Source: a virus (taxonomy: Duplodnaviria; Caudoviricetes). From it: a stretch of DNA of 64,000 nucleotides. Both the position numbers and the translations under genes were made by a program. The DNA is taken from IMG/VR virus record IMGVR_UViG_3300014208_000024, positions 1 to 64,000 of that record; one strand, written 5' to 3'. This document shows positions 1 through 64,000 of this stretch, piece after piece. The notes beneath the pieces were generated by a model. It did no database searches. It was not told where the DNA came from and worked only from the letters and a program-made list of their open reading frames with translations. Every line of letters starts with the position of its first letter. Within the stretch, counting starts at the first letter, position 1.

Positions 1-657
1 GCGAGATAATGAGCGTTGTGCAACCCTAAGTTGTCTTTGTGCTGATTTTAAGAAATCTTTATTCTCGAATTTCTTTCCATCAGACGTTATTAATAAGTCT
101 TTTATTCCCAAATCTATTCCAACAGAAGTAGATTCAGAAATTTGTTTTTTTGTTGGAAGGTCTTGTTTTGTGTCAACCAAAATCGACACAAAATATTTGT
201 TTGTTACAGTCTTGGAAACTGTCACGGTTTTTATATCACCTTTAAATTCTCTGTGCAAATCAATTCCAACCCACTTTAATTTTGGAATGAATATTTCTCT
301 ATTGTTTTCAGAAAACGAAACTCCTTGTGGCAAAGAAAAACTTTGTTTTCCGTGTTTGTTCTTAAATTTTGGGAATCCCATTCCACGAAAGAAAGCATGG
401 TATGCATTATCCAAATTTCTCATCGACATCTGTAATGCCTGAGATGGAGTCTGTTTTAGCCAAGTTAAATCTTCTTTTAATTCTGTTATTTGTTTGTTTA
501 AATCAAAACATGTAAGGTTTTTCTTATTTCCAGCATAAGCGTCGATTTTTGTTTCCAAACCAAGATTGTATACAAACCTCACTTGTCCAAATATGTTTGC
601 CATAACATTTTGTTGTTCTTCGCTTGGAAATATTCTGTATTTATATGCCTTTAACAT
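1..657 (-). mobile_element. tnpB: IS200/IS605-family TnpB RNA-guided endonuclease, N-terminal part (runs off window edge, missed by ORF track)
   Basis: Reverse frame from ATG at 657: MLKAYKYRIFPSEEQQ...QVRFVYNLGL...GFPKFK...SVGIDLGIKDLLITSDG (HTH_OrfB N-terminus and RuvC-I GIDLG); no tnpA upstream. Confidence 0.93.
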
Positions 658-795
658 CTTTTCTTACACATTCTATATATAAATATGTAAAAATTTTATA
701 AAATCAAATTTATTTGTAACTATTTTAAATAATTTTCATATATTTATAATAAAAGTTGCAAAAACAAATTACAAATTTTTTAAAAAAGTAACATT

Positions 796-1071
796 ATGAA
801 ATTTATTGAAAATTACAGAAACAGAAAATGTAAAACATGGATTGGAAAATTTTTCCAAACATTAGTTTTTACCCATGTGGCTAAACTAATATTGTTTGGC
901 GGACTTGTATTGTTTGGAGCTGTTGGCATTGGAGTTATTGAAAGTAACTCTATTATATTCGCTTTATGTTTTAAAATTGGTTTAGTTGGATTGGCTGCAT
1001 ATGCAGTTATATTTATGGTGTATGCCTGGTTTATCAATCCCATTAGAGAATATCTAAAAAATAAAAAATGA
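796..1071 (+). CDS. Hypothetical membrane protein
   Basis: ORF with two hydrophobic segments. Confidence 0.7.
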   Translation: MKFIENYRNRKCKTWIGKFFQTLVFTHVAKLILFGGLVLFGAVGIGVIESNSIIFALCFKIGLVGLAAYAVIFMVYAWFINPIREYLKNKK

Positions 1072-1493
1072 TTACATTAATATTAATTTTTTTTCTTTTA
1101 ATAATATCTGCAGCCAGCAATGCTGCAATGGATATTTTAGATTTTAAATTTAATAGTTCCATTTTTTCCGAAGTCAGCGAAAAATGGTACAATTGGTTTA
1201 ACCCAGAAGAAAGTTGGAAAAATAAATATAAAAACAGAGATCCGCAACAAGGACCAGCTTTTTTTGGAAGTACAACTTTCTTGGTTTGGACAACTGATGC
1301 CTGGCATTTTTTTAAAATGATAATGCTCTCTTGTCTTACGGCTTCTATAACAATTGGAATCGGATATATAGCATTTGCAAATTATCCAATTTTAAAATTG
1401 ATTTTTGCCGATGCAATTGTATATTTTATTATCAGATTCTTATATGGATTTATATTCGAAACTTTCTGGACAAAAATATTCGTTAAAAAATAA
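1068..1493 (+). CDS. Hypothetical membrane protein
   Basis: Overlapping start/stop with upstream ORF; hydrophobic segments; DAWH motif. Confidence 0.75.
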   Translation: MITLILIFFLLIISAASNAAMDILDFKFNSSIFSEVSEKWYNWFNPEESWKNKYKNRDPQQGPAFFGSTTFLVWTTDAWHFFKMIMLSCLTASITIGIGYIAFANYPILKLIFADAIVYFIIRFLYGFIFETFWTKIFVKK

Positions 1494-1523
1494 AAAACCC
1501 CTCAAAAAAGAGGGGTTTCTTTT
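1492..1523. terminator. Bidirectional intrinsic terminator
   Basis: AAAAAACCCCTC-AAAAAA-GAGGGGTTTCTTTT between convergent genes. Confidence 0.8.
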
Positions 1524-1779
1524 ATTGTATATGTGGTTGCCACCTAAGCTCATTATCCTTAATTGCTTTCCTTATCCATCTCATTAAAAGCATAGTTTTC
1601 TCTGTCAAATTAAATGTAGCATCTCCCACCTCTGCCCTATCACTTACATCAACTGGAACAGTGTATTTTACATCCTCTACAATAAAACTGTACATTAATT
1701 TCGAACCAATACAGCAATCAAGAGTTGCCATATTTTGATTTCTAACCATCTCTGTGGTTGTGTGTTTCAAATTTTCCAT
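1522..1779 (-). CDS. Hypothetical phage protein (MENLKHTTTEMV...)
   Basis: ORF-track start at 1836 lies inside a tRNA; downstream ATG at 1779 chosen. Confidence 0.7.
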   Translation of the reverse strand: MENLKHTTTEMVRNQNMATLDCCIGSKLMYSFIVEDVKYTVPVDVSDRAEVGDATFNLTEKTMLLMRWIRKAIKDNELRWQPHIQ

Positions 1780-1803
1780 ATTGCTAAATTTTAAATAAAC
1801 TCG

Positions 1804-1878
1804 TACACCTGGAGAGATTCGAACTCCCGACCCCAACGTCCGTAGCGTTGTATTCTTAATCCACTGAACTACAGGTGC
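1804..1878 (-). tRNA. tRNA-Arg(ACG)
   Basis: GCACCTG/CAGGTGT acceptor, loop CT-ACG-GA, TTCGAAT T-loop. Confidence 0.92.
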
Positions 1879-1884
1879 GAAAAA

Positions 1885-1963
1885 GAAAAGCAGGGACTTG
1901 TGGGAATTACCTAGGGGGTACCTACCCGTTTGCGCCTTGCGACACTACACAAGTTTGCTTTCC
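1885..1963 (-). ncRNA. Candidate small structured RNA between tRNAs
   Basis: GAAAGCA/TGCTTTTC and ACTTGTG/CACAAGT helices enclosing GTGTC-GCAA-GGCGC and GGGTA-GG-TACCC hairpins. Confidence 0.45.
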
Positions 1964-1968
1964 AGTTG

Positions 1969-2041
1969 TATGAGTAAAGGGAGTCGAACCCCTTGATACT
2001 TGGATGTAAGCCAAGAGCACCAGCCGTTATGCGCTACTCAC
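1969..2041 (-). tRNA. tRNA-Val(TAC)
   Basis: GTGAGTA/TACTCAT acceptor, CTTGG-CTTACAT-CCAAG anticodon arm. Confidence 0.88.
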
Positions 2042-2053
2042 ATAATATTTAAA

Positions 2054-2281
2054 AAGACAAGATGAGCATAGCCAAGATTTTGTTTTATTTTAGCATTTAT
2101 CTGATATAATGAACTCGTCAAAACATCGTTAGCCTCTACCAGGCTATTATAGAATTGAAGGTACCCATTCTAAGCCCATTTGAGTTGCACACCGCTAATT
2201 TTAGCTTCTTACCCGAAGTAAGAGTTGCATCGGTATAACGATTTTTCACAATCTCCCGATTCCTTCTTTTTGATGTGTCTT
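2054..2281 (-). ncRNA. Candidate ~230-nt structured RNA
   Basis: Non-coding and GC-richer than flanks; AAGACA/TGTCTT closure, ATCGTT/AACGAT, CTTAC-TTCGG-GTAAG, TAGCCT-GGTAG-AGGCTA. Confidence 0.4.
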
Positions 2282-2289
2282 GAACTTCC

Positions 2290-3183
2290 TCATACAAAAG
2301 TATGCGCTAAATCCTCTTTCTTGTCTTTATTAATTTTCCATTGTTTTTTTTGACAATTATCAGAACAATATTTTTTATGATTATATTCTGTATCAAATTT
2401 TTCTCCACAAAACCCACAAGTCCTATTTAAGTAACTTTCATGAACTATAGAATCCCACTTATGATTGTAACACACAACTGGACTTATTCCTATAAAATTT
2501 AAAAATTCAAAAACTTTTTTATTTGGAATTATAATTCTATTTACCGTTTCTTTTAAAAAAGCATCAAAATTATAACAATTTAATTTTTCAATTAAAAATT
2601 TATTATCTTCTTTTGTAAAAGAATCAGTACAAAAAACTGCTCCAACTTGATTGTCTAACGTACCATCACCAAGATACCAGTGTAAAATAGTCGTTTGATT
2701 TAACTCTATATCCTTTGGAACTATTTTAACATCATTTGGATACCATTTTTTTCTTAAATTAGTAAAAAAAACATTTGCCTTAGAATTTATAGTATAATAA
2801 TCAAACCCGCTATTGTTTTTCCCTTTGAATTTTGTTAATTCAAAACTAAATTGTTTAATAAAAAAATCAATATATTCTTCGAACTTGCAAGAATGAGTAA
2901 ATGACGAGTTTTGGTTGTTAATAATTCTTCGAAGATGTCCATCAGAAAGCAAAGACCCGTTAACAATATCCAAATCGTTTTTTGTTAAAAAAATTTCTTC
3001 TAAATTCTTTTTTGATTCATCTGAGCATTTATACGAACAAAATTTGTTAGATTTATGCTTTCTTTTATAAAAAAATTTTCCGCATTGTTCACAAACTCCT
3101 TTTGTATAATATTCATATCCTTTTCCATTCTTTCTTATCATTCGATATGAACCATCTTTAATTTTTTTAAAATCTCCTGTCAT
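2290..3183 (-). CDS. LAGLIDADG homing endonuclease with zinc-finger termini
   Basis: GSLLSDGHL and HWYLGDG motifs; CxxC...CSxxC fingers at both ends. Confidence 0.85.
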   Translation of the reverse strand: MTGDFKKIKDGSYRMIRKNGKGYEYYTKGVCEQCGKFFYKRKHKSNKFCSYKCSDESKKNLEEIFLTKNDLDIVNGSLLSDGHLRRIINNQNSSFTHSCKFEEYIDFFIKQFSFELTKFKGKNNSGFDYYTINSKANVFFTNLRKKWYPNDVKIVPKDIELNQTTILHWYLGDGTLDNQVGAVFCTDSFTKEDNKFLIEKLNCYNFDAFLKETVNRIIIPNKKVFEFLNFIGISPVVCYNHKWDSIVHESYLNRTCGFCGEKFDTEYNHKKYCSDNCQKKQWKINKDKKEDLAHTFV

Positions 3184-3270
3184 ATATTTATGTTTTTATA
3201 TAAATATAAACAAAAAAGGAGAAAAAACAAAATTAATAAAATATTTTAATATTCAAAGAACTTTATTGTA

Positions 3271-3513
3271 TTATTTTCTCATGAACTTCCCGTTTTCTCT
3301 GGTTAAAGCATCTAACCAATAACCTTTACCATCTTTTGACATTGACCAGACATTCATTACTTCATTCATGTCCAGTGGAAGTTCTTCAAATTTTTCCATG
3401 GCAATTTTTACCTTTTCCATTCTTCTGAACATTCTATTTGCAAGTCTTTTATCTTGTTTTTCTGAATGTCCTGCGTTGCCAAATATTGGCGTTTTTCTTC
3501 TTGAACGACTCAT
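3271..3513 (-). CDS. Small basic hypothetical protein (MSRSRRKTPI...)
   Basis: ORF with plausible composition; SEKQDKRLANR motif. Confidence 0.7.
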   Translation of the reverse strand: MSRSRRKTPIFGNAGHSEKQDKRLANRMFRRMEKVKIAMEKFEELPLDMNEVMNVWSMSKDGKGYWLDALTRENGKFMRK

Positions 3514-3609
3514 TGTTTTTTAAATTTAAGTTATAAACTTAAAAAACTGCTGCGATCCTTTCTGTTGCTTTCATAATTTTTCCTTTATTATAAATATATT
3601 AAAAATTTG

Positions 3610-3683
3610 TACCCCCAGTAGGATTCAAACCCACAACCCCGTGGTTCGTTGCCACGCACTCTATTCAATTGAGCTATGGAGGC
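3610..3683 (-). tRNA. tRNA-Arg(ACG), atypical (A33, T-loop TTTGAAT)
   Basis: GCCTCCA/TGGGGGT acceptor, CGTGG-CAACGAA-CCACG. Confidence 0.75.
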
Positions 3684-3688
3684 ATTTG

Positions 3689-3761
3689 TGGAACTGGATG
3701 TTTTCGATGCACCGACTCATTGTTTTTCACACAATTGCTCTTCCATCTGAGCTACAGTTCC
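3689..3761 (-). tRNA. tRNA-Phe(GAA), degenerate T-arm
   Basis: GGAACTG/CAGTTCC acceptor, ATTGT-GTGAAAA-ACAAT; T-loop ATCGAAA. Confidence 0.7.
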
Positions 3762-3774
3762 AAATTTTATTTTG

Positions 3775-3848
3775 TGGTGTTGCCTGGATTTGAACCAGGG
3801 GCTGACAGATTTTCAGTCTGTTACTCTACCAAGCTGAGTTACAACACC
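3775..3848 (-). tRNA. tRNA-Phe(GAA)
   Basis: GGTGTTG/CAACACC acceptor, ACAGA-CTGAAAA-TCTGT. Confidence 0.92.
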
Positions 3849-3946
3849 TTATGTTCTCTAACTCAAGTGGTGGGGGTAGGTTTATTTCCAAATATACACC
3901 ACTCAAGTTTGAGAATATTTTTTTAGCAATATGTCAAAGATCATAG

Positions 3947-4022
3947 TTGTCCAGCAAGGACTCGAACCTTGACATGCCTTTTCCTCCAAAGGGAAACGTG
4001 CGACCAATTACACCACAGGACA
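3947..4022 (-). tRNA. tRNA-Gln(TTG)
   Basis: TGTCCTG/CTGGACA acceptor, TTTCC-CTTTGGA-GGAAA. Confidence 0.88.
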
Positions 4023-4042
4023 ATATTTAAAGAACATAAAAC

Positions 4043-4077
4043 AAAAAACCCCAGGATTTTTGACCTTGGGGTTTTTT
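4043..4077 (-). terminator. Attenuator terminator of the Gln/Phe/Arg/Val tRNA array
   Basis: CCCCAAGG-TCAAAAAT-CCTGGGG-TTTTTT; 5' arm CCCAAGGTC is complementary to leader GACCTTGGG (4114-4122). Confidence 0.8.
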
Positions 4078-4097
4078 AGTAAATGACGTATATTGTA

Positions 4098-4193
4098 TTA
4101 ACGACATGACACACCCAAGGTCTTTTGTACTTGTTGCACAAAAAACACAACCTGAAAGCGGCTTTGGCATGTTATGTTAATTAAATTTTTCAT
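4098..4193 (-). CDS. Leader peptide MKNLINITCQSRFQVVFFVQQVQKTLGVSCR
   Basis: 31-aa uORF with 5 Gln, 5 Val, 3 Phe, 2 Arg; overlaps antiterminator. Confidence 0.8.
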   Translation of the reverse strand: MKNLINITCQSRFQVVFFVQQVQKTLGVSCR

Positions 4194-4240
4194 TCTTTAC
4201 TTTTATTTAAATAGTCAAAAAAAATTGTTTTCATCAATTC

Positions 4241-4267
4241 ATACGCAAAGATAAGAAAAAAGTTACA
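4241..4267 (-). promoter_or_regulatory. TGTAAC-N16-CGTAT promoter overlapping a TATCTTTG -7 element
   Basis: Motif recurs upstream of many minus-strand units. Confidence 0.7.
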
Positions 4268-4344
4268 TTAAATCCAAGTTTTTTTCTTACTTTTTTTAAA
4301 ATAATTTTTAATTTGTTGAATTTTAATTAGTTTTAAAAAATTCT

Positions 4345-5025
4345 TTAATAAACAAATTCTGAAAGTGTTTTAAATTTTTTATCTAAACTTAGCAGTGCTA
4401 TTTCTACTTCTTTTAAACACTCATTAATTCCACCGCCCAACAATATAATATTGGAATAGTTTTTTAAGAAACTCATTAAATCAGGTATATTTATCATATC
4501 TCCAGCGTTTTCTAATAAATCTCTTACATCTTGTTGATTGTGGTTTGTTTCTTTCATATAATTGTTCCACATATCATTGTCAATATCTCTACTATCATTT
4601 ACATTATGTTTAATCATATATTTAATCAAGTCAACGATATTATCTTCATCAATAGAATTGTCAATACAATACCTAAAAAAAGCATATCCTTTATCATAGA
4701 ATGTTGCATTTTGTATAATATCTTCATCAATGTTTAAATTAATTAACCATTCTTGGAAAGAATATTTGTCAATCATACCAAGTGTATCGGCGCCATTATA
4801 TAAAAAAACTATATTATTAAGTTCTGCGTTTTTGTTAATAAAATTAACCCATTTTTTTAAATCAAATGTTATAAATTTTTCATATTCTGGTTGAATATCT
4901 ACATTAACAATCGTTTTACCCTGTACTTTGCTTTCATTTATTAATCTTAATTTTCTTTTATTTAAATTGTTATTTTCGTTTAAATATTCACGTATAGTAG
5001 TTTTTATAAGTTTTCTTAATTTCAT
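4345..5025 (-). CDS. Isochorismatase/cysteine-hydrolase-like protein with IREY N-terminal extension
   Basis: VNVDIQPEY and LLGGGINECL motifs. Confidence 0.5.
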   Translation of the reverse strand: MKLRKLIKTTIREYLNENNNLNKRKLRLINESKVQGKTIVNVDIQPEYEKFITFDLKKWVNFINKNAELNNIVFLYNGADTLGMIDKYSFQEWLINLNIDEDIIQNATFYDKGYAFFRYCIDNSIDEDNIVDLIKYMIKHNVNDSRDIDNDMWNNYMKETNHNQQDVRDLLENAGDMINIPDLMSFLKNYSNIILLGGGINECLKEVEIALLSLDKKFKTLSEFVY

Positions 5026-5080
5026 ATTCTTAAATGTATTTATTATACATATAAATATTATGAAATAAATTATAAAAAAA

Positions 5081-5536
5081 TTACCGACTTACTTCTACTT
5101 CTGCTTCTGGATATTTATAGCAAGCATTTAAATAATTTTCTACAAATTTAACCAATCCTTCGTAGGAGCCCCATCCGTTATCTGGATTAAACTCCTTATA
5201 TTTTTCTGGATTTAACTTAAGTTTATGTAACCCTTGTCTCAAAGGTTCAATCAATTCTTTTGCTTTTGTAACACCAATTTCATCTGGTCTCCACAAATGT
5301 TCATAAATTCCAGCTTGTTCGGCCATTACATTTAAGTTATGAGTAATGTTTGAAGAATACACTTCATCACTTTCATTAGTTTGTTCTGGAATTCTTACGG
5401 GTTCTATACCTGGGTGTTTTTCATTCCATTCTCTCAATGAAATTTCTTTTGTTTCTCCATTTTCACGAACAAATATTCCAGATGATTCACGGATCACCTT
5501 TTCTCCTTTGGAGATTAAACTAACATCTAAGCTCAT
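5081..5536 (-). CDS. Conserved hypothetical phage protein
   Basis: MSLDVSL...NITHNL...NGWGSY. Confidence 0.75.
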   Translation of the reverse strand: MSLDVSLISKGEKVIRESSGIFVRENGETKEISLREWNEKHPGIEPVRIPEQTNESDEVYSSNITHNLNVMAEQAGIYEHLWRPDEIGVTKAKELIEPLRQGLHKLKLNPEKYKEFNPDNGWGSYEGLVKFVENYLNACYKYPEAEVEVSR

Positions 5537-5859
5537 TGTTTTAATTCTTTTACTTTATTATACCATTTATCAACTCCTTTATTCAACTCTTCTTTTATTT
5601 CTTCGAAAGTAAACCCATCGGCCAGGATCATGTCATAAATAACAATAAGAGCATCTGCATATTCTTCTTTTTTATTATCTCTTACGCTTTTAATAGTCAT
5701 TCCTTCGCTACGTGGTTTCAATCCAAGTTCTCTCATGTGAGCTGCTGCAATTTCACCAATTTCCTCTTGTAGTTTTACCATCTTATCTGAAACTGTCATA
5801 GATTTTCTTGGATCATTTTCTCTTGCCAGTTTTATTTTTTCTAAAATTTTGTCATCCAT
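5533..5859 (-). CDS. MazG-like nucleotide pyrophosphohydrolase
   Basis: KLQEEIGEIA...EEYADAL motif. Confidence 0.75.
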   Translation of the reverse strand: MDDKILEKIKLARENDPRKSMTVSDKMVKLQEEIGEIAAAHMRELGLKPRSEGMTIKSVRDNKKEEYADALIVIYDMILADGFTFEEIKEELNKGVDKWYNKVKELKQ

Positions 5860-6046
5860 TATTAATGCATTTTTTGTGAAATTTTATAATTTTATTTTTT
5901 TCTGATTCTGAAAGAAGTTTCCACCAATTAAATCTTTCTTCTTTGTTTTTTAATTGTCTAATTTTTAATAAAGGGCAATTTTTTTCTTCTTTGTTTTTTG
6001 AACATCCGAATATTAATCCAATATATGTTTCTTTGTATAAGAACAC
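5852..6046 (-). CDS. Hypothetical protein
   Basis: Overlapping operon arrangement. Confidence 0.55.
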   Translation of the reverse strand: MFLYKETYIGLIFGCSKNKEEKNCPLLKIRQLKNKEERFNWWKLLSESEKNKIIKFHKKCINNG

Positions 6047-6261
6047 TTAGAAATTTTTTCATAAATAATGTAAAATTATTCTAAAACAATTTCTCCTTTT
6101 AAAATTTTTTCTCTTATTTTGTCTTTTTCTTTAAAAACATCTTGATCAAAATGTACGCTATTTTTATCCGTTAGCTCATCTAATTGCATTAACAAAAATT
6201 CCATATTTTTTTTATAATTAATGTTTATTATCTTACACGATTTTTTCATTTTTTTAAAGTT

Positions 6262-6666
6262 TTAAGTAATTTTTTTTATAATGAAATCTACACAAGCGTT
6301 GTACATAGCTTTATGAGAAACTTCCAAAACAACATTTTTGTAAATTTCTTTTTCTGTTTCTTCTTTTTTTAACTCACAAGTCTCTTTGTGGCTAACCACA
6401 TTTACATACCCATCTGGTTTCGATGTATTATGCCACTCTTGAATGAAAACTTCTGTTTCATCATCTTTCATTGAAATAATAGTTCTCATTTTATATCCTT
6501 CTCTGGGATTATGGTTTATTTTGTGTATAACCCATCTTAAAATCTCTGAACCAATCACTGGATCATGAGGAGCAAATAGTTTATAATCCAATTCTTTTTC
6601 GTCATAACCCATGAATTTAAAAAGAGTTTTGTTGTATTTTTTATAATTTTCTAGATAATTTTCCAT
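6262..6666 (-). CDS. Hypothetical protein
   Basis: Long ORF in operon. Confidence 0.7.
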   Translation of the reverse strand: MENYLENYKKYNKTLFKFMGYDEKELDYKLFAPHDPVIGSEILRWVIHKINHNPREGYKMRTIISMKDDETEVFIQEWHNTSKPDGYVNVVSHKETCELKKEETEKEIYKNVVLEVSHKAMYNACVDFIIKKIT

Positions 6667-6667
6667 A

Positions 6668-7381
6668 TTAAAAATTTAAAGGATTATTGACATATGACAA
6701 CATTCTTTGACTTAAATCAGAATGACTTCTTCCACATATTTCTTCTAAAACATTCTGGTTCGATTCATTAACAAGACTTGATTTATACCAATATCCATAT
6801 TTCGAATCATTTTCAATAATTGTTTTAGTTTTTACAAACCAAGAGTTGTATTTGAAGCTATAAAAAAACTTACCCATTCTCTTATATAAAACCCTTTCTA
6901 TTGGAATTTCTCTTTTAATTTTTTTTTCTTTTGTTTTGTTAGAAATCTGAATTTTTTCTTTTTTTAAGAGCCATATTAAAATTTTTGCCAGTGCATTGAC
7001 CATTTTTTTATCAGATCTTGAAATCCACATGTCTTGCCCAGTCAAATCGTTATCTTCATACCAAACCATAGGTAACCCATGTTCTCCATCATATCCCATA
7101 CAAAGATAATATGAAGAAAAATCGTTCTTCCCATGTTGTATTTCTTTTGGAAGAATTTCTAAAAGTTCATCTGTTGTAAATGTTGATATGAACTTTTTTT
7201 GTCCTTCTTCGCTTTCTCTATTAAAACAAAGTCCAGTAGAGTCTGTGATTGCAAATTCAAAAGGAGAAACAAGCTTCCAATCATCAGAATAAAATACAGA
7301 AAAACTTTTTGTCTGATCAACGCCCAGATCTTTAAGGATTTTTGCGTATTTAAGGTCGCAAACTATTTCTTTAAGCTTCAT
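6668..7381 (-). CDS. Hypothetical protein
   Basis: Long ORF in operon. Confidence 0.75.
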   Translation of the reverse strand: MKLKEIVCDLKYAKILKDLGVDQTKSFSVFYSDDWKLVSPFEFAITDSTGLCFNRESEEGQKKFISTFTTDELLEILPKEIQHGKNDFSSYYLCMGYDGEHGLPMVWYEDNDLTGQDMWISRSDKKMVNALAKILIWLLKKEKIQISNKTKEKKIKREIPIERVLYKRMGKFFYSFKYNSWFVKTKTIIENDSKYGYWYKSSLVNESNQNVLEEICGRSHSDLSQRMLSYVNNPLNF

Positions 7382-8354
7382 GTTTTTTAATAATTTCTTT
7401 ATACCAAAAAAGAGTTTTTTGAATTCCGTCGTTTATATTTGTTTTAGGAAAATATCCTAACTTTGAGATTTTCTCAATATTAGAATGTGTTTTAAAAACA
7501 TCCCCAACCCTTCCATTTGCATAATCAATTCCTTTTATGTCCGAAATTGACTTAATCATATAAAGAATGTCAATAAGAGAATTGTTTCTTCCACTTCCAA
7601 CATTAAAGATGTCTCCGTGAAATTTTTCAATTGAAGTCGCTGCTAAAAAGTTGGCAAAACATACGTCTTTTACATATACAAAATCCCTAATTTGACTCCC
7701 GTCACCATCCAATCTAACATTGGTTCCAATCACAGCACATTTAATCCAAGCACATATAACAGAAGAATAAGCATTTTCAGAATACTGATTTGGGCCATAA
7801 ACATTAAAATATCGTAAACAAACAGTTTCAATGTTGTATAGTTCAGAATACAACTTACAATATTCCTCTATTATTCTTTTTTGCAAAGCATATGGTGATT
7901 TGGGAGATATAGCACAAGATTCTGAAGTTGGAAATTCGTTTGTGTCTCCATAAATAGCCGATGATGAACTAAAAACAAACCTTTTAACTTTTTTTCTAGC
8001 ACACCAATCCAAAAGAATTAAAGTTTTAGAAACATTGTTTTCATTTGTTGTTTTTGGATATTCTACAGAATATGGAACACTTGGAGTTGCTGCAAGATGA
8101 AACACTGTGTCAAAATAGTTTCCTAAATAAAAAAAATAATCAAATTTTTCCTCGATGTTTTTTATATCTTCTTTATAAAAGTGAAGCCTACTTTGATATT
8201 CATTTTCCAGTGGCTTAATAAACGTTTCGTATATTTTTTTCCCAGCTTGAAGATTGTCTATAGCAAAAACTTCAAAATCTGTATTTTCAAGTAAGAACTC
8301 TACAAGGTTTGATCCAATAAACCCAGCGGCACCAGTAACTAAAACTTTTTTCAT
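7371..8354 (-). CDS. NAD-dependent nucleotide-sugar epimerase/dehydratase (extended SDR)
   Basis: TGAAGFIGSNL, FSSSSAIYG, YALQK, LRYFNVYGP, RDFVYV. Confidence 0.93.
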   Translation of the reverse strand: MKKVLVTGAAGFIGSNLVEFLLENTDFEVFAIDNLQAGKKIYETFIKPLENEYQSRLHFYKEDIKNIEEKFDYFFYLGNYFDTVFHLAATPSVPYSVEYPKTTNENNVSKTLILLDWCARKKVKRFVFSSSSAIYGDTNEFPTSESCAISPKSPYALQKRIIEEYCKLYSELYNIETVCLRYFNVYGPNQYSENAYSSVICAWIKCAVIGTNVRLDGDGSQIRDFVYVKDVCFANFLAATSIEKFHGDIFNVGSGRNNSLIDILYMIKSISDIKGIDYANGRVGDVFKTHSNIEKISKLGYFPKTNINDGIQKTLFWYKEIIKKHEA

Positions 8355-8357
8355 ATT

Positions 8358-8864
8358 TTATTTCATTAAATCATCAAGTTCTTTCCACATAGAATCAATA
8401 TGTCCAACCAGATAAAGTTCTTCTTTAAAATGAACATATTCTTTTTTATATTTATCCCCCATTCCATGTCCACTTAAAACTGATCTTCTTGCATTTGCAA
8501 TTCTATCAGCAACTTTTATTTTTATTGCCTGTAATCTAAGCGGACTTTCTTTTATTTCATCATAAAATTTTTGTGGTTTTCTTGCATCCCTATTCCTTCC
8601 TTTGAAGTCTGAACACAAATACACAACCTCAGCGACAGAATGACCAAACATTTTCTTAACCTCATTATAAGAAACTCCACCATCCTCTAAAACATCATGT
8701 AAATTTGCCTCTATCAAAGAATCATCTTCAACCTCTTTGTGATCTCTTAAAACCTGTTCAATATCTTCAAAGTGTACATAATAATGTTCTCCATCATAAC
8801 TTGCTAAAGCATGTTGCCTGGCAGCAAATCTTATTGCTTTTAAATATCTTTCGTTACATTCCAT
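8358..8864 (-). CDS. HD-domain protein, small alarmone hydrolase (Mesh1/SpoT HD)-like
   Basis: YYVHF...NLHDVLED...IKVADRIAN. Confidence 0.8.
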   Translation of the reverse strand: MECNERYLKAIRFAARQHALASYDGEHYYVHFEDIEQVLRDHKEVEDDSLIEANLHDVLEDGGVSYNEVKKMFGHSVAEVVYLCSDFKGRNRDARKPQKFYDEIKESPLRLQAIKIKVADRIANARRSVLSGHGMGDKYKKEYVHFKEELYLVGHIDSMWKELDDLMK

Positions 8865-8866
8865 AA

Positions 8867-9952
8867 TTATGATCTTTTAACCTTTGTGTTCCAAAAATTC
8901 AAGCACTTTTTATTTTCTTTATTTTGTTTTATAGCAAGTTTAATAACTTTTTTGTTGGAATACCCTTCTGGCAAATATCTCAAATTAAAAATACCATTGT
9001 CTTTGAAAATATATTCAATGTTTTCTTCAAAAAACAAATCAAAAAATCCAGTGTTTTTTTCTAAATAACAAAGAACATCCTCAAAATGAACTTTTTCGAA
9101 TTTCGAAAGCTCATCGACAATTTTTTTCAAAACTTCCTTGTCTAAACAATCACTTCCTATTAAACTAAAAATATTATATCTTCCACAACTATTTCTCCAC
9201 CTTAAAATTGGTTCAATCATTTTTTTTGTTATTACAAATTCTTCTTCTACCATTTTTTCGTAGTAAAAAGGATCTTCTTTCAAAATATTTACAATTTGAT
9301 CTTCACTCAATTCTTTCGGACTTATGTAGTTCAAAAACACAGGATTTATTTCATAGGCAACTCTCTTAATTTCTTCATTAGAAAAACGTGTTAACGGAGA
9401 ATTAAAACGACTTTTAGTATTGTTTATGTATTTATCCCATAAATTTTCCATATTTTTTTTATCCTTTGCAAGACATAAAACAAACAACATCATTTCTTCA
9501 TCAACATATGATTTTTCAATGGAAAATATTAACTTAATATTCTTTTCAATAGCATTCATAGCTTTCTCTTTCGAATATCTTTTTGCAAACAAAATAGACG
9601 AAGGTTCTAGGTCTATTGCCATTTGGACATCTACATCCGTTGGATTAAGAATGTACTTAATATTTGTTGGATTTACATTAATTACAATTGCTTTTGAATG
9701 TTCATCCTGATCACTGGCAAACTGAATGGCGGCTGGATTTTGATAAATTGCAGTTAACACCATTTCTTTCGTTTGTTCTGGCATAATGGAAAGCTGCATA
9801 CCATCCGCTTGTAGCCTTTGTAATTTATTAATATACCGCTCAACATTTAATCTGTTGACACCTTCTTTGTTAAGACCAAGTTCGTTGCATTTTCTTGCAA
9901 TTTCCTCTGTAAAACTTCCCAAAATTTGGGGATTGTAAATAGCTAAATTCAT
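8867..9952 (-). CDS. Helical repeat protein (DUF4116-like)
   Basis: Repeats such as AIYQNPAAIQFA, VNPTNIKYI, NPVFLNYI. Confidence 0.55.
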   Translation of the reverse strand: MNLAIYNPQILGSFTEEIARKCNELGLNKEGVNRLNVERYINKLQRLQADGMQLSIMPEQTKEMVLTAIYQNPAAIQFASDQDEHSKAIVINVNPTNIKYILNPTDVDVQMAIDLEPSSILFAKRYSKEKAMNAIEKNIKLIFSIEKSYVDEEMMLFVLCLAKDKKNMENLWDKYINNTKSRFNSPLTRFSNEEIKRVAYEINPVFLNYISPKELSEDQIVNILKEDPFYYEKMVEEEFVITKKMIEPILRWRNSCGRYNIFSLIGSDCLDKEVLKKIVDELSKFEKVHFEDVLCYLEKNTGFFDLFFEENIEYIFKDNGIFNLRYLPEGYSNKKVIKLAIKQNKENKKCLNFWNTKVKRS

Positions 9953-9968
9953 TTTTTTAATTTTTATG

Positions 9969-11396
9969 TTAACGATTTTTTTCTTTTAATTCTCTGGGCG
10001 CATTTCTTTCTTGATTTTTTCTTTTTTCTTCTTTACGCTCTTTAAATGTTGGTCCAGAATTTTTGTCTTTTATGTTTAAAATTGGAATTAAACGATCAAT
10101 AACATTGGCCGTTGGTTCATTTAATCTTTCTATTGTTTCAGAATCTTTATAAGCCCCTTTACATTCATCAAGAGTACCTTTACAAACTGATGTTGAAAAA
10201 ATTCCCTCCATTTCTTTTTTAAAATATTCTAAATCAAGTTTTTCTTTTGCCATAGAACGACTCATTTTTCTTCCAGCGCCATGACCACAACTATAATTAA
10301 ATTCTGGATTTGATTTTCCTTCACATATTAATGATCCATCTTTCATATTAAGTGCTACAATCATTTTTTCTCCAACGTATGAGCGTATGGCACCTTTGCG
10401 AATAATAAAGTCTTTAAAATCGATATAATTGTGTACTGTTTCAATAATTTCGATTGGTTTAATGCTTCCTAAAATAAGACATGATGTGTTTAACATCATT
10501 TTTCTATTAAATTCTGCATATTTTTGAGCAACTACCATATCAAGCAAATATTCAAAAGCATTTTCACCTTCCAGGAACTCCATGCCATTAATGTTAAAAT
10601 CAAAATCAAGTCCAAGTTCTTTTTTTGCAGATTCCGTTAGCTGTGGAATTGTAGTTTTATCTTTGGTGTTTTTATTTATAAATTCAATTTTTTCCTTTAA
10701 CTCCACATTTCTTTTATCACTTAAAAGTTTTTTTGCTTTATTTTGATGATAGTCACAAATACATTTACCAAAATTTCTAGATCCAGAGTGGATAGAAATC
10801 CATATGTCTTCCGTTTTTTCAGAAACTCCTAACTCGTAATAATGATTTCCTGATCCGAGTGAATTTATACTTAATTCAATGTGTTTTTGCTTCGCTTTAA
10901 TTTTACTGCACAATTCGCCAAAGCTCCTATAATCAAATTTTTTAAATTCATAATTTGTTTTAAATTTGTTGTTATAAGCTCTCGTAAAAATCAACATTTC
11001 ATTATTAAGTTCATCCCAAGGAAAATGTTTTCCAAATAAAAACTTTTCATTATTATTAATTTTAAATCCATTTTCATTAGCATTAATACCCATTGGAATA
11101 CTTTCTCTTATCTCTTTGTCAAATTTTTCAAAAGTCATATTTAACTTTTTTCCAATGTTTGCACATAAAATTCCGCATGAAATATCGACTCCGATTGTAT
11201 TGGGAATCAAATATTTACCAAGTGGCATTGTGAACCCAACAACAGAACCTTTTCCAGCATGAGCATCTACTTGCAATACAACATTGTTATCAAATGCAAT
11301 ATGATTTATCATATTGTTAACTTGATTAATACATTGTTCTTCAATTTCATCATTAGTAATTAATGCTCTTGTAAACTTTCCTTTTATTGTGTACAT
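9969..11396 (-). CDS. rtcB: RtcB RNA 3'-phosphate/5'-OH ligase
   Basis: DAHAG, GVDISCG, LGSGNHY, HSGSR, HNY, RKGA, HGAGR motifs. Confidence 0.95.
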   Translation of the reverse strand: MYTIKGKFTRALITNDEIEEQCINQVNNMINHIAFDNNVVLQVDAHAGKGSVVGFTMPLGKYLIPNTIGVDISCGILCANIGKKLNMTFEKFDKEIRESIPMGINANENGFKINNNEKFLFGKHFPWDELNNEMLIFTRAYNNKFKTNYEFKKFDYRSFGELCSKIKAKQKHIELSINSLGSGNHYYELGVSEKTEDIWISIHSGSRNFGKCICDYHQNKAKKLLSDKRNVELKEKIEFINKNTKDKTTIPQLTESAKKELGLDFDFNINGMEFLEGENAFEYLLDMVVAQKYAEFNRKMMLNTSCLILGSIKPIEIIETVHNYIDFKDFIIRKGAIRSYVGEKMIVALNMKDGSLICEGKSNPEFNYSCGHGAGRKMSRSMAKEKLDLEYFKKEMEGIFSTSVCKGTLDECKGAYKDSETIERLNEPTANVIDRLIPILNIKDKNSGPTFKERKEEKRKNQERNAPRELKEKNR

Positions 11397-11416
11397 AATT
11401 TAATTTTTATTGTAAT

Positions 11417-11443
11417 ATACGAAAATTTTTCAAAAAAGTTTCA
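11417..11443 (-). promoter_or_regulatory. TGAAAC-N16-CGTAT promoter upstream of rtcB
   Basis: Matches recurring motif. Confidence 0.65.
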
Positions 11444-11513
11444 AATTTATCTTTTTTAATTATATTTATAGTTACAATAAAATGAAATTGATAATTTTTT
11501 AAAAATACACTTT

Positions 11514-12281
11514 ATGGAAAACAAAGAACTTTCTTATGTTATAGGATTATTTCAAACTGATGGAACATTAAATGAAGAAGATGGAAACAGAGGGAGATTT
11601 AAAATAGAACTAAACATTAAAGATGAAAATATAATTCATAAAATTTCTAAATTAATAAAATATAATTATAAAATTAGTACAAGGGATAGAATAACAAATT
11701 TTGGAAAAAGCAGTACTATTACAATTACAGTTTACAACATTAATTTTAGGAATTTTTTAAAAGAGCATGGAGTTCCATGTGGAAAAAAATCTGAAATAAT
11801 ATCTCCACCACTTCACATTAAAAATTTATCTATAGTTGATTATGTAAGAGGATTATATGATGGAGACGGTTCTCTTGGAATGACAGAGAAAAATAAACCA
11901 TTTATAAGCTTAACTACAAGTAGTGAAAATATAAAAAAATTTATTGTAAATTATATAAACGAAATTACTGGAACTCCAAAAAAGAATCCAAACAGAAACA
12001 AAAGAGATAATATATACAATATTAGTTTGTTTAATGAAGATGCAATAATATTTTCCAACCATTTGTATTATGATAATTGTTTGTGTATTAACAGAAAACT
12101 TGAAAAATCAATCGAAATGAAAAATTGGATTAGACCTTCTAATGTAAAAAAAAGAGAAAATAGAAAGTTTTGGACAAAAGAACAAGATGACTTCATTTTA
12201 TCAAACTCTATTGGAAATTCTATAAAAGAATTAAATAGGTCAAAACAAAGCATAGAAATGAGATTGTGGAGATTAAAATAA
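11514..12281 (+). CDS. Double-motif LAGLIDADG homing endonuclease
   Basis: VIGLFQTDG and YVRGLYDGDG. Confidence 0.88.
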   Translation: MENKELSYVIGLFQTDGTLNEEDGNRGRFKIELNIKDENIIHKISKLIKYNYKISTRDRITNFGKSSTITITVYNINFRNFLKEHGVPCGKKSEIISPPLHIKNLSIVDYVRGLYDGDGSLGMTEKNKPFISLTTSSENIKKFIVNYINEITGTPKKNPNRNKRDNIYNISLFNEDAIIFSNHLYYDNCLCINRKLEKSIEMKNWIRPSNVKKRENRKFWTKEQDDFILSNSIGNSIKELNRSKQSIEMRLWRLK

Positions 12282-12282
12282 A

Positions 12283-12912
12283 TTAATCTCTACAATCTCT
12301 TTTAAATTTAAGATTATACATTCCAGCATAATACTTATAATGAGAATTTATTTTTCCCATAGATTTACTGTTGTTAATAAACTCTATTTCATCCACTTTT
12401 TTGTTTCTAAACAATTGATTAACAGCATCACAATCTTCAATTGGAACATCGGTGCCTATTTTAACCTTATACCAGGAATCTTTATCTGAAATATCTATAA
12501 ACCTACCTCTTATGTGACTTAAATCCAGGTTTATAATTTCAAATCCCATATGAATATGAGAAGAAAGACTAATTAAATTTAATGGAGATATTTGTAAAAC
12601 AAACCTACCGTGTTTTAACATTGCATTTGACAGTTTTTTTGCCAATCCATTTCCTCTGTATTTCTTTTTCACATAAGTATAACTCAAATAACTAGAATTT
12701 TTAGGAAGATTGTTATTTAGAGTCTTTACAGAAAATGCAATTGGTGTTTTATTTAAAAAAGCAGTAATACAAACATAAATTTTAATGTCAAACCCATGCC
12801 TATATCCCTCATAGAAGACATTTGTATATTTCCACATTTTCTTAGCATCATCAAAACTTGTTCTTCGAAAAGAAACATTGTTTAAATTAATACTTGTTTG
12901 ACTTGAATTCAT
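12283..12912 (-). CDS. GNAT-family acetyltransferase
   Basis: YVKKKYRGNGLAKKL acetyl-CoA-binding motif. Confidence 0.75.
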   Translation of the reverse strand: MNSSQTSINLNNVSFRRTSFDDAKKMWKYTNVFYEGYRHGFDIKIYVCITAFLNKTPIAFSVKTLNNNLPKNSSYLSYTYVKKKYRGNGLAKKLSNAMLKHGRFVLQISPLNLISLSSHIHMGFEIINLDLSHIRGRFIDISDKDSWYKVKIGTDVPIEDCDAVNQLFRNKKVDEIEFINNSKSMGKINSHYKYYAGMYNLKFKRDCRD

Positions 12913-13378
12913 ACCATTCTATTGCATGTAATGCGTTTAAGTAATTTTCATCTTCAGCATATCCAACTCTGGATAACCAATGGGGATAATTTTCTCCTTT
13001 TCGCATGGGAATTGATTCCATTCTTAAATCTTGCCACATTTTGTAATCATACAGTGAATATACCCAGTGTTTATATTTTGCATGACCAAACATTTCTCCA
13101 ATAGCACATGTTTCACGCTGTCCTGGGAATTTCATTCCAAATAAGTTGTGCGCTTTTGTACAAGATTCGGATGAAAATGAAGTTTCTTGAATTATTTGTT
13201 TTCTTACGTAATACCAGTGTTTTATATCCATTTCTGATGCAAAATAATCCAAATTTTCCTTGTTTAATTCAGATCTTTCTGCTGGAATAAAAATCGTATC
13301 TGTCCTAATTATTAAACCGTCTAAATATTTTTTTTCATGTTGAATATAAATAAATTTCGGTTTTTCTATATAAAACAT
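12887..13378 (-). CDS. GH73 glucosaminidase-like peptidoglycan hydrolase
   Basis: QIIQETS, NLFGMK, GYAEDENY. Confidence 0.75.
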   Translation of the reverse strand: MFYIEKPKFIYIQHEKKYLDGLIIRTDTIFIPAERSELNKENLDYFASEMDIKHWYYVRKQIIQETSFSSESCTKAHNLFGMKFPGQRETCAIGEMFGHAKYKHWVYSLYDYKMWQDLRMESIPMRKGENYPHWLSRVGYAEDENYLNALHAIEWYEFKSNKY

Positions 13379-13712
13379 ACAATTTATATGTCCCTATAAT
13401 AAATCCAACAACAAAAAGGAAAAAAATGGTTTTTAACAAAAATCTTTTTAATTTATATCTGAAAAAAATCATCGTTTTTTCTCTAACTATGTGATTAATC
13501 AATGGCCACACATATTCCATGTAGAAAGCTAAAAGTTCTATGTGTTCATCCAACTTTGAGTCTGTTGGAATTTTATCATCGTGAAGTGTCTTTTTTAACA
13601 ATTTGTTGTCAAAAAATTTTCTCAACTTTATCCATCCAAACATTTTAAAAAACGCTCCAAATAAAGCCGAAAGGAACTTTGGATGCTTTCTTATAGAATT
13701 ATTTTCTTCCAT
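13335..13712 (-). CDS. Hypothetical membrane protein
   Basis: C-terminal hydrophobic segment. Confidence 0.65.
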   Translation of the reverse strand: MEENNSIRKHPKFLSALFGAFFKMFGWIKLRKFFDNKLLKKTLHDDKIPTDSKLDEHIELLAFYMEYVWPLINHIVREKTMIFFRYKLKRFLLKTIFFLFVVGFIIGTYKLYVLYRKTEIYLYST

Positions 13713-13716
13713 AAAA

Positions 13717-14043
13717 TTATTCTTTTTTATTTTTTATCTTTTTTATATTTTCCTCTGTGTTCTTTTTTATATCTTCCAAAATCATTTTGTCTTCATAATA
13801 AAAAAAATCTTTTAATCCAAAAGATGGTCCCTCTTTTTCGTTTATAGAAGTTCCCATTTTTGTATAATTAAACAATAGTTGTGCAAATCTTTGTTCTGGA
13901 CAAGTTTTCCACAATTCTTTTAATTGAGAAAGAAAAATATCAATTTCTTGTTCTCTTTTTTCTTTGGAAATTGAGATGTTTTTTAAGTTTTTAATCTTCC
14001 AAACCATTTCTTCCCAACAAAATTCATCTTTTGTTTTTTTCAT
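13717..14043 (-). CDS. Hypothetical protein
   Basis: LKELWKTCPEQRFAQLL. Confidence 0.7.
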   Translation of the reverse strand: MKKTKDEFCWEEMVWKIKNLKNISISKEKREQEIDIFLSQLKELWKTCPEQRFAQLLFNYTKMGTSINEKEGPSFGLKDFFYYEDKMILEDIKKNTEENIKKIKNKKE

Positions 14044-14048
14044 ATTTC

Positions 14049-14552
14049 TTAATTTATTTTTTTGCCTTGTGCTTTTATTGTGCTATACTCATTTGAAAAT
14101 GAATGTTTTCTTTTGCATAACAACGACACCGCATCACTGCCAGATAATTCAAAAAAATTGTCTCCGTATTTTACTTTACCACTTTCAAATTTAACTAAAT
14201 ATTCTCCGTTTTTATAACTTTTAAAAATCATCGTTTTTTCTTTATCTCCAAAAGAAATTTCTATAACATCACCATGAAAAGACTGGACAACTCCATATGT
14301 TTTTGTAGGTATAATAACTTTTTCGTGTACCAAAGTCTTTTTTGTGACTAATTTTCCTTTTTCATAAGTAGATGTATCAATATAATACTCTCTTTTTAAA
14401 ACAACTTGTGTTGAGTTGTAAAATTGAACTCTTTCTAAAGTTTCCATTGTAACATGATACTCATTAACTACATCTCCAGTTAACGGTTTTGCTGTTCTGC
14501 ATGAAATTAAAATAACTGCTAAAACAGTTAAAATTAAAACATTTTTTTTCAT
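14049..14552 (-). CDS. Putative lipoprotein
   Basis: MKKNVLILTVLAVILISC signal with lipobox Cys; start re-chosen at 14552. Confidence 0.7.
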   Translation of the reverse strand: MKKNVLILTVLAVILISCRTAKPLTGDVVNEYHVTMETLERVQFYNSTQVVLKREYYIDTSTYEKGKLVTKKTLVHEKVIIPTKTYGVVQSFHGDVIEISFGDKEKTMIFKSYKNGEYLVKFESGKVKYGDNFFELSGSDAVSLLCKRKHSFSNEYSTIKAQGKKIN

Positions 14553-14734
14553 CGTTTTCCTTTTTAAATTTGTTTCGTCTACAATATTATACGAATTTTT
14601 ATAAAAAAAGTTATGTTTCATAAAATATAAAACACCACAAACATCAAATAAATTTATATAAATCAATGTTTTTTTTAAATTTTTAAACAATTTGTTAAAA
14701 AAAATTAATATTTATTATAAAAAACATTTATTAT

Positions 14735-15427
14735 ATGGAAAATGAAGTATTGACAGCCATTATCGGAGCAACCGCAGTTATATCATCAACAATTGTTGCT
14801 GGAGTTTTTAAAATTCTAGAAATAAGAAAGAAAAAAATTGAAGATGCAAATAAAAGGGAGCCATTAACACAAATTAGACTATTTGAAAAAGACTTGTTCA
14901 GTAAATCTGAATATTGGGTAAATTACACAATAAAAAGACTTGGTTTTGAACAAGGTGACAGAAACTGGATTTATGAAACAATTATGAGAGTAAAAATAGA
15001 AACTGTTTCTAGTAAATCAAAGAAATTTTTAGAACAAAACGACTTAATGTCTTTATCAAATTCAAAATTTGAAAATTTAATATTTTCATTAATATCTGAA
15101 ACAATAGAAGAATACAATTCTATAATTAGAGAAGAATTTAAAGAATATTTTGGAAAAAACAAAGGCGAAAAAATATTTGATTTGGTGATGGATAAACAAC
15201 CAACAAAAGAAAGTCAATCTATTGGATTTAATGTATGGCATGTACCTACAATAACTTATCTTGAAAAATCTATAGCTGATCATTGTGCATCATATTATCC
15301 TAACAATGTTGAAAAAATGGATATGATATTAGATGAGTTTAAAAGTGTTATTGGATCAGCACATTCACATTTATATAAAACGTTTAGTAATTTTAATGGT
15401 GAATTAAACTATTTGTTGCTTTTGTAA
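14735..15427 (+). CDS. Hypothetical protein with N-terminal membrane anchor
   Basis: Hydrophobic N-terminus; TATTTAT motif upstream. Confidence 0.75.
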   Translation: MENEVLTAIIGATAVISSTIVAGVFKILEIRKKKIEDANKREPLTQIRLFEKDLFSKSEYWVNYTIKRLGFEQGDRNWIYETIMRVKIETVSSKSKKFLEQNDLMSLSNSKFENLIFSLISETIEEYNSIIREEFKEYFGKNKGEKIFDLVMDKQPTKESQSIGFNVWHVPTITYLEKSIADHCASYYPNNVEKMDMILDEFKSVIGSAHSHLYKTFSNFNGELNYLLLL

Positions 15428-15430
15428 ATA

Positions 15431-15456
15431 AAAAAAGGGGCTATTGCCCCTTTTTT
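15431..15456. terminator. Bidirectional intrinsic terminator
   Basis: AAAAAAGGGGC-TATT-GCCCCTTTTTT. Confidence 0.85.
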
Positions 15457-15736
15457 ATTCTTCCATACCGAGCTTTAAAAACATTCTGTCTAACTTTTTC
15501 TGGTCTATTCTTTTGTATCTGTTTCCAGAACACATTTCACAACTACAAATAGTAGACATAGTTTTTAATTTATTCGACCAAGATGTGAGTTTTTGTAAAT
15601 CCTTCCAATTTGGATGATAAATATATTCACCATCTTTTAAACGAATTCCATCAAACCCACTTGCATATTTTTTAAGACGTGCAATGTGCTTAACATTCTT
15701 CTTGTGTCTCCTGAATGCTCTTTTAAAATTTTTCAT
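15455..15736 (-). CDS. Small basic protein with CxCxxC
   Basis: ICSCEMCSGNRY; strong AAGGAGGT RBS. Confidence 0.75.
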   Translation of the reverse strand: MKNFKRAFRRHKKNVKHIARLKKYASGFDGIRLKDGEYIYHPNWKDLQKLTSWSNKLKTMSTICSCEMCSGNRYKRIDQKKLDRMFLKLGMEE

Positions 15737-15845
15737 AATTACCTCCTTTTTTAGTTGTAGGTAATTTCACCGAGCCGTGAAACTACCTCAAAGACTGGAG
15801 GTAATGCAAAATTCTGTTTTCATGTTTAATTTTTATTATAAATAT

Positions 15846-16220
15846 TTACTTTTTTCTTTCATACTCGAAAACAAATTTGTTTTGGTCAACCAACTTAATT
15901 GATACTGGTTTTTTCCCGTTTTTATCAACCCATTCATTTTGCGATATTATAACTGTTGTGCTATCAAAATTTGTTTTAAATTGTTTTACATAATCTTGAT
16001 ATGGTTCCAAAATACATTTGTAACATATAGCATTTTTATCAATCCAACATGAAATTTTACCAAATAAATTTATTCCTATTATACAAGGAGTTTCATCTTG
16101 TTGTATTGTAACATACGTATTTGTGCTTTTTAAAGATTCTACAACTTTTTCTGCACTAACACCTATGTAATGTTGAAAAAACAAAAAACTTGTCCAAAAA
16201 AAACAAAACAATAATCTCAT
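15846..16220 (-). CDS. Hypothetical secreted protein
   Basis: Signal-like N-terminus. Confidence 0.6.
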   Translation of the reverse strand: MRLLFCFFWTSFLFFQHYIGVSAEKVVESLKSTNTYVTIQQDETPCIIGINLFGKISCWIDKNAICYKCILEPYQDYVKQFKTNFDSTTVIISQNEWVDKNGKKPVSIKLVDQNKFVFEYERKK

Positions 16221-16226
16221 TTTTTA

Positions 16227-16421
16227 TTATAATTTTACAATTTCAACTCTTGCGTCTCCATTCGTTGGAATACACATTTCTTTAACATTCTTATTTCCCT
16301 TAAACCCAAAATAGTTTTCTTTATACTTTTCTAACCTTAAAGCTATTTCTGTACTAGCTAATCCCATTACGTTTACGTAATGGATCACGATAAGTTTCTT
16401 TTTTTTAAATATTCCAAACAT
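16227..16421 (-). CDS. Hypothetical protein
   Basis: Short ORF in operon. Confidence 0.55.
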   Translation of the reverse strand: MFGIFKKKKLIVIHYVNVMGLASTEIALRLEKYKENYFGFKGNKNVKEMCIPTNGDARVEIVKL

Positions 16422-16445
16422 ATTATTTATAATTTAACACTTCTA

Positions 16446-17291
16446 TTAATACATAGTGATCTTTTTTTCTTTTTTGATAATTCCCATTTTTATTTCTTCT
16501 TCAGATGGAACAAAATAACCATTTCTACCATCGTTATAAACAACAATATTATTATTTGGCATATTGTTATCAATTATTACTTCATATCTACCACCTAACA
16601 TCATTTTGTCTCGAAAAAAATATTCTAAATCACAAATAATATTAAACACACAAATTCCTGTTCTAATTTTATTTGCACCACCAATCATACTTTTTTTGTA
16701 AACTTTAGCTGATGCTTGATTTATTTTTGTAATCAAAGTTTGATTCCAATCCTTTTGAGTTGAATGTGTTTTTTCACCTTTTTCAGATCCTTCATAATCC
16801 CAAATAAGCTCATCAAAATATTCTAAGTTTTTATAAAAATCATCATGTTCATCGGTAAATATTTCAATATTAACCCCACACTCTTTTAACATTTCAAATG
16901 AAACCTTGAAAGATTTGCCCCAGCGCTCATTATTAAAGTCAGGTTCATAAGAAACAAGAGTCTTAATTCCAGAATTAATAATTGCTTTAGCACATTCATT
17001 ACATGGAAAATATGTACAATACATAATAGAATTTTTTAATGAAACTCCATTTCTTGTTGCATTAGCTATTGCATTAATCTCAGCATGAACTACATACATA
17101 TATTTTAATGGTCTTTCATTGCGTTCTTTAACTTCGTCATTTAAACTTCTTGGATGACCATTATAGCCCAAACTTTTAATGGTGTTTTCTTCATCAGTTA
17201 TTACACAACCAACTTTTGTAGAGTCGTCTTTTGACCATTTAGAAATGTGCCAAGCCATTTCCATCATTCTTTTTTTCCAGTTTGCTTTCAT
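16446..17291 (-). CDS. dCMP deaminase fused to a C-terminal domain resembling part of a T4-like major capsid protein
   Basis: TKVGCVI, HAEINAI, PCNECAK; C-terminal DWNQTLITKINQ...GGAN...DLEYF...LGGRY. Confidence 0.8.
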   Translation of the reverse strand: MKANWKKRMMEMAWHISKWSKDDSTKVGCVITDEENTIKSLGYNGHPRSLNDEVKERNERPLKYMYVVHAEINAIANATRNGVSLKNSIMYCTYFPCNECAKAIINSGIKTLVSYEPDFNNERWGKSFKVSFEMLKECGVNIEIFTDEHDDFYKNLEYFDELIWDYEGSEKGEKTHSTQKDWNQTLITKINQASAKVYKKSMIGGANKIRTGICVFNIICDLEYFFRDKMMLGGRYEVIIDNNMPNNNIVVYNDGRNGYFVPSEEEIKMGIIKKEKKITMY

Positions 17292-17377
17292 AATTACAAA
17301 ATTTTTTACAAATATAAACATTTTTTATTGTTTTACAAAATTTTATCATATTTATGTATAACATTAATTATACAAAT

Positions 17378-17539
17378 ATGAAAAAACTAAAATTATCAAC
17401 AGAAAAAGATGTAATATGGCCAATACGAATGAAACAAAGCTTAAAAGATAAATTTAAATATTTTTGTGATAAAAATGGATATTCCATGAATAAAAGAATA
17501 AAAATTTTAATAGAATTAGATATAAATAACGTGGAATAA
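17378..17539 (+). CDS. Small ribbon-helix-helix-like protein
   Basis: WPIRMKQSLKDKFKYFCDKNGYSMNKRI. Confidence 0.55.
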   Translation: MKKLKLSTEKDVIWPIRMKQSLKDKFKYFCDKNGYSMNKRIKILIELDINNVE

Positions 17540-17540
17540 T

Positions 17541-18044
17541 ATGGGAAGGAAAAAATTAAATTTATCTTCAAGAGTTTGTGTAATTTGCGGAAGCGAAAAA
17601 GACATAAAAGAATTCAAAAGAAGAAAACATTGTAAAAAATGTGAAAGTGAAAAACAAAAAAAATATAGAAAAGAAAATCTAGAAAAAGTACGTTTAATAA
17701 AAAAAGAGTGGAGAATTAAAAATAGAGATAAAGAAAATGAAAGAACTATAAGATGGAAAAAAAACAATAAGGAAAAAGTTAAAACAACTCGTAATAATTA
17801 TTTAAAAAATAAAAGAAAAACTGACGTTTTATTTAAATTAACAGAATCTATGAGACGAATGTTGAGAAGATGTTTAATTCAAAAAACAGACAGAACATTT
17901 AAAATATTAGGATATACTCCAACAGAATTAAGAGTAAAAATCGAGTCTCTATTTACTCCTGGTATGTCATGGGAGAATTATGGAGAATGGCATATTGACC
18001 ATATAAAACCAATGTTGTTTCTCCAGAAAATTTTAGTAGGCTAA
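17541..18044 (+). pseudogene. HNH-like endonuclease truncated after DHIKP
   Basis: WENYGEWHIDHIKP then an abrupt switch into sequence homologous to 38205-38369. Confidence 0.65.
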
Positions 18045-18114
18045 AAGAGTTAGATTTAAATGAATCTAAATTCATTAACTGGTTACTAAAAGAATATTTT
18101 TATAATTTAGAGAA

Positions 18115-18930
18115 TTGGGGAAAATAATTATGGAAAATGTAGAAAAAAAGATATGTACATGCTGTCAAGGGGAAAAACCTTTGAAACTTTTTCATAAAAA
18201 CAAAAGTAAAAAAGATGGTCATGATTATATTTGTAAATTTTGCAAAAAGATCAAAAGAAGGTTAAGAACAAAAAACAACAAAGAAAAAACTAAATTAAAA
18301 AGAAAATTGCAATATATCAAAAATAAAGAGAAACATAAAATTTATAGAGAAAACAACAAAGACATAATAAAAGAAAAAGATAAGATACGTAAAGAATTGA
18401 ACAAAAATGTTATAAGTGAAAAGAAAAAAGAAAATTATAAAAAAAATTCATATAAAATAAAACAATATCAAAAAGAATATTATAAAAAAAATAAAAACAA
18501 AGTAATTAATAGACAAAAAGCTTACATGGAAAGTCACAAAGAAGAAAGAAATATCAGACATAAAATTAGAATAAAAGAAGATTTTCTTTATAAATTAAAA
18601 TGTAACATAAGAGGCTTAATAAAAATTGCAATTAAATCTAAAAACTTTAAAAAAAATACAAAAACAGAACAAATACTTGGATGCTCTTTTTGTTTTTTTA
18701 AACAATATATAGAAAATCAATTCAATGAATGGCAAAATTGGAACAATTGGGGTATATTTAAAAAAAACGAGATAGCACAGACAAATAGATATTGGTCAAT
18801 TGACCATATTATTCCTTTATCTTCTGCAACAAAAGAAGAAGATGTTATAAGATTAAATCATTACACTAACCTGCAAGTTTTAGATAGTTATATTAACCAA
18901 TATATTAAAAAAAACAAATTGTTAAAATAA
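18115..18930 (+). CDS. HNH-like homing endonuclease
   Basis: WSIDHIIPLSSA...LNHYTNLQVL. Confidence 0.85.
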   Translation: MGKIIMENVEKKICTCCQGEKPLKLFHKNKSKKDGHDYICKFCKKIKRRLRTKNNKEKTKLKRKLQYIKNKEKHKIYRENNKDIIKEKDKIRKELNKNVISEKKKENYKKNSYKIKQYQKEYYKKNKNKVINRQKAYMESHKEERNIRHKIRIKEDFLYKLKCNIRGLIKIAIKSKNFKKNTKTEQILGCSFCFFKQYIENQFNEWQNWNNWGIFKKNEIAQTNRYWSIDHIIPLSSATKEEDVIRLNHYTNLQVLDSYINQYIKKNKLLK

Positions 18931-19272
18931 TTCTTCTTCTATTATTTTTTTAAGAAACCCAAGTGGCATGGCTCCAGAGTTGAAAAAACAATTTTTTCCT
19001 ACAGGGAAAAAAACTAATGTTGGAACTCCTTTTATTCTAAACATTGTGGTTAATTCAATCTCGTCTTCTATGTCTACTTTATAAAAATCAATCTTTTCTC
19101 CATATTTTATTTTTATTTCTTCTAATATGGGCATCAAAACTTTACAGGGAGAACACCATTTTGCTGTAAAATCTAAAATTATTGGTTTTTCACCTTCAAA
19201 TTTCCAATCTGGGCTGTTACTGAAGTTTGCAACTTTTTGTTCAAATACTTCTTTTGTTAAATGTTCTATCAT
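18922..19272 (-). CDS. Thioredoxin
   Basis: DFTAKWCSPC...GVPTL. Confidence 0.93.
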   Translation of the reverse strand: MIEHLTKEVFEQKVANFSNSPDWKFEGEKPIILDFTAKWCSPCKVLMPILEEIKIKYGEKIDFYKVDIEDEIELTTMFRIKGVPTLVFFPVGKNCFFNSGAMPLGFLKKIIEEELF

Positions 19273-19356
19273 ATCAATTTAATTTTATACAAATATACTA
19301 AATTGACACGGGAAAATAAACAAAAAACCCCACTTTTTTGTGAGGTTTCATGTAAT

Positions 19357-20604
19357 TTATACACTTTCTTCTTTTGAGACCCTTTCTATATCTTCTGCCC
19401 ACATAAAATATGCTTCATCTCCAGTTTTTTCATATTCTTCTTTTAATCTTCTTATTAATATTGGTAATTCTGAATTATGGAAATTTAGAACAATTTTGTT
19501 TTCTTTTTGTGAAAAATTAGATTTTGTAAATCCTTCAAGGTGACTATCTATTCCTTGATCTATAATATTTTTAAAAATTTTTATGTCTGAACTGCCAACT
19601 GGAATTGTTATTGGAAAAAATTCCCAATTCTCACTATGACTTATTTCGCCTTCTTTTAAAATTTTTAATTCTTTTTCAATTTTATTTTTTTTACTTTCCA
19701 GTAAGGTTTTTTTGTGAATCTTTAAAATTTCTTCTTGTATAAATTCCATTACTGGCTCACTTTGTTTTGACAAAAACATTGCATCTTCATCTTTTTCAAC
19801 TCTACCAGTTGGATAAAAACTTAAATCGTATGAACTCCAATTATCTTCTATAGTACCAGCTGCGTGCGCTGTTAAAACCCAAGGAAATTTAACAGGAATC
19901 CCCTCTTTGTTTTTAAAAATAAACTCTACTAAGTATTTCTTCCACTGAGGAGTTGTAGAATCAACAGTCATTCCGCCTGGATTATATTCTGCCTTCACAA
20001 TACTCATATCAATATTATGATCCTTAAAATGTTTCCATATTGCAGATATGTTTTCCCATCCAGTATCTTTATATCTTTGTCCGTGATCTTTTTGTTTATA
20101 AAGTTTGTATATGTAATTCATTGCAGACTTTGTGCTTCTACCATCAAGTGGATTTCCAGAGGCAAGTGCTAATCCTGAATCTGAAGTTTCTTCATCTATT
20201 CCACCCCACTCTTTAGCCTTAACTTTGTAATCATTTCTATAATCATCAAATTCTGGATCTGGACCATCATCAGCTTGTTTTTCAAATTCTTTTTCTAAAG
20301 CAGAATTAATTTCACTCCAATCACCACTTTCTTCATCAAAAAGAGCTTTTATTGCTTCTTCTCCTTCAATAACACTTCCGTCATCACTTATTGCTCTGTC
20401 TATAGAAGTATTTGTTCCACCATGAAAGCCAACTGAGTCATCTGGCGCCTCAACTTCCATTGAAGCTTCTATTTTATAATGTTTTCCATCTGCAGAATTA
20501 ACAAAATCAATTGTTGCGTTTAAAACATAATCTCTACTTCTTCTAAAATTAGATTCTTCAATTAGTTTTTCAACTTCTTTTGTAACAAACTCTTGTAATT
20601 TCAT
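19357..20604 (-). CDS. Hypothetical acidic protein, probably virion-associated
   Basis: MKLQEFVTKEVEKLIEE N-terminus; internal module shared with 39835-40992. Confidence 0.75.
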   Translation of the reverse strand: MKLQEFVTKEVEKLIEESNFRRSRDYVLNATIDFVNSADGKHYKIEASMEVEAPDDSVGFHGGTNTSIDRAISDDGSVIEGEEAIKALFDEESGDWSEINSALEKEFEKQADDGPDPEFDDYRNDYKVKAKEWGGIDEETSDSGLALASGNPLDGRSTKSAMNYIYKLYKQKDHGQRYKDTGWENISAIWKHFKDHNIDMSIVKAEYNPGGMTVDSTTPQWKKYLVEFIFKNKEGIPVKFPWVLTAHAAGTIEDNWSSYDLSFYPTGRVEKDEDAMFLSKQSEPVMEFIQEEILKIHKKTLLESKKNKIEKELKILKEGEISHSENWEFFPITIPVGSSDIKIFKNIIDQGIDSHLEGFTKSNFSQKENKIVLNFHNSELPILIRRLKEEYEKTGDEAYFMWAEDIERVSKEESV

Positions 20605-20670
20605 ATAGTTTAATTTCTATATAAATAGATAAAAAAAACCCGATTTTTTTAGTCGGGTTATTTGGTTTAT

Positions 20671-21465
20671 CTACCTTAATCCATATCCTCTCATACAAGA
20701 TGCACAATTGGGAATAAAAATATCATAAAACACTTTGCTGAATTCTTTGAATCTTTCTCTAAATCCACCTTTTAAATATTCTTCTACTTTTGCATAATCC
20801 CAAACTCCAAATCCACATTTATAAATTTTTCCTATTTCATCAATAAGAAAACTATATTGATGTTCTGGATTATGACAATAACATGACATTGTTGAGTAAA
20901 AATTATATTCATACATTGATCTTCCAATTGGAACAATATAGTCGTCTTTTTTATCAAAAAAATCAGTTTTAACAAAAATTTTCTTCTCTTTTAATATTTT
21001 TTCTGCTTGATCTACGTGTTTATTGGTGTGAAATTTGTCGTTTGATAATGCAAAATAAACGTTTTTAAATTGAGAAATAAATTTTGGAAATGTTGAATCG
21101 TGTTCTACCCAATCAGAATTACTTACGATTCTTGCAATCCCTACACTTGGAATTATTTCAGATAAAATTTCTTTATATTCTGGATTACAAAAAATTTCTC
21201 CACCCATCAAATTTGCTCTCTTAATTCCATTTGCTTTAATAAAAGTAGCAATTTTTTTTGCCATTGGAATCGTCATCATATCTTTTGATTCTGGTGAACA
21301 ATCAAAGCAACAGTGTTTACAACTTTGAGTGCATTTCGTTGTAATTCTTATTGTAGCAGAAAGACCTGCATGTTTAGGACAATTATCTTTTACTTTGCAA
21401 GTTTCACAATTACACTTTCCATTGGTGGGACATTTTTTTTCAAGACAAATATCACAAGGACTCAT
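20671..21465 (-). CDS. Radical SAM protein
   Basis: CTQSCKHC (CxxxCxxC), LMGGE. Confidence 0.9.
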   Translation of the reverse strand: MSPCDICLEKKCPTNGKCNCETCKVKDNCPKHAGLSATIRITTKCTQSCKHCCFDCSPESKDMMTIPMAKKIATFIKANGIKRANLMGGEIFCNPEYKEILSEIIPSVGIARIVSNSDWVEHDSTFPKFISQFKNVYFALSNDKFHTNKHVDQAEKILKEKKIFVKTDFFDKKDDYIVPIGRSMYEYNFYSTMSCYCHNPEHQYSFLIDEIGKIYKCGFGVWDYAKVEEYLKGGFRERFKEFSKVFYDIFIPNCASCMRGYGLR

Positions 21466-21667
21466 GTTTAAAATGTTTTTGTTTTAAAAAAACCCCCGCA
21501 TCTCGTATACGGGGGAACTTTTGTTTTTCTAATCGAACTTCCATCTTGGACGCATGGGCTGGCCTATTCTAAACTTATCTGAAGGGCATCCGAGAATCCC
21601 AGGAATTGCTTACAACCACGAAGCTGAATCTACCAATCTATACGCAAACTTTTTAAAAAAGTTACAT

Positions 21668-22315
21668 TCAAATCAAAGACAAATCTCCATTAAGCTCTTT
21701 TTTAACAGCTTCGTCTCCGAATTTCCCTTTAATTCTATCAAGCCAAATTTGAGTTTTCAACTTAACCATCCAAACTATATCATTACCTTTGGTTTTTCTT
21801 ATTCCTTTAGCCATGATACCTTCTTGAACATCAAATTTACCAATTTTTACATCATTTACGAGCTCTTTATTAAGATTGCCTTGATACAGCACCCTTGGAA
21901 TTCCAAGATGCTCAAAATTGTCTACAAACTCTTTTGGGGGAACCCACCCTTTTTGAAACAAGTTTACATCAAAAAGAATTATATCCATAATATCTCCTTC
22001 TTGATGGAACCCAGCAAAAGAGTTGGGACCATAATATTCAGAGAATACTACAAAATTTCTAATGTTTCTATAACTCTTGTCATCGATAAATACTTTGGCA
22101 AGTCCTTCGCCGTACTTATTTAAAAACAAAGTTACCGCAGAGCCAAACTGTTCATGTTTTTCATCAATCATGTTGTTTCTGGTACCAAATTTATACCAAC
22201 CACGTTTTTTGGTAAACTCACATCTAATGTTGCTTCCATCTAGTTTTTCGAAGCCCCATACTGGTGCACCTAATATACCTTTATTCCAATATTCTATATG
22301 TGGATAATGTTTCAT
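21668..22315 (-). CDS. Rnl2-like ATP-dependent RNA ligase
   Basis: EKLDGSN (motif I), FSEYYG, LFDV, EGIMAK, VKLK; start re-chosen at MKHYPHI. Confidence 0.75.
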   Translation of the reverse strand: MKHYPHIEYWNKGILGAPVWGFEKLDGSNIRCEFTKKRGWYKFGTRNNMIDEKHEQFGSAVTLFLNKYGEGLAKVFIDDKSYRNIRNFVVFSEYYGPNSFAGFHQEGDIMDIILFDVNLFQKGWVPPKEFVDNFEHLGIPRVLYQGNLNKELVNDVKIGKFDVQEGIMAKGIRKTKGNDIVWMVKLKTQIWLDRIKGKFGDEAVKKELNGDLSLI

Positions 22316-22497
22316 AATACAAAATTTTAAAATTAATACTGATTTTGTCGTCTGGAAAACCCAGACAAATAGATGCTGTATAATGACAATGTATGCCAAA
22401 ATTTAGCAAATAGCATGTTTTTATCTGGAGAATCCAGATAACTTATGCTTTATGAAAAGAATCTAACAAATAGACGCATTGTAATCTTTATAATTTG

Positions 22498-22579
22498 TGA
22501 CCAAAAGGAGAGTCGAACTCCTACACCTTTCGATACCAGCTTCTTAGACTGGGTTGTCTACCAATTCCAACATTTGGCC
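22498..22579 (-). tRNA. tRNA-Leu(AAG)
   Basis: GGCCAAA/TTTGGTC acceptor, CCAGT-CTAAGAA-GCTGG, long V arm. Confidence 0.85.
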
Positions 22580-22584
22580 ATTTG

Positions 22585-22659
22585 TATCCCCTCTGGGATT
22601 CGAACCCAGAAAACTTCTGCTCTTGAGGCAGACGACTTTACCAATTTGCCCAAGAGGAC
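22585..22659 (-). tRNA. tRNA-Leu(CAA), short variable loop
   Basis: GTCCTCT/AGGGGAT acceptor, TCTGC-CTCAAGA-GCAGA. Confidence 0.85.
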
Positions 22660-23526
22660 TTATTTATTTAATTCTTTTTCATAATATTTTATCCATTTTC
22701 TTATTGCATTATCTGATACACCATATTTTATTCCAACTGCACGATAATTTGTTTCTTTTATTTCTTTCAAAAGTTGTTCATGTGAAGGACGATCTACTTT
22801 TCGTTGATTTATTTTTGCACATTCATCACATGTTTTACTCCTGTTTTGTATTTCCTTATTACATTTTGGACAATAATGTTTTTTATGTATTCTTTTGTTT
22901 TTTATTTTTTTAATTATATCTTTTTCTTTAAATTTCAATCCATGTTCAGACATTAATTTGTATATTGCTCCATGATTATTGCTTTTTGTACTCATTCCAC
23001 ATTTTTTCAATACTTCTCTTACACTATTAGATTCTTTTATAATTTTTATTGCCAACTGTTTATCAAGGTGGTTTTTTGTTTTTTTCTTCCCCTTTTCCTC
23101 TATTGCATGACAATTTGGACATAAAACAATTAAGTTTTCCAATTTGTTGTTTTCACTGTTCCCGTCTTTATGATGTAATTCTATAGGAATTTCATTTTTT
23201 TCCCATTCTGTTCTATTACATTGATAACATTTGTGTTCAAAATACCCTTCTTCAATTAATCTCTTTTTTAAAGAATCAGATTTTATAAACAATTCGTTAT
23301 TTAAATATTTAGAAATAGGTGTTTTGTAACCCAAAACCTTTCCTTTACTCCAAGAACTTCCATAAAAATGATTAATATTAATGTTAAATTCTTTGATTTT
23401 ATTCTTTAATGACCTATAATTTCCGCCTGCTGGAATTATTCCAAAATTATTCATTACTTCCCTTAATGAAAAAGAACTATTGACTACATTTTCCAAATCT
23501 TCTTTTTTTATTTTTTTTATTTTCAT
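22660..23526 (-). CDS. HNH homing endonuclease inside tRNA array
   Basis: CYQC...ELHHKDGNSENNKLENLIVLCPNCH. Confidence 0.9.
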   Translation of the reverse strand: MKIKKIKKEDLENVVNSSFSLREVMNNFGIIPAGGNYRSLKNKIKEFNININHFYGSSWSKGKVLGYKTPISKYLNNELFIKSDSLKKRLIEEGYFEHKCYQCNRTEWEKNEIPIELHHKDGNSENNKLENLIVLCPNCHAIEEKGKKKTKNHLDKQLAIKIIKESNSVREVLKKCGMSTKSNNHGAIYKLMSEHGLKFKEKDIIKKIKNKRIHKKHYCPKCNKEIQNRSKTCDECAKINQRKVDRPSHEQLLKEIKETNYRAVGIKYGVSDNAIRKWIKYYEKELNK

Positions 23527-23626
23527 ATATTTTTTTATTTATAAATAGCACAAAAAATTAAAACGCAAAAGAAACACTTGAAATGCCTTTACCTTTTTTA
23601 ATTTAATTATTCAAAGAACCTTTTTG

Positions 23627-23713
23627 TAGCTCAGATCGGAGTCGAACCGACACGGATTTTACAACCCGATGGATTTTAAGTCCATTGCGTATAACCAGTT
23701 TCGCCACTGAGCC
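23627..23713 (-). tRNA. tRNA-Leu(TAA)
   Basis: GGCTCAG/CTGAGCT, ATGGA-CTTAAAA-TCCAT, long V arm. Confidence 0.92.
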
Positions 23714-23719
23714 ATTTTG

Positions 23720-23802
23720 TGCGGGTGAAGGGATTCGAACCCCCACGTCTTTCGACGCTACATCCTAAGTGTAGTGCGTATAACCAGTTTCGCCACACCC
23801 GC
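23720..23802 (-). tRNA. tRNA-Leu(TAG)
   Basis: GCGGGTG/CACCCGC, CTACA-CTTAGGA-TGTAG. Confidence 0.93.
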
Positions 23803-23807
23803 ATTTG

Positions 23808-23891
23808 AGCACATGGAGGGATTTGAACCCCCGACTCTTTCGAGATAACAGTTTTGCAGACTGATGGCTTAGACCACTCACCCACATGTGC
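23808..23891 (-). tRNA. tRNA-Cys(GCA) with long variable arm
   Basis: GCACATG/CATGTGC, U73, loop CTGCAAA, CTC-GAAA-GAG V arm. Confidence 0.82.
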
Positions 23892-23897
23892 ATTTTG

Positions 23898-23984
23898 TAT
23901 CCCCACTCAGATTCGAACTGAGAACGTTTCCATGTATTCCACAGGGTTTAAGCCTGCAAGCTTTTCCAATTTGCTCATGGGGAC
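23898..23984 (-). tRNA. tRNA-Leu(TAA)
   Basis: GTCCCCA/TGGGGAT, GCAGG-CTTAAAC-CCTGT. Confidence 0.85.
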
Positions 23985-23990
23985 ATTTAA

Positions 23991-24131
23991 AATTTAGGGG
24001 AAAAGCAAAAAGAGTGTTGAAGATTTCTCTTCGGAGGATTTGAACCTCATTCCCTTTCGGGAGATTGATTTTTGGTCAATTGCGTAAACCAGTTTCTCCA
24101 CGATGTAACTCTTTTAATGGCCACCTAAATT
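23991..24131 (-). ncRNA. Cassette A: permuted Leu-like tRNA body with acceptor stem capped by a short purine loop
   Basis: AATTTAGG/CCTAAATT and AAAAGAGT/ACTCTTTT flank stems, TGGCCA, TACATC^G; cargo 24019-24101. Confidence 0.75.
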
Positions 24132-24160
24132 AAATTTTCAATATTTTAAAGAACATATAA

Positions 24161-24200
24161 AAACAAAAACGGGAGCAAGTTTTTTTAACTGCTCCCGTTT
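24161..24200 (-). terminator. Attenuator terminator of the Leu/Cys tRNA array
   Basis: AAACGGGAGCA...TGCTCCCGTTTTT; leader TGCTCCC (24257-24263) can pair with GGGAGCA. Confidence 0.82.
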
Positions 24201-24224
24201 CTGGTTTATTGGTTTATCTCGCAT

Positions 24225-24305
24225 TTATGCAAAATCATTCCAGGTCAACTTGCTTTGGGAGCAATTTGATAGTAAGAGGCATAAACACAAAGATAAAGTT
24301 TTCAT
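24225..24305 (-). CDS. Leader peptide MKTLSLCLCLLLSNCSQSKLTWNDFA
   Basis: 7 Leu and 3 Cys in 26 aa, upstream of Leu and Cys tRNAs. Confidence 0.82.
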   Translation of the reverse strand: MKTLSLCLCLLLSNCSQSKLTWNDFA

Positions 24306-24344
24306 AATTTCAGTTTATATTAAATAGTCTAATTTTTCTAATTT

Positions 24345-24371
24345 CTACGCAAAGATATAAAAAAAGTTACA
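24345..24371 (-). promoter_or_regulatory. TGTAAC-N16-CGTAG promoter with overlapping TATCTTTG
   Basis: Recurring motif. Confidence 0.7.
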
Positions 24372-24393
24372 TTAAAAACAAGTTTTTTCCTAA

Positions 24394-24615
24394 TTATTTT
24401 TTATCTTGCTGATTTTCAATACTCTTTTTTTCTATTCCTTTTATTAATTTCTTAATTCTTACAATTTGTCTTCTCCAATTTCCTTTTTGTTCATGAGTAT
24501 AAACAGAAGAAAAGTATATAAAAGCCGCTAAATCTTTTTGATTTTCAATTAAAGATTCAATTCCTCTTTTTTTACAAAAATCTTCCCAAGATTCTCTTTT
24601 GTTTTCTTTAATCAT
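24394..24615 (-). CDS. Hypothetical protein
   Basis: Short ORF. Confidence 0.55.
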   Translation of the reverse strand: MIKENKRESWEDFCKKRGIESLIENQKDLAAFIYFSSVYTHEQKGNWRRQIVRIKKLIKGIEKKSIENQQDKK

Positions 24616-24708
24616 AATATTTTTTTTTCAAATATAGTAAAACTTTTATTAAAAAACAAAAAAACCCCAAACGAATTCGGGGTTTTATAAAAAATTTTGT
24701 TCTCAACA

Positions 24709-25962
24709 TTATACTCCAGAGAAGAAAGTTGCAACAACAACTTGTGGAGTTATATTTGTCATTACCAGAGAATAGAATGATTCTCCAGATACGGCACCAG
24801 TTACATCGCCAATTTTACTTGTTCCATTTACAGTAAATGATCTCAAAGGAGTTTCTTCGTTTGTTGATGCTGACATTGTAATTGTTACTGCTGTTGGAAT
24901 ATATCCATAAGAAGCTGACACGGTATTTGTAGTAGCTGTAATTCCACTTACAATACAAGACGACGAACCAGACAAGGTTCCAATCACAGAATTTAAGAAA
25001 CTAACTCCATTAAAAGTAAACGCACTTAAGTTTGTTGCAGTAGTTGCAGATGTACTTCCAGATGCGGTAGATATGGTTCCACCACTTGCTGATGCTGTTA
25101 TAGGAATATTTACAATAGATGCTTCCATTGAAAATGTTTTTGCTGTTGCAACGTTTGCAAATTCTGTTGTTAAAGTATTTGTATAAGCAGTAACTCCACT
25201 TATACTGCAACTCGATGATCCAGACAAGGTTCCAGTAACAGAATTCAAGAAACTACCATTGTTAAAATTAAGTGTTTTTAAATAAGTTGCTGTAGTTGCA
25301 GTAGAACTTCCAGATGAGCTTATACTTCCTGTGCCAACTACGGATGTGTCTATTGTAAGGTTTACATTAACTGATGACATAGAAAATGTTCTAGCTGTTG
25401 TTACAACATCAAACGAAGCGCTTAGAGTGTGTGCTGTAGATACATTTGTTATTGTATAAGCAGATGTTCCACTAGCAACATAAACCAAACTTCCCATTTT
25501 ACTAACTCCATTATCAACTAAAGTAGATAAACTTGGAACAGATGTAACCACAACATTTCCCGTTGGAGTTATTGTTCCTAATGTTGGACTTTGTTCTGTA
25601 ACAACTATTGTTCTACTGCTTGCTGGTAATACAAGAGTAAATGTAATATTTTCTCCTTCCGATACTGATGATGAAGTTGGTAATATAGTACCTGAATAAT
25701 TTCCAGTAACAGATGCTGTTAAGCGAAATTTTGAAAATTCACTATCACCTGGAACACTAAATGGGTTTGTAAAAGATTTTCCCAAATATGTTTCTATGTG
25801 TCTTAAACGTCTTTCATAGGTACTTAATTGGAGTTGATCTATATGCGTAATTTCTTCAATATCTCTTGATTGTGAGTATGCGTCAATTGTTATATGTGAA
25901 ATTACTCCATTTACCTTATAGTAAAGAGTTCTCTTTTTTGGTGTGTTGTTTTTTATAATCAT
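24709..25962 (-). CDS. Ser/Thr-rich beta-repeat protein, probable virion surface or fibre protein
   Basis: Internal duplication: ATTAT...FLNSV.GTLSGSSSC.(I/V)SG.TA.TNT occurs twice. Confidence 0.65.
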   Translation of the reverse strand: MIIKNNTPKKRTLYYKVNGVISHITIDAYSQSRDIEEITHIDQLQLSTYERRLRHIETYLGKSFTNPFSVPGDSEFSKFRLTASVTGNYSGTILPTSSSVSEGENITFTLVLPASSRTIVVTEQSPTLGTITPTGNVVVTSVPSLSTLVDNGVSKMGSLVYVASGTSAYTITNVSTAHTLSASFDVVTTARTFSMSSVNVNLTIDTSVVGTGSISSSGSSTATTATYLKTLNFNNGSFLNSVTGTLSGSSSCSISGVTAYTNTLTTEFANVATAKTFSMEASIVNIPITASASGGTISTASGSTSATTATNLSAFTFNGVSFLNSVIGTLSGSSSCIVSGITATTNTVSASYGYIPTAVTITMSASTNEETPLRSFTVNGTSKIGDVTGAVSGESFYSLVMTNITPQVVVATFFSGV

Positions 25963-26020
25963 GACTTTTTTATTTTAATATAAATATCAAAAAAAACAAA
26001 AAACACGTTATAAAAAAAAA

Positions 26021-26251
26021 TTATTGTTTATTATGTTTATAAAAAATATAGGTAATAGTCCAAGAAACCCAAATGAATCCAATTGAAACAATAATTAAAC
26101 ATATTTTCAAAGAAGGATGTGGAATTGGGTCAAACATTTCTGTTCCAAAAAATCCAAGGGCAAAACTTGGAATTGAAACAATACTGCTCAAAAATTCTTT
26201 AAACAAATTTTTTTCAAGGAAAAAATTCTTAATTTTTAATAATGTTTTCAT
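26021..26251 (-). CDS. Hypothetical membrane protein
   Basis: Two hydrophobic segments. Confidence 0.6.
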   Translation of the reverse strand: MKTLLKIKNFFLEKNLFKEFLSSIVSIPSFALGFFGTEMFDPIPHPSLKICLIIVSIGFIWVSWTITYIFYKHNKQ

Positions 26252-26884
26252 TTATTCTTCTTTAAAATAATCAATTAAACTTTCAACACAAAGTTTCACT
26301 TTAGGCTTTATATCATATTTTTCATCATTCATAAGAGTAAAAACATTAATTCCAGCATGAGTAAGTTTGCTGTGAATATCAATAGTAAAATCTTGATGTC
26401 TAATAATTTCATTCATTTGTTTTTCCGTCATTCCTTCTCTGGACATGATCCTTTTTTTTCTTATTTTCAGCGAAGCATCAACCAACACTACATGGTCAAA
26501 AAGTTTATAAGTTTTTCCTTTTGTAAGAATAGCGTTTTCCATCATAACAAACGGACATTTTTCTTTATAAATCTTTTTAAATTTCCAATCCAAAAAATTT
26601 TTCAAAACAGCTGGGTGAACCAATCCTTCAACAATTTGTAATTTTTTTTCATCTGAAAAAATTATTTCTGCAAGCCTTTTTTTATCTAATTCCCCATTCT
26701 TATAAATGTCGCTACCAAATATGTCACAAAAACTACAAAAAACTCTTTCATCTTCGACCATTACTTTTTTTGCAGCAATATCTGTGTTAAATACTGGTAT
26801 TCCAAATTCTTCGAAAATATTGGATATATAAGTTTTACCAACTCCAATACATCCAGTTATAGCAACCATTTTGTTAAAACTCAT
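26252..26884 (-). CDS. coaE: Dephospho-CoA kinase
   Basis: VAITGCIGVGKT, NTDIAAK, LAEIIF, LVHPAV. Confidence 0.88.
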   Translation of the reverse strand: MSFNKMVAITGCIGVGKTYISNIFEEFGIPVFNTDIAAKKVMVEDERVFCSFCDIFGSDIYKNGELDKKRLAEIIFSDEKKLQIVEGLVHPAVLKNFLDWKFKKIYKEKCPFVMMENAILTKGKTYKLFDHVVLVDASLKIRKKRIMSREGMTEKQMNEIIRHQDFTIDIHSKLTHAGINVFTLMNDEKYDIKPKVKLCVESLIDYFKEE

Positions 26885-26886
26885 AA

Positions 26887-27741
26887 TTATTCAAGATTAA
26901 AACTGCTTTTATATATTTTCATATCTTTTAGATCAAGAAATTTTGACATAATTTCTGGTTCATATAAAGATATTTTAATATTATGACCACCCTTCAAAAG
27001 ATATGGATAAAAATTGGCACCAAAAGCTATTTGGTTTTGTTTCTCTGGAAGATTCTTGATCAAATATTCCCAATCAATTTCTTTTTTTTCGGCCCTACCT
27101 TGACTTCCATATGGAAGAAGAACAAAATAATCAACTTTATTTTTCCAGTAATCATAAATCTTTACAAAGTAATCAATAGACTCTTTGTCGGAAATAATAA
27201 TATGAAAATTGAGTTTTATTCTGTGTGCATGAAAAGTTAAAGCTGAATTATGCCAGAAATGTTCAAGGTGCGGATGGCAACTAACAGCAACGCCACCACA
27301 ATACTTTTGAGTTGCATCTATAATATCAAACCAATTTTCTTCTTGATAAAACATTCCATTTGTGGTGTAATTTGGACAAATGTCAAACTCTTCTTTTAGA
27401 ACTCTCAAAAGCTCAATAAAATCTGGATGCGATGTTGGCTCACCACCTCCGAGAGCAACCTGAAAAGGCAGATTTTCCTTTGGGATATTATTAAAAAAAT
27501 CCCTGGTTTTATCTATAATATTTTCATAATGTTCTGTTGGTTTGCTATCCATATAACAATATGGGCAATTTCCATCACAATTTCCAGTAACTTTAATGTC
27601 ATAAAACTCTGGATACCTTAATTCTGTAATTGGTTTTGAGGGGTCAATAGCAAACCTGAGTGTTTTTCCACCGCACCATATTGCTTTATAGTTGGCAGAT
27701 TCCTCTATTCTATTTTTTATTCCAGAAACTTTATTATTCAT
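26887..27741 (-). CDS. Radical SAM protein
   Basis: CDGNCPYCY, ALGGGEPTSHP, YTTNG. Confidence 0.9.
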   Translation of the reverse strand: MNNKVSGIKNRIEESANYKAIWCGGKTLRFAIDPSKPITELRYPEFYDIKVTGNCDGNCPYCYMDSKPTEHYENIIDKTRDFFNNIPKENLPFQVALGGGEPTSHPDFIELLRVLKEEFDICPNYTTNGMFYQEENWFDIIDATQKYCGGVAVSCHPHLEHFWHNSALTFHAHRIKLNFHIIISDKESIDYFVKIYDYWKNKVDYFVLLPYGSQGRAEKKEIDWEYLIKNLPEKQNQIAFGANFYPYLLKGGHNIKISLYEPEIMSKFLDLKDMKIYKSSFNLE

Positions 27742-28072
27742 CGTCTTTGTATTTTATTTCAATTGTTGTAAAATATTTTTTAATAATTTCCATCAAAAAC
27801 TCTTCATTTTGATCTATGCGACACATATAGACATTGCTAAGATTAATATTGTCAGGAATTAAAAAATCACTTTTATACTTATAATTTTCCCAACTTTCTA
27901 TTCTTGTTTCTCCACCACCCTTTGTTTTTATAAGCTCAAATATGTCTTTTAAAACTCCTTCTGTTGTTGAAATATCAACAATGAACAATTCTGTACTTGA
28001 ATTTGTAATCAAACTTACTAAACTATGTAGCTTGATAAATACTGTTTTTTTATCCATCTCTTGTTGCTTCAT
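27734..28072 (-). CDS. HSxVxLITNSST-motif protein 3
   Basis: LHSLVSLITNSSTELF. Confidence 0.7.
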   Translation of the reverse strand: MKQQEMDKKTVFIKLHSLVSLITNSSTELFIVDISTTEGVLKDIFELIKTKGGGETRIESWENYKYKSDFLIPDNINLSNVYMCRIDQNEEFLMEIIKKYFTTIEIKYKDDE

Positions 28073-28511
28073 GATCTGTTGAATAAAGATATTTTAAAAG
28101 TTTATTGGCCAATTCGTTGTATTTTTTGTCTTTAGGAAGTAACTCAAGATTTGAAGGATAACTAAAATATTCAAAATGAGTATTGCTTTCCTCCGCTTTA
28201 ACCATCCATTTTGGTTTTTCAATCTCACCTTTTAGAACCTTAATTTTAATATCATTTATAAAAGCGTCTCTATCTGTCACATCTTCTGGAAAATCAAATT
28301 CTCCATCATAATAATAGTAATTTTTAGAAAGAAAAATGTCTGCATAAAATAAATCGTCAAATGTTTTATCTTCATTGCCAAAAACCTTTAACATTTCATT
28401 TATAAGACTTCTAATTGCACCAATACTTCCGTTGCTATAAGTAAAAATGACTGTGCTTGAATTAGTAATCAAATCCACTGAACTGTGCAAAATAATTTTA
28501 AATGTTTTCAT
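28050..28511 (-). CDS. HSxVxLITNSST-motif protein 2
   Basis: LHSSVDLITNSSTVIF. Confidence 0.75.
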   Translation of the reverse strand: MKTFKIILHSSVDLITNSSTVIFTYSNGSIGAIRSLINEMLKVFGNEDKTFDDLFYADIFLSKNYYYYDGEFDFPEDVTDRDAFINDIKIKVLKGEIEKPKWMVKAEESNTHFEYFSYPSNLELLPKDKKYNELANKLLKYLYSTDHEATRDG

Positions 28512-28523
28512 ATTTTTATTTTT

Positions 28524-45408: not shown

Positions 45409-46311
45409 TTATCTTATAATATTTAATTCCTTTTCAGTCCATACCTCAAATGGTATGTTATTTTTTTTACAATATTTTTTAACAGCTTTAATTTTTTCTT
45501 TATTATTCCATCTATTTAACAATCTTTTTGGCTTAACTTCAACTATTTTTTTTAGTTCTTCTTTGTAAAAAATTTCAAAATCTATAATTGTACTTCTTTT
45601 TCCATTCCTATATTTTATATTGTATGGCTCGTAATTATAATAAAGAACATTATCATCTTTTTCTAATATTTCCATAGCTATTAACTCATAAGAACTTCTG
45701 TATTTTATTTCTTTTTTATTTTTATTACTATAATAAATTCCACCTTTATATTTTTTATGTGATGGAGAAATCCCAAACATTCCATTGCTTTTTCCGCTAT
45801 TTTTTCCTTTTATAGAATTTGATATTTTCTTTTTCACATCCTCGCTTTGTGATGCACATTTTTTAGAACAATAAATGTTTTCATGCTTATTAACTTCTTT
45901 TCCACAAAATTTACATCTTGGTTTTTCTTTTATATTTTTTTTCTTACCTGCTTCAATACGCTCTATTAAAAATCCAAACGCACCATTTTCTCTAATGCGT
46001 TTTTTTATAGAATCTCCTATGTTTTTTTTCGTTTTTTCTGATTGAATTCTTTTGTTTGCACAACTTCTAGAACAAAACATAGAATATTTTTTTTTCTCAA
46101 AATCTGTTTTTTTTAAAATAATCTCATATTTTTTTCCACATCTCAAACATCCAAACTCATACTCTAATCTTTCTATTTTTCTACTATTAGATGCTTTTTG
46201 TATCATGTTTTTTTTGTTTGGGTTTTTTTTACAATTAATTATATGACCACCAAGTTGTTGTTGCTTGTCATATTTTATTAATTGTCCACAATATTTACAT
46301 TTTTTTTCCAT
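45409..46311 (-). CDS. Zinc-finger/NUMOD plus TnsA-like homing endonuclease
   Basis: KYRSSYE...IIDFEI...VEVKP. Confidence 0.8.
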   Translation of the reverse strand: MEKKCKYCGQLIKYDKQQQLGGHIINCKKNPNKKNMIQKASNSRKIERLEYEFGCLRCGKKYEIILKKTDFEKKKYSMFCSRSCANKRIQSEKTKKNIGDSIKKRIRENGAFGFLIERIEAGKKKNIKEKPRCKFCGKEVNKHENIYCSKKCASQSEDVKKKISNSIKGKNSGKSNGMFGISPSHKKYKGGIYYSNKNKKEIKYRSSYELIAMEILEKDDNVLYYNYEPYNIKYRNGKRSTIIDFEIFYKEELKKIVEVKPKRLLNRWNNKEKIKAVKKYCKKNNIPFEVWTEKELNIIR

Positions 46312-46365
46312 TTTTTTGTATTTATTTTACTATAAATATCAGCAAAAAATAAAAATTGAACTCTG

Positions 46366-46437
46366 AGCGGTATACTGGATTTAAACCAGCGACCTTCACA
46401 TTGGCAATGTGACATTCTATCACTGAACTAATACCGC
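46366..46437 (-). tRNA. tRNA-Gly(GCC)
   Basis: GCGGTAT/ATACCGC, U73, TCACA-TTGCCAA-TGTGA. Confidence 0.83.
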
Positions 46438-46440
46438 ATA

Positions 46441-46607
46441 AAATTAGGGAAATTTCGAACTAAGCATTTTTCTTTTTCTGCCCCATTTAACCACTCTGGA
46501 ACCCCCCCGAATTACTCCTTATTTGTCGAGGGGGATGGATTCGAACCACCGAAGGCTTACGCCAGCAGATTCCTTATCGAAGTAACTTAATTTGTTACCA
46601 CTAATTT
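46441..46607 (-). tRNA. Cassette E: circularly permuted type II (Tyr-like body) tRNA with AGG anticodon
   Basis: 3' half 46526-46578, 5' half 46479-46509; join GCA|GA restores GCAGA/TCTGC; loop TAAGGAA; 16-nt linker. Confidence 0.78.
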
Positions 46608-47387
46608 ATATTTTTTATTCCAATTTTCTATTTTGTTTTTTAAATCATCTAATGAAATAGAACATTTTTTATTTTTACTTGAATTATTTGAATGAACCAT
46701 TAATTTGCAATTTGCTGGATGAGAAATAATATTTGAATCAATTTTTTGTTTAAAACCTTCCGAAATTGAAAACATGTGATCTCTACTAATTCCATTTAAG
46801 TTATTCCCTTTATTCTTTGCACAATACCATCCAAATTTTTTAATCAACTCAAAGTCAAATTCTTCTACGAAATCTTTTAGATTAAAATTAAATCGACACT
46901 CTGATTTATATATATTAAATTCAGTCATCTTTTTTTTATCAAAAATTTTTCTACAATTTATCCCACAAAATTTATTTTTTCTTTTTTTAAATGGCAAAAT
47001 AGCATTACACTCTAAACAAAAATTTGGATTTTCATAATATTTGTCAATACCATTTTTTTTAATATTAGCATTTTTAATGTTTTCTTTTGCTTTGTCACTA
47101 AAAACAACTTTTCTGCCAGTATTTTTCTTATTGTTAAATGATGTAGAACAACTTAAAGAACAAAAAGTATTAAACCTTTTTTCGTATGAAATTAAATTAC
47201 CACAATGTTTACATTTTTTAATATCAATTTTAGGTTTATGAAATTCATTATAACAAGTTAAGGAACAAAAATGTTTTCTTCCCATTTTTTCACTTCTTTT
47301 AAATTCTGTTTTTGTTTTTTCAAACTCATTTTTACAATTTTCGCAAATTATTAAAATTGTTTTTCTATTATTCTTAAAAATTTTCAT
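46587..47387 (-). CDS. Zinc-finger plus HNH-like homing endonuclease
   Basis: FCSLxC repeats; GISRDHMFSI...HPANC; start re-chosen at MKIFKNN. Confidence 0.78.
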   Translation of the reverse strand: MKIFKNNRKTILIICENCKNEFEKTKTEFKRSEKMGRKHFCSLTCYNEFHKPKIDIKKCKHCGNLISYEKRFNTFCSLSCSTSFNNKKNTGRKVVFSDKAKENIKNANIKKNGIDKYYENPNFCLECNAILPFKKRKNKFCGINCRKIFDKKKMTEFNIYKSECRFNFNLKDFVEEFDFELIKKFGWYCAKNKGNNLNGISRDHMFSISEGFKQKIDSNIISHPANCKLMVHSNNSSKNKKCSISLDDLKNKIENWNKKYKLVVTN

Positions 47388-47459
47388 ACTTTTATTTTTC
47401 TTATAAATATTAAAAAAAAATAAAAGTGGAGTTTTTTTGAGTCGAACTTGTATGCTTAG

Positions 47460-47533
47460 TGGAAGTGAAGGGTTTCGAACCCTCATACCTTATGCTTGCA
47501 AAGCATCTGCTCAGCCAATTGAGCTACACCCCC
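47460..47533 (-). tRNA. tRNA-Ala(TGC)
   Basis: GGGGGTG/CACTTCC with G3:U70; loop TTTGCAA. Confidence 0.9.
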
Positions 47534-47615
47534 AGATTTCCTATTAACTCTTCCATTCACCCTAAAGTGGGTGGGTTTACAGAACTTCGGAAAGACTTTC
47601 GTCTTGTTCAATTAG

Positions 47616-47689
<74 letters not shown>

Positions 47690-47691
47690 AA

Positions 47692-47770
47692 ATGATAGTC
47701 TTTCCCATCTGTCACCCTTAGATGTGATTATTAAAAATAATCAGTGTATTGCGGGTTGTCTACACCATCC
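47692..47770 (-). ncRNA. Candidate pseudoknotted small RNA
   Basis: GATGGT/ACTATC, TGATTATT/AATAATCA, CATCT-AAGGGTGAC-AGATG whose loop GGGT can pair with upstream ACCC. Confidence 0.4.
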
Positions 47771-47778
47771 TTTTTCAA

Positions 47779-47929
47779 AAAACAGGGAAAATTTATAAGA
47801 GTTTGTTTTACGTGCTCTAACCGACTGAGCTATCCCGCCATTTTCCTTTTATTTGTGGCGGGAGCAGGATTCGAACCTACGGCGACGGCATTATGATTGC
47901 GAAGTAACTCTCATTGTTGCCACTGTTTT
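47779..47929 (-). tRNA. Cassette G: circularly permuted tRNA-Met(CAT)
   Basis: 3' half 47856-47900, 5' half 47811-47839; join CG|GCA; GGCGGGA/TCCCGCC; 16-nt linker. Confidence 0.87.
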
Positions 47930-47944
47930 ATCTTAAATATGTTA

Positions 47945-48098
47945 AAAATTAGGGAATTCTTCGCAGAATCTGTTTTTAAGCGCTCTAACCAACTGAGCTA
48001 TCCCCGCATTATTTTTTATTTAGAGCGGGGAACAGGATTCGAACCTATGGCCTCTGTCTTGGAAGGACGATGAAATTCTACATTTTGCCACTAATTTT
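47945..48098 (-). tRNA. Cassette F: circularly permuted tRNA-Gly(TCC)
   Basis: 3' half 48024-48068, 5' half 47979-48007; join CT|GTC restores CTGTC/GACAG; U73; 16-nt linker. Confidence 0.88.
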
Positions 48099-48102
48099 AT
48101 TG

Positions 48103-48177
48103 TCGGGGTAACTGGATTTGAACCAGCGAACACTTGCATCCCATGCAAGCCCATATAGCCATCTGTGGAACACCCCG
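48103..48177 (-). tRNA. tRNA-Pro(GGG)
   Basis: CGGGGTG/TACCCCG, CTTGC-ATGGGAT-GCAAG. Confidence 0.82.
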
Positions 48178-48245
48178 TAAGGTGCGGAATTTAAAGTCGT
48201 GGAGTCACAATGCTCAACGGCACAAACCTTCCGCTGTTTGTTTTG

Positions 48246-48320
48246 TCTGGGTAAAGGGATTCGAACCCCCGAACACGTGCTTCCAAAGCACGCCCGTATA
48301 GCCATCTGCGGAACACCCAG
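48246..48320 (-). tRNA. tRNA-Pro(TGG)
   Basis: CTGGGTG/TACCCAG, CGTGC-TTTGGAA-GCACG. Confidence 0.87.
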
Positions 48321-48426
48321 AAATAAAAGAGAGAACATCTTATGAGATGCTGTCCTAACCATCACCGTTCACGTTTCAGGTCAGTAACTCAAGTCTTGTG
48401 AACCTCCCAAGACCCTTTTCTTTTTG

Positions 48427-48501
48427 TCGGGTAAGCAGGATTCGAACCTGCGAACATCTGTCTCCGAAACAGACCCATATAGCCATCTGTGGAACTACCC
48501 G
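48427..48501 (-). tRNA. tRNA-Pro(CGG)
   Basis: CGGGTAG/TTACCCG, TCTGT-TTCGGAG-ACAGA. Confidence 0.87.
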
Positions 48502-48521
48502 AATTTTAATTTCATTTTCAC

Positions 48522-48610
48522 TGGTAGCGGGTGAGGGACTCGAACCCCCGCTTCCCTTTTGGAGAAGTCCAGCTTATGAGACTGGCAAGATACCACTTCT
48601 CTAACCCGCA
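48522..48610 (-). tRNA. tRNA-Met(CAT) with 1:72 mismatch, long V arm and encoded CCA
   Basis: TGCGGGT/ACCCGCT, CCAGT-CTCATAA-GCTGG. Confidence 0.8.
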
Positions 48611-48617
48611 ATATTTG

Positions 48618-48699
48618 TCGAAAGGGAGGGAGTTGAACCCCCATAGCCGAAGGCGACGGTTTTACAGACCGCTGATTTAGCCGATTTACCATCCTTTCG
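48618..48699 (-). tRNA. tRNA-Tyr(GTA)
   Basis: CGAAAGG/CCTTTCG, GCGGT-CTGTAAA-ACCGT, long V arm. Confidence 0.88.
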
Positions 48700-48703
48700 A
48701 AAA

Positions 48704-48799
48704 CTTTGGCTCATGGGTCAGTTACTATCCCATTTTTATTTAACGCTATTCCAAGGCGACTAACTTGTGTCCAACAACGCATCCACTATGCAGCCAAAG
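48704..48799 (-). ncRNA. Candidate structured RNA
   Basis: CTTTGGCT/AGCCAAAG closure, GCAT-AGTGG-ATGC, ATGGG/CCCAT hairpin whose loop TAACT can pair with AGTTA. Confidence 0.42.
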
Positions 48800-48817
48800 G
48801 GAGATTTTTAAAATTTG

Positions 48818-48902
48818 TGAGAGTAGAAGGATTCGAACCTCCAACGCCCCGAAGGGCAACAGGGTTACAGCCTGTCAGACATCCTGGTTGTCTAATACTC
48901 CC
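48818..48902 (-). tRNA. tRNA-Tyr(GTA)
   Basis: GGGAGTA/TACTCTC, ACAGG-CTGTAAC-CCTGT. Confidence 0.88.
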
Positions 48903-48906
48903 ATTT

Positions 48907-49058
48907 AAATCAGGGTAAAAGCGAATAAGCTTTTTTGTTTTTGAATTTTTCCCCATAGTTTAAAATTTAATTGGTGGGGAAAGCAGGATTCGAACCTACA
49001 ATGTTTAGTTTTACAGACTATTTTCTTCCGAAGTAACTCATTCTGTTGCCACTGATTT
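48907..49058 (-). tRNA. Cassette H: circularly permuted tRNA-Tyr(GTA)-like RNA with minimal D-arm
   Basis: 3' part 48972-49029 with encoded CCA, 5' part 48943-48954; GGGGAAA/TTTCCCC; flanks AAATCAG/CTGATTT and GAATGAGT/GCTTATTC. Confidence 0.78.
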
Positions 49059-49059
49059 G

Positions 49060-49131
49060 TGGAGGATAACGATACCGATTCGTTGGTCTGTTGCTTGCAA
49101 AACAACCGCTTTACCATTAAGCTAAGCCCCC
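49060..49131 (-). tRNA. tRNA-Ala(TGC) with non-canonical T-loop
   Basis: GGGGGCT/ATCCTCC (G3:U70), loop TTTGCAA, T-arm AACGA-ATCGGTA-TCGTT. Confidence 0.72.
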
Positions 49132-49811
49132 AATTTATAATAAGAGAAAATGTGATTTTTATGAGATTTATTAACACCTCTACAAACCTTAGAAACACAA
49201 TTCCAATCAAACCCATCTTCTATAACTTGCCTTCCAAAATTATAAATTTTTATCAAATTATTTTCTAAATTATAACAAAAAACTTTTTTACAATTCTTAC
49301 TATTTATTCCACTATTTTTTTCTTTTGTTTTTTCACTCCATTTTAATCCAACTCTTTTAGCAGACATTTTTTCTTTACTTTCTTTAGAATGATTTTTTCC
49401 ATAAAATCCATTTTTATCTCCAAGACAACTTGTTTTTCTTGTTTTTGACATCTTTATTTTTGATTCTTCCGAGTGTTTGAAAATTCCTTTTTTACCTTTG
49501 TTCCAAGGAACAACACTGAATGAACCATCTCCACCATTTGTCATATTTGTAAGCTCAAACCCCCAAGTTTTAATTTGAGAAATCCAATATTTTTCCCAAA
49601 AATCACAACTTAACTCATCAGTTTCTTCTATGATAAAAAGTTCTGGTAACAATCCATTTTTTTTTAATTTTTTAACCCAAGCAGTTTTTTTTGTATTTTT
49701 ACTTTCATTTAAATGGTCTCTAAATCTTCTTTCTACCCTATATGTTTTTCCAACATATTTTATACTTTTATTTCTTGGGTCAGAAAGTAAATAAATATAA
49801 ACTTTTTTCAT
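49122..49811 (-). CDS. GIY-YIG homing endonuclease with NUMOD3/NUMOD1 repeats
   Basis: VYIYLL...KYVGKT...RFRDH; HSEESKIKMS repeats. Confidence 0.9.
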   Translation of the reverse strand: MKKVYIYLLSDPRNKSIKYVGKTYRVERRFRDHLNESKNTKKTAWVKKLKKNGLLPELFIIEETDELSCDFWEKYWISQIKTWGFELTNMTNGGDGSFSVVPWNKGKKGIFKHSEESKIKMSKTRKTSCLGDKNGFYGKNHSKESKEKMSAKRVGLKWSEKTKEKNSGINSKNCKKVFCYNLENNLIKIYNFGRQVIEDGFDWNCVSKVCRGVNKSHKNHIFSYYKLGA

Positions 49812-49846
49812 ACTTTTTTATTATAAATATAATAAAAAAAAATGAA

Positions 49847-50206
49847 TTATGGATTAATTAATGGATTTATTTTTTGTTTTGTTAATTTATATACCCTATT
49901 ATTAAAATCTTCTAATAAAGATTTGGGTATTTTTATTTTTTTATCTTCAAATTGTTTAAGTATTTCATACTTAGAAAAACACCCTTCAACAATACCCTCT
50001 GACCACATATTAATATGCAACCCCCAAGATTTTTTTCCCATAATTACAGTTTTCAAAATGTTTGGGTGACAACTTTTAAGATTATTAATTTTTATTTCAC
50101 CATTTTCAAATTTTCTGAATCCAAATTTTCCATCATCAGAATCCAGATCAAATTCCACTTTAACATCTGAACCGCAGAAAGTAAGTATTCCACATCTATA
50201 AGACAT
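49847..50206 (-). CDS. Hypothetical protein
   Basis: ORF. Confidence 0.65.
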   Translation of the reverse strand: MSYRCGILTFCGSDVKVEFDLDSDDGKFGFRKFENGEIKINNLKSCHPNILKTVIMGKKSWGLHINMWSEGIVEGCFSKYEILKQFEDKKIKIPKSLLEDFNNRVYKLTKQKINPLINP

Positions 50207-50437
50207 TAAAAAAAACGTGAAGATTTCGTTAAACTTTTCAGAATACTTTTGTAATCTTTTATGATTTCTTGTACCAGAGATTTGTTTTTTTTCTTCAATT
50301 TTTCTTAACCTCTCTTTAATTGATTCGCTTTTCGCATGGCTGTTCCCTCCAAAGTTTTAATTATTAATATGATAAAGTTGATTTTGCTCAATATCATTGT
50401 TAGCTTTATCGTTCAAAAACTATGATATTATATTGTA

Positions 50438-50508
50438 AATCAGGGAATAGTTACCGAGGGAGTTTTTTGATTTGCAGTCGAAGTATCCCTACTGATTGCC
50501 ACTGACTT
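50438..50508 (-). ncRNA. Cassette I: minimal cassette whose cargo is only a Cys anticodon stem-loop
   Basis: AGTCAG/CTGATT, AGGGA/TCCCT, TGGCAA, TACTTC^G, cargo GA-CTGCAAA-TC, TATTCC. Confidence 0.72.
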
Positions 50509-50510
50509 TG

Positions 50511-50583
50511 AGCGGGTAAAGAGGTTCAAACTCTCGACTTTCAGATTGGAAATCTGACGCTCTATCAGCTGAGCTATACCCGC
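50511..50583 (-). tRNA. tRNA-Gly(TCC)
   Basis: GCGGGTA/TACCCGC, U73, TCAGA-TTTCCAA-TCTGA. Confidence 0.83.
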
Positions 50584-50688
50584 ATTATTTTAGTTTATAA
50601 AAAATAATATAATTTAAATTTTTTTTCACAATTTGTTAAAGAAAATAGATTTTCTAAAATTTTGTGATATTTATATGAAAAATATTAT

Positions 50689-51369
50689 ATGACACCACTT
50701 TATACACAAGAAGAATTTGACAACGCTAAAGGTTGCGACAAATTGCCATGTAAATGTAAATATTGTAAAGAAACATTCTTTAGATATAAGTATATAATTA
50801 AAGCAGCATTAAACCCAAAAAACAAGCAAACTAATGATTATTGTTCAAGAAATTGTCAATATCAATCTCAGTTTAAGCATGAAACTATAAGATGTGACAA
50901 TTGCAATATTGAAATTAAAAAATTAATTTCTACTACAAAAAGACATAAAAATCATTTTTGTTCGCACTCATGTTCTACTAAATATTTTAACGCTCACAAA
51001 ACAACTGGAATTAGACGATCTAAATTAGAAATATGGCTTGAATCACAACTCACTTTTCTTTATCCAAGTCTTGAAATTCATTATAATAAAAAGGATGCCA
51101 TTGGATCAGAATTAGATATATATGTACCCTCTTTAAAAATTGCATTCGAATTAAATGGAATATTCCATTATGAGCCAATTTATGGTAATAATAAATTAGA
51201 TCAAATAAAAAATAATGATTCAAGAAAATATAAATCTTGTATTGATTTAAACATATCTTTGTGTATAATAGATTCATCTCAATTAAAATATTTTAAAGAG
51301 AAAAATTGTAAAAAATATTTAGATATTATTATTAATATTATAAACAACACAATGAATACTGGACAATAA
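50689..51369 (+). CDS. Zinc-finger plus PD-(D/E)XK/Vsr-like homing endonuclease
   Basis: ELDIYVPSLKIAFELNGIFHY. Confidence 0.8.
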   Translation: MTPLYTQEEFDNAKGCDKLPCKCKYCKETFFRYKYIIKAALNPKNKQTNDYCSRNCQYQSQFKHETIRCDNCNIEIKKLISTTKRHKNHFCSHSCSTKYFNAHKTTGIRRSKLEIWLESQLTFLYPSLEIHYNKKDAIGSELDIYVPSLKIAFELNGIFHYEPIYGNNKLDQIKNNDSRKYKSCIDLNISLCIIDSSQLKYFKEKNCKKYLDIIINIINNTMNTGQ

Positions 51370-51426
51370 TAACCAGCATTCATTATGTGTTTTAAATTCA
51401 CCAACATGTCAAAGACCATTATACTG

Positions 51427-51498
51427 CGGAATGTGTGGGATTCGAACCCCTCCTTCGCCGTGACGGGGCGATACTACTACCATTATACGACACACTCC
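51427..51498 (-). tRNA. tRNA-Asp(GTC), weak T-stem
   Basis: GGAGTGT/ACATTCC, G73, TCGCC-CCGTCAC-GGCGA. Confidence 0.75.
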
Positions 51499-51530
51499 AA
51501 TTTTCATTTATTTATAAAGAACGTATTAAA

Positions 51531-51569
51531 ACAAAAAACCCGAATCTTTTTTTGGGATTCGGGTTGTTT
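51531..51569 (-). terminator. Attenuator terminator of the Asp/Gly/Ala/Tyr/Met/Pro tRNA array
   Basis: CCCGAATC-CCAAAAAAA-GATTCGGG-TTTTTT; leader GGGACGGGTATGTTT can pair with AAACAACCCGAATCCC. Confidence 0.8.
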
Positions 51570-51599
51570 GTTCACCTTTTAAGTTTTATAAAAACTTCA

Positions 51600-51713
51600 T
51601 TAAGGTTTTGAGTTAAACATACCCGTCCCACATCCATAATCAGCATCCGCTGCACATGGATAACCGCCCATTGGGGAAGTTTCTGGTTGACGATATGTAA
51701 AATTTTGTTTCAC
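51600..51713 (-). CDS. Leader peptide (GTG start) MKQNFTYRQPETSPMGGYPCAADADYGCGTGMFNSKP
   Basis: 4 Pro, 5 Gly, 3 Ala, 3 Tyr, 2 Asp, 2 internal Met, 2 Cys. Confidence 0.8.
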   Translation of the reverse strand: MKQNFTYRQPETSPMGGYPCAADADYGCGTGMFNSKP

Positions 51714-51769
51714 CTTTATTATGTTTTTATATTATTAAATATCTCAAAAAAAATTGTTTTCACAGATTC

Positions 51770-51796
51770 ATACGCAAAGTTACAAAAAAAGTTACA
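51770..51796 (-). promoter_or_regulatory. TGTAAC-N16-CGTAT promoter with overlapping TAACTTTG
   Basis: Recurring motif. Confidence 0.7.
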
Positions 51797-51862
51797 TAAA
51801 AAACAAGTTTTTTTCAAAGTTTTTTTAAAATATTTTACAACTTGTTGATTATTAAACTATTA

Positions 51863-52321
51863 TTATTTTGCTTTATCATCTAATTTTTGAAACATTCTTA
51901 AATCTTTTTGAAAAGAAACTGGAAAAGAGTTGTGTTTTTGAATCATTTGATCTATTTTTTCCTGGGTAATTGGATCTCCATTTGATGAATTGATTCCTTT
52001 TTTAAGCTTTATTGCATCTTTTTCCATTCTTCTTCTTATATAATGATATCTAACCAGGTTTTTTGTATAATCAGATATAAATGGCCAGTTTTTAATTATT
52101 TGATAAGACTTTTCTTCGTGATTTGTAAAGGAATAATTATATCCATCTTTTTTTAATGTAGCAACAAATGGTTTTCCTATATCATGAAGCAGCGCTGCAG
52201 TAGCAAATCTTTTTTTAGAAGAAAATAGTGAATACCAAAAAACTATTAATGTATGTACCAGCACAGAATGTTTGTGATGTTTATTTTGTCTTAAAAATAA
52301 TGTGATAATAAAATGTTTCAC
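51863..52321 (-). CDS. HD-domain protein
   Basis: HHKHSVLVHT...LLHDIGKP...HEEKS. Confidence 0.82.
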   Translation of the reverse strand: MKHFIITLFLRQNKHHKHSVLVHTLIVFWYSLFSSKKRFATAALLHDIGKPFVATLKKDGYNYSFTNHEEKSYQIIKNWPFISDYTKNLVRYHYIRRRMEKDAIKLKKGINSSNGDPITQEKIDQMIQKHNSFPVSFQKDLRMFQKLDDKAK

Positions 52322-52851
52322 TATGAAAGTTGTTTCAATATTTTATCTACTATAACTTTTGTATTTTCTGGCACTCCGAGTATTTCTTCGTATACAATAT
52401 TATAAGAATCAAGCATGTCTTTAATTTCTTTATCTAAAGATTTGGCACCTTCTTCTGTTTGAAGTCTTCCCTTTGTATGATATGGTTTGGCTCTTTTTAT
52501 GAAAAAATTCATATTTTCATATTTGTGATGTTCATTAATAATGACTGTTCTGAAATGTTCATCATTTTTCACATCATATATAATAGAATTTAGCAAAGGG
52601 GAGTCGGTCACAATAACATCAACTTTTCCTTTTAACCTAAACATTCTGTGTTGTTGTTTTCCAAAAACATACAATTGGTTTTCTAAGACGTTGTTTGAAC
52701 CTTCCCAAACTCTGTCTTTAGCATATTCCAAAGCCATTTCACATTCAACACCTTCCCATTTTAATTGTGCAAATATACTAGCACAAAAAGTACTTTTACC
52801 AGCTCCAGGGCCAGCAAACAAATTGATTACGATAGTTTTTTTAGTTTCCAT
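52321..52851 (-). CDS. P-loop NTPase (NadR/AAA_28-like)
   Basis: NLFAGPGAGKST, IVTDSPL. Confidence 0.82.
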   Translation of the reverse strand: METKKTIVINLFAGPGAGKSTFCASIFAQLKWEGVECEMALEYAKDRVWEGSNNVLENQLYVFGKQQHRMFRLKGKVDVIVTDSPLLNSIIYDVKNDEHFRTVIINEHHKYENMNFFIKRAKPYHTKGRLQTEEGAKSLDKEIKDMLDSYNIVYEEILGVPENTKVIVDKILKQLS

Positions 52852-52909
52852 ATTTTAAATTTAATAGTTTCAAAAAATAAAAAAGGGGAAAAATTTTCCA
52901 CATTTTTTT

Positions 52910-54370
52910 TTACACTGTTCCTACTTCTTGTAAATATTTTTCATCAAATTTTGAAAAATCATCCTGTTCCCCTTCAAATCCAACAGATTTTCTTTTTGAC
53001 ATTGAAGATTGTTCAGATGCGTATTTGGATATGTTTCGAATGTCTTCTTTCATTCTTTTTTTAACTGACTGTATAAGTTCCACACTAACATCTTCTCCTA
53101 CGCTAACAGCAAATGATGCAGTTGCTTGTGCAAGTTCTTTTATTTCAGCCCCAGACATTCCATTTATATGCTGATATAATTCTTCTCTTAATTTTTTCCC
53201 AATTTTGGTTGTTGGTCGATTTTTATCATTAAATAGAATTTCTTCAAAGTAAATTTCGGCACATTTAATTGCATATCCTCCAGTGAGAACTCCAAATTCA
53301 ACAATTCTATCAACTCTACCAGGTCTTTTAAGAATTCTTGGTTCAATTCTGTCTGGATGATTTGTTGTCATTATTATATATGAACCAAGAAGATTTTTTG
53401 GTTGATCAACTCCATCTAAAAAGTTTAACAAAGCAGAATTTGCATTTGAAAGAGTTGATTCGGCATCTTCAAGAACAACAAGTGTACTAACTTTGTGTGT
53501 AGCACATTTTACTAAATGCTGTGCCACGTCTACAATATTCATTGAGAACACTACACATTTGTCTGTTGAGAATTTTTTAGAAATTTTTACAGCCAAACTT
53601 GTTTTCCCTGTTCCAGGAGGTCCAACTAACAGAGATTTTCTTACTCCAGACATTCCAAATCTTGTAAACAATGGAACATTGTTATAGTAATAATTAATAT
53701 CTTGCAAAAGGACTTCTGTTGATGGGTGTACTATTGGAGTTTCTTGTAAGTCTTCAAGTTTTTTATATTCAATTCCACCTATTCCGTTGTTATAAATTCT
53801 GAATATCCCATTTTTTGGTTTTGCATTCTTTTTCTTTTCTTGCTTAATCATTTTCAAAAAATTAAGCCATATTTTTTTTTCGGCAGCATACATTCCTTCA
53901 ACAGATCTGGTCTTTCCTCCTCCACTTATCCATTTTGCATAATACATATATGTACCATCAGAAAATATTACCTTAAACAAACCAGTTGTATCTGAAACAC
54001 TGATGCTATATTCCTTTTTTTTCACCAATGAAACACCAAATGAATAATTTGTTATTAAATCTGATTGTATCCTTTCAATTTCAACAATATGAAAAGATTT
54101 TCTACCATATCTTTTGGCTTCATATTTCAATTTATTTAACATTGAAATATCATATGTGTCAGAATATTCTACAATAACAAATTCACATATTTCTTTTAAC
54201 AACTCTGGGTTTTTTAAGTTATCTTTCCACAACTCTTCAACTTTTGTTTCAATGTTTTGTTTTTTTGCAATAGTTAAATTTTTTTCTTTTGAATAAAGAT
54301 AATCTCTTATCTTATTTTTTCTGTATCTAATTAACAGTTCTTTGTAGATAACTTCCCTTAATGTTCCCAT
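52910..54370 (-). CDS. AAA+ ATPase
   Basis: GPPGTGKT, VLEDAE, TTNHPDRIEPRILKRPGRVD. Confidence 0.9.
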   Translation of the reverse strand: MGTLREVIYKELLIRYRKNKIRDYLYSKEKNLTIAKKQNIETKVEELWKDNLKNPELLKEICEFVIVEYSDTYDISMLNKLKYEAKRYGRKSFHIVEIERIQSDLITNYSFGVSLVKKKEYSISVSDTTGLFKVIFSDGTYMYYAKWISGGGKTRSVEGMYAAEKKIWLNFLKMIKQEKKKNAKPKNGIFRIYNNGIGGIEYKKLEDLQETPIVHPSTEVLLQDINYYYNNVPLFTRFGMSGVRKSLLVGPPGTGKTSLAVKISKKFSTDKCVVFSMNIVDVAQHLVKCATHKVSTLVVLEDAESTLSNANSALLNFLDGVDQPKNLLGSYIIMTTNHPDRIEPRILKRPGRVDRIVEFGVLTGGYAIKCAEIYFEEILFNDKNRPTTKIGKKLREELYQHINGMSGAEIKELAQATASFAVSVGEDVSVELIQSVKKRMKEDIRNISKYASEQSSMSKRKSVGFEGEQDDFSKFDEKYLQEVGTV

Positions 54371-54380
54371 TTTTTAAAAT

Positions 54381-54656
54381 TTATTTGTTTATATAAATAT
54401 TCCTTTGTACTTTAAAAAGTTTTGAAAGTAAAATTTCATGATCATCATATAATCCGACAGCCCAATTTGTTATTTTACCATCTGGCAAGATATCAATTTT
54501 TTCTCCATTAAATATTAAATGATATCCAATTGCTTTGTTTTCGGCTATTTGCCTTCGTAGATCTATGTTTTCAAAATCATTGAGAAACCCAAGAGATTTT
54601 CCTTCTGGGTCAAAGTGTTCAACAGTTTGAACTTCAATCTTTATTGGCTTAATCAT
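54381..54656 (-). CDS. Hypothetical protein
   Basis: DGKITNWAVGLYD. Confidence 0.65.
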   Translation of the reverse strand: MIKPIKIEVQTVEHFDPEGKSLGFLNDFENIDLRRQIAENKAIGYHLIFNGEKIDILPDGKITNWAVGLYDDHEILLSKLFKVQRNIYINK

Positions 54657-55159
54657 TATACTGTGCTATGAAAATTAAATAGAGACAATCTATACCCTTG
54701 AATATTGGATATTCTACAATACATTCTTCCGTTTTCTTTGTCCATAACTGTATAAAGCTCTGTTTGGGTCGCAGACATAAAACATTCTACTCCCTGGTTA
54801 ATAGCTTTTTTAACTTTTTCTCCTTCATCATTATTTAAGATAATTAACCTTCCACAAATAGCTCTTCTATCTCTATCCCAATATATAGATAGAATCATAA
54901 AGGCTGGTTCTTTATCTTCTTCAGCAACTTGCTCTGCACTTACAGACTTTCCGTTATATTCCACTATTGTTGGCATAACCAAAAAACCCTCATTAAGTTC
55001 CCCTAATGCGAGTCCTTGGTCAACAAAATCCACTTTAAATTGTTCTACTGCTGCGAGTATATTTTCCTCATCGAGAAATGTGTGTTCTGGGGCTCTCAAT
55101 CTTTCAAATTCACCTTCAAGAACATATTCCTCTGGATCAATTACTACTAATTTTGACAT
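54656..55159 (-). CDS. Hypothetical acidic protein
   Basis: ORF in operon. Confidence 0.7.
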   Translation of the reverse strand: MSKLVVIDPEEYVLEGEFERLRAPEHTFLDEENILAAVEQFKVDFVDQGLALGELNEGFLVMPTIVEYNGKSVSAEQVAEEDKEPAFMILSIYWDRDRRAICGRLIILNNDEGEKVKKAINQGVECFMSATQTELYTVMDKENGRMYCRISNIQGYRLSLFNFHSTV

Positions 55160-55166
55160 ATTTTTT

Positions 55167-55634
55167 TTAGTTTAAAATTTTTTCTTTCAAATCAGTAGGA
55201 AGAACAAGTTTGCAAGTATCATTTTCCACTACAACTATTACAGAAGCTGCAGACTTAGTGGCAACGCTAGTGTTTACATAATTCAAAGTTTTTGTTCCGT
55301 CTGAGTTACAAGTTACACTTTGTAATTTTAACTTAGACATATTAGTAAACTTTTTTTTATAATATTGTTTAACTTTTTGCTTTCCGTATTTTTTAATACT
55401 TTCAGAAGAAGTAAACTGCAACATCATGTCATAGTTACCAATCTTTCTCAAAGACTGCATGAAAGACATAAAATCTGAGCCGTAAAATACAGCGGGATTT
55501 GAATACGGTTTTTCAACACTTTCAACTTCTGCTACACTATTTTTTTCAACAGATTCCACCATCTTTTTTTCTTGAACTGTGCATCCCACAATTGCAAAGA
55601 TAGAAATAAAAATAATAAAAACAAATTTTTTCAT
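55167..55634 (-). CDS. Putative lipoprotein
   Basis: MKKFVFIIFISIFAIVGC lipobox. Confidence 0.72.
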   Translation of the reverse strand: MKKFVFIIFISIFAIVGCTVQEKKMVESVEKNSVAEVESVEKPYSNPAVFYGSDFMSFMQSLRKIGNYDMMLQFTSSESIKKYGKQKVKQYYKKKFTNMSKLKLQSVTCNSDGTKTLNYVNTSVATKSAASVIVVVENDTCKLVLPTDLKEKILN

Positions 55635-55917
55635 AACTTTTCTTTTTTTTAATTTTTCGTTTCTACCAATATATACGTAAAAACTTCAAAAAAGTTACAC
55701 AAAATTAAAACTTATATATTTAACCTAAATTACATTTGAACATTTTATTCTTCTCTTCTTTTTTAAAATAAGCAACAAGTATTGTTTCAATCATATTGTT
55801 TGTTGATGGTCTATTTTGTTCAATTCTTGCTTTTTCGATTGCTTCAATTAACCAATCATTTTTATCCGTCAATTTTAAACTAATTCTTTTTGCCATATCA
55901 TTTAATTTTTATACTGT

Positions 55918-57486
55918 TTATAATCCAAATTTATTTCTAAGCAAGTCAATCTTACTTAATTTAGCATGTTTTTCTGCTTCCAATTCTACTTGTAATTCTT
56001 CAATGGTCTGACCAATATCGGGAAGATTTCTTCTTAATTCATTTAACCCATCAGGTTGTTCTATTTCTGGAAGACCATGTATTCTATCTGCGCCAACAAT
56101 ATCTTCATTGGGATTAAATCCATAATCTCTTAACTCAGTAATTAATTGAATTACATTTTCCTTATCATCCTCATTCCCACTATAAACACTTGGAATCATA
56201 ATGTAAGCGTATGGTTTGTTCATTGATTTTAAATCATTAACACTAATTTCTTTGTTATCAACTTTTTTTCTATCAATGTTATCTGGTCTTGCTGCTCTAC
56301 CATAAGTTTGCAAAAATTTACTCTTTGATAATGTTCTTAATGGCATTATACCAGAAAACCCACTAATATCAATTCCTTCTGCCAATATATCATAATGGAG
56401 AACAATTAGTTTTTTTGTTGCATTGCTACCATCAACTTTTAATCTTCTCAAAAAATCCTGTCTACTAACTTGTTCTCCATTAATATTATTTCCAACTTCA
56501 CCATTTGATGCGACTGCATAAATATCAACACCATCTTGTGTTAGTTGTGCATATTCTCTACTTCTAAGGAAATTTATAATATCCTGTGTTCCTTTTGCGG
56601 AAACCAATACCTTTGGAAAAGTCTTTGTTAATATTTTACCATGCTGTTCAAAAGTATCTTTAATGATTTTATTTATTGATTTATTATAATCTTCAGTATT
56701 ATAAACGCCTTCTGTAATAACAAAATGTAATCTTGGTCTAACCATTTTACCCAAATCAATAGCTTGTCTTGGTGTCATACTATATAGAATTTCACCATAA
56801 GATTCCACATTATTCATTCCCCTACCAGTATCAGAAGGAGTTGAAATAGTTGTTGCGGTAAAGAAATAACAACGATTTGATTTTAGAATATGTAAAATAT
56901 CGTGAAATTGTTCTTGAACCAAGTAATGTGCTTCATCATTAAGAATTATTGACATTGGTTCAAAACCGTCTCTTGCTTCTTCAATTCTTTCTGCTGAGTT
57001 ATATGTACTGAAAAATATCAAAGGTAAATTTTGAGCCTTTGCCTTACCTATCATTTCACGTATATCTCTTACACTGGTTCCTGAACCAATTTCAGAGAAT
57101 GGTATATTAGCACCATCAAGATTTGCTTTAATGCGAATATCTTCCAATTCTTTTTCGTTTATTTTACCACCACTATGAACAAACATATATCTTGCCTCAA
57201 TCTTTGCATCAACAAGAAAACCATAAACTTCTTTTAATAATTGGTATGTCAATACTATTCTTGGTGCATTAACAACATACATTTGAAAATCGCCATTTTT
57301 AATAATATCATCGGCAATTATTGCTGATTGACAAAAACTCTTTCCAACTCCTGTTGGCATACAAACAATACCTTTATCACTTGCAATTGCACTTGATACT
57401 GCATCTTTTTGATATGGGTAAAGTCTATCAAAAATTTTAACATCGCTTGTTTGTTTCTTTTCGAATATTTTATCTAAGATTTTCAT
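55918..57486 (-). CDS. SF2 DExH helicase/translocase (restriction-associated)
   Basis: MPTGVGKS, LNDEAH, FTAT, ILAEGIDI, QTYGRAAR. Confidence 0.9.
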   Translation of the reverse strand: MKILDKIFEKKQTSDVKIFDRLYPYQKDAVSSAIASDKGIVCMPTGVGKSFCQSAIIADDIIKNGDFQMYVVNAPRIVLTYQLLKEVYGFLVDAKIEARYMFVHSGGKINEKELEDIRIKANLDGANIPFSEIGSGTSVRDIREMIGKAKAQNLPLIFFSTYNSAERIEEARDGFEPMSIILNDEAHYLVQEQFHDILHILKSNRCYFFTATTISTPSDTGRGMNNVESYGEILYSMTPRQAIDLGKMVRPRLHFVITEGVYNTEDYNKSINKIIKDTFEQHGKILTKTFPKVLVSAKGTQDIINFLRSREYAQLTQDGVDIYAVASNGEVGNNINGEQVSRQDFLRRLKVDGSNATKKLIVLHYDILAEGIDISGFSGIMPLRTLSKSKFLQTYGRAARPDNIDRKKVDNKEISVNDLKSMNKPYAYIMIPSVYSGNEDDKENVIQLITELRDYGFNPNEDIVGADRIHGLPEIEQPDGLNELRRNLPDIGQTIEELQVELEAEKHAKLSKIDLLRNKFGL

Positions 57487-57509
57487 AATATATCGTTTTT
57501 TATTACTTT

Positions 57510-57537
57510 ATACGGAAAAGGTAATACTTTTGTTACA
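57510..57537 (-). promoter_or_regulatory. TGTAAC-AAAAGTATTACCTTTTC-CGTAT promoter/operator
   Basis: Near-identical spacer at 59267-59294 and 62492-62519. Confidence 0.7.
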
Positions 57538-57571
57538 CATAAAAAATAAAATCACAATTATTTTTACTTTA

Positions 57572-58156
57572 TTATAAAGAATTTATTATTTCTCTTACTT
57601 TGTTCCAGAAAATCAGATTGTTATCTAATAAACATCTGAAATCTTTATATCCAAAACATTTAACTTTTCCTTTGAACATTTCGCCATCGGTATAAAAGTT
57701 CAACCCGTCAGCAGTTGTAAATACGAAATGTCTGAAGTTTTTAGGATTTTCCATATCAGCAACAACATTATGTGATAACATGCCGTCTGTAATAAGATTT
57801 CCTAAACTATCTTTATTTGATGATAATTCGGTTAATACATTTGACCTAAATTTTACTTGTACAACAGTTTTTTCATTTCTTATGTTTACGCCAACACCGT
57901 CCACACCATTATCATTCTCCTGGTTCGGCTTATAGTTATAAACACCTACTCTATTATCTGTTGGATGCAGTGCCAAAAAAAGCTCTACAAAGAACTCAAA
58001 TGCATCACCCTTATATTTATCGGCATCATACCTTAAAGTATCTAAAATCGCTTCTGATTCAATTCTACGTATAAGCGTTGACATCTTGTTAACTCCTTCG
58101 AATAATCTTGGAAGTGAATGTGCTTTTGTTTTGAAATTGTGTTCTAAGTGTATCAT
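57572..58156 (-). CDS. Mrr-like PD-(D/E)XK restriction endonuclease
   Basis: GDAFEFFVE...DNGVDGVG...VVQVKF. Confidence 0.78.
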   Translation of the reverse strand: MIHLEHNFKTKAHSLPRLFEGVNKMSTLIRRIESEAILDTLRYDADKYKGDAFEFFVELFLALHPTDNRVGVYNYKPNQENDNGVDGVGVNIRNEKTVVQVKFRSNVLTELSSNKDSLGNLITDGMLSHNVVADMENPKNFRHFVFTTADGLNFYTDGEMFKGKVKCFGYKDFRCLLDNNLIFWNKVREIINSL

Positions 58157-58172
58157 GTTATTAAAAGTTTAA

Positions 58173-58925
58173 TTAAATATCTAAATATTCTATATTTATT
58201 ATAGTAGATGGTGGTATGTTTTCTTTTGTATAATATCCATCAAAAAAATTGGGGTCTTTAAAAAATCTTGTCGTTACTCTTCCCCAATTTGGTTTTATGG
58301 TTAGTATTATAAACCTTCCAGCCTCTTCCAATTCAAAATCTTTTTGTTTTTTTGATTTATAACTTCCCTTTTCTTCTTTTTCAACAATTTTATTTAACTC
58401 AATGTGTTTTTTTTGTAAAGCTAAATCTTTTAAAGATTCTTTGTTAATTGAAAAATAAATTCTATCATTAAAATTAAAAAAATCAACTGAACTTCTTGGT
58501 GTTAATCCATTTTTTTTTATTTTATCAATTCTATTTTGTTTAGTTAAATGATATATATTATCTGGTACACCAATTTCTATATCATGTTTTGGTTCATATT
58601 GTAAAATAACAGTCCCATTAGTGACTTTAATAAAATCAAGCTTATTTTTTAATGGTGAACCAGCAATGCTTACACCATGAAACCAACCGCCTACATTATC
58701 CATAATACGATTTAATTCTAAATATCTTTTTTCATTATTATCATTTAAATCGAAATGAATAATTATTTTATTGTTGTGAAACTGAAACTTATTTCTTTTA
58801 AATCCTAAATTATATAATTCGGGTAATAGCTTTTCTAATGAATACGTATATATTAATCCCTCATATAGAATTTTTCGTTCCAATTCTTCTCTTATTAAAA
58901 TTCTTAAAAAATCGTGTTGGTCCAT
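58173..58925 (-). CDS. IREE-motif protein with ADP-ribosyltransferase-like C-terminus
   Basis: IYHLTK...IKKNGLTPR...RIYFS. Confidence 0.55.
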   Translation of the reverse strand: MDQHDFLRILIREELERKILYEGLIYTYSLEKLLPELYNLGFKRNKFQFHNNKIIIHFDLNDNNEKRYLELNRIMDNVGGWFHGVSIAGSPLKNKLDFIKVTNGTVILQYEPKHDIEIGVPDNIYHLTKQNRIDKIKKNGLTPRSSVDFFNFNDRIYFSINKESLKDLALQKKHIELNKIVEKEEKGSYKSKKQKDFELEEAGRFIILTIKPNWGRVTTRFFKDPNFFDGYYTKENIPPSTIINIEYLDI

Positions 58926-58956
58926 TGCTTTTTATAATAAATATGGGTTAAATGTT

Positions 58957-59244
58957 TTAACAATGAATCGAATTACTTTTTTCTTGAGTTTTGGTTAATG
59001 AGCTTATAAATTCCATACACGCTTCAGCAAACGTATCTATGCAATAGAAAATCTCTTCAAGTTCTTCATTTAAGATAAATTCCTTTGCTTGTAAAAACAA
59101 TTCTTCTTTTGATAATACCAGTTCATTTCTTATTACTGCATCAGCAAAACTTGCCATTACTGGAGCTGAAATTTCACAGGGAAGAATATTGTATTCTCCA
59201 TTTCTACTAATAAAACTTTCTGCTTTTTTAATTAATTCTTGCAT
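58957..59244 (-). CDS. Hypothetical protein
   Basis: ORF with upstream promoter motif. Confidence 0.6.
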   Translation of the reverse strand: MQELIKKAESFISRNGEYNILPCEISAPVMASFADAVIRNELVLSKEELFLQAKEFILNEELEEIFYCIDTFAEACMEFISSLTKTQEKSNSIHC

Positions 59245-59439
59245 AACTTTATCTTTTTATTAATTTATACGTAAAAGGTATTACTTTTGTTTCAGTTTTT
59301 ACAAATGTTTTGATGAATATTTTAATTAAAAATAGTAAACTTTAATTTTTATTATCAAAAGCGCAGGGGGAAATAAAAATACCCCAAAGAGAATTATTCC
59401 TTGAGGTACTTTAAATACAATAATTAAATTTCACTGTTC

Positions 59440-59739
59440 TTATTCAGTATAAGTTGGTAGGTTATCTATGTTATCTCCTTCACTTTCGTTTAATACTGAC
59501 CTTAAATATTTAGGATTTGCCTTAACAACTTCAATCAATGTTTTTGAGTTTCCAACATAATAAGTATAATCGTTTGATTCGATGTTGGTAATTATTTTTT
59601 CAACAGTCTCTTTAATAATTTCTTTTTCTGTTTTATTATTTATGGCAACATTTCTTTCCACTTTAAATTCGATGTTTTTACCATCTTTTTCTTTTCTCTC
59701 TTTTAATTTTCTTTCATATTTTGACATAACTTTATACAC
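59440..59739 (-). CDS. Hypothetical protein
   Basis: ORF. Confidence 0.55.
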   Translation of the reverse strand: MYKVMSKYERKLKERKEKDGKNIEFKVERNVAINNKTEKEIIKETVEKIITNIESNDYTYYVGNSKTLIEVVKANPKYLRSVLNESEGDNIDNLPTYTE

Positions 59740-59816
59740 TTATCTACACAGTGTGAGATTTTAAAATTTAATATATCTACGCAAAGATACTAAAAAATTT
59801 CGCTAAATGCAAATTT

Positions 59817-60497
59817 TTATTTATTATTTTTAAACTTATTTTTATTAAGGTTAAGTTTAGTTAATTGTCGTTGGACACTTTTATATGTTGAATTATATAG
59901 TTTAGCGATTTCATTAATTTTATATTTTTTATCAATATATAAAATAAACAATTCATCATATGTAAATTGTTTGTATTTAGCATTTTTTTGTTTTAAAATT
60001 TCTTTTGTTTGAGAAGAATGATGTTTTCCAAAGAAATGGTTTTTGTCACCATTGGTTTTATTACCAAGATTTTTATTCCTTTCTTTCTTTTGTTCTTCTG
60101 TTAATTTATATTTTCTACCTAAATTATAGTGTTTATTTTTTTTAAAATATTCTTTCGTTTTTTTAGATAATTTTTCTATAACTTCTTTTGAAAAAACTTT
60201 AGATTCTTCGCCACCATTAGTAGAATTAACCAATGTATCAAATATAGGTTCAATATATTTTCTCTCCAAAATTAAAATTTCTTCAATTAACTCTGTTTCT
60301 TCTATTAAAAATATTTTAACTTCAAATCCATTATTTATTACATTACCAATCCAGTTAACTTTATGTGATTTACATTTTTTATATTTCCAGTCACGAATAT
60401 GACCTTTAAGTCTATCTTCTAAGTTTTTAGATGTATAACCTATATACTTTGGTTTCATTCCATCTAATTCAGATGTTAAATAGTAAAGTTTATACAT
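59817..60497 (-). CDS. GIY-YIG homing endonuclease with NUMOD3
   Basis: KLYYL...KYIGYT...RLKGH; HHSSQTKEIL. Confidence 0.87.
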   Translation of the reverse strand: MYKLYYLTSELDGMKPKYIGYTSKNLEDRLKGHIRDWKYKKCKSHKVNWIGNVINNGFEVKIFLIEETELIEEILILERKYIEPIFDTLVNSTNGGEESKVFSKEVIEKLSKKTKEYFKKNKHYNLGRKYKLTEEQKKERNKNLGNKTNGDKNHFFGKHHSSQTKEILKQKNAKYKQFTYDELFILYIDKKYKINEIAKLYNSTYKSVQRQLTKLNLNKNKFKNNK

Positions 60498-60660
60498 GAC
60501 TATTAGATTTTAAGTTGTTAAAATGATTATCTAAAAGCCACTGTATTAACTTTGATTTATTCTTTACATCGAAATATTCAAAATCTTTAAAATTTTGTTC
60601 TGTAATTGTAACAGATAGCCTGTCTTTTTTCTTTTCTAATTCTACTCTAATTCTTCCCAT
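60490..60660 (-). CDS. Small RHH-like protein (MGRIRVELEKKKDRLSVTIT...NKSKLIQWLL)
   Basis: Read by hand; similar to 38205-38369. Confidence 0.62.
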   Translation of the reverse strand: MGRIRVELEKKKDRLSVTITEQNFKDFEYFDVKNKSKLIQWLLDNHFNNLKSNSHV

Positions 60661-60709
60661 AATATTTGTTTATTATAAATAGTAAGAAAAAATAAAATTA
60701 GCTTCAAAG

Positions 60710-60853
60710 CTAATTGTTTTTTCGTTTTTCTTTAAAATATTCTGATAATAAATTATCTATTAACTTTGACTTATTGTACCTACCAGATTCTAATTGCTTT
60801 AAAACTTTTGGAGTTAGCGCTATACTTATTTTTTTATATTTTATTTTTTCCAT
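60710..60853 (-). CDS. Small RHH-like protein (MEKIKYKKISIALTP...YNKSKLIDNLL)
   Basis: Read by hand; similar to 37984-38142. Confidence 0.62.
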   Translation of the reverse strand: MEKIKYKKISIALTPKVLKQLESGRYNKSKLIDNLLSEYFKEKRKNN

Positions 60854-60965
60854 TGTTAAATTGTTGTTTTATAAATATATTAAATTTTATATTAAAAATA
60901 AATAGAAAAGCACCATAGAAATTAATCTATGATGCTTTTGTTTTGAAAAAATTGCTTACAATTAA

Positions 60966-62459
60966 TTATTTTAAAAACTCTTTCCAGAAGTCTTTGCGAA
61001 ATAATGATATAACTTTCCTATCGTATCTATGGCCAAATTTACCACCATTGCCATCTCTAAAATTCATCAATTTTATAAAGTCAGAATGCAACATTGCTTT
61101 TTGAATAAAAGGAAGATTATTCGGTTCATCAATAATTGCATATGCAAATTCAGTAATGGCATACTCACCAACTTCATCAATAATTGGCTTACTTGCAGTT
61201 CCATTAGTCCATATTACTTTAGGCACGCCAAAATGTCCCATTTTATTTGTTTTTGAATATCGAAACTTTACAACATCTGTGCTCAATGACATATAAACAC
61301 ATGGATATTTAAATTCTTCACTTTGTTCTTTAGAAACATATTCCTTTTGTGTGTGATATTTACAACTTCTTAATACATTAACTTTTTCTTCACCTTTTTT
61401 AGCCATTAATTTATTAAATTCGTTAAACATGCCATTGGGTATAAATTCCATTTTAGATATATCAACTCTCTGAGTTGTGCCATCCATACACTTAATTTTA
61501 GTAAACATTGTATTTGGCACATTATGTAAACAATAAAAATCATAAGTAGTTTTAACCCCAAAAGTTTTTAATCCATCTGAATAGTCATGTATTTCTAATG
61601 AAAGAATTTGTTTTGATTTTAATAGATTTTTTACCTTACTAAAACCATCTCCCAACCCTCTCCAACCGTCTGGGTGGATAGCACACATATAGCCACCGTC
61701 TATAAGTTGTGATATAGTCTTTGTAACAAATTTATCCCAAAGAACATGAGCTGAACCTTTATTGTCACTTGCTGAATTATATGGTGGATTTTGTACAATT
61801 ATATTCCACTTTTCTATCCCCCAAAATTCTTTCATATATACATCAAATTCTTCAGTTAAATAACTGCCATTATAGATATTCAACGCATATTCATCTTTTG
61901 GGTCAAAGGCATATAAAAATAAGAATAAATTTTTCGCCTGTAACTCACAAGCATAAATCATATTTTCAACAATGTGTTTGTATCTTAATTTTTCATCTGG
62001 CTGAAATGAAACCAAACCTTTCATCAATCTCTCAATAACAACTGAAAAGAATGTCCCAACTCCCGCACATGAATCAAACCATTTTAAGTCTGGATTGCTC
62101 CATACTTCATAAGGCAATAAATCTAATATATTTTCTGTAAGTTCTATAGGAGTCATAACTTCACCCATAGTTTTAACTTCGGTAGCAGATACTTTAACAT
62201 AATCACGAAGCATAGTAACCACATCTTTAATGTGATTCATTTCACTATGGTTTTCAGTATCAACTATTTTCTGTATTCTACCACACATTAATCTGTGTTC
62301 AACATTATTTTCTTCCAGTATGGTTAAAATCATTGACCTACGTTTTTCAACTGGTGCTGATAAAATCATTTCTTTCATTTCTGGCGTCATACCATTAATA
62401 CCATCAACAATCATATCTTGGATAAGATTTTCGTAAGTGTTTTTCAATTCTGCTTTCAT
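60966..62459 (-). CDS. N6-adenine DNA methyltransferase (Eco57I/type IIG-ISP-like)
   Basis: GEVMTP, WFDSCAGVGTF, IVQNPPY, C-terminal target-recognition region. Confidence 0.9.
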   Translation of the reverse strand: MKAELKNTYENLIQDMIVDGINGMTPEMKEMILSAPVEKRRSMILTILEENNVEHRLMCGRIQKIVDTENHSEMNHIKDVVTMLRDYVKVSATEVKTMGEVMTPIELTENILDLLPYEVWSNPDLKWFDSCAGVGTFFSVVIERLMKGLVSFQPDEKLRYKHIVENMIYACELQAKNLFLFLYAFDPKDEYALNIYNGSYLTEEFDVYMKEFWGIEKWNIIVQNPPYNSASDNKGSAHVLWDKFVTKTISQLIDGGYMCAIHPDGWRGLGDGFSKVKNLLKSKQILSLEIHDYSDGLKTFGVKTTYDFYCLHNVPNTMFTKIKCMDGTTQRVDISKMEFIPNGMFNEFNKLMAKKGEEKVNVLRSCKYHTQKEYVSKEQSEEFKYPCVYMSLSTDVVKFRYSKTNKMGHFGVPKVIWTNGTASKPIIDEVGEYAITEFAYAIIDEPNNLPFIQKAMLHSDFIKLMNFRDGNGGKFGHRYDRKVISLFRKDFWKEFLK

Positions 62460-62591
62460 ATTATTAATTTTTATGTGTTTCTTACTAACTTATACGGTAA
62501 AGGTAATACTTTTGTTGCAAAAAACTAAATAAATTTAAATTTTTAATATAATTGAAAATGTTTTATGTTTTTAATATATTTATAAATAAAA

Positions 62592-63671
62592 ATGGAAAAA
62601 GAAATAAAAAATTATATTAAAAACATAATTTTAGAAATTATAAACAACAATATAATTGAAGAAGAATATGGTGTTCCAGAAGATGCACTAAAAGCTTCTA
62701 ATGTTTTAGAAAAAGAAATTAAAAAAACTTTTGAAAGTGGAGGGCGATGGAGTGTGGTTTATGACTCAAAAAACAATTTAATAAATAATGTACAAAAAAT
62801 GAACAAAATCATCCATATAGATGGTTTTGAAAAAGGTTTGTTTTTCGAAGATTTAAATGTTCATATCTCTTTTATACAAATTAATGATGAAAATATAAGC
62901 AACGAAATTATTGAAAAATCAAATAGAGGTGAAGAAATTAACCAAGAAGTAAAAATAAATCCGCAAACCAAAAAATTAGAATATGCAGATATAAAACTAA
63001 ACGTTTGCTTTAGACACAATGATGTTCTTAATGAAAATGTTAAAAATTTAATCTTACATGAACTAACTCATATTTATGAAACATATCAAAGAAAATTACA
63101 TAATAAAATAAGAAAAACCAAAGATGATGTTTACAATTCAATAAACATAAATTCATTATCAAATGAAACTATAAAAAAAATCAATTTTTTAATTTATTGC
63201 ACACTCTACTTTGAAAGAAATGCAAATATATCAGCACTATACAAAAATTTAATGCATACTTCTTCATTATCATTAGAAAACATAAAACAAGATTTTTTAA
63301 AATCAATATATTATAAAAACTTTTTATTATATTTAAAAGAACCAGAATTTTATATCACGCAAAAAGAAATAGACGCATTAAACGATAAAGATTTTATTGA
63401 CCTTAATAATCAGATAAAAGATTTAATAAAAAACTACAGTTTTGAAAATACAAATAATTTTTTATTTTATTATAGGGTAAATAAAAAACAATACTTTGAT
63501 AAAATATTTAATTATTCAAAAAATATATATGAAAAAATATATAAAAAATGCCAAAGAGTAATTTTTAAAGTTTATAAAGATAAAAACCCAACTTTTATTC
63601 AGGAAGGATATAAGCCTGGCAGACAACATATAAAAATATATCCAGATTTTAATAATGATTTTTTATTTTAA
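62592..63671 (+). CDS. Hypothetical protein with HExxH motif
   Basis: LILHELTHIYE. Confidence 0.72.
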   Translation: MEKEIKNYIKNIILEIINNNIIEEEYGVPEDALKASNVLEKEIKKTFESGGRWSVVYDSKNNLINNVQKMNKIIHIDGFEKGLFFEDLNVHISFIQINDENISNEIIEKSNRGEEINQEVKINPQTKKLEYADIKLNVCFRHNDVLNENVKNLILHELTHIYETYQRKLHNKIRKTKDDVYNSININSLSNETIKKINFLIYCTLYFERNANISALYKNLMHTSSLSLENIKQDFLKSIYYKNFLLYLKEPEFYITQKEIDALNDKDFIDLNNQIKDLIKNYSFENTNNFLFYYRVNKKQYFDKIFNYSKNIYEKIYKKCQRVIFKVYKDKNPTFIQEGYKPGRQHIKIYPDFNNDFLF

Positions 63672-63760
63672 ATACCAAGCCGAAGGCAATAAATAAAACA
63701 AAAAAGTAATATTATATGAATAACAATATTACTTTAATTGTGATTGATTCGGTAAATATA

Positions 63761-64000
63761 TCATTTAACTATAGCATGATGTTCCCAATATTCAACGCTT
63801 TTTTCATATCTATCTTTGTCAATAGGCATCCCAGACCCTCCGTGTTCTATCCCCAAAGCATTTCTCATTATTGTAATTGGTGTTTGAGGAATTTCAACAT
63901 TTACTTCTTGTCCGAGAATAGCAACAATTCCCCAATCTGCATCAAACCCAAAAATTTCCGTTGTATTATCCTTTGCCATTGCTACTGCTTCTTTTTCAAT
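63761..64000 (-). CDS. Hypothetical protein, C-terminal part (frame is open to the window edge)
   Basis: ITIMRNALGIEHGGSGMPID. Confidence 0.6.
   Translation of the reverse strand: MEKEAVAMAKDNTTEIFGFDADWGIVAILGQEVNVEIPQTPITIMRNALGIEHGGSGMPIDKDRYEKSVEYWEHHAIVK

Follow-up and report, generated by a model that had tools for sequence, protein, structure and literature searches.

Leader-peptide attenuators of enterobacteria can be multivalent: that of thr responds to Thr/Ile and that of ilvGMEDA to Ile/Leu/Val, and others control his, leu, pheA and trp. In E. coli the pheM leader attenuator senses charged tRNA-Phe and governs pheST, which encodes phenylalanyl-tRNA synthetase. T-boxes bind uncharged tRNA directly, by means of a specifier codon and the T-box sequence, without translation. 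Leader-peptide attenuation has also been inferred for flavobacterial amino-acid operons (PMC9723704). Here we analysed a stretch of 64,000 nt (the window) from the 372 kb genome of an uncultured phage, in which five tRNA arrays each lie behind a leader module that would gate them. Judged from sequence, these modules are very probably ribosome-mediated (leader-peptide) transcription attenuators that control tRNA genes and would feed decoding capacity back on tRNA transcription.

In common with the enterobacterial attenuators, the phage modules have a short leader, in which regulatory codons for one or several amino acids form a run, and behind it an intrinsic terminator. They also share an antiterminator, exclusive of the terminator, with its 5′ strand at or within the 3′ part of the leader ORF, such that a stall would favour read-through. 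They differ in being phage-encoded, in their Bacteroidota-type signals, in lacking a Shine-Dalgarno sequence, in that no clear 1:2 pause hairpin was found, and in combining up to six amino acids per leader. Moreover, the regulated genes are tRNAs and not biosynthetic enzymes, and the output would therefore feed straight into the quantity that is sensed. The Rfam leader families (Thr_leader, His_leader, Leu_leader, Trp_leader etc.) gave no match in the window at gathering score, and at relaxed thresholds the single leader match was Thr_leader on module 4 (20.5 bits against a cut-off of 55, E=0.73). The pheM/pheST system shares leader-peptide attenuation of a component of the translation apparatus, but it is cellular, senses a single amino acid and controls a synthetase protein, whereas in the phage the tRNAs themselves would be controlled, by seven parallel circuits. 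T-box riboswitches likewise combine terminator and antiterminator in a leader that senses tRNA status, and they regulate genes connected with translation. The phage leaders, in contrast, contain an ORF with its start and stop codons and numerous regulatory codons, and the T-box covariance model found no match in the window in the Rfam gathering scan.

A brief comparison with the cultured Caulobacter phage phiCbK (JX100813) revealed similar units of small ORF and rho-independent terminator inside a tRNA cluster. There, Ser/Leu/Pro/Lys are abundant in gp083 (23/44, P=3e-4), an ORF followed by an annotated terminator and then by Pro, Lys, Leu and Ser tRNAs. Another ORF has a core of Gln/Phe/Val/Ile and is succeeded by a terminator and by Phe, Val, Ile and Gln tRNAs. 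Segments of these ORFs are complementary to the 5′ halves of the terminators. phiCbK differs in its unrelated phage lineage, its GC-rich alphaproteobacterial host and its promoters, and the paper describing its genome annotates terminators and tRNAs and never mentions attenuation. A literature search found no publication describing leader-peptide attenuation of tRNA genes, in agreement with the preliminary description, which knew of no such report for phage tRNA genes.

Anatomy of the leader modules

The window contains 35 tRNAs detected by ARAGORN and 5 more detected by Rfam, all on the minus strand. Read on this strand, every array (n=5) is preceded, in order, by a Bacteroidota-type promoter, a short uORF and a hairpin with a T-run (Table 1); the five arrays, each behind promoter, uORF and terminator, had been described before, and the uORFs fall at exactly the coordinates then claimed. 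The uORFs are 25–37 codons long, begin with ATG in four cases and GTG in one, and all five end in TAA. The promoter blocks are near-identical (TTG, ~21 nt, then TAnnTTTG), and TAnnTTTG matches the −7 box of the Bacteroidota sigma-A consensus (PMC9723704). An Ile-like tRNA previously noted in array 3 corresponds to positions 31091–31168; it is non-canonical, carries the anticodon GAT and was detected by Rfam only.

Two further modules of identical anatomy lie beyond the window in the same genome, upstream of Ser/Arg/Trp and Glu arrays, and fit the prediction of extra modules that follows from attenuation. Between the T-run and the first tRNA lie 20 nt in module 1, 34 nt in module 5 and 0 nt in module 6, which leaves no room for a second promoter. 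Negative controls come from a GOLLD RNA, a Met tRNA, an sRNA and amber-suppressor tRNAs, which use the same promoter without uORF or terminator; that the suppressor tRNAs are leaderless fits the idea of codon sensing.

Table 1. Positions of promoters, leaders, pairing elements and tRNA arrays in the window
Feature	Position	Strand	Remarks
Module 1 promoter (TTG ... TAtcTTTG, conserved block)	4240..4285	-	-7 box consensus, PMC9723704
Module 1 leader uORF, 31 codons; Q, R, F, V regulatory run = codons 10-23	4098..4193	-	
Module 1 predicted antiterminator strand (region 2, codons 24-28)	4110..4123	-	-18.0 kcal/mol with own terminator 5′ arm; 0/3000 random windows equal it
Module 1 intrinsic terminator	4043..4077	-	hairpin -16.1 kcal/mol + T6
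Module 1 boxA-like block, immediately 5′ of tRNA-Gln	4021..4035	-	
Array 1: Gln(ttg), Phe(gaa) x2, Arg(acg), LAGLIDADG ORF, Val(tac), Arg(acg)	1803..4022	-	
Module 2 promoter	24344..24390	-	
Module 2 leader uORF, 26 codons; Leu/Cys run = codons 4-12	24225..24305	-	
Module 2 predicted antiterminator strand (codons 13-17)	24256..24267	-	-17.4 kcal/mol, P=0.003; RNAalifold consensus helix
Module 2 intrinsic terminator	24165..24202	-	-20.9 kcal/mol
Module 2 boxA-like block	24139..24154	-	
Array 2: YrlA-like cassette, Leu(taa), Cys(gca), Leu(tag), Leu(taa), ORF, Leu(caa), Leu(aag)	22497..24130	-	
Module 3 promoter, more divergent copy	31770..31805	-	
Module 3 leader uORF, 25 codons (27 with start at 31740); Ile/Lys run = codons 6-17	31657..31734	-	
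Module 3 predicted antiterminator strand (codons 19-22)	31670..31678	-	-12.0 kcal/mol, P=0.02; G001 orthologue carries a double compensatory change
Module 3 intrinsic terminator	31600..31633	-	-14.6 kcal/mol, T9
Array 3: Lys(ttt) x3, Lys(ctt), non-canonical Ile(gat)-like tRNA	31091..31484	-	
Module 4 promoter	35353..35398	-	
Module 4 leader uORF, 29 codons; Thr/Asn/His run = codons 3-18	35216..35305	-	
Module 4 predicted antiterminator strand (codons 20-23)	35238..35247	-	-12.6 kcal/mol, P=0.009
Module 4 intrinsic terminator	35164..35193	-	hairpin folding; consensus scan also finds terminator
Module 4 boxA-like block	35138..35153	-	
Array 4: YrlA-like cassettes, Asn(gtt) x2, His(gtg) x2, Thr(ggt, cgt, tgt), tta suppressor, HTH/HNH-like ORF	33139..35126	-	
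Module 5 promoter	51769..51815	-	
Module 5 leader uORF, 37 codons, GTG start; Pro/Met/Gly/Tyr/Ala/Asp run = codons 7-32	51600..51713	-	
Module 5 predicted antiterminator strand (codons 28-32; extendable to ~17 pairs)	51620..51630	-	-13.3 kcal/mol, P=0.009
Module 5 intrinsic terminator	51533..51565	-	-16.2 kcal/mol
Module 5 boxA-like block, degenerate	51505..51522	-	
Array 5: Asp, Gly(tcc), Ala x2, Tyr x2, Met x2, Pro x4, Gly(gcc), ORFs between	45035..51498	-	

Codon match and alternative pairing

Codons decodable by the leader's own array number 14/30, 10/25, 9/24, 12/28 and 18/36 in leaders 1–5, against a background of 9–23% (empirical P of 5e-5 to 1.4e-2). The leader-by-array codon matrix (6x6) is diagonal, the true assignment being the best of 720 permutations, and per-leader P of 1e-5 to 1.4e-2 give a Fisher's combined P of ~5e-14 with genome-derived nulls. 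Thus the match of leader composition to array, as first proposed, holds in all five cases, regulatory residues making up 38–50% of each leader and not all of it. These codons are clustered, and the cluster ends just 5′ of the antiterminator strand. The leader of the Arg(acg) array carries CGC/CGT though CGN accounts for 11% of the Arg codons of the phage (P=0.013), and that of the Arg(tct, cct) array carries AGA/AGG. Tuning of leaders to individual isoacceptors is only suggestive: the Watson-Crick codon is present in the leader for 23/32 anticodons compared with 19.6 expected (P=0.07), and rare codons are enriched over the whole leader without the regulatory positions being singled out. The class 2 peptide begins with Lys, a hydrophobic run and then Cys, in the manner of the signal peptide of a lipoprotein, which offers another source for its Leu/Cys richness.

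Terminator hairpins range from −13 to −21 kcal/mol and are followed by a T-run of 6–9. The 3′ segment of the uORF (region 2) can pair with the 5′ arm of the terminator in duplexes of −12 to −18 kcal/mol, as had been claimed of the late uORF segment; compared with random windows of the genome, P<=0.02 for all five. Each window leader (n=5) finds its best partner in its own terminator arm, the combined P over modules is ~4e-9, and in three classes the consensus fold from RNAalifold contains this helix. The terminator and antiterminator pairings are mutually exclusive and class-specific. The antiterminator of the Ser/Arg/Trp module is weak and interrupted (P=0.07 in this genome; −8.5 kcal/mol in the G001 orthologue). 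In MFE folds, region 2 has partners within the regulatory run, and no conserved 1:2 pause hairpin was established.

When a ribosome footprint was moved along the leader, the 5′ arm changed from sequestered to free once the A site passed the last regulatory codons (6/6 leaders tested). Three modules (2, 4 and 5) have their stop codon >15 nt beyond the end of region 2, which would thus be exposed again by a ribosome waiting at the stop; here the switch must depend on kinetic coupling. Without a ribosome, this crude thermodynamic model has the 5′ arm sequestered, equivalent to read-through, unlike the ‘superattenuation’ default of trp.

Among related metagenomic phages, 32 distinct modules keep the ORFs, regulatory cores and pairing, some with compensatory changes. 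The uORFs remain open through in-frame indels across these variants, and the cores are the best-conserved parts of the peptides, with a synonymous share of 39% in regulatory columns versus 21% elsewhere. The C-terminal halves vary in sequence, with the RNA pairing retained. When terminator arms were swapped over the 32 modules, the own arm outperformed that of another class in 90% (mean +5.3 kcal/mol); within classes it was better in 61%, a modest covariation. Compensatory changes include the series ccTTggg/cccAAgg to ccTGggg/cccCAgg to ccGTggg/cccACgg in class 1, gAATggg/cccATTc to gGCTggg/cccAGCg in class 3, and an A-T pair replaced by G-C in class 4. The sequence hallmarks tested (ORF, codon cluster, terminator and alternative pairing) are present, and support the trp/his/thr-type attenuation suggested in the preliminary description.

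Alternative explanations and the proposed switch

A simpler switch might report only whether ribosomes translate at all, as set by infection stage, host shut-off or global translation stress, and not how well the particular tRNAs are supplied, the codon match being a by-product or fine-tuning. The weak isoacceptor tuning is compatible with this, as is the formation of the antiterminator without a ribosome in the footprint model, by which any loss of translation would open all arrays. However, such a switch leaves unexplained why seven paralogous leaders carry different, array-matched amino-acid sets, why the cores are the most conserved peptide segments and why the Arg leaders are split between CGY and AGR, and we regard it as improbable. 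Alternatively, the uORFs may be functional micro-protein genes with their own terminators, and the tRNAs expressed by constitutive leak-through alone. The lipoprotein-like start of the class 2 peptide and the conservation of the peptides among relatives would suit such genes; yet each of seven unrelated peptide compositions reflects the tRNAs encoded behind it, pairing is kept while the sequence of the C-terminal halves varies, and arrays lack a second promoter, so that we attach hardly any weight to this reading. Chance or duplication, with the modules as copies of one promoter-terminator cassette and the codon match as a selection effect of the preliminary description, has next to no probability. 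Promoter, 5′ UTR, T-run and boxA-like parts are indeed near-identical paralogous copies, but both the differences and the match lie in the variable parts, namely the uORF body and the terminator stem. Moreover, the nulls were genome-derived, the two modules outside the window fit, and the 32 variants on other contigs keep the pattern.

The boxA of rRNA operons is the NusB/NusE loading site for antitermination. A block resembling it in sequence, GTTCTTTAAAATATTG, follows four of the five window terminators and the leaderless GOLLD promoter, and is absent from modules 3 and 6; it may have a related function in the phage. In three Bacteroidota genomes the identical 18-mer precedes the 16S 5′ end by 72–108 nt, and in three or four more it lies before tRNA-Tyr/Gly operons, as counted among ~38 exact-match loci, with none of the ~35 others upstream of 16S; most exact genomic matches do not adjoin stable-RNA genes. 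These positions favour a further possibility, in which a phage or host complex at the boxA-like site, or a timed phage protein, overcomes the terminators and the uORF plays no regulatory part. Lying downstream of the terminator, though, the block cannot act on that terminator, and such a reading takes no account of the codon match or of the class-specific complementarity between region 2 and the 5′ arm, making this explanation very improbable.

With leader-peptide attenuation, transcription would begin at the conserved Bacteroidota-type promoter and the leader uORF would be translated while emerging, the outcome being set by the supply of charged tRNAs for the regulatory codon run. Given ample supply, the ribosome would cross region 2 and leave the 5′ arm free, the hairpin and T-run would act, and polymerase would halt before the array. 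Given scarce supply, the ribosome would stall in the regulatory run, region 2 would pair with the 5′ arm, and polymerase would read through, then meet the boxA-like site, probably become termination-resistant, and transcribe the entire array. Newly made tRNAs would relieve the stall, closing a negative feedback loop on decoding capacity; the genome would hold seven such loops, five of them within the window. Anatomy, codon match, specific complementarity and conservation are seen in the sequences; we infer uORF translation, the direction of the switch, the function of the boxA-like block and the physiological trigger.

This type of control is known for amino-acid genes, and its application to tRNA genes appears new. 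More tentatively, and in our view less likely than not, the seven leaders could constitute a codon-resolved supply controller, in which the elongator tRNAs found here are split into independently gated arrays, each opened only by slow decoding of its own codons and replacing exactly the limiting tRNAs. If so, the source of shortage could be a mismatch with host codon usage, phage-induced host shut-off, or host anticodon nucleases. Cleavage of tRNAs by host defence, also named as a trigger in the preliminary description, is conjecture. Were anticodon nucleases the trigger, the modules would represent an inducible counter-defence with isoacceptor-level specificity, as in the CGY-sensing versus AGR-sensing Arg circuits.

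Organisation of the tRNA arrays and their leaders

The window comes from a virus record of 372,283 bp, 100% complete by CheckV and with a GC content of ~29%. ARAGORN identifies 35 tRNAs in the window and a further 5 are seen by Rfam only, with all of them on the minus strand. The encoded proteins include RtcB, a LAGLIDADG endonuclease, an HTH/HNH-like protein and a TnsA-like endonuclease. ORFs for the last three lie between tRNA genes, and the endonuclease ORFs within the arrays are probably homing or selfish elements that are co-transcribed with the tRNAs. Near and distant BLAST searches against GenBank phages returned tRNA and HNH matches only, and no relative. The sequencing runs listed as containing the locus are all DNA metagenomes, mostly from groundwater.

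At five of five sites in the window, all on the minus strand, the parts of a module follow one common order. A near-identical promoter block is succeeded by a conserved A-rich 5′ UTR of ~45 nt, a short ORF (uORF) and a GC-rich hairpin with a T-run, after which there is usually the block GTTCTTTAAAATATTG and then the first RNA gene of the array; a module is ~250 nt long. The promoters are of Bacteroidota type (TTG, ~21 nt, TAnnTTTG) and there is no Shine-Dalgarno sequence, a form described for Bacteroidota (PMC9723704). The uORFs of modules 1-5 have 31, 26, 25, 29 and 37 codons and were found at exactly the coordinates that the preliminary description had assigned to its five leaders. Terminator energies were taken from RNAfold in place of a consensus terminator scan, and the hairpins range from -13 to -21 kcal/mol and are followed by 6-9 T. 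For modules 2-4, the consensus scan detected the terminator of module 4 alone, those of modules 2 and 3 being missed because they are bulged. Module 1 has 20 nt from T-run to first tRNA and module 5 has 34 nt, and in a sixth module outside the window the two adjoin directly (0 nt); therefore a second promoter has no space before the first tRNA. Transcription of the arrays is predicted to be possible only by read-through of the terminator.

The block directly after the terminator resembles boxA. In three Bacteroidota genomes (L147, L164, L192) an exact 18-mer of it is located upstream of 16S, 72-108 nt from its 5′ end, and in three or four others (L125, L139, L142, L180), one of which (L180) is titled Paceibacteria, it precedes tRNA-Tyr/Gly operons. 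Its presence in stable-RNA leaders supports a putative boxA-like role and a probable Bacteroidota host. A polymerase past the gate would then be termination-resistant over long, ORF-interrupted arrays. The same 18-mer occurs 30 times in a Cytophagales MAG (JAXLUW010000004.1), as a tandem array with a period of ~76 nt. Between terminator 3 and the first tRNA-Lys, where the boxA-like block would be, sits a second, Lys/Arg-rich mini-ORF of 12 codons (window 31500-31565, minus strand), followed by an 8-bp hairpin without a T-run. The related phage G001 keeps this arrangement after terminator 3 in different sequence, and it may be a second control or processing site.

Features in the window and in the whole 372-kb phage genome (G000), including the antiterminator strand (region 2) of leaders 1-5
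Feature	Location	Strand	Details
Module 1 (Gln/Phe/Arg/Val), region 2	uORF codons 24-28		duplex -18.0 kcal/mol
Module 2 (Leu/Cys), region 2	uORF codons 13-17		duplex -17.4 kcal/mol
Module 3 (Lys/Ile-like), region 2	uORF codons 19-22		duplex -12.0 kcal/mol
Module 4 (His/Asn/Thr), region 2	uORF codons 20-23		duplex -12.6 kcal/mol
Module 5 (Asp/Gly/Ala/Tyr/Met/Pro), region 2	uORF codons 28-32		duplex -13.3 kcal/mol
Sixth module (Ser/Arg/Trp)	G000 72804-73016	-	promoter scan
Seventh module (Glu)	G000 338714-338839	+	leader core E-E-S-E-E
LAGLIDADG ORF between tRNA genes	window 2290-3183	-
HTH/HNH-like ORF between tRNA genes	window 34017-34586	-
TnsA-like endonuclease ORF between tRNA genes	window 45409-46311	-
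tRNA, tta anticodon (ochre-suppressor type)	window 33634-33706	-
tRNA, cta anticodon (amber-suppressor type)	G000 74251-74324	-	leaderless promoter feeds gene
tRNA, cta anticodon (amber-suppressor type)	G000 75335-75409	-
Conserved cassettes with tRNA-like modules	window 34669-34784, 34932-35126, ~33600-33725, ~24010-24130, 47856-48007	-
Conserved cassette, further copy	G000 338500-338580	+
GOLLD RNA	window 41517-42327	-	Rfam 226 bits; module-type promoter and boxA-like block, no leader
Small SRP RNA	window 42370-42560	-	42.3 bits; directly upstream of GOLLD, own promoter
Structured RNA, ~120 nt	window 21515-21667	-	module-type promoter, strong terminator at end
RtcB	window 9969-11396
TROVE/Ro60 protein	G000 83831-84688

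Codon match, antiterminator pairing and relatives

The arrays were defined as the tRNAs from one leader to the next, with decoding by standard wobble rules. The resulting 6x6 leader-by-array matrix of decodable leader codons is diagonal, with fractions of 0.38-0.50 for a leader's own array and 0-0.20 for the others, and the true pairing is the best among all 720 permutations. This confirms the match in composition of leader and array that had been read from the sequence. With random windows from ORFs of the phage itself as background, the six leaders have P values, in order, of 8e-4, 5e-5, 1.4e-2, 1.9e-3, 2.9e-3 and 1e-5 (Fisher's combination, 5e-14). In the leader of the Arg(acg) array, Arg is encoded by CGC and CGT, although CGN accounts for only 11% of Arg codons in the phage (P=0.013); the leader of the Arg(tct, cct) array has AGA three times and AGG. 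With the peptide held fixed and synonymous codons resampled, the Watson-Crick codon is present in the leader for 23 of 32 anticodons (19.6 expected; P=0.07). Enrichment of rare codons extends across whole leaders and is not confined to the regulatory positions. Isoacceptor tuning in general is no more than suggestive, and because of this P value and the unspecific rare-codon enrichment we claim it only for the Arg split and the Ser/Arg/Trp leader. For the class 2 (Leu/Cys) peptide, similarity to a lipoprotein signal peptide could also account for its Leu/Cys richness.

The strongest duplex that each uORF can form with the 5′ arm of its terminator involves the 3′ part of the uORF, directly past the run of regulatory codons. 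The duplexes of modules 1-5 are each significant against random genome windows (P <=0.02) and in a cross-matrix the best partner of each leader is its own 5′ arm, so that the complementarity noted earlier between late uORF and terminator holds in 5/5 cases. Since region 2 pairs with nucleotides of the terminator stem, antiterminator and terminator are mutually exclusive. For the Ser/Arg/Trp module the antiterminator is clearer in other relatives than in this genome and G001, where it is weak.

We modelled the ribosome as a 30-nt footprint masked at each codon, folding the nascent RNA up to before the 3′ arm. In 6/6 leaders the 5′ arm is sequestered with the A site on most regulatory codons (P 0.5-0.96) and is free once the ribosome is past the end of the run (P 0.03-0.45). 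A stall within the run would retain the antiterminator and give read-through, and smooth translation across region 2 would allow the terminator to form; as modelled, the footprint results fit this classical attenuation logic. Without any ribosome the model predicts read-through, which would set the phage leaders apart from trp attenuation. A ribosome held at the stop codon of module 2, 4 or 5 would leave region 2 exposed again, so that these modules would need kinetic coupling.

Two related IMG/VR phages (G001 and G002) and ~25 metagenomic contigs were reached through exact matches to the promoter. They yielded 32 non-identical modules, which fall into seven classes and all have matching tRNAs after them. 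G001 has all six minus-strand modules in unchanged order. On contig L110 one leader containing all six residues precedes a contiguous Asn-His-Thr-Lys-Ile-Met array. A seeming mismatch in G002, an F-rich leader with no tRNA-Phe, disappeared when a lower ARAGORN threshold revealed two divergent tRNA-Phe genes. Peptide conservation within a class is highest in the regulatory cores, the leader ORFs remain open despite in-frame indels, and 39% of the differences in regulatory columns are synonymous, versus 21% elsewhere.

Compensatory changes (region 2 / 5′ arm) are seen at the helix centre of class 1 (TT/AA to TG/CA to GT/AC), in class 3 (AAT/ATT to GCT/AGC) and in class 4 (an A-T pair to G-C). 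RNAalifold on nascent-length segments gives the region 2 / 5′-arm helix as consensus for classes 1, 2 and 3. In alignments, paired cells amount to 82% versus 31-54% in slid controls, and double-change counts are not distinctive; because indels mis-register short helices, many true compensatory changes are scored as broken. We therefore substituted per-sequence duplexes and swap tests for column-wise covariation. In 866 swaps between classes a leader's own arm was better in 90%, on average by +5.3 kcal/mol, and swaps inside a class show a modest effect (61%, +1.0 kcal/mol). Taken together, anatomy, codon match, exclusive pairing and relatives support the trp/his/thr-type reading of the preliminary description, and from sequence we judge it probable that the tRNA arrays are under ribosome-mediated attenuation.

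Further modules and structured RNAs

A whole-genome promoter scan revealed the sixth module. Its leader core is W-S-S-R-R-R-S-S-S-R, and directly after its terminator come Ser(tga x2, gct, gga), Arg(tct x2, cct) and Trp tRNAs. The seventh has a terminator of -18.9 kcal/mol and a region 2 duplex of -13.9 kcal/mol (P=0.012), and 3′ of it are two non-canonical tRNA-Glu(ttc) genes missed by ARAGORN. It lies within an operon in which a leaderless promoter, a mini Y-RNA-like element and tRNA-Met come first. Both putative modules are what the attenuator idea predicts outside the window.

The module-type promoter also stands, without uORF or terminator, before GOLLD RNA, the terminated sRNA at ~21.5 kb, an amber-suppressor tRNA and a Met tRNA. 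For the suppressor, stalling at sense codons could not report its supply, because it reads no sense codon. The suppressor-type tRNAs suggest that stop codons are recoded during part of the infection cycle. Since each of the genome's seven leader uORFs ends in TAA, an active ochre suppressor would bring ribosomes into the terminators; such an extension of leader translation is speculative.

Conserved cassettes, which start with GTGGC(A/C)A..GTTACTTCG and end with ..TT(T)CCC, come first in the arrays behind terminators 2 and 4. Their flanks covary and they enclose apparently circularly permuted tRNA-like modules, in one case the tRNA with the tta anticodon. We considered permuted tRNAs or a new splicing system. 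Rfam YrlA (Y RNA-like, RF02553) matches two copies, one over its full length with E=3e-8 and the other with E=0.016, and the genome encodes TROVE/Ro60 and RtcB; on these grounds we rejected that reading and regard the cassettes as phage Y-RNA-like tRNA mimics. An SRP RNA borne by a phage looks unusual. For the ~120-nt structured RNA no Rfam match was found; it is conserved in G001 and G002, with a common TTCAGATAAG motif and the same terminator.

Relation to known attenuators and meaning

The phage design works like the multivalent thr and ilvGMEDA leaders of enterobacteria and resembles the pheM-pheST attenuator and T-boxes in purpose; compared with known attenuators, the new element is that tRNAs are the regulated genes. 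The leaders belong to no Rfam leader family (best match Thr_leader, 20.5 bits, E=0.73) and an Rfam scan found no T-box in the window. No account of tRNA genes under leader-peptide control was found in full-text literature searches, in agreement with the earlier remark that no such description was known for phage tRNA genes.

A comparable layout is found in the cultured Caulobacter phage phiCbK (JX100813, 46800-52800), where annotated rho-independent terminators lie directly before tRNA sub-clusters. Before one terminator, gp083 is Ser/Leu/Pro/Lys-rich (P=3e-4) and Pro, Lys, Leu and Ser tRNAs follow; a second ORF has a Gln/Phe/Val/Ile core (P=0.016), then a terminator and Phe, Val, Ile and Gln tRNAs. 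Parts of each ORF are complementary to the 5′ half of the terminator. Attenuation goes unmentioned in the phiCbK genome paper. On this evidence the phenomenon seems to have a wider occurrence, in phage lineages that are not related, and a model system could be used to test it.

The proposed attenuation bears on the question why large phages have dozens of tRNA genes and how they are expressed. If the reading is true, decoding speed would feed back directly on tRNA transcription, a feedback that to our knowledge is not known in cells or viruses. Being compact and having seven natural specificities, the modules are attractive as codon- or tRNA-specific biosensors. Classical attenuation would be extended to a new gene class, to Bacteroidota-type signals and to leaders reading up to six amino acids. 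Moreover, the modules would offer a testable model for on-demand tRNA supply in infection, possibly in answer to tRNA-targeting defence systems.

What the first reader, a model, noticed from the sequence alone, without database searches (positions are those of the whole stretch)
23991..24131. Cassette whose product would be a closed tRNA-like circle with no CCA end
The cargo is a Leu-type body (D-arm, anticodon loop CCAAAAA, CCC-GAAA-GGG V arm, T-arm). It is followed by CGAAGA-GAAA-TCTTC, so the acceptor helix is capped by a tetraloop instead of a 16-nt linker. Joining TCTTC|G would complete the helix. Such a circle could not be charged and may be a stable decoy for tRNA-targeting defence nucleases or synthetases.
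Basis: inference. Interest (0 to 1): 0.66.

Follow-up and report, generated by a model that had tools for sequence, protein, structure and literature searches.

The report
Capped tRNA-Leu mimic on Y-RNA handle
A giant phage opens its leucine/cysteine tRNA operon with a 141-base RNA that copies the body of a leucine tRNA. Its amino-acid end is sealed by a small loop, and it is clamped by the 'handle' found on RNAs beside the phage's Ro60 gene, so it is most likely a Y-RNA-type tRNA mimic, not a closed circle.

Summary
The circle reading is not supported.

**What is there.** Window 24131-23991 (- strand) encodes a 141-nt RNA.
- A two-helix handle: 8-bp outer stem, U bulge, GG/CC, 8-bp inner stem, and an invariant 7-nt motif.
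- Inside it, a body derived from tRNA-Leu(UAA), in the order D arm, anticodon arm, long V arm, T arm.
- A 5-bp hairpin with a GAAA loop stands where the acceptor stem should be.

**Comparative evidence.** Six orthologues (a related 229-kb phage and five metagenome contigs) lie at the same place: after a terminator and a 21-nt motif, a few bases before tRNA-Leu.
- Every helix is kept through compensatory changes: 90% of cells paired against 37-53% when slid, and 20 pairs changed on both sides (0/500 shuffles).
- The cap has five different stem sequences.
- A normal acceptor helix is not conserved and no CCA is encoded.

**Link to Ro60.** The same handle marks about ten RNAs of this phage, one about 90 nt upstream of its Ro60 (TROVE) gene. 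Two other phages show the same arrangement.

**Against a circle.** No splicing endonuclease, BHB motif or ribozyme was found.

**Best reading.** It is a linear, unchargeable Y-RNA-type tRNA mimic.

Earlier follow-ups of this scan already described the handle family in this genome. This topology and its orthologues are new here.

The parts
24134..24154 (-). Conserved 21-nt motif ending 2-3 nt before the RNA. It is a candidate promoter or processing signal that sets the 5' end.
   Evidence: Five copies in the window, all on the - strand, against 0.12 expected. Four of them abut handle RNAs. The motif is present in the orthologues with upstream sequence and before the TROVE-adjacent handle RNA.
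24124..24131 (-). Handle, outer stem, 5' strand
   Evidence: Perfect 8-bp inverted repeat with 23991-23998 (I18). It covaries among orthologues (helix 1, 98% paired) and among the handle RNAs listed.
24116..24123 (-). Handle core, 5' side: a bulged U, GG (pairs with CC at 23999-24000) and a 5-nt internal loop. This is the candidate Ro60-contact strand.
   Evidence: U, GG and the loop A are invariant in all handle RNAs. The stem-bulge-stem layout matches that of published Y RNAs (PMC4201824, PMC12135203).
24108..24115 (-). Handle, inner stem, 5' strand
   Evidence: Perfect 8-bp repeat with 24008-24015 (I19). It covaries (helix 2).
24101..24107 (-). Invariant handle motif UAC(A/U)UCG. Its last G can pair with C 24033 at the foot of the capped arm.
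   Evidence: The same 7-mer lies at the same register in every handle RNA of G000, G001, G002 and LR745206.1.
24082..24100 (-). U8, G9 and the D arm (3-bp stem with one A.G mismatch in this copy; loop with the GG of the tRNA elbow)
   Evidence: The D stem shows compensatory changes at 2 of 3 pairs (helix 3). The loop bases are invariant.
24064..24080 (-). Anticodon arm: 5-bp stem, 7-nt loop CCAAAAA (C33, no Leu anticodon)
   Evidence: The stem is 97% paired, with 3 pairs changed on both sides (helix 4). The loop varies among orthologues.
24049..24063 (-). Long variable arm (4 bp, GAAA loop), the class II (Leu-type) mark
   Evidence: helix 5. Neighbouring tRNAs have similar arms.
24034..24048 (-). 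T arm with the canonical loop
   Evidence: 100% paired, with 2 pairs changed on both sides. The loop is nearly invariant (helix 6).
24019..24033 (-). C plus the capped hairpin GAAGA-GAAA-UCUUC that replaces the acceptor stem
   Evidence: A hairpin with a tetraloop is present in 7 of 7 orthologues, with five different stem sequences and loops GAAA, GAAG, GCAA and GUAA. The rival normal acceptor pairing holds in only 29 of 49 cells.
24008..24018 (-). 3-nt junction and the inner stem 3' strand
23991..24007 (-). Handle 3' side: 7-nt U-rich loop, CC, and the outer stem 3' strand
23897..23984 (-). tRNA-Leu(UAA), which starts 6 nt after the RNA. Its RNase P cut would set the 3' end of the mimic.
   Evidence: A tRNA-Leu(UAA) also follows each of the six orthologues.
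24160..24207 (-). Upstream terminator hairpin of the leader region (context, not part of the RNA)
   Evidence: (I2). It is conserved in the orthologues whose upstream sequence is held.

Best explanation
It is a gene for a linear small RNA of the Ro60/Y-RNA type.

**Architecture.**
- The two ends pair into a stem-bulge-stem handle. This handle is the common badge of about ten RNAs in this phage and is most likely the docking site of the phage's Ro60 (TROVE) ring protein.
- The handle carries a tRNA-Leu(UAA)-derived body that keeps the tRNA elbow, the long variable arm and a full anticodon arm.
- The acceptor arm is a tetraloop-capped hairpin. The handle leaves the body between positions 7 and 8.

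**Expression.** It is transcribed as the first product of the Leu/Cys tRNA operon. It is freed at its 3' side when RNase P cuts the next tRNA.

**Function.** It has neither a free acceptor end nor CCA, so it cannot be charged or decode. It probably presents a tRNA-shaped surface to a tRNA-binding partner while held on Ro60, or gates Ro60 itself.

**Shown:** the anatomy, its conservation and covariation, the shared handle, and the handle RNAs that lie next to Ro60 genes.

**Inferred:** Ro60 binding, linearity, the exact ends and the role of the tRNA-like part.
For: - Seven orthologues keep all helices: 90.0% of cells paired against 36.7-52.9% when slid, 20 of 37 pairs changed on both sides, and 0 of 500 shuffles as good. 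RNAalifold finds the handle and the D, anticodon, V and T helices on its own.
- The cap hairpin is kept with five stem sequences.
- The elbow bases (U8, the D-loop GG, the T loop) are invariant.
- The handle pattern gives 9 hits in the 372-kb genome, all on one strand, with 0 in the control. In the 23 handle RNAs tabulated, both helices pair despite different sequences.
- One handle RNA ends about 90 nt upstream of the TROVE gene start.
- The same holds in relative G001, with two copies upstream of its TROVE gene, and in GenBank huge phage LR745206.1, whose TROVE protein is 49% identical.
- The TROVE protein matches the solved Thermus phage Ro60 structure 9KOP (E 6e-19) and Xenopus Ro60.
- Published Y RNAs are stem-bulge-stem RNAs encoded beside Ro60, and many carry a tRNA-like module whose acceptor-like arm is a closed stem-loop (PMC4201824; PMC12135203).
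- RtcB, the usual genomic companion of Ro60 and Y RNA, lies in the window.
Against: - No binding data exist.
- This copy lies about 60 kb from the TROVE gene.
- Rfam YrlA (RF02553) hits neither this RNA nor the TROVE-adjacent siblings.
- The published Ro60-contact motif (GNCGAA / CGAA) is absent. The handle has GGCCA here and GGCAA in the siblings.
- The ends of the RNA are not mapped.
- The link between the handle and Ro60 rests on three phage lineages only.
Confidence: 0.6

Rival explanations
1. The handle is cut away and the ends are sealed, for example by the phage RtcB, to give a covalently closed tRNA-shaped circle.
For: - Joining the 3' strand of the hairpin to the invariant G would give a continuous 6-bp arm stacked on the T stem. 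The G and its partner C are present in 7 of 7 orthologues.
- RtcB and an Rnl2-like ligase are encoded nearby.
Against: - No tRNA-splicing endonuclease is encoded in the phage, while the archaeal control genomes were detected.
- There is no bulge-helix-bulge motif at the junctions, by inspection.
- No ribozyme or intron family hits at E up to 10.
- The junction after the hairpin varies from 0 to 3 nt, while the total strand length stays at 21-23 nt.
- The handle is the most conserved part and is shared with RNAs that carry no tRNA.
Confidence: 0.06
2. A cis-acting leader of the tRNA operon without Ro60. The stem-bulge-stem would be a processing stalk (RNase III or RNase E type) or a 5' protective structure, and the tRNA-like body would recruit RNase P or other tRNA-maturing enzymes to the precursor.
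For: - It is always the first element of the operon, a few bases before tRNA-Leu.
- Four of the window's handle RNAs directly follow the same 21-nt motif.
- Phage RNase III sites are also two helices around an internal loop (general knowledge; not tested here).
Against: - Handle RNAs also stand alone upstream of Ro60 genes, with no tRNA after them.
- The unpaired handle bases are invariant, which is more than a double-strand nuclease needs.
- Other handle RNAs lie inside tRNA clusters, not at their head.
Confidence: 0.15
3. A free decoy or sponge, independent of Ro60. It would act on host enzymes that recognise tRNA-Leu or tRNA-Cys: anticodon nucleases, modification enzymes or synthetases.
For: - The tRNA core and a 7-nt anticodon loop are kept.
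- The loops of the orthologues carry AAA, GCA (Cys) or CAA (Leu), close to the operon's own tRNA set.
- Such variation could reflect an arms race.
Against: - Four of seven loops carry AAA, which matches no tRNA of the operon.
- This copy has C33.
- No target nuclease is known, and nothing was tested.
- This model does not explain the conserved handle.
Confidence: 0.12
4. An ordinary decoding tRNA, or a decayed tRNA pseudogene.
For: - ARAGORN calls the orthologues in L072 and L074 as tRNA-Phe(AAA) and tRNA-Cys(GCA).
- Rfam tRNA gives a weak hit of 18.9 bits.
Against: - The would-be acceptor helix pairs in only 2-6 of 7 positions and is not conserved.
- The score is below the Rfam cut-off, and ARAGORN makes no call in the window.
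- No CCA is encoded, and the 3' strand is locked in a conserved hairpin.
- A pseudogene would not keep 20 compensated pairs.
Confidence: 0.04

Closest known systems
YrlA, the tRNA-like Y RNA bound by bacterial and mycobacteriophage Ro60/Rsr (Chen et al. 2014, PMC4201824; Rfam RF02553)
   Same: - A small RNA whose ends form the protein-binding stem.
- The interior mimics tRNA, with D and T arms, elbow bases and a V region.
- The acceptor-like arm is a closed stem-loop, so there is no chargeable end.
- It is encoded with Ro60 and RtcB in the same genome.
   Different: - The order here is D, anticodon, V, T, capped arm. In YrlA it is T, capped arm, D, and the anticodon side leads to the Ro60 stem.
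- Here a complete anticodon arm is present and the handle leaves at the 7/8 junction.
- There is no GNCGAA motif.
- The Rfam model does not hit.
- This copy lies 60 kb from Ro60, at the head of a tRNA operon.
Yrn1 of Deinococcus radiodurans (PMC4201824)
   Same: - The order is D-like loop, then an 'anticodon arm' with a 5-bp stem, then the T arm, as here.
- A two-stranded bulged Ro60-binding helix is formed by the RNA's ends.
   Different: - Yrn1 has a 6-nt loop, no V arm and no separate capped acceptor hairpin.
- There is no sequence similarity.
Yrl1/Yrl2 of Thermus phage phiLo, bound by phage Ro60 (PMC12135203; PDB 9KOP, 9L5Y)
   Same: - Stem-bulge-stem RNAs encoded upstream of a phage Ro60 gene.
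- The phage Ro60 here is a sequence relative of that protein.
   Different: - The phiLo RNAs carry the CGAA motif, and no tRNA-like body is mentioned in the passages read.
- They are not placed in tRNA operons.
Sibling handle RNAs of the same phage (earlier follow-ups e1-5378542 and e1-5378510)
   Same: The handle is identical and in exact register. The cargoes are tRNA-derived.
   Different: - The siblings carry tRNA bodies written back to front, with a 15-17-nt linker closing the acceptor stem (for example 34810-34659).
- One carries a normal-order tRNA with open ends (33733-33605).
- Only this one and its orthologues have the D-first order with a tetraloop cap.
Circularly permuted tRNA genes of Cyanidioschyzon merolae, matured through circular intermediates (from general knowledge; not read here)
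   Same: The idea that flanks pair, are removed, and the ends are joined into a circle.
   Different: - That process needs a bulge-helix-bulge motif and a splicing endonuclease. Neither is found here.
- Those circles are reopened at a linker to give working tRNAs. Here there is no linker.

Membership tests
Canonical tRNA (Rfam RF00005) | Covariance-model score at or above the gathering cut-off (29 bits), or a gene-finder call | tested here: not met
   18.9 bits, E 0.63. ARAGORN makes no call in the window. It does call two orthologues.
Canonical tRNA (Rfam RF00005) | 7-bp acceptor helix made by the 5' and 3' ends, with a free 3' end for CCA | tested here: not met
   The would-be helix pairs in 2-6 of 7 positions across the orthologues (29 of 49 cells), and no CCA follows. 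The 3' strand sits in a conserved hairpin.
Canonical tRNA (Rfam RF00005) | Elbow-forming D-loop and T-loop bases, U8, and a 7-nt anticodon loop with U33 | tested here: inconclusive
   U8, the D-loop GG and the T loop are invariant, and the loop has 7 nt in all orthologues. This copy has C33.
YrlA (Rfam RF02553) | Match to the family covariance model | tested here: not met
   No RF02553 hit at E up to 10 on 23500-24600, and none at E up to 1 on the TROVE-adjacent handle RNAs.
YrlA (Rfam RF02553) | Encoded within about 4 kb of a Ro60/TROVE gene on the same strand (PMC4201824) | tested here: not met
   This copy lies about 60 kb from the TROVE gene (83831-84688). A sibling with the same handle meets the criterion, as do siblings in G001 and LR745206.1.
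YrlA (Rfam RF02553) | GNCGAAN0-1G motif near the 5' end | tested here: not met
   The handle has GGCCA here and GGCAA in the siblings.
YrlA (Rfam RF02553) | tRNA-like module with T arm, D arm and a closed acceptor-like stem-loop | tested here: met
   The order of the arms differs from YrlA.
Y RNA in the functional sense | Bound by Ro60 through the terminal bulged helix | not testable with these tools
   Only the stem-bulge-stem layout, and genomic linkage of the handle to TROVE genes in three phages.
Handle RNA family of this phage group (undescribed in print, as far as searched) | 5' side: outer stem, bulged U, GG, a 5-nt loop, an 8-bp inner stem and the invariant 7-mer. 3' side: inner strand, a U-rich loop of about 7 nt, CC and the outer strand. 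| tested here: met
   Exact register over the 29-nt 5' half. Outer stem 6 of 6 scored pairs (8 of 8 in full) and inner stem 8 of 8 pairs.
Permuted or spliced tRNA matured through a circle | Bulge-helix-bulge junction and a splicing endonuclease, or a self-splicing or self-cleaving flank | tested here: not met
   PF01974 is absent from the complete 372-kb record while the controls were detected. No ribozyme or intron family hits. No 3-4-3 motif is seen in the sequence.

The most novel reading that the evidence does not exclude
The handle is a recognition platform for a cut-and-seal reaction. A still unknown nuclease plus the phage RtcB would release a covalently closed, exonuclease-proof tRNA-Leu look-alike. 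This circle would soak up host tRNA-targeting defence nucleases whenever the Leu/Cys operon is switched on.
Probability: 0.06. Interest if true: 0.85.

Novelty: new variant of a known kind. Interest (0 to 1): 0.5.

Why it matters
The role of the tRNA-like part of bacterial Y RNAs is still unknown. This RNA is a very complete mimic: elbow, class II variable arm and a full anticodon arm. It is made deliberately unchargeable and is wired to the head of the matching tRNA operon in a phage that also encodes Ro60, RtcB and an Rnl2-like ligase.

If Ro60 binding is confirmed, three things follow.
- Phage Ro60 particles would come in amino-acid-specific versions tied to tRNA supply or repair.
- This would give a tractable system for asking what Y-RNA tRNA mimicry is for.
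- Gene finders can mis-call such RNAs as tRNA-Phe or tRNA-Cys, which matters for annotation.

Tried and rejected
- **Ordinary tRNA or pseudogene.** Rejected.
- **Close relatives in cultured phages.** blastn of 23880-24400 found only a 31-nt tRNA-like match in Lak phages.
- **Exact-word scan of IMG/VR.** It found nothing.
- **Neighbouring 417-aa protein.** It has no relatives in IMG/VR.
- **5'-handle pattern in IMG/VR.** Of the 35 hits, most were GC-rich coding chance matches. Only two records were real. G003 was a chance hit: no 3' half and no TROVE gene.
- **The same pattern over one genome per prokaryote species.** All 18 hits were coding-sequence chance matches, so there are no cellular copies.
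- **Rfam YrlA.** No hit anywhere.
- **Sigma-70 promoter scan.** Nothing useful, and the terminator scan missed the long-looped hairpin.
- **MAFFT alignment A3.** It misregisters the cap hairpin in two rows, so RNAalifold missed it. I read it per sequence instead.
- **Covariance model.** I did not build one. The handle half-sites align without gaps, so it seemed unnecessary.

Full report
**Setting.** The window is the first 64 kb of a complete 372,283-bp IMG/VR phage record. It holds 35 or more tRNA genes, all on the - strand, a GOLLD RNA and an SRP-like RNA. The finding lies on the - strand between a terminator hairpin (24207-24160) and the tRNA run Leu(UAA)-Cys-Leu(UAG)-Leu(UAA) at 23984-23626.

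**Observation.** Read on the - strand, 24131-23991 contains the following parts.
- An 8-bp outer helix, a bulged U, GG paired with CC, and a 5-nt loop.
- An 8-bp inner helix and the 7-mer UACAUCG.
- U8-G9, a D arm, a perfect 5-bp anticodon stem with the loop CCAAAAA, and a 4-bp V arm with a GAAA loop.
- A T arm with the canonical loop, one C, the hairpin GAAGA-GAAA-UCUUC, and 3 junction bases.
- The 3' strands of the two outer helices.

RNAfold returns this architecture (-36.1 kcal/mol, z = -3.1). The body is closest to the operon's own tRNA-Leu(UAA), about 34 of 39 bases identical over the D and anticodon arms. As a tRNA it fails: Rfam gives 18.9 bits against a cut-off of 29, and ARAGORN makes no call.

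**The flanks are a shared handle, not a private cassette.** The 29-nt 5' half and the 3' half occur in exact register on eight further RNAs in the window.
- A pattern for the 5' half gives 9 hits in the whole genome, all on the - strand, with none in the reversed control.
- In the 23 family members tabulated from four phage or metagenome sources, the outer helix pairs in 5-6 of 6 positions and the inner helix mostly in 6-8 of 8. The helix sequences differ, while the unpaired bases stay fixed.
- Most siblings carry tRNA bodies written back to front, with a 15-17-nt linker closing the acceptor stem. One carries a normal-order tRNA. Some carry no tRNA at all.

**Link to Ro60.**
- The genome encodes a 501-aa TROVE protein (Pfam E 1.6e-19). 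It is related to the solved Ro60 of Thermus phage phiLo (E 6e-19) and to Xenopus Ro60.
- A handle RNA, preceded by a variant of the same 21-nt motif, ends about 90 nt upstream of that gene's start.
- Relative G001 (228,886 bp) has two handle RNAs just upstream of its TROVE gene.
- GenBank huge phage LR745206.1, whose TROVE protein is 49% identical, has two handle RNAs directly upstream. They are a GUAG variant with the 7-mer kept. A third copy elsewhere carries a permuted tRNA cargo.
- This matches the published criterion for Y RNAs: encoded beside Ro60, with stem-bulge-stem ends and often a tRNA-like interior whose acceptor-like arm is a closed stem-loop (PMC4201824; PMC12135203).
- RtcB, which travels with Ro60 and Y RNAs in bacteria, lies at 10068-11324. 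An Rnl2-like ligase lies at 21668-22399.

**Orthologues.** G001 holds the same leader, terminator, motif and RNA in front of Leu(UAA)-Cys-Leu(UAG), 81% identical over the leader and the 5' half of the RNA. A pattern joining the handle to the D arm found five more copies on metagenome contigs. Each lies before a tRNA-Leu(UAA), and the four contigs that extend upstream show the same terminator and motif. One genome per prokaryote species gave none.

On the 7-sequence alignment A3 the proposed structure fares as follows.
- It pairs in 90.0% of cells, against 36.7-52.9% when the partners are slid.
- 20 of 37 pairs show changes on both sides. No shuffle of 500 reaches the observed values.
- RNAalifold predicts the handle and the D, anticodon, V and T helices independently.
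- U8, the D-loop GG and the T loop are invariant, so the tRNA elbow is under selection.

**The capped arm.**
- MAFFT misregisters it in two rows. Taken per sequence, all seven have a tetraloop hairpin after the T stem.
- The stems are GAAGA/UCUUC (three copies), GAGAC/GUCUC, GACCC/GGGUU, GUCCC/GGGAU, and CCC/GGG flanked by a U.U mismatch.
- The loops are GAAA, GAAG, GCAA and GUAA.
- The rival pairing of the handle 7-mer with the strand after the T stem, which would make a normal acceptor helix, holds in only 2-6 of 7 positions. No CCA follows.
- Only its first pair is universal: the 7-mer's G with the C after the T stem.
- The stretch from the T stem to the inner handle helix stays at 21-23 nt, while the hairpin shifts by up to 3 nt within it. 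I read this as a constraint on the intact, handle-attached RNA. This is an inference.

**Circle or linear?**
- Nothing in the sequence points to excision.
- There is no bulge-helix-bulge motif.
- No tRNA-splicing endonuclease is encoded in a 100% complete record, while the archaeal controls were detected.
- No ribozyme or intron family hits at E up to 10.
- The handle is the most conserved and most widely shared part.
- RtcB could seal suitable ends, so the circle is not excluded. It needs an unknown nuclease and has no positive support. I put it at about 6%.

**Function.**
- That the RNA cannot be charged follows from the anatomy.
- The anticodon loop always has 7 nt, but its sequence varies: AAA in four copies, GCA in one and CAA in two. 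It is therefore not used for decoding.
- The variation neither supports nor excludes a decoy role.
- The conserved 21-nt motif sits between that terminator and the RNA. It may itself be a promoter or a processing site, and that needs mapping.

**Comparison and novelty.**
- The RNA works like a Y RNA of the YrlA/Yrn1 kind. It is not a member of Rfam YrlA: there is no model hit, no GNCGAA motif, and the order of the arms differs.
- Its topology combines Yrn1's D-anticodon-T order with YrlA's closed acceptor arm. The handle leaves at the 7/8 junction. I found no description of this in the papers searched.
- Earlier follow-ups of this scan had already reported the handle family in this genome (e1-5378542, e1-5378510) and similar RNAs on other DNA.
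- New here are this D-first, tetraloop-capped form, its six orthologues with covariation, and the test against the circle model.

Noticed in passing
window 23807-23891 (-): The operon's tRNA-Cys(GCA) is 85 nt long, with a long variable arm and U73, so it has the shape of a class II tRNA. The orthologous operons have 83-84-nt versions in L074 and L082, but normal 72-73-nt tRNA-Cys in G001, L072 and L081.
   Followed up: partly
window 24154-24134, 33756-33736, 34831-34811, 35153-35133, 42275-42255 (-): A 21-nt motif occurs five times against 0.12 expected. Four copies end 2-3 nt before a handle RNA, and a variant precedes the TROVE-adjacent handle RNA. It lies between the leader-peptide terminator and the RNA. 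If it is a promoter, the attenuator reading of the upstream region needs re-checking.
   Followed up: partly
window 33733-33605 (-): A handle RNA encloses a normal-order tRNA with anticodon UUA (ARAGORN 'tRNA-Stop' at 33634-33706; Rfam 54.7 bits). The bases after its acceptor stem may include an encoded CCA, unlike the Leu tRNAs inspected in this operon.
   Followed up: no
L072:62-149 and L074:599-685: ARAGORN annotates two orthologues of the mimic as tRNA-Phe(AAA) and tRNA-Cys(GCA). Automatic annotation can therefore count these unchargeable RNAs as tRNAs.
   Followed up: yes
L094-L097 (GenBank LR745206.1, 634,780 bp): A huge phage with a TROVE protein 49% identical carries handle RNAs of a GUAG variant. 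Two lie directly upstream of the TROVE gene, and one near 369.0 kb carries a permuted tRNA cargo between tRNA genes.
   Followed up: partly
window 41517-41900 (-) and 42370-42453 (-): A GOLLD RNA (226.6 bits) and a borderline bacterial SRP RNA match (42.3 bits against a cut-off of 40) lie side by side in the phage.
   Followed up: no
L072 against G001/L081 and the window group: The orthologue in L072 has the handle, D arm and anticodon arm of the G001 group, but the T arm and cap hairpin of the window group. This looks like a recombinant between the two lineages.
   Followed up: no

Follow-up and report, generated by a model that had tools for sequence, protein, structure and literature searches.

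Results

Leader region and tRNA operon

The window, that is, the whole stretch of DNA that was analysed, comprises the first 64 kb of a virus record, 372 kb in length, from an uncultured phage. Its G+C content is about 29%, and it contains at least 35 tRNA genes, every one of them on the minus strand. At the locus described here, the minus strand carries a promoter, a mini-ORF, a terminator and a group of tRNA genes in that order, with no further gene in between.

The predicted promoter (24346..24385, minus strand) is of the Bacteroidota type and consists of a TTG at 24381-24379, a spacer of about 21 nt and a TAnnTTTG box (TATCTTTG) at 24357-24350, such a −7 box being the promoter consensus typical of the Bacteroidota (PMC6847099). 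In the same genome, this promoter element of about 40 nt is repeated before other tRNA arrays, before the GOLLD RNA and before some protein genes. It is followed by a 5′ untranslated leader of 40 nt (24306..24345, minus strand), and the leader ORF begins about 40 nt past the predicted transcription start, with an A at position −3 of its ATG. The untranslated leader contains a conserved box, ACTATTTAA, at 24328-24320, which is retained in the paralogous and orthologous modules described below. A natural control is provided by the GOLLD RNA and a suppressor tRNA(cta), which lie behind the same promoter with neither an ORF nor a terminator.

The leader ORF (24225..24305, minus strand) starts with ATG and has 26 codons followed by TAA, among them seven Leu codons (TTA three times, TTG twice, CTC and CTA once each) and three Cys codons (TGT once, TGC twice). 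A sequence-only reading of the region had already listed these four kinds of Leu codon and the three Cys codons, and both its count and its translation of the peptide were correct. Leu and Cys together make up 10 of the 25 leader residues, compared to 8.9% in the long ORFs of the phage (binomial P = 2.9e-5), and the rare Leu codons CTC and CTA, which represent 2% and 6% of the genome's Leu codons, respectively, are both present. For each of the anticodon species encoded in the operon (taa, caa, tag, aag and gca), the leader contains a codon that it can read. The control codons 4–12 (Leu Ser Leu Cys Leu Cys Leu Leu Leu) occupy 24270..24296 on the minus strand, codons 4–9 of which double as the 5′ strand of a helix, P1 (24296-24279). 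When the 26-residue leader peptide was compared with Pfam and PHROGs, no family match was found. Nor does it carry a proper lipoprotein signal, as residues 12–15 read L-S-N-C, with Asn at −1; past this lipobox-like Cys only 11 residues follow, and their frame and sequence vary among the orthologs.

A spacer of 21 nt separates the leader ORF from the terminator hairpin, behind which the tRNA operon begins with a tRNA-like element (24012..24111, minus strand) that combines a D arm of the Leu type and a long variable arm with a weak acceptor stem; its anticodon loop reads CCAAAAA. ARAGORN detects this element (24111-24012) only with a relaxed threshold, and the anticodon position reads CAA, GCA or AAA in the orthologs. 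Then follow, all on the minus strand, tRNA Leu(taa) at 23897-23984, an 85-nt long-arm tRNA Cys(gca) at 23807-23891, tRNA Leu(tag) at 23719-23802 and a second tRNA Leu(taa) at 23626-23713, these four genes being packed within 23626..23984 with gaps of 4–6 nt. The array is interrupted by an inserted HNH homing endonuclease gene (22660..23526, minus strand; phrog_10822, E = 8e-44), which abuts tRNA Leu(caa) at 22584-22659 (minus strand); comparable insertions break up other arrays. The operon ends with tRNA Leu(aag) at 22497-22579 (minus strand). The downstream array of five Leu tRNAs plus a long-arm Cys tRNA announced by the sequence-only reading is therefore present as described (taa twice, tag, caa and aag; gca, 85 nt). 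Long-arm Cys tRNAs are unusual. The tRNA-Cys(GCA) at 23807-23891 has a U at the discriminator position, and the Cys tRNAs in the orthologous contigs are of both kinds, long-arm (83–87 nt) and ordinary (72–74 nt).

In a distant blastn search of 23500-24720 against a phage GenBank collection, no relative was found, the sole match being an 84-nt tRNA of an Enterococcus phage. Among public sequencing runs, the sequence was listed for three DNA runs, one of which is probably the source sample, and for no RNA run. At the gathering threshold, the Rfam families detected in the window were limited to tRNAs, the GOLLD RNA and an SRP-like RNA, with nothing for the leader. The GOLLD RNA (41517-41900, minus strand; 227 bits) and the small SRP-like RNA (42370-42453, minus strand; 42 bits, barely over the cut-off) both lie in the tRNA region. 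Upstream of the leader, a 417-residue ORF (24709-25962, minus strand) is internally repetitive and has its own strong terminator at 24686-24661. Neither this ORF nor an upstream 73-residue ORF had a match in Pfam or PHROGs.

Predicted RNA pairings of the leader

The 3′ end of the leader region folds into a predicted intrinsic terminator (24159..24203, minus strand), with its 5′ arm at 24203-24187, its 3′ arm at 24181-24164 and a T tract at 24169-24159; the hairpin with the T tract has a free energy of −24.2 kcal/mol and a z score of −7.4. Part of its 5′ arm, 24196-24187, was designated region 3. The strand predicted to compete for it, region 2 (AATTGCTCCC; 24257..24266, minus strand), falls within codons 14–17 of the leader ORF and is locally held in a hairpin, P2, with 24254-24245. 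P2 and region 2 are in turn enclosed by P1, the 3′ strand of which (24214..24230, minus strand) contains the stop codon and pairs with codons 4–9.

The sequence-only reading had proposed that TGCTCCC (24263-24257) could sequester GGGAGCA (24196-24190). This complementarity holds and is in fact longer, as 24266-24257 pairs with 24196-24187 in a duplex of 10 bp with −17.4 kcal/mol, an energy matched by only 0.65% of codon-shuffled ORFs (P = 0.0065). For a transcript ending just ahead of the terminator 3′ arm, the antiterminator pairing is part of the minimum-energy fold. For the complete leader, the minimum-energy fold (z = −7.6) contains P1, P2 holding region 2, and the terminator; P1, P2 and the terminator were also predicted independently by RNAalifold on eight orthologs. 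The region thus presents all the structural parts of a leader-peptide attenuator, namely a leader ORF in the right position, control codons, a terminator and a mutually exclusive antiterminator pairing, and the same antiterminator/terminator design is common to 17 leader/terminator sets. When 24000-24420 was searched with the Rfam amino-acid leaders (Leu_leader, His_leader, Thr_leader and Trp_leader) and the T-box, no match was obtained with E values up to 10.

Six paralogous modules with array-matched leaders

Analysis of the genome's own repeats revealed that the promoter and 5′ leader are present in many copies, six of these copies preceding a tRNA array, with a mini-ORF and then a GC hairpin plus T tract in between. 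The Leu/Cys unit is module A (ORF 24305-24225). The others, likewise on the minus strand, are module B (ORF 35305-35216; Asn, His and Thr array), module C (ORF 4193-4098; Gln, Phe, Arg and Val array), module D (ORF 51671-51600; Asp, Gly, Tyr, Met, Pro and Ala array), module E (ORF 31734-31657; Lys and Ile array) and, outside the window, module H (ORF at G000 72949-72863; Ser, Arg(AGR) and Trp array).

The leaders were found to match their own arrays. Residues of the amino acids served by the own array number 10/25, 12/28, 15/30, 15/22, 11/24 and 12/27 in modules A, B, C, D, E and H, respectively, and those of any foreign array are at most six in all six modules. Of the 720 possible assignments of leaders to arrays, the true one is the single best, both by amino acid and by codon, and each of the six leaders is also enriched individually (P between 3e-3 and 1e-5). 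The match is confined to the ORF frame, since the other two frames rank 445 and 108 of 720; therefore, it is a property of the codons and not of base composition or RNA structure.

The pairing design is repeated as well. The last third of each leader ORF contains a stretch able to pair with the 5′ arm of its own terminator, with energies between −11.8 and −18.9 kcal/mol, and in the matrix of leader–terminator energies the true assignment is again the single best of 720, the paired sequences being unrelated between modules. The first tRNA follows the T tract after about 25 nt in module C and after 2 nt in module H, which leaves no space for a separate promoter; in these modules the tRNAs could be reached only by readthrough of the terminator. 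Module A differs from its sister modules in having region 2 farthest from the stop codon (28 nt, compared to 8–19 nt in the other five), an additional conserved pair of hairpins (P1/P2) and a tRNA-like element at the head of the operon.

In the leaders of modules B, C, D and H, the arrays of which have no Cys tRNA, Cys codons account for 7 of 131 residues, compared to an expected 1.3% (P = 0.002), and most of them flank the antiterminator strand. This excess may be a by-product of G/U-rich pairing, or may represent a cross-link to the single Cys tRNA gene. In module E, a second mini-ORF of 12 codons (31527-31565, minus strand) lies between the Lys/Ile terminator and the Lys tRNAs; it has a Lys/Arg-rich end and a hairpin downstream of it, is kept in the orthologous loci L037 and L049, and may be a second, tandem sensor.

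Suppressor tRNA genes were also observed in this genome: one tta gene (33634-33706, minus strand) is located within the Asn/His/Thr operon, and two copies of a cta gene lie at G000 74251-74324 and 75335-75409 (minus strand). Despite these suppressor tRNAs, the ORFs of the window are open under the standard code, and all six leaders end in TAA. The idea that readthrough of the leader stop by a TAA suppressor tRNA could melt the terminator was considered and rejected, because a second in-frame stop occurs within 18 nt in four of the six leaders.

Conserved boxes around the tRNA genes

Modules A, B, C and D have a conserved 23-nt box, GTTCTTTAAAATATTGAAAATTT (24132..24154, minus strand, in module A), behind their terminators and ahead of the first RNA gene; it is also found directly behind the GOLLD promoter and in other phages. 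A role of this box as an independent promoter behind the terminator (as GTTCTTTAAAATATTG) appears unlikely, as no TAnnTTTG box was seen by eye and modules C and H have a tRNA almost directly behind the terminator. In the form GTTCTTTAAAATATTGAAAAT, the box was located at 24132-24154, 35137-35160 and approximately 42265-42285 (all on the minus strand) and at loci L010-L014. It is placed behind a promoter or a terminator and ahead of the first gene for a non-coding RNA (tRNA arrays, GOLLD), several other large phages being alike in this respect, and shorter versions (TCTTTGACATATTG) are repeated between tRNAs. This box may be a processing signal.

A further conserved box, composed of GGTGGC, a few bases and AGAGTTAC-A/T-TCG, lies ahead of the tRNA-like element of operon A, box and element together occupying 24012-24125 (minus strand). 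The GGTGGC/AGAGTTAC box is also present at 35055-35140 (minus strand), ahead of a partial tRNA in operon B, within a 70-nt insertion, called as an intron by ARAGORN, of the tRNA at 47856-48007 (minus strand), and at G000 338495-338530 (plus strand). It may mark split, permuted or otherwise processed tRNAs.

Orthologous leaders in other phages

Pattern scans of viral and metagenome contigs revealed the Leu/Cys leader in seven further phage contigs, in all seven of which it precedes Leu/Cys tRNAs. The ORF frame is intact to codon 20 in all eight orthologs. In the set of eight sequences, pairing amounts to 97.5% for the antiterminator and 93% for the terminator, each with one compensatory pair (a change from A-U to G-C in the antiterminator), and to 96% and 94% for the inner part of P1 and for P2, respectively. 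Within the module the covariation is weak, as it is reached by 52 of 500 shuffles, and the orthologs are close (81% column identity), the leader identity among them being in part a matter of ascertainment because the leader core was the search pattern of the metagenome scan.

In two of the orthologs (L023 and L040), a 1-nt deletion near codon 21 wholly alters the tail of the peptide. The new stop codon lies at most 4 nt from the original one, and both the P1 nucleotides and the RNA pairings are retained, which suggests that selection acts on the RNA and the codons and not on the peptide. The gap between region 2 and the stop codon, 28 nt in module A and 31 nt in these two sequences, is retained across the eight orthologs. 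In the orthologs of the Lys/Ile module (L037 and L049), the terminator stem is wholly different and region 2 has changed along with it, still 10 nt before the stop, a three-way covariation that links regions 2, 3 and 4.

A scan of viral contigs with a Leu-tRNA D-arm pattern brought one Leu/Cys cluster (L027) in which no leader/terminator module was seen by eye in the inspected regions, indicating that the design is not universal among tRNA-rich phages. The same scan otherwise brought unrelated tRNA-rich phages.

Modelled ribosome positions and the proposed mechanism

The influence of a translating ribosome was computed for the six modules by modelling it as a stretch kept unpaired from a−18 to a+12 around the first base (a) of the A-site codon, and by calculating the probability of the antiterminator in a transcript extending up to the terminator loop. 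In module A, the modelled probability is at least 0.88 with the A site at codons 2–10, falls to 0.60 at codon 11 and reaches 0.28 at codon 12; a ribosome at codons 13–22 blocks region 2, and at codons 23–27 and at the stop it frees region 2 again. In each of the six modules, nearly all own-array codons occupy positions at which a stalled ribosome does not cover region 2, and the blocked zone comes next. A stall at three of the ten Leu/Cys codons of module A (12, 15 and 20) would instead block region 2. Modules C, E and H have region 2 covered in the model when the ribosome stands at the stop codon. In module A, region 2 ends 28 nt before the stop, so a ribosome parked there would leave it uncovered and the corresponding textbook step does not apply.

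At equilibrium, the terminator always forms in the full transcript, with about −24 kcal/mol compared to about −17 kcal/mol for the antiterminator. Therefore, the switch must be kinetic. In the truncated transcript without a ribosome, the antiterminator is preferred at equilibrium (P = 0.94) despite P1 enclosing region 2, which implies that termination by default depends on co-transcriptional trapping of region 2 by P1/P2. As P1 encloses region 2, the antiterminator would cross P1 in the manner of a pseudoknot.

Taken together, module A is probably a ribosome-mediated (leader-peptide) transcription attenuator gating the Leu/Cys tRNA operon of the phage. The promoter, the ORF, the antiterminator, the terminator sharing an arm with it and the adjoining tRNA genes are all present, and the Leu/Cys attenuator put forward in the sequence-only reading is supported mainly by comparison, that is, by the six paralogous modules and the seven orthologous contigs. 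According to this proposal, transcription would start at the promoter (24385-24346) and reach a strong terminator about 185 nt further on, ahead of the tRNAs, and the 26-codon leader ORF would be translated during synthesis of the leader. When Leu/Cys decoding is slow, the matching tRNAs being scarce, uncharged or cleaved, the ribosome would stall at codons 4–11, keeping P1 open and region 2 (24266-24257) free. Region 2 could then take the emerging 5′ arm of the terminator, no terminator would form and the polymerase would enter the tRNA genes. Under replete conditions, either a ribosome over codons 12–22 would cover region 2 while the terminator is made, or the ribosome would already be gone, P1/P2 re-formed and the terminator able to fold. 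The expected outcome is a negative feedback in which the Leu/Cys tRNA set is made on demand and its products shut the operon off.

Discussion

The choice of this logic, with readthrough as the result of a stall at the control codons, follows from a geometry like that of classical attenuators. The opposite logic, with efficient translation of the leader leading to readthrough and a stall leading to termination, as a competence check or a positive feedback, appears unlikely. It draws on the fact that in module A a ribosome at codons 23–27 or at the stop frees region 2 and stalls at codons 12, 15 and 20 cover it, but in modules C, E and H region 2 is covered by the ribosome at the stop codon, and the permissive upstream zone holds most of the own-array codons of every module, an arrangement like that of classical attenuators. 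Moreover, a positive feedback gives no reason for the match between each leader and its own array. The opposite logic is thus possible for module A alone, and fits the sister modules poorly. A mechanism independent of translation, in which P1/P2 would be a direct binding site for a protein or, as in a T-box, for a tRNA, or in which the 185-nt leader would be a small RNA and the ORF incidental, seems more unlikely still, even though the leader is strongly structured (z = −7.6), P1 and P2 are retained in the orthologs and conservation in the late part of the ORF is at the nucleotide and not at the peptide level. No Rfam family, the T-box included, matches the leader region, and the match to the tRNA set exists in the reading frame only, which direct RNA binding would not need. 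In other bacteria, RNAs terminated at an attenuator are able to function in trans (PMC7968998); any such role of the terminated leader would come on top of attenuation.

It is very improbable that the hairpin does no more than end transcription of the 73-codon gene upstream, with the ORF as a fortuitous frame or what is left of a lipoprotein signal peptide and the tRNAs expressed by constitutive leak-through or from an unseen promoter. Lipoprotein signal peptides are naturally rich in Leu and contain Cys, and the start of the leader peptide is indeed signal-peptide-like and ends in Cys; a gene with the same promoter (G000 127186) has a similar hydrophobic N-terminus, and there is no intervening terminator between the 73-codon gene (24615-24394) and the hairpin. 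However, a conserved promoter lies between that gene and the ORF, the ORF stops 11 residues past its last Cys with a tail that is not conserved, and such an origin would leave unexplained both the array-matched leaders of the five other modules (B, C, D, E and H) and the frame specificity together with the complementarity of each leader to its own terminator. The least probable explanation is that the small ORFs encode functional micropeptides and that the terminator merely divides them from the tRNA genes. Conservation of the first 20 codons in eight contigs would agree with this, but the C-terminal third has changed frame in two orthologs, the six paralogous peptides are alike in design only and have no common sequence, and no family match was found.

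One of the closest known attenuators is leuL of Escherichia coli and Salmonella, in which ribosomes translating a run of Leu codons mediate the attenuation. Like leuL, module A has a short ORF with clustered Leu codons, rare ones included, a terminator before the first structural gene and an antiterminator that shares a strand with the terminator, and the expected response is to slow Leu decoding. Unlike leuL, the regulated genes would be phage tRNA genes and not enzymes of leucine biosynthesis, two amino acids would be sensed, there is no relationship in sequence or in Rfam, and region 2 lies 28 nt before the stop within a nested P1/P2 instead of a simple 1:2 hairpin. Sensing of several amino acids through mixed control codons is also a property of the multivalent enterobacterial leaders thrL (Thr and Ile) and ilvL (Ile, Leu and Val), the number reaching six in the sister leaders described here; in thrL and ilvL the set belongs to one biosynthetic pathway, whereas here it would be defined by the downstream tRNA genes.

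Leader-peptide control of components of the translation apparatus, as opposed to a biosynthetic pathway, is likewise represented by pheM-pheST, a leader-peptide attenuator of aminoacyl-tRNA synthetase genes, and by the His leaders before hisS paralogs in bacilli, which are also leader-peptide attenuators (PMC2965389). In those cases the product is a protein enzyme, whereas here it would be the very tRNA whose shortage is sensed, making the autoregulation direct. The proposed system would share with the T-box the use of transcription attenuation to report the state of specific tRNAs. In a T-box, the uncharged tRNA itself is bound by the RNA, by means of a specifier codon and the T-box sequence, and no translation is needed. 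In contrast, the signal in module A is specific to the reading frame and no T-box match was found.

To our knowledge, leader-peptide attenuation, a textbook mechanism, has as its known targets genes for the synthesis or charging of amino acids. The genes regulated by this class are those for biosynthesis, transport or synthetases, whereas the operon described here consists of tRNA genes and an HNH endonuclease gene. Full-text literature searches and a survey paper on attenuators gave no case, phage or cellular, in which tRNA genes are controlled by a leader peptide. The point of novelty is the proposed leader-peptide attenuation of tRNA genes, the sequence-level features of the class being present. 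The regulated product would be a tRNA, with the ribosome as a direct gauge of the decoding capacity for a defined set of codons, feeding back on the same set.

The role of phage tRNA genes has been debated for decades. Views under discussion are codon compensation, escape from tRNA-targeting defences and replacement of depleted or cleaved host tRNAs (PMC10264068). It is tentatively suggested, as a conceivable reading slightly short of an even case, that the attenuators are sensors of a demand-driven tRNA replacement, each operon being kept off until ribosomes stall on the codons that its tRNAs read. Such stalls would occur when host tRNAs are cut by anticodon nucleases or lost with host shut-off, and the phage would counter a tRNA-targeting defence isoacceptor by isoacceptor.

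If attenuation by these leaders is true, large phages would control their tRNA supply operon by operon and not constitutively, and the sorting of tRNA genes by amino acid in these phages would be accounted for. It would also represent a case of leader-peptide attenuation in a Bacteroidota-type system, in which initiation does without Shine-Dalgarno sequences (PMC6847099). The hypotheses of codon compensation and tRNA replacement (PMC10264068) would become testable with a simple reporter, and the leaders could serve synthetic biology as compact, codon-specific sensors of translation. If the demand-driven reading is also true, phage tRNA genes would gain a purpose that can be read directly, and the system itself would report which tRNA species are being attacked.

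Follow-up and report, generated by a model that had tools for sequence, protein, structure and literature searches.

Candidate Ro60-associated Y RNAs with circularly permuted tRNA-Gly(UCC) and tRNA-Met(CAU) bodies in a tRNA operon of a large phage

The window analyzed here covers the initial 64 kb of an IMG/VR virus record, one contig of 372,283 bp (~28% G+C), which CheckV judges to be a complete phage genome. The sequence was found in two DNA runs, both of them groundwater metagenomes. A 25-kb contig from a DNA run, possibly that of the source sample, carries the Gly/Met arrangement described below and is identical over 47659-48400. ARAGORN identifies 46 tRNA genes in the phage genome, and those within the window all lie on the minus strand, clustered by amino acid. 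The window further encodes suppressor tRNAs, one GOLLD RNA and one SRP-like RNA. Among the phage proteins are an RtcB RNA ligase (9969-11396, minus strand; Pfam RtcB, 181.7 bits), which is a possible partner enzyme, a TROVE (Ro60/Rsr) protein (Rsr ORF, 84802-83258) and a PolyA_pol/CCA-type (CCA-adding-type) enzyme. The tRNA splicing endonuclease domain (PF01974) is absent from the phage.

The two units of interest sit between canonical tRNAs in a tRNA operon, and the interval 46300-51500 contains no terminator. The leader peptide of this operon is enriched in Pro, Met, Gly, Tyr, Cys, Ala and Asp, and the stem-bearing units of the operon show Cys, Tyr, Gly and Met loops. Canonical tRNA-Cys was not found in the operon. 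A canonical tRNA-Gly(UCC) gene and several canonical tRNA-Met genes are present in the phage. An Rfam scan of the region at a permissive threshold gave no match to a ribozyme or intron family, and a self-cleaving or self-splicing reading was dropped on these grounds.

Both units read on the minus strand in the order leader strand, tRNA nt 29-73, 16-nt linker, tRNA nt 1-28, trailer strand. The Gly(UCC) unit occupies 47945-48098 and is built as a circularly permuted tRNA-Gly body enclosed by a Y-type stem, a layout computed from folds, ARAGORN, flank duplexes and the covariance model R1 (see below). The 5' strand of its Y stem (48069-48098; repeat I2) comprises P1 (AAAAUUAG.GG), the motif GUGGCAA, P2 and UUUCAUC. 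Next come tRNA nt 29-73 (48024-48068; located by ARAGORN on the joined halves), which contain a 3-bp hairpin with the loop CUUCCAA (anticodon UCC), nt 42-43, the variable loop and the T arm, and end with the acceptor 3' strand UCCCCGC followed by U73. The A/U-rich linker (48008-48023), whose first base is C74, leads into tRNA nt 1-28 (47979-48007), with the acceptor 5' strand GCGGGGA, the D arm and nt 26-28. The 3' strand of the Y stem (47945-47978) closes the unit with UAAAAACAG, P2' and then UUCCCUAAUUUU. An alternative fold of this 3' flank is a GCGA-capped hairpin.

The Met(CAU) unit (47779-47929) has the same design and was defined by the same four lines of analysis. The 5' strand of its Y stem (47901-47929; repeats I7 and I3) reads AAAACAG, GUGGCAA, P2 (AUGAGAGUU) and ACUUC. 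It is followed by tRNA nt 29-73 (47856-47900), made up of the hairpin GCA-AUCAUAA-UGC, CG, the T arm, UCCCGCC and A73. The 16-nt linker (47840-47855) again begins with C74, and tRNA nt 1-28 (47811-47839) supply GGCGGGA, the D arm, A26, C27 and G28. The 3' strand of the Y stem (47779-47810) contains UAAAACA, P2' (AACUCUUAU) and UUUUCCCUGUUUU.

In both units the tRNA is broken exactly between nt 28 and nt 29. Anticodon-stem pairs 27:43 and 28:42 bridge the two halves, and pairs 29-31 with 39-41 form a small hairpin whose 7-nt loop reads CUUCCAA in the Gly unit and AUCAUAA in the Met unit. With the 3' half, a short linker and the 5' half present in that order, joining the halves at 28/29 yields a canonical tRNA in each case; ARAGORN still recognizes tRNA-Gly(tcc) when its threshold is raised to 120% of the default, and tRNA-Met(cat) when it is raised to 115%. 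The T arm, the D arm, an acceptor stem closed by the linker and a long flank helix in two parts all appear in the minimum-energy fold of each unit. The P1 helix resisted a single alignment register and was tested by duplex energy instead. Cognate flank duplexes came out at -15.1 kcal/mol (Gly/Gly) and -16.3 kcal/mol (Met/Met), versus only -5.9 and -5.4 kcal/mol for the crosses. When duplex energies were computed for nine units of the phage genome, the cognate flank partner was the best in 9/9 rows.

The original prediction had named four repeats and argued from them that two adjacent cassettes each pair only internally, which would rule out a single linear tRNA interrupted by an intron between neighbouring halves. 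All four repeats are there: AAAACAG/CTGTTTT at 47779-47785 and 47923-47929, AAAATTAG/CTAATTTT at 47945-47952 and 48091-48098, TCCCGCC(A)/(T)GGCGGGA at 47833-47840 and 47856-47863, and TCCCCGC/GCGGGGA at 48001-48007 and 48025-48031. It had also proposed folding each cassette and the cross combination. In these folds the units close on themselves, and the cross of the Gly 5' half with the Met 3' half is worse by every test. A linear tRNA would join precisely these two halves (48007-47979 and 47900-47856) over an intron of ~80 nt, and the Rfam tRNA model does score 47856-48007 at 31.2 bits, with a large insertion. Yet only 5/7 of its acceptor pairs form, and it is the first combination dropped by ARAGORN, lost at 110% of threshold where the cognate joins hold to 115-120%. 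Moreover, the flanks pair inside the units rather than between them, and the Gly 3' half and Met 5' half would be orphaned. Cognate-only flank pairing and the ARAGORN results thus uphold the topological argument against a neighbouring-half intron, and we regard the chance of one linear tRNA as negligible. What the sequence holds is a pair of self-contained, tRNA-shaped units in circular permutation rather than a single intron-split tRNA. The permuted-cassette reading therefore captured the topology of two self-contained units; what it missed was the identity of the flanks as a Y-RNA-like stem.

The 5' flank carries the motif [A/G]GUGGC, about ten bases, then GUUAC[U/A]UCG, and in the stem module [A/G]GUGGC..GUUACUUCG pairs with ..UUCCCY. 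With a variable-gap pattern, the flank motif was observed 7 times in the window versus 0.02 times expected. At least 11 copies of the module occur in the 372-kb genome, each with a self-complementary 3' partner ending in UUCCCY. One of these, at 84882-85021, sits directly upstream of the Rsr ORF, and rsr is ~36 kb away from the Gly and Met units. We scored the genome with R1, a covariance model built from 29 cassettes that all come from other phages, none from the studied genome. R1 matched the Met unit at 47773-47934 (83.2 bits, E = 7e-19) and the Gly unit at 47940-48102 (73.1 bits, E = 3.5e-16), with model positions 1-149 covered in both. Its full-length matches in the genome are the Asn, Met, Gly and His-like units, unit E, the Rsr-adjacent copy, the Tyr unit and the Cys mini unit. 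Given the motif counts and the R1 E-values, the units are not chance occurrences.

What the stem encloses differs among the siblings, whose coordinates all refer to the minus strand. The Asn(GUU) sibling (34662-34808; R1, 97.5 bits) has a complete permuted tRNA body with G73 and a 16-nt linker. In the His-like sibling (34923-35132; R1, 59.7 bits), a G-1:C73 acceptor is combined with the loop CUAUGAU, a 5-bp anticodon stem, a break at 26/27 and a 73-nt linker. At 33605-33734, the Y stem surrounds a suppressor tRNA(UUA) in normal order. The Leu-like sibling (23992-24130) has D, anticodon-like and long variable arms and a T arm, and its acceptor is closed by a GAAA tetraloop. Unit E (46434-46612; R1, 43 bits) contains a permuted body with a 16-nt linker and lacks the anticodon hairpin. 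The Tyr(GUA) sibling (48907-49056; R1, 30.2 bits) has the hairpin, the T arm and an acceptor with encoded A73-CCA, and lacks the D arm. A mini sibling (50438-50505; R1, 22.8 bits) is a Y stem with a Cys(GCA)-like loop only; the genome holds two such mini units, made of stem and anticodon-like hairpin alone. Thus, several siblings with flanks of the Gly/Met type cannot be tRNAs, being hairpin-only, D-arm-less or closed at the acceptor by a tetraloop. Because the flanks are common to units that cannot be tRNAs, the family is defined by its flanks, not by the tRNA body.

Relatives were then sought in IMG/VR. A first motif scan returned mostly chance matches, and the contigs holding these were reused as controls; the true members it found came from several large phages. 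In four related phages (G001, G002, G004 and G005), the module lies immediately upstream of the TROVE gene. A second scan, for the motif plus a T loop, gave at least 119 viral stretches, from which 129 cassettes were parsed. TROVE is encoded in 43/50 cassette contigs versus 1/39 control contigs (the chance matches of the first pattern), and in 24/25 of the cassette contigs with a completeness of 90% or more. Small phages with few or no nearby tRNA genes carry the module as well. The cultured Xanthomonas phage Olaya carries five tandem copies in an unannotated gap upstream of its TROVE gene; R1 scores for three of the five were 124, 89 and 66 bits, where the Rfam YrlA model gave 50, 39.6 and 25.8. 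The gap upstream of the TROVE gene in Vibrio phage phiKT1024 contains no clear family member.

These associations bear on whether the flank helices need Rsr at all. They might instead be Rsr-independent structures that process or insulate the operon, such as folding insulators or cleavage sites for RNase III or RNase E, with the permuted bodies as by-products of tandem tRNA duplication. The location of the units between canonical tRNAs, with no terminator in 46300-51500, would suit such a function, as would the stem copy that surrounds a normal-order suppressor tRNA. But the module adjoins the TROVE gene in five genomes, follows TROVE across contigs in the proportions given above, and is found in small phages where tRNA genes are few or lacking nearby. 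We consider purely operonic structures quite improbable.

Covariation was assessed on the 29-cassette alignment with the structure specified. In all, 92.3% of cells were paired, versus 66.7% in shuffled alignments and 33-44% when partners were slid. The two junction pairs are formed in all 29 sequences, with double changes. RNAalifold on a 32-sequence alignment returned no helices beyond those of the T arm, the acceptor and the D arm. P2, the junction pairs and the anticodon hairpin were specified by hand, and covariation then supported them.

For loop statistics, we used the 56 cassettes with the hairpin in a fixed register. T33, a purine at 37 and A38 were each present in 55/56 cassettes. 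Position 37 is G in 13/14 loops with G36 versus 0/41 of the others (Fisher p about 1e-11), and the same G36-G37 coupling is seen in 598 canonical tRNAs from the cassette loci. About 30 triplets occur in the cassette loops, led by GUU (10-11 occurrences) and UGU (7 occurrences). On one low-depth variant contig of the DNA run, positions 36 and 37 of the Met loop change together, from CAU/A37 to CAG/G37. The loop grammar, the G36-G37 coupling and the Met-loop variant together identify the hairpin as an anticodon stem-loop. The small hairpin is thus a real anticodon stem-loop, which the Y stem separates from the lower two pairs. Such conservation is hard to reconcile with the units being functionless, decaying remnants of rearranged tRNA genes. 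Some siblings are incomplete, as decay would predict, but all helices are intact, with compensatory changes over 29 phage cassettes, the loop grammar is conserved and the full-length R1 matches are strong. This possibility was already disfavoured, and we rate it as extremely improbable.

The length of the acceptor loop in the family is bimodal, either 1-12 nt, as in most members, or 14-21 nt. The 16-nt linkers of the Gly and Met units belong to the longer class. Among long-linker cassettes, C74 follows N73 in 19/22 and CCA in 5/22; 46/46 of the phage's ARAGORN tRNAs end in N73-C. The Gly unit carries G1:C72, C2:G71, G3:C70, U73, C35 and C36, a set that a second phage also retains in its Gly cassette, where the remaining stems are different. 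This set, and A73 in the Met unit, fit their anticodons by the identity rules of bacterial synthetases. Over the family at large, in which short acceptor loops prevail, anticodon and discriminator match only weakly (12/31 versus 8.3 expected, p = 0.065). The units, as the Gly identity set shows, preserve tRNA features beyond what a Ro60 ligand would seem to require, and real tRNA function would fit this as well.

Permuted tRNA genes reportedly exist in Cyanidioschyzon merolae, in other algae and in the archaeon Thermofilum pendens. There, the splicing endonuclease cleaves a bulge-helix-bulge in the leader/trailer helix, and working tRNAs of the cell result. The phage units resemble these genes in that the 3' half comes first, a short linker connects the acceptor ends and the leader pairs with the trailer. 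They could therefore be genuine circularly permuted genes giving working tRNA-Gly(UCC) and tRNA-Met(CAU). By this route, the flank helix would be cut on both sides at 28/29, RtcB would circularize the RNA by joining nt 28 to nt 29, and RNase P, 3' trimming and CCA addition would finally open the linker. Much about the units is compatible with such maturation. Halves joined at 28/29 are canonical tRNAs; U73 with G1-C2-G3 (Gly), A73 (Met) and G73 (Asn) suit the anticodons; the linker starts with C74, as does the sequence after N73 in every phage tRNA gene; RtcB and a CCA-type enzyme are encoded; the loops follow the G36-G37 rule, which is important for decoding; and the units lie in tRNA operons, with leader peptides rich in the matching amino acids.

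Several features set the phage units apart from the algal and archaeal type, however. Reading the junction sequence by eye, we could draw no bulge-helix-bulge, that is, no 3-nt bulges 4 bp apart; the unpaired stretches are 5-9 nt. The phage lacks a splicing endonuclease domain and already has canonical tRNA-Gly(UCC) and tRNA-Met genes, and the helix in question is Ro60-linked, the family following TROVE as described. Most family members have an acceptor closed by a loop of 1-12 nt and could not open it. There are siblings that share these flanks but have no tRNA body, which makes permuted genes maturing into decoding tRNAs the less likely option. True permuted tRNA genes are possible for the long-linker class, as a less economical reading, and on balance we think this outcome unlikely. 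Bacteria offer a precedent for a processed, permuted tRNA-like domain: in alpha-proteobacteria and some cyanobacteria, permuted ssrA genes produce a two-piece tmRNA whose base-paired pieces are still aminoacylated. The phage units differ from this tmRNA, which is another RNA family with another function, has SmpB as its partner and is without an anticodon loop.

Turning to known Y RNAs, YrlA (RF02553) was the best and only notable non-tRNA match in the permissive Rfam scan. Its gathering score of 69 was not reached by the Met, Gly or Asn unit (36.7, 30.8 and 44.9 bits, respectively), and 0/14 related loci reached it. Like the phage units, YrlA has an end-to-end stem and a partner Ro60/Rsr gene (Chen et al. 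2014, PMC4201824; Wang et al. 2018, bioRxiv 10.1101/312249). Folds, alignment and covariation show that the two also share the tRNA-like order of T arm, closed acceptor-like stem and D arm. The conserved YUAY that precedes the small hairpin of YrlA appears as UUAC in Met and in each of the 29 aligned cassettes from other phages, with no variation at these columns, and as UUUC in Gly. For the 5' motif, a proposed Ro60 contact published as GNCGAAN0-1G, the units have GUGGCAA, and this site reads GGCGAAG, GGCGUAG or GUGCGCAG in GC-rich relatives. YrlA is encoded on the strand of the Ro60 gene and no more than about 4 kb from it, whereas the Gly and Met units are far from rsr; the sibling directly upstream of rsr matches the YrlA placement, as do the modules in the four related phages and Olaya. 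The cassette family can thus be classed as a divergent, unannotated relative of YrlA.

Differences from YrlA are also evident. In published work, S. Typhimurium YrlA 'lacks the anticodon loop' and the 'V' hairpin of YrlA is poorly conserved; the phage family, unlike YrlA, bears a split 5-bp stem capped by a 7-nt loop that follows tRNA grammar. The phage genome also departs from YrlA in having many paralogues with different anticodons, mostly in tRNA operons distant from rsr. The closest parallel at the acceptor end is M. smegmatis YrlA, the only known YrlA with a 7-bp acceptor stem, which is cut by RNase P and whose encoded C is completed with CA in vivo; both halves remain on Rsr (PMC4201824). 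The phage units share the 7 bp and add N73-C74. For M. smegmatis YrlA, unlike the phage units, no anticodon loop or cognate identity set is reported (PMC4201824).

The computed layout, family membership, TROVE link and loop grammar point to the Gly and Met units being Ro60-bound, tRNA-identity-specific Y RNAs of the YrlA type rather than ribosomal decoders, a reading to which we assign a probability of roughly 0.7. We infer that the units are co-transcribed with the surrounding tRNA operon. Each unit would be one segment of the transcript, its ends pairing as the conserved stem that is the predicted binding site of the phage Ro60/Rsr. This stem would close a permuted tRNA body running from anticodon hairpin through T arm, acceptor 3' strand, linker and acceptor 5' strand to D arm. 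The body would presumably adopt the tRNA L-shape, with the Rsr-bound stem exiting the anticodon stem between nt 28 and 29. RNase P would then probably cut at G1, followed by trimming and completion to CCA, as for M. smegmatis YrlA; this processing is made probable by the 7-bp acceptor stem, the cognate discriminator, the encoded C74 and the 16-nt A/U linker. By analogy, both units should end up as CCA-tailed RNAs in two pieces, each an Rsr-bound tRNA surrogate that can possibly be aminoacylated.

What might such RNAs do? Phage tRNAs are known counter-measures against tRNA-cleaving defences. The AriB effector of PARIS targets tRNA-Lys(UUU) and tRNA-Thr(UGU) as well as tRNA-Asn(GUU). In phage Bas63, the Ro60-like protein gp130, encoded upstream of tRNA genes, counters the Ppl system, and the authors guessed that the neighbouring 'tRNA genes' might be Y RNAs (PMC11482910). 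If the Gly and Met units are Y RNAs, their most likely role would be in tRNA-centred conflict between phage and host, with each unit standing in for one tRNA species. They could be decoys or sensors for tRNA-targeting defence enzymes, or adaptors that bring Rsr, and perhaps RtcB or Rsr-linked nucleases, to particular species. We favour such a role, as identity-specific surrogates of single tRNAs held on Rsr. A more specific version, in which long-linker units are real tRNAs in two pieces, seems doubtful. They would be opened by RNase P, CCA-tailed and charged by their cognate synthetase to serve as Ro60-held, identity-specific sentinels or decoys for host enzymes attacking charged tRNAs or anticodon loops, or would be completed by RtcB as spare decoders once the Y stem is gone. 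A predicted tRNA-like RNA of RtcB-linked RNA repair or conflict is b7a-tRNA of the Band-7/RtcB operons (Burroughs and Aravind 2016, as summarized in 10.1101/312249). As far as that summary describes it, b7a-tRNA differs from the phage units in its protein partner and in its normal tRNA order.

The role of the tRNA-like domain of bacterial Y RNAs has been a question since 2014, and the literature regards this domain as devoid of an anticodon loop. What is new here is a phage family with a true anticodon loop in about 30 flavours and, in the studied phage, cognate acceptor identity and tRNA-type 3' ends as well. These features point to partners that read tRNA identity, such as synthetases, modification enzymes or anticodon nucleases. 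If the more specific version above is true, YrlA-type Y RNAs would derive from, and still act as, specific tRNAs. The units also have the look of a living intermediate on the path by which YrlA has been proposed to arise from dimeric tRNA transcripts. Since the family occurs in cultured phages such as Olaya, the question is directly testable. Annotation of phage tRNA regions is incomplete, in that tRNA finders and Rfam miss the cassette genes. Comparison of cassette anticodons with those of neighbouring tRNAs showed mild enrichment (7/30 versus 2.8 expected, p = 0.014).

The only TAA-suppressor tRNA of this phage (anticodon UUA) lies in a Y-type stem, a paired leader and trailer module, at positions 33605-33734 on the minus strand. 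Its body is in normal order, enclosed by the same type of stem as the permuted Gly and Met units, and its 3' trailer pairs with its own 5' leader. The ACCA end is encoded, and C1-A72 is a mismatch. Two further phages (stretches L033 and L085) have similar Y stems around normal-order tRNAs.

The permuted Met and Gly units share 7 nt of perfect complementarity, between positions 47898-47904 and 47959-47965. One segment, CUUCGCA, is the junction of the Met unit, and the other belongs to the hairpin with a GCGA cap that lies in the trailer of the Gly unit. This match may reflect chance or a contact between the adjacent units. A 181-nt, low-depth contig from the groundwater metagenome DNA run X1 covers 47809-47991 with 20 differences. 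In the loop of its Met unit, positions 36 and 37 are altered jointly, so that CAU/A37 becomes CAG/G37; this would fit a related phage with a Leu(CAG)-type unit in this place.

Five tandem Y-like RNAs occupy an unannotated gap 5' of the TROVE gene in the cultured Xanthomonas phage Olaya, which has a genome of 43.7 kb (L232 2245-2880; MW802488.1, about 18919-19554). Their loops include GAA, CUC and GUU, and the RNA with the CUC loop has a D arm of the tRNA-Glu type. Eight close relatives of Olaya contain a near-identical TROVE match.

Two of the 37 codons of the leader (51600-51713, minus strand) upstream of the largest tRNA operon specify Cys. No Cys element was found in this operon other than the mini Y unit whose loop reads GCA (50438-50505, minus strand); a single tRNA-Cys gene was found, in the Leu cluster. 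Three minus-strand tRNAs have long variable arms, normally absent from their anticodon classes: Cys GCA (23807-23891, 85 nt), Thr UGU (33139-33225, 87 nt) and Met CAU (48522-48610, 89 nt). A tRNA-Ala(UGC) (49060-49131, minus strand) matches Rfam at 50.8 bits but is not called by ARAGORN; G3-U70 is present, and the T arm is unusual.

Flanked by tRNA operons are a full-length GOLLD RNA (41517-41900, minus strand, 226.6 bits) and an SRP-like RNA (42370-42453, minus strand), the latter scoring barely over the Rfam threshold (42.3 versus 40 bits). Two ORFs are of homing-endonuclease type: a TnsA-like one with NUMOD3 lies within the tRNA array (45409-46311, minus strand), and a LAGLIDADG one (11514-12281, plus strand) adjoins the RNA ligase gene rtcB.

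Follow-up and report, generated by a model that had tools for sequence, protein, structure and literature searches.

A probable minimal Y-RNA-like gene with an anticodon-type loop in a phage tRNA operon

Described systems and the element

YrlA (RF02553; Chen et al. 2014, PMC4201824; structure in 10.1101/312249) resembles the RNA family considered here in its stem formed by the 5' and 3' ends, in a YUAY-like motif, in its same-strand linkage to Ro60/TROVE genes and in the permuted T-acceptor-D domain, which is present in the full-size members of our family. YrlA is reported to carry the sequence GNCGAA, and in animal Y RNAs the part bound by Ro60 is reported to be a bulged helix (PMC4201824, PMC12135203); an anticodon loop is reported to be absent from YrlA (10.1101/312249). 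In contrast, the terminal handle of our family reads GURGYRA with a bulged U, and many members carry an anticodon loop. The element described below differs further in that it has no elbow at all, lies far from Ro60 and is situated within a tRNA operon.

YrlB of Salmonella and M. smegmatis and Yrn2 of D. radiodurans are similar to the element in being short, long-hairpin RNAs with no full tRNA domain, and Yrn2 is also co-transcribed with a tRNA. Compared by description only, their loops are small and pyrimidine-rich, whereas the element has a 7-nt anticodon-type loop. Thermus phage phiLo has a homologous phage Ro60 and the stem-bulge-stem RNAs Yrl1 and Yrl2 (PDB 9KOP, 9L5Y); the paper on them (PMC12135203) tested two upstream CGAA candidates, whereas the handle copies lie downstream. 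Theta (HDV-like) ribozymes (PMC10879173) are likewise small RNAs directly behind phage tRNAs, and the element begins within 5 nt of the tRNA-Gly end at 50510. Unlike in them, no nested double pseudoknot was found (judged by a crude descriptor with no positive control, the lack of an Rfam hit and covarying helices that are only nested), most members of its family are not at tRNA 3' ends, and the family is linked to TROVE genes. Neither this handle nor any anticodon-bearing Y RNA was met with in a literature search.

The window, i.e. the whole stretch of 64,000 nt that was analysed, covers the opening 64 kb of a virus record that is 372 kb long, has 29% GC and contains many tRNA genes. The element and its parts are listed in Table 1. 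A sequence-only reading of this DNA had described flank motifs, the cargo GA-CTGCAAA-TC and a run A6, and all of these are present. The element is probably co-transcribed with the tRNA-Gly(TCC) gene that precedes it. The spaced motif pair TGGCAA-N6-16-TACTTC occurs five times in the window, as compared to 0.06 expected. A Logan contig, probably of the source sample, spans the element with zero differences; the element had no coverage in a second DNA sequencing run.

Two observations concern the neighbourhood. The gene behind the element (50300-50335, minus strand) begins with ATG CGA AAA GCG AAT and then changes frame; the same gene start followed by an early stop or shift is seen in the relatives L172, L536-L538 and L543, which hints at a conserved frameshift. 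Endonuclease-like genes are interspersed among the tRNA genes (49122-49811, 45409-46311, 46587-47486 and 50689-51369), their Pfam matches being GIY-YIG/NUMOD3 and TnsA-like; two Cys-rich ORFs have no Pfam hit.

Table 1. Positions of the element, its predicted parts and related features in the window
Feature	Position	Strand	Remark
Probable minimal Y-RNA-like gene (handle + anticodon-type loop)	50437..50508	-	72 nt, RNA ends inferred
P1 5' strand + GUGGCAA motif (G paired, U bulged, then two G-C pairs)	50496..50508	-	covariation; predicted Ro60-binding strand, by analogy with PMC4201824
GTGGCAA	50502-50496	-	read from sequence
P2 5' strand AGGGA (50490-50486) + conserved UACUUC internal-loop strand (50485-50480)	50480..50490	-	
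Cargo = tRNA positions 30-40, 2-bp stem, loop CUGCAAA	50469..50479	-	DNA GA CTGCAAA TC (50479-50469); anticodon GCA 50475-50473
A6 strand facing UACUUC (50468-50463) + P2 3' strand UCCCU (50461-50457)	50457..50468	-	
UUCC (50447-50444) + P1 3' strand (50443-50437)	50437..50447	-	
tRNA-Gly(TCC), immediately upstream of element	50510..50583	-	identical order in L172
Sibling: handle + permuted Tyr(GTA)-like tRNA	48906..49059	-	
Sibling: handle + permuted Gly(TCC) tRNA	47945..48098	-	YrlA match 30.8 bits
Sibling: handle + permuted CAT tRNA	47778..47930	-	YrlA match 36.7 bits
Sibling: handle + permuted Tyr-like body, non-canonical loop TAAGGAA	46440..46608	-	
Sibling: handle + permuted tRNA, ATG anticodon	34921..35133	-	
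Sibling: handle + permuted Asn(GTT) tRNA	34659..34810	-	
Sibling: handle around whole unpermuted TTA tRNA	33602..33735	-	
Sibling: handle + Leu-like tRNA mimic, acceptor closed by GAAA loop	23991..24131	-	
RtcB RNA ligase gene, RNA-repair context	10068..11324	-	E 7.8e-54
RNA ligase domain PF09414, RNA-repair context	21794..22264	-	E 1.1e-11
37-codon leader peptide, two Cys codons, then terminator-like hairpin	51600..51713	-	GTG start at 51713
Intact tRNA-Cys(GCA), Leu/Cys operon	23807..23891	-	7-nt loop identical to element's

Handle structure and its link to TROVE genes

Scanning viral and metagenome collections with the pattern yielded at least 160 handle copies in related viral loci; the null for these scans was 2 hits among 761 5' halves (among the matches listed). 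The flanks are two strands that pair with each other. Over 21 short copies, 88% of the cells of the two helices are paired and 11 of the 12 pairs show a compensatory change, which none of 500 shuffles reached. Moreover, the purine that follows the U in GURG is paired to the base preceding the terminal helix in all 86 non-redundant copies listed (44 A-U, 41 G-C and 1 G-U), and this pair was not part of the descriptor selection. Because the flanks covary and the unselected pair holds in every one of these copies, the handle consists, on comparative grounds, of a terminal helix in which one base is bulged, followed by an internal loop and a second helix. Folding of single sequences was no better than that of shuffles (z -0.4 to -1.4), i.e. 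the structure rests on covariation. As in Y RNAs, the 5' and 3' ends of the element form a stem with a bulged helix; its length, with ends that are predicted, would be 72-75 nt, as compared to 80-130 nt for Y RNAs.

It is conspicuous that the handle occurs together with genes of the Ro60/TROVE family. A TROVE gene was found in 48 of 84 loci with the module as compared to 11 of 439 without it (loci listed, fetched by the RNA pattern alone, kinship ignored), and in the module loci gene and module never differ in strand. The Ro60 of phiLo is a homolog of this protein family (E 2.7e-19). In the genome studied here a TROVE gene is immediately behind the handle copy at genome position 85010 (E 5e-19), and the Ro60/TROVE gene of the phage occupies genome positions 83255-84852 (L035:13255-14852, minus strand). 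Y RNAs are expected on the same strand within about 4 kb of Ro60, as is seen in the 48 loci of the family and for the copy at 85010; the element itself is 34 kb from this gene. Compared to intact relatives that are 81-84% identical, the phage Ro60 gene has a 1-nt deletion (frameshift) near codon 24, which is seen in two assemblies (JGI and ENA, possibly from the same reads). Because of this frameshift, the element may have as its Ro60 partner a truncated product or else a protein of the host. The TAnnTTTG boxes found before the operons suggest a Bacteroidota host. From the structure and the gene linkage we infer that the handle RNA binds Ro60, and on the sequence evidence we consider it highly probable that the element is a Ro60-handle RNA, i.e. 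Y-RNA-like.

Two siblings in the window and one copy in L185 match the permuted T-acceptor-D domain of the YrlA model with 31-37 bits, the cut-off being 69. The T, acceptor and D domains, present in siblings, are absent from the element, which has GGCAA in place of the YrlA motif GNCGAAN0-1G and gave no Rfam match at either the gathering or the E-value (E<=10) threshold. The element is not filed as YrlA because it fails on motif, elbow and score. The motif GNCGAA was not found in exact form among the at least 160 copies, 13 of which have G[G/A]CGA; one exact GGCGAA is in L529, where an array of four handles (L529:2030-2460) precedes a TROVE gene that has the NCBI label Bacteroidia, next to a Prim-Pol gene.

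In phiLo (MH673673) there are exactly two handle pattern matches in 178 kb, with weak model scores (E 0.36 and 5.3). They are found directly downstream of the crystallised Ro60 gene (L547:2963-3043 and L547:3160-3245), and one has the loop CTGCTAA, which is of the Ser(GCU) type. In crAssE-Sib (OR575929, L544:1990-2410) three handle variants (GTGGTGA/ATGGTGA ... TACTTCG) precede the Ro gene, two of them annotated as tRNA-Tyr and tRNA-Lys. The Ro60 region of Vibrio phage Va1 had no handle match, and the handle model found none in 151 genomes of the phylum of an Ignavibacteriales MAG and four others, a search that had no positive control.

The genome studied here contains 11 handle copies, ten found by the descriptor, which gave none in three shuffles, and the eleventh being that at genome position 85010. 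As cargo these copies hold permuted tRNAs (Gly, CAT, Asn, Tyr-like, ATG), one entire tRNA, a mimic whose acceptor is closed, or the loop alone, the latter also in a second copy (CAT) at genome position 338514. The tRNA inside the handle at 33602-33735 is complete, with a TTA (ochre) anticodon and with G1 and CCA embedded. We also note that tRNA-Tyr(GTA) at 48617-48699 has a C1-G72 pair, i.e. the archaeal/eukaryotic identity, as does the Tyr-like sibling at 46440-46608. The minus strand of the window furthermore encodes a GOLLD RNA (226 bits, 41517-41900) and a small SRP RNA match (42 bits, 42370-42453). A T4-type Rnl1 was looked for in the phage and gave no match, although the control was also silent.

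The loop and its variation among relatives

The cargo comprises tRNA positions 30-40 only, the acceptor, D and T arms of a tRNA-Cys being absent, and its 2-bp stem is about half formed in the predicted ensemble (pair probability about 0.45-0.48). The sequence-only reading had called the element the smallest natural version of its kind, holding only an anticodon loop. The cargo is in fact an anticodon-type loop, and the element represents a natural minimal form within a conserved family; no copy in its own genome is smaller, but other phages have shorter cargos. The same reading would have regarded it as a deletion remnant if it had no activity and such forms were not conserved elsewhere. At least 57 non-redundant short-cargo forms were found, often arrayed ahead of TROVE genes. 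The design of a 2-bp stem with a 7-nt loop also occurs with a Gly loop (L172, L064) and a Lys loop (L018), and in L185 a Cys loop on a 3-bp stem is right before TROVE. Since minimal forms recur, including another Cys loop, the element is no one-off remnant.

The minimal copy of L064 shares its first 11 nt with a full-size copy of L027, and the flanks of the two are almost identical. Because it equals the L027 copy minus the elbow, the comparison suggests that minimal forms can arise by elbow loss. In addition, L064 (655-790) and L027 (near 3130-3260) have an unpermuted tRNA-Met(CAT)-like gene with a handle within the anticodon stem; the end of this tRNA/Y-RNA hybrid is closed by a GCAA loop, and its 5' and 3' ends are free.

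Loops resembling those of tRNAs are more frequent than in shuffled sequences. A centred anticodon-type loop was found in 17 of the 57 short forms listed (4.5+/-1.9 after shuffling, a null that also breaks stems), about two thirds of the short forms having generic, non-anticodon loops. Among the loops ahead of a T-arm, 15 of 32 have U33 and a purine at position 37 (5.5+/-2.2 shuffled). When only the loop was tested, the value was 6 of 11 for full-size forms (P 0.0002), while for short forms the result was weak, i.e. 3 of 9 (P 0.011, two of them orthologs) and 14 of 42 as compared to 8.7+/-2.6. In orthologous full-size copies the anticodon CAT is changed to TGG or CAG and G37 is gained. G37 is typical of Pro and Leu tRNAs.

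The orthologous sites were located with the downstream gene as an anchor. In L172 the element is present with a Gly loop and differs in P2 by a compensatory change from G-C to A-U. The loops of the two differ by two substitutions, both in the anticodon, and each loop is identical to that of a real tRNA. In L537 the handle is retained and its loop is not of the anticodon type, a 5' stump is left in L543, and L536 and L538 lack the element. As the site thus has a Gly loop, another loop, a stump or nothing in relatives, the element is, by this comparison, accessory and its loop labile.

Possible functions and their implications

The reading we put forward, tentatively and at somewhat less than an even chance, is that of a Ro60-bound anticodon bait for anticodon nucleases. 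The RNA would be cut from the tRNA operon transcript when tRNA-Gly is processed, its bulged helix would dock on a Ro60 ring of the phage or the host, and the loop, which is the same as that of tRNA-Cys, would be displayed as a bait or competitor to anticodon-recognising proteins, host anticodon nucleases being the likeliest targets. The setting would be a phage RNA-repair kit consisting of Ro60, RtcB and a second RNA ligase. The element may derive from a YrlA-like copy of full size that lost its T, acceptor and D arms, and the anticodon would be switchable, Gly in the ortholog and Cys in the element. Hughes et al. proposed that YrlA competitively inhibits an anticodon nuclease whose substrates include tRNA-Cys(GCA) (PMC7790460), and Cas13b6 cuts isolated anticodon stem-loops (PMC13692257). 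Against the bait speak the poor conservation of the loop at this site, the many short forms (most of them) that have no anticodon-type loop, the distance of 34 kb from Ro60, the lack of an exact GNCGAA, the half-formed 2-bp stem and the frameshift in the phage Ro60 gene.

The predominance of generic loops, at about two thirds of the short forms, and the non-anticodon loop of the L537 ortholog would also suit a simple Y-RNA hairpin of the YrlB or Yrn2 kind, which would occupy, stabilise or tether Ro60 (e.g. to PNPase) with a leftover loop of irrelevant sequence. A Y RNA of the long-hairpin type is present in every bacterium studied (PMC4201824), and the Ro60-Yrl complexes of phiLo damp PNPase (PMC12135203). 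However, both substitutions between the orthologs are anticodon changes, the resulting loops match those of real tRNAs exactly, and the family has an excess of loops with U33 and a purine at 37; we regard the plain hairpin as possible but rather unlikely. The absence of the element in two relatives, the stump in a third, the frameshifted Ro60 gene and the deletions that L064/L027 show to occur could all be taken as signs of a deletion remnant of a full-size copy that is drifting to loss. This is improbable in view of the intact handle motifs, the compensatory P2 change relative to L172, the handle kept in L537 and the minimal forms that are common and arrayed before TROVE genes.

The suggestion of intrinsic catalytic activity in the sequence-only reading found no support: there was no Rfam ribozyme match at E<=10, the covariation describes a nested rod only, and the family tracks the Ro60/TROVE gene. 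We thus think it very unlikely that the flanks are a self-cleaving or splicing device that excises and circularises the cargo, either unaided or together with a protein and RtcB, making tRNAs from permuted genes and releasing an 11-nt loop in the present case. Joining of the cargo ends would yield canonical tRNAs in four siblings, the tRNA-Met of L064/L027 is unpermuted with the module inside its anticodon stem, the phage encodes RtcB, and the element is next to a tRNA 3' end, a position that it shares with theta ribozymes. Yet the junctions lie at many different tRNA positions, many cargos could not make a tRNA (closed acceptor, no anticodon, tiny hairpins), no ribozyme family matched, no HDV-type fold was found with a crude descriptor that had no positive control, and the link to TROVE is tight. 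A permuted intron or circularisation device was dropped given the TROVE link and the variety of cargos.

The sequence-only reading also noted two Cys codons in the operon leader and no other Cys tRNA in the array; a link of these with the Cys loop found no support. The leader does have two Cys (TGT) codons and ARAGORN finds no Cys tRNA in the operon, but an intact tRNA-Cys(GCA) is encoded in another operon of the window, the leader of which has three Cys. In L172 one Cys fewer in the leader accompanies the Gly loop, as would be expected if the Cys loop replaced a missing Cys tRNA and explained the two Cys codons of an attenuator leader. The argument fails, however, because one Cys codon is retained in every one of the leaders of L172, L536 and L538, where the site has no Cys loop but a Gly loop (L172) or no element. 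The element RNA also has no acceptor stem, and we give this explanation hardly any credence.

The element bears on the purpose of tRNA mimicry in bacterial and phage Y RNAs: the family often keeps an anticodon loop and the element keeps only the loop, so that the handle is separated from the cargo. The handle has been missed by Rfam and mis-annotated as tRNA in GenBank records, and it is present in the cultured phage phiLo, whose Ro60 was purified and crystallised. The 72-nt construct suits tests of Ro60 binding and of the nuclease-competitor idea for YrlA. More speculatively, and with considerable doubt, large phages may maintain a set of anticodon baits tethered to Ro60, ranging in size from whole tRNA mimics to an 11-nt loop on a handle, which would be retargeted by anticodon switching as a counter-defence against anticodon nucleases, the element being its minimal working unit.

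Follow-up and report, generated by a model that had tools for sequence, protein, structure and literature searches.

The 64,000 nucleotides of the window analysed here form the start of a virus record of 372,283 bp, which has a GC content of 28.7%, is complete according to CheckV, and is present in public groundwater metagenome runs. On the minus strand of the window, flanked by a conserved promoter block and by a strong terminator of the intrinsic type, just upstream of a gene for tRNA-Asp, lies an open reading frame (ORF) of 37 codons plus a stop codon (51713..51600) that begins with GTG and is the only open frame in an island of about 50% GC. A sequence-only reading of this DNA had proposed a GTG-initiated leader peptide of 37 amino acids at this locus; the ORF was recovered with the sequence quoted there, and the span that had been assigned to the element (51531-51796) runs from the promoter-like block to the U-tract of the terminator. 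The features of the locus, together with the related leaders found elsewhere in the genome, are collected in Table 1.

Table 1 Features of the leader cassette, of the tRNA array downstream of it, and of the paralogous leaders (positions in the window unless stated otherwise).
Feature	Position	Strand	Sequence or remark
Promoter-like block	51771..51813	-	-33-like TTG 51806-51804; -7-like TAACTTTG 51782-51775
5'-UTR box	51735..51747	-	TTGAGATATTTAA; common to the paralogous cassettes and relatives
Leader ORF	51600..51713	-	Putative control region, codons 14-27, PMGGYPCAADADYG
Segment 1	51689..51698	-	ACAUAUCGUC, codons 6-8; pairs with segment 2 (predicted protector helix)
Central hairpin	51632..51661	-	Inside the 1:2 domain; partly conserved
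Segment 2	51615..51630	-	UGGGACGGGUAUGUUU, codons 28-33; predicted antiterminator strand
Small AU-rich hairpin	51581..51597	-	Just after the stop codon
Intrinsic terminator	51528..51569	-	5' arm AACCCGAAUC 51565-51556 plus flanks; 3' arm 51546-51537; U-tract UUUUUUGUUUU
BoxA-like element	51510..51523	-	CGTTCTTTATAAAT
tRNA-Asp(GUC)	51426..51498	-	First putatively regulated gene
Second boxA-like element	51401..51417	-	GGTCTTTGACATGTTGG
tRNA array	45035..51498	-	Putatively controlled
Homing-endonuclease-type ORFs	45409-46311, 49122-49811, 46587-47486	-	
Homing-endonuclease-type ORF	50689-51369	+	
Paralogous leader	4193..4098		MKNLINITCQSRFQVVFFVQQVQKTLGVSCR; then Gln, Phe, Arg, Val tRNAs
Paralogous leader	24305..24225		MKTLSLCLCLLLSNCSQSKLTWNDFA; then Leu, Cys tRNAs
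Paralogous leader	31734..31657		MMTTVIIKKSISIKIKKLNEWDIFA; then Lys, Ile tRNAs
Paralogous leader	35305..35216		MRTSNIHINTNTHKHNTTCLSGCDMSIMS; then Asn, His, Thr tRNAs
Sixth leader	genome 72949..72863, outside the window		Then Ser, Arg, Trp tRNAs

The promoter-like block has a TTG/TAnnTTTG arrangement of the Bacteroidota type. This block stands in front of four leader cassettes, of the GOLLD region and of further RNA genes of the phage, and it is conserved in relatives. From 45.0 to 51.8 kb, the minus strand has no match to TTG-N17-23-TAnnTTTG other than the leader promoter. A Shine-Dalgarno sequence was found for only 2 of the 203 long ORFs of the phage, and the leader ORF likewise lacks one; an A-rich upstream region is common to the leader and the real genes of the phage. 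The rarity of Shine-Dalgarno sequences, together with the type of promoter, points to a Bacteroidota-type host. Beyond the terminator lies a boxA-like element that is putatively functional; its motif, GTTCTTTAAAATATTG, also occurs 3' of the terminators of the other cassettes and of the leaderless GOLLD promoter, and it resembles the boxA of the E. coli rrnB operon, TGCTCTTTAACAATTTA (PMC2176067). In one relative (L012) the second boxA-like motif follows the terminator directly.

The GOLLD RNA itself (41517-42326, minus strand; Rfam score 226 bits) is part of a longer GC-rich stretch (41518-42260) and carries the promoter block and the boxA-like motif of the tRNA cassettes without a leader ORF or a terminator. 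Immediately upstream of its promoter is a match to SRP RNA (42370-42453, minus strand) that scores 42.3 bits against a gathering score of 40. In the region 21490-21666 (minus strand), the promoter block precedes about 160 nt of GC-rich sequence that is not tRNA and has a terminator of its own; the region is a candidate small RNA.

All tRNA genes of the window (35 called by ARAGORN and a few detected by Rfam only) lie on the minus strand, in arrays. The array downstream of the leader begins with tRNAs for Asp, Gly(UCC), Ala, Tyr, Tyr, Met, Pro(CGG), Pro(UGG) and Pro(GGG); there follow a tRNA-like gene that carries an insert and then tRNAs for Pro(UGG), Ala, Gly(GCC) and Met. A 229-kb relative has an array with identical order and identities, and in another relative (L021) the same six identities lie within 1.9 kb behind one leader. 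In every relative whose contig extends that far, the first tRNA after the leader is tRNA-Asp, with tRNAs of the same identities behind it. About six ORFs are interspersed among the tRNA genes in the window, two of them with homing-endonuclease domains; the types represented are GIY-YIG plus NUMOD3, TnsA-like N plus NUMOD3, and zinc-ribbon proteins. In L021 the array is compact, and the ORFs of the window look as though they were inserted later.

Two further observations concern individual genes of this array. A contig from a second groundwater metagenome joins position 51421 to position 51524: tRNA-Asp is missing from the interval that separates the terminator from the second boxA-like motif, just as in L012. 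This copy of tRNA-Asp is thus variably present; contigs of two DNA runs otherwise yielded only identical fragments and pieces of paralogous promoters. The tRNA match at 47856-48007 (minus strand, 31 bits) is about 85 nucleotides longer than usual, the excess lying in its anticodon and variable region, and a low-stringency ARAGORN search gave Ala(CGC) with an intron as its guess.

Relatives of the leader were reached through homologs of the neighbouring HD-domain protein, which led to the same cassette at 79-83% nucleotide identity, and through a profile of three peptides, which retrieved 15 clusters of 36-53 amino acids among 1.8 billion representative proteins; four further loci were taken from these clusters. 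The peptides of the seven relatives scored are 51-83% identical to the leader of the window. Searches at the DNA level added little: the element had no match by blastn in the GenBank phage collection, nor among viral contigs scanned for exact 26-mers, a degenerate two-block pattern found only one viral contig, already known, and the records of four more distant relatives contained no homolog of the leader. Synteny around the AAA_28 protein led only to relatives that were too distant.

Across the nine related loci the frame is open in every case, every insertion or deletion comprises whole codons, and the homologous start codon is ATG in seven loci and GTG in two. Ala24 is encoded by GCT, GCA, GCC or GCG and Gly27 by GGA, GGG, GGC or GGT, that is, by all four synonyms each, and Gly16 and Pro14 each by three synonymous codons. 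No variation occurs at D25, Y26 and G27 among 18 peptides of the family, and conservation is 90% or higher at T6, G16 and A24. The synonymous variation, together with the preserved frame, argues for selection on the decoded product and not on RNA shape alone, and we infer that the leader is translated in vivo.

Our first idea had been that the GC island is a structured non-coding RNA and that the match to the array's amino acids is a product of GC-rich codons, an idea rejected in view of the coding-type conservation in relatives. In its general form, namely that the locus specifies a small RNA or a riboswitch-like leader in which the open frame is incidental, such an explanation draws on the contrast in GC content between the island and the rest of the genome, on a fold that is better than that of shuffled sequences (z = -4.9), and on a block of invariant nucleotides. 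We nevertheless regard it as extremely improbable, given the retention of frame and start, the whole-codon indels and the full sets of synonyms just described. Moreover, a synonymous TAT>TAC change breaks one pair of the central hairpin in two relatives (L014 and L015). The element matches no family of Rfam 15 at the gathering score, and a search of 51400-51900 at E < 10 returned nothing besides tRNA and noise, and no T-box or specifier structure.

The composition of the leader mirrors that of the array that follows it. Of the 36 residues after the start, 19 are Asp, Gly, Ala, Tyr, Met or Pro, as compared with 24.7% of residues in the phage proteome (binomial p = 2.8e-4), and only 0.33% of 36-residue windows of the proteome reach this number. 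The match is concentrated in codons 14-27, where 13 of 14 residues belong to these six. By standard wobble rules, applied by reading and not by computation, every codon that the leader uses for Asp, Gly, Tyr, Ala, Pro or Met is readable by the anticodons of the array; all four Gly codons are covered, with the UCC and GCC anticodons of tRNA-Gly both present. The gene at 49060-49131 is assigned as an Ala tRNA because it has the anticodon UGC and a G3:U70 pair, and its ortholog in a relative is also called Ala.

The sequence-only reading had listed Cys alongside these six amino acids as an identity shared by leader and array. The six were borne out and Cys was not, since neither ARAGORN nor Rfam finds a tRNA-Cys in the array. 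The Cys codons of the leader thus have no matching tRNA there, both Cys positions vary freely in the peptide family, and the only tRNA-Cys of the window (23807-23891) lies in the Leu array.

The 3' part of the ORF is complementary to the terminator. The terminator has a GC-rich stem of 10 bp, ends 30 nt before tRNA-Asp, and is present in all eight relatives whose contigs reach it. Segment 2 (51630-51615) is predicted to pair with AAACAACCCGAAUCCC (51569-51554), which contains the 5' arm of the terminator, at -18.6 kcal/mol, as against a mean of -9.0 for shuffled sequences; none of 1000 shuffles reached the observed value, and pairing of the leader ORF with the terminators of the other leaders gave -8.7 to -10.7. 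Because the pairing contains a bulge of 2 nt, no perfect complement of the ORF to the terminator arm exceeds 5 nt; 1375 of 2000 shuffles reach this length, which makes it uninformative for this leader. In five close relatives segment 2 is invariant at the nucleotide level, wobble positions included, so that the codons GGG ACG GGT ATG TTT are frozen there, as this pairing would explain. Two relatives, L020 and L019, have changed terminators, and in each the relative's own ORF pairs best with its terminator (-18.5 and -17.0, respectively), at the same codon positions, so that the 2:3 pairing is kept through compensatory changes. In L021 no significant 2:3 complementarity was found (-10.1 kcal/mol, reached by 181 of 500 shuffles).

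Segment 2 is also predicted to pair with segment 1, in a helix that occurs in the minimum-free-energy fold of all nine homologous leaders and that would account for the nucleotide-invariant ACA TAT among codons 6-8. The layout is thus that of the classical 1:2, 2:3 and 3:4 helices. Just past the stop codon, the pairing of the AU-rich hairpin is kept in L015 through a G-C/C-G swap; a function of this hairpin as a pause or spacer element is possible.

When the transcript is cut before segment 4, the 5' arm of the terminator is about 80% paired upstream with the A site of the ribosome at any of codons 1-25, and 30-50% paired from codon 27 on, a drop that marks Asp25-Tyr26 as the last codons at which a stall would permit antitermination. 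When the complete terminator is included, a stall at codons 16-22 still leaves the terminator favoured at equilibrium (P = 0.8-1.0), so the switch would have to be kinetic. The trp leader is also kinetic in this sense, its 3:4 helix being more stable than 2:3. For the truncated transcript without a ribosome the antiterminator is predicted 78% of the time, which suggests that at equilibrium the protector helix is weak. The distance from segment 2 to the stop codon is 12-18 nt, which means that a ribosome at the stop codon would cover segment 2 only partly.

The cassette is not unique within the genome, as five other arrays are headed by the same design with unrelated peptides (Table 1). The six leaders are enriched 2.1- to 4.5-fold for the residues of their own arrays; the best match of each leader is its own array, and among the 720 possible pairings of leaders with arrays the true one is the single best. 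In a 357-kb phage whose record has terminal repeats (L005), a Tyr/Lys-rich ORF of 30 codons and a terminator (6473-6625) lie directly before a Lys/Tyr array. The design thus extends to a more distant phage, with protein identity as low as about 55% for the product of a neighbouring gene.

These paralogous cassettes bear directly on the possibility that the ORF is a stand-alone gene for a small protein of 37 amino acids, with its own promoter and terminator, which adjoins the tRNA genes by chance or for co-expression. The peptide family does have an invariant ADADYG motif, which seems to be conserved more strongly than a mere run of control codons would need, the promoter block and the strong terminator are the ORF's own, and gene callers have predicted the peptide in many metagenomes. 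A small-protein gene would nonetheless leave unexplained why five cassettes with unrelated peptides each mirror their own array, why the ORF is complementary to its own terminator and the two change jointly, and why wobble positions are frozen in codons 29-33 when other conserved codons show synonymous variation. We consider this explanation very unlikely.

Several other features of the tRNA regions, and of the genes next to the cassette, are recorded here as observations in their own right. A suppressor-type tRNA with the anticodon UUA (33634-33706, minus strand) lies inside the Thr/His/Asn array, and two with the anticodon CUA lie beyond the window (genome 74251-74324 and 75335-75409); ORFs look intact under the standard bacterial code despite these tRNAs. 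Permuted tRNA-like pieces occur, all on the minus strand, at 46456-46601, at 34950-35126 and at about 24030-24125. In each of them the 3' half comes first, comprising T-arm and acceptor strand, and a linker joins it to a 5' half that has the matching acceptor strand; the pieces are flanked by GTGGCAA..GAGTTACTTCG and TTTTCCCC(G/T)AAATTTT. One of them gives a weak match to the model of the permuted cyanobacterial tmRNA, and the pieces may be permuted or split tRNA genes. Upstream of the cassette (51863-54370, minus strand) are genes for an AAA ATPase of 486 amino acids, an AAA_28 P-loop protein of 176 amino acids and an HD-domain protein of 152 amino acids, a conserved set that is syntenic with the leader in most relatives and that could possibly have a role in tRNA or nucleotide metabolism.

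The earlier proposal that a leader sensing several amino acids acts here as an attenuator has held up, in that all of its features that can be tested at the sequence level are present: a short conserved ORF, cognate control codons, an intrinsic terminator, a protector helix, and an antiterminator overlapping the ORF in its 3' part. In our view the cassette is likely to be a leader-peptide transcription attenuator, operated by the ribosome, that heads a phage operon of Asp, Gly, Ala, Tyr, Met and Pro tRNAs. Transcription would begin at the promoter block (about 51775), and the 37-codon leader would be translated. Fast decoding of codons 14-27 would carry the ribosome onto segment 2, leaving segments 3 and 4 to pair and transcription to terminate at 51537-51528, before tRNA-Asp. 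If charged tRNA for one of these amino acids were scarce, the ribosome would stall in the control region and open the 1:2 helix, and segment 2 would stay free; free segment 2 would take up the emerging 5' arm of the terminator, no terminator would form, and polymerase would read through, passing the boxA-like element into tRNA-Asp and probably into the rest of the array. More tRNA would then mean faster decoding and an operon that is switched off, that is, negative feedback. Both the direction of the switch and its dynamics, as given here, are deduced from the predicted pairings.

We further infer that the attenuator governs the whole array, 6.5 kb in length between 45.0 and 51.5 kb. Alternatively, the attenuator could be real and gate only tRNA-Asp or the first few genes, with the distal tRNAs transcribed from internal promoters that may have come with the inserted endonuclease genes. 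The size of the array, its roughly six ORFs and a gene on the opposite strand (50689-51369) speak for such an arrangement, as do boxA-like motifs after tRNA-Asp and before tRNA-Gly, which could mark separate units, and the many weak promoter-like sites that a generic sigma-70 scan reports. Yet these sites are not in excess (49 matches as against 38.5 +/- 7.2 in shuffled sequence), and the minus strand inside the array has no second TTG-N17-23-TAnnTTTG and only one weak terminator-like site. Moreover, Pro, Met, Tyr and Ala are among the residues that the leader conserves, and the tRNAs for these four all lie distally; the grouping of all six identities behind one leader in L021 is likewise at odds with separate distal promoters. 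We therefore judge internal promoters to be unlikely as the source of the distal tRNAs. The single promoter match, the scarcity of terminators, the boxA-like motifs and the compact array of L021 favour one transcript.

To our knowledge, how phages regulate their tRNA genes is essentially unknown, and phage tRNAs are usually viewed either as constitutive helpers for codon usage or as spares against tRNA-cleaving defences. A search of the literature did not find leader-peptide control of tRNA genes described. If the attenuator reading is correct, the cassette would be, as far as the literature was searched, the first case of trp-type attenuation acting on tRNA genes, and it would constitute a self-tuning supply circuit for the translation apparatus whose multivalent sensor, responding to six amino acids, would be more complex than thrL or ilvL. 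Such cassettes could also provide compact natural parts for codon- or tRNA-responsive switches, and the rule that leader composition equals array content could be used to find operon boundaries in giant phage genomes. More speculatively, and with the odds in our view against it, the attenuators may together form a modular 'tRNA audit', in which each leader reports on one group of host tRNAs and the phage turns on the set that is limiting. The limitation could stem from host anticodon nucleases, from other tRNA-targeting defences, or from degradation of host tRNAs by the phage itself. An audit of this kind would be the sensing arm of a counter-defence and would be widespread in giant phages of hosts that, like the Bacteroidota-type ones, do without Shine-Dalgarno sequences.

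The closest known counterparts are the leader peptides of enterobacterial amino-acid operons, which include trpL, hisL, leuL and pheL as well as thrL, which senses Thr and Ile codons, and ilvL, which senses Ile, Leu and Val codons. Like thrL and ilvL, the phage leader is a short ORF with control codons, has predicted 1:2, 2:3 and 3:4 helices whose segment 2 falls within the 3' part of the reading frame, is followed by an intrinsic terminator before the first regulated gene, and would sense more than one amino acid. Unlike them, it is encoded by a phage, lacks a Shine-Dalgarno sequence, has a promoter of the Bacteroidota type and a boxA-like element after its terminator, and would sense six amino acids with one leader. 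Furthermore, the genes that it would regulate are tRNA genes and not genes for biosynthetic enzymes, so that the feedback would act on the supply of tRNA rather than on that of amino acids. By mechanism the phage leader thus appears to belong with the leader-peptide attenuators, and it falls outside the class of biosynthetic operons, given the tRNAs and homing-endonuclease-type ORFs downstream.

The pheM leader of the E. coli pheST operon controls a synthetase operon by attenuation and senses charged cognate tRNA through the speed of the ribosome. Both pheM and the phage leader would thus place leader-peptide attenuation on components of the translation apparatus, with the differences that pheM is chromosomal and bacterial, is concerned with one amino acid, and has a synthetase as its product, whereas the products in the phage are tRNAs. 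T-box riboswitches bind uncharged tRNA directly and need no translation. Their logic is similar, in that the availability of tRNA decides between terminator and antiterminator ahead of translation-related genes, but the sensor in the phage would be a translated ORF, with no T-box or specifier structure. A last parallel concerns the boxA/Nus system of rRNA operons: the phage motif GTTCTTTA(A/T)AA resembles the rrnB boxA TGCTCTTTAACAA (PMC2176067), and in both cases the motif stands at the start of a long operon of structured RNAs, with the difference that in the phage it belongs to a tRNA operon and lies downstream of the putative attenuator.
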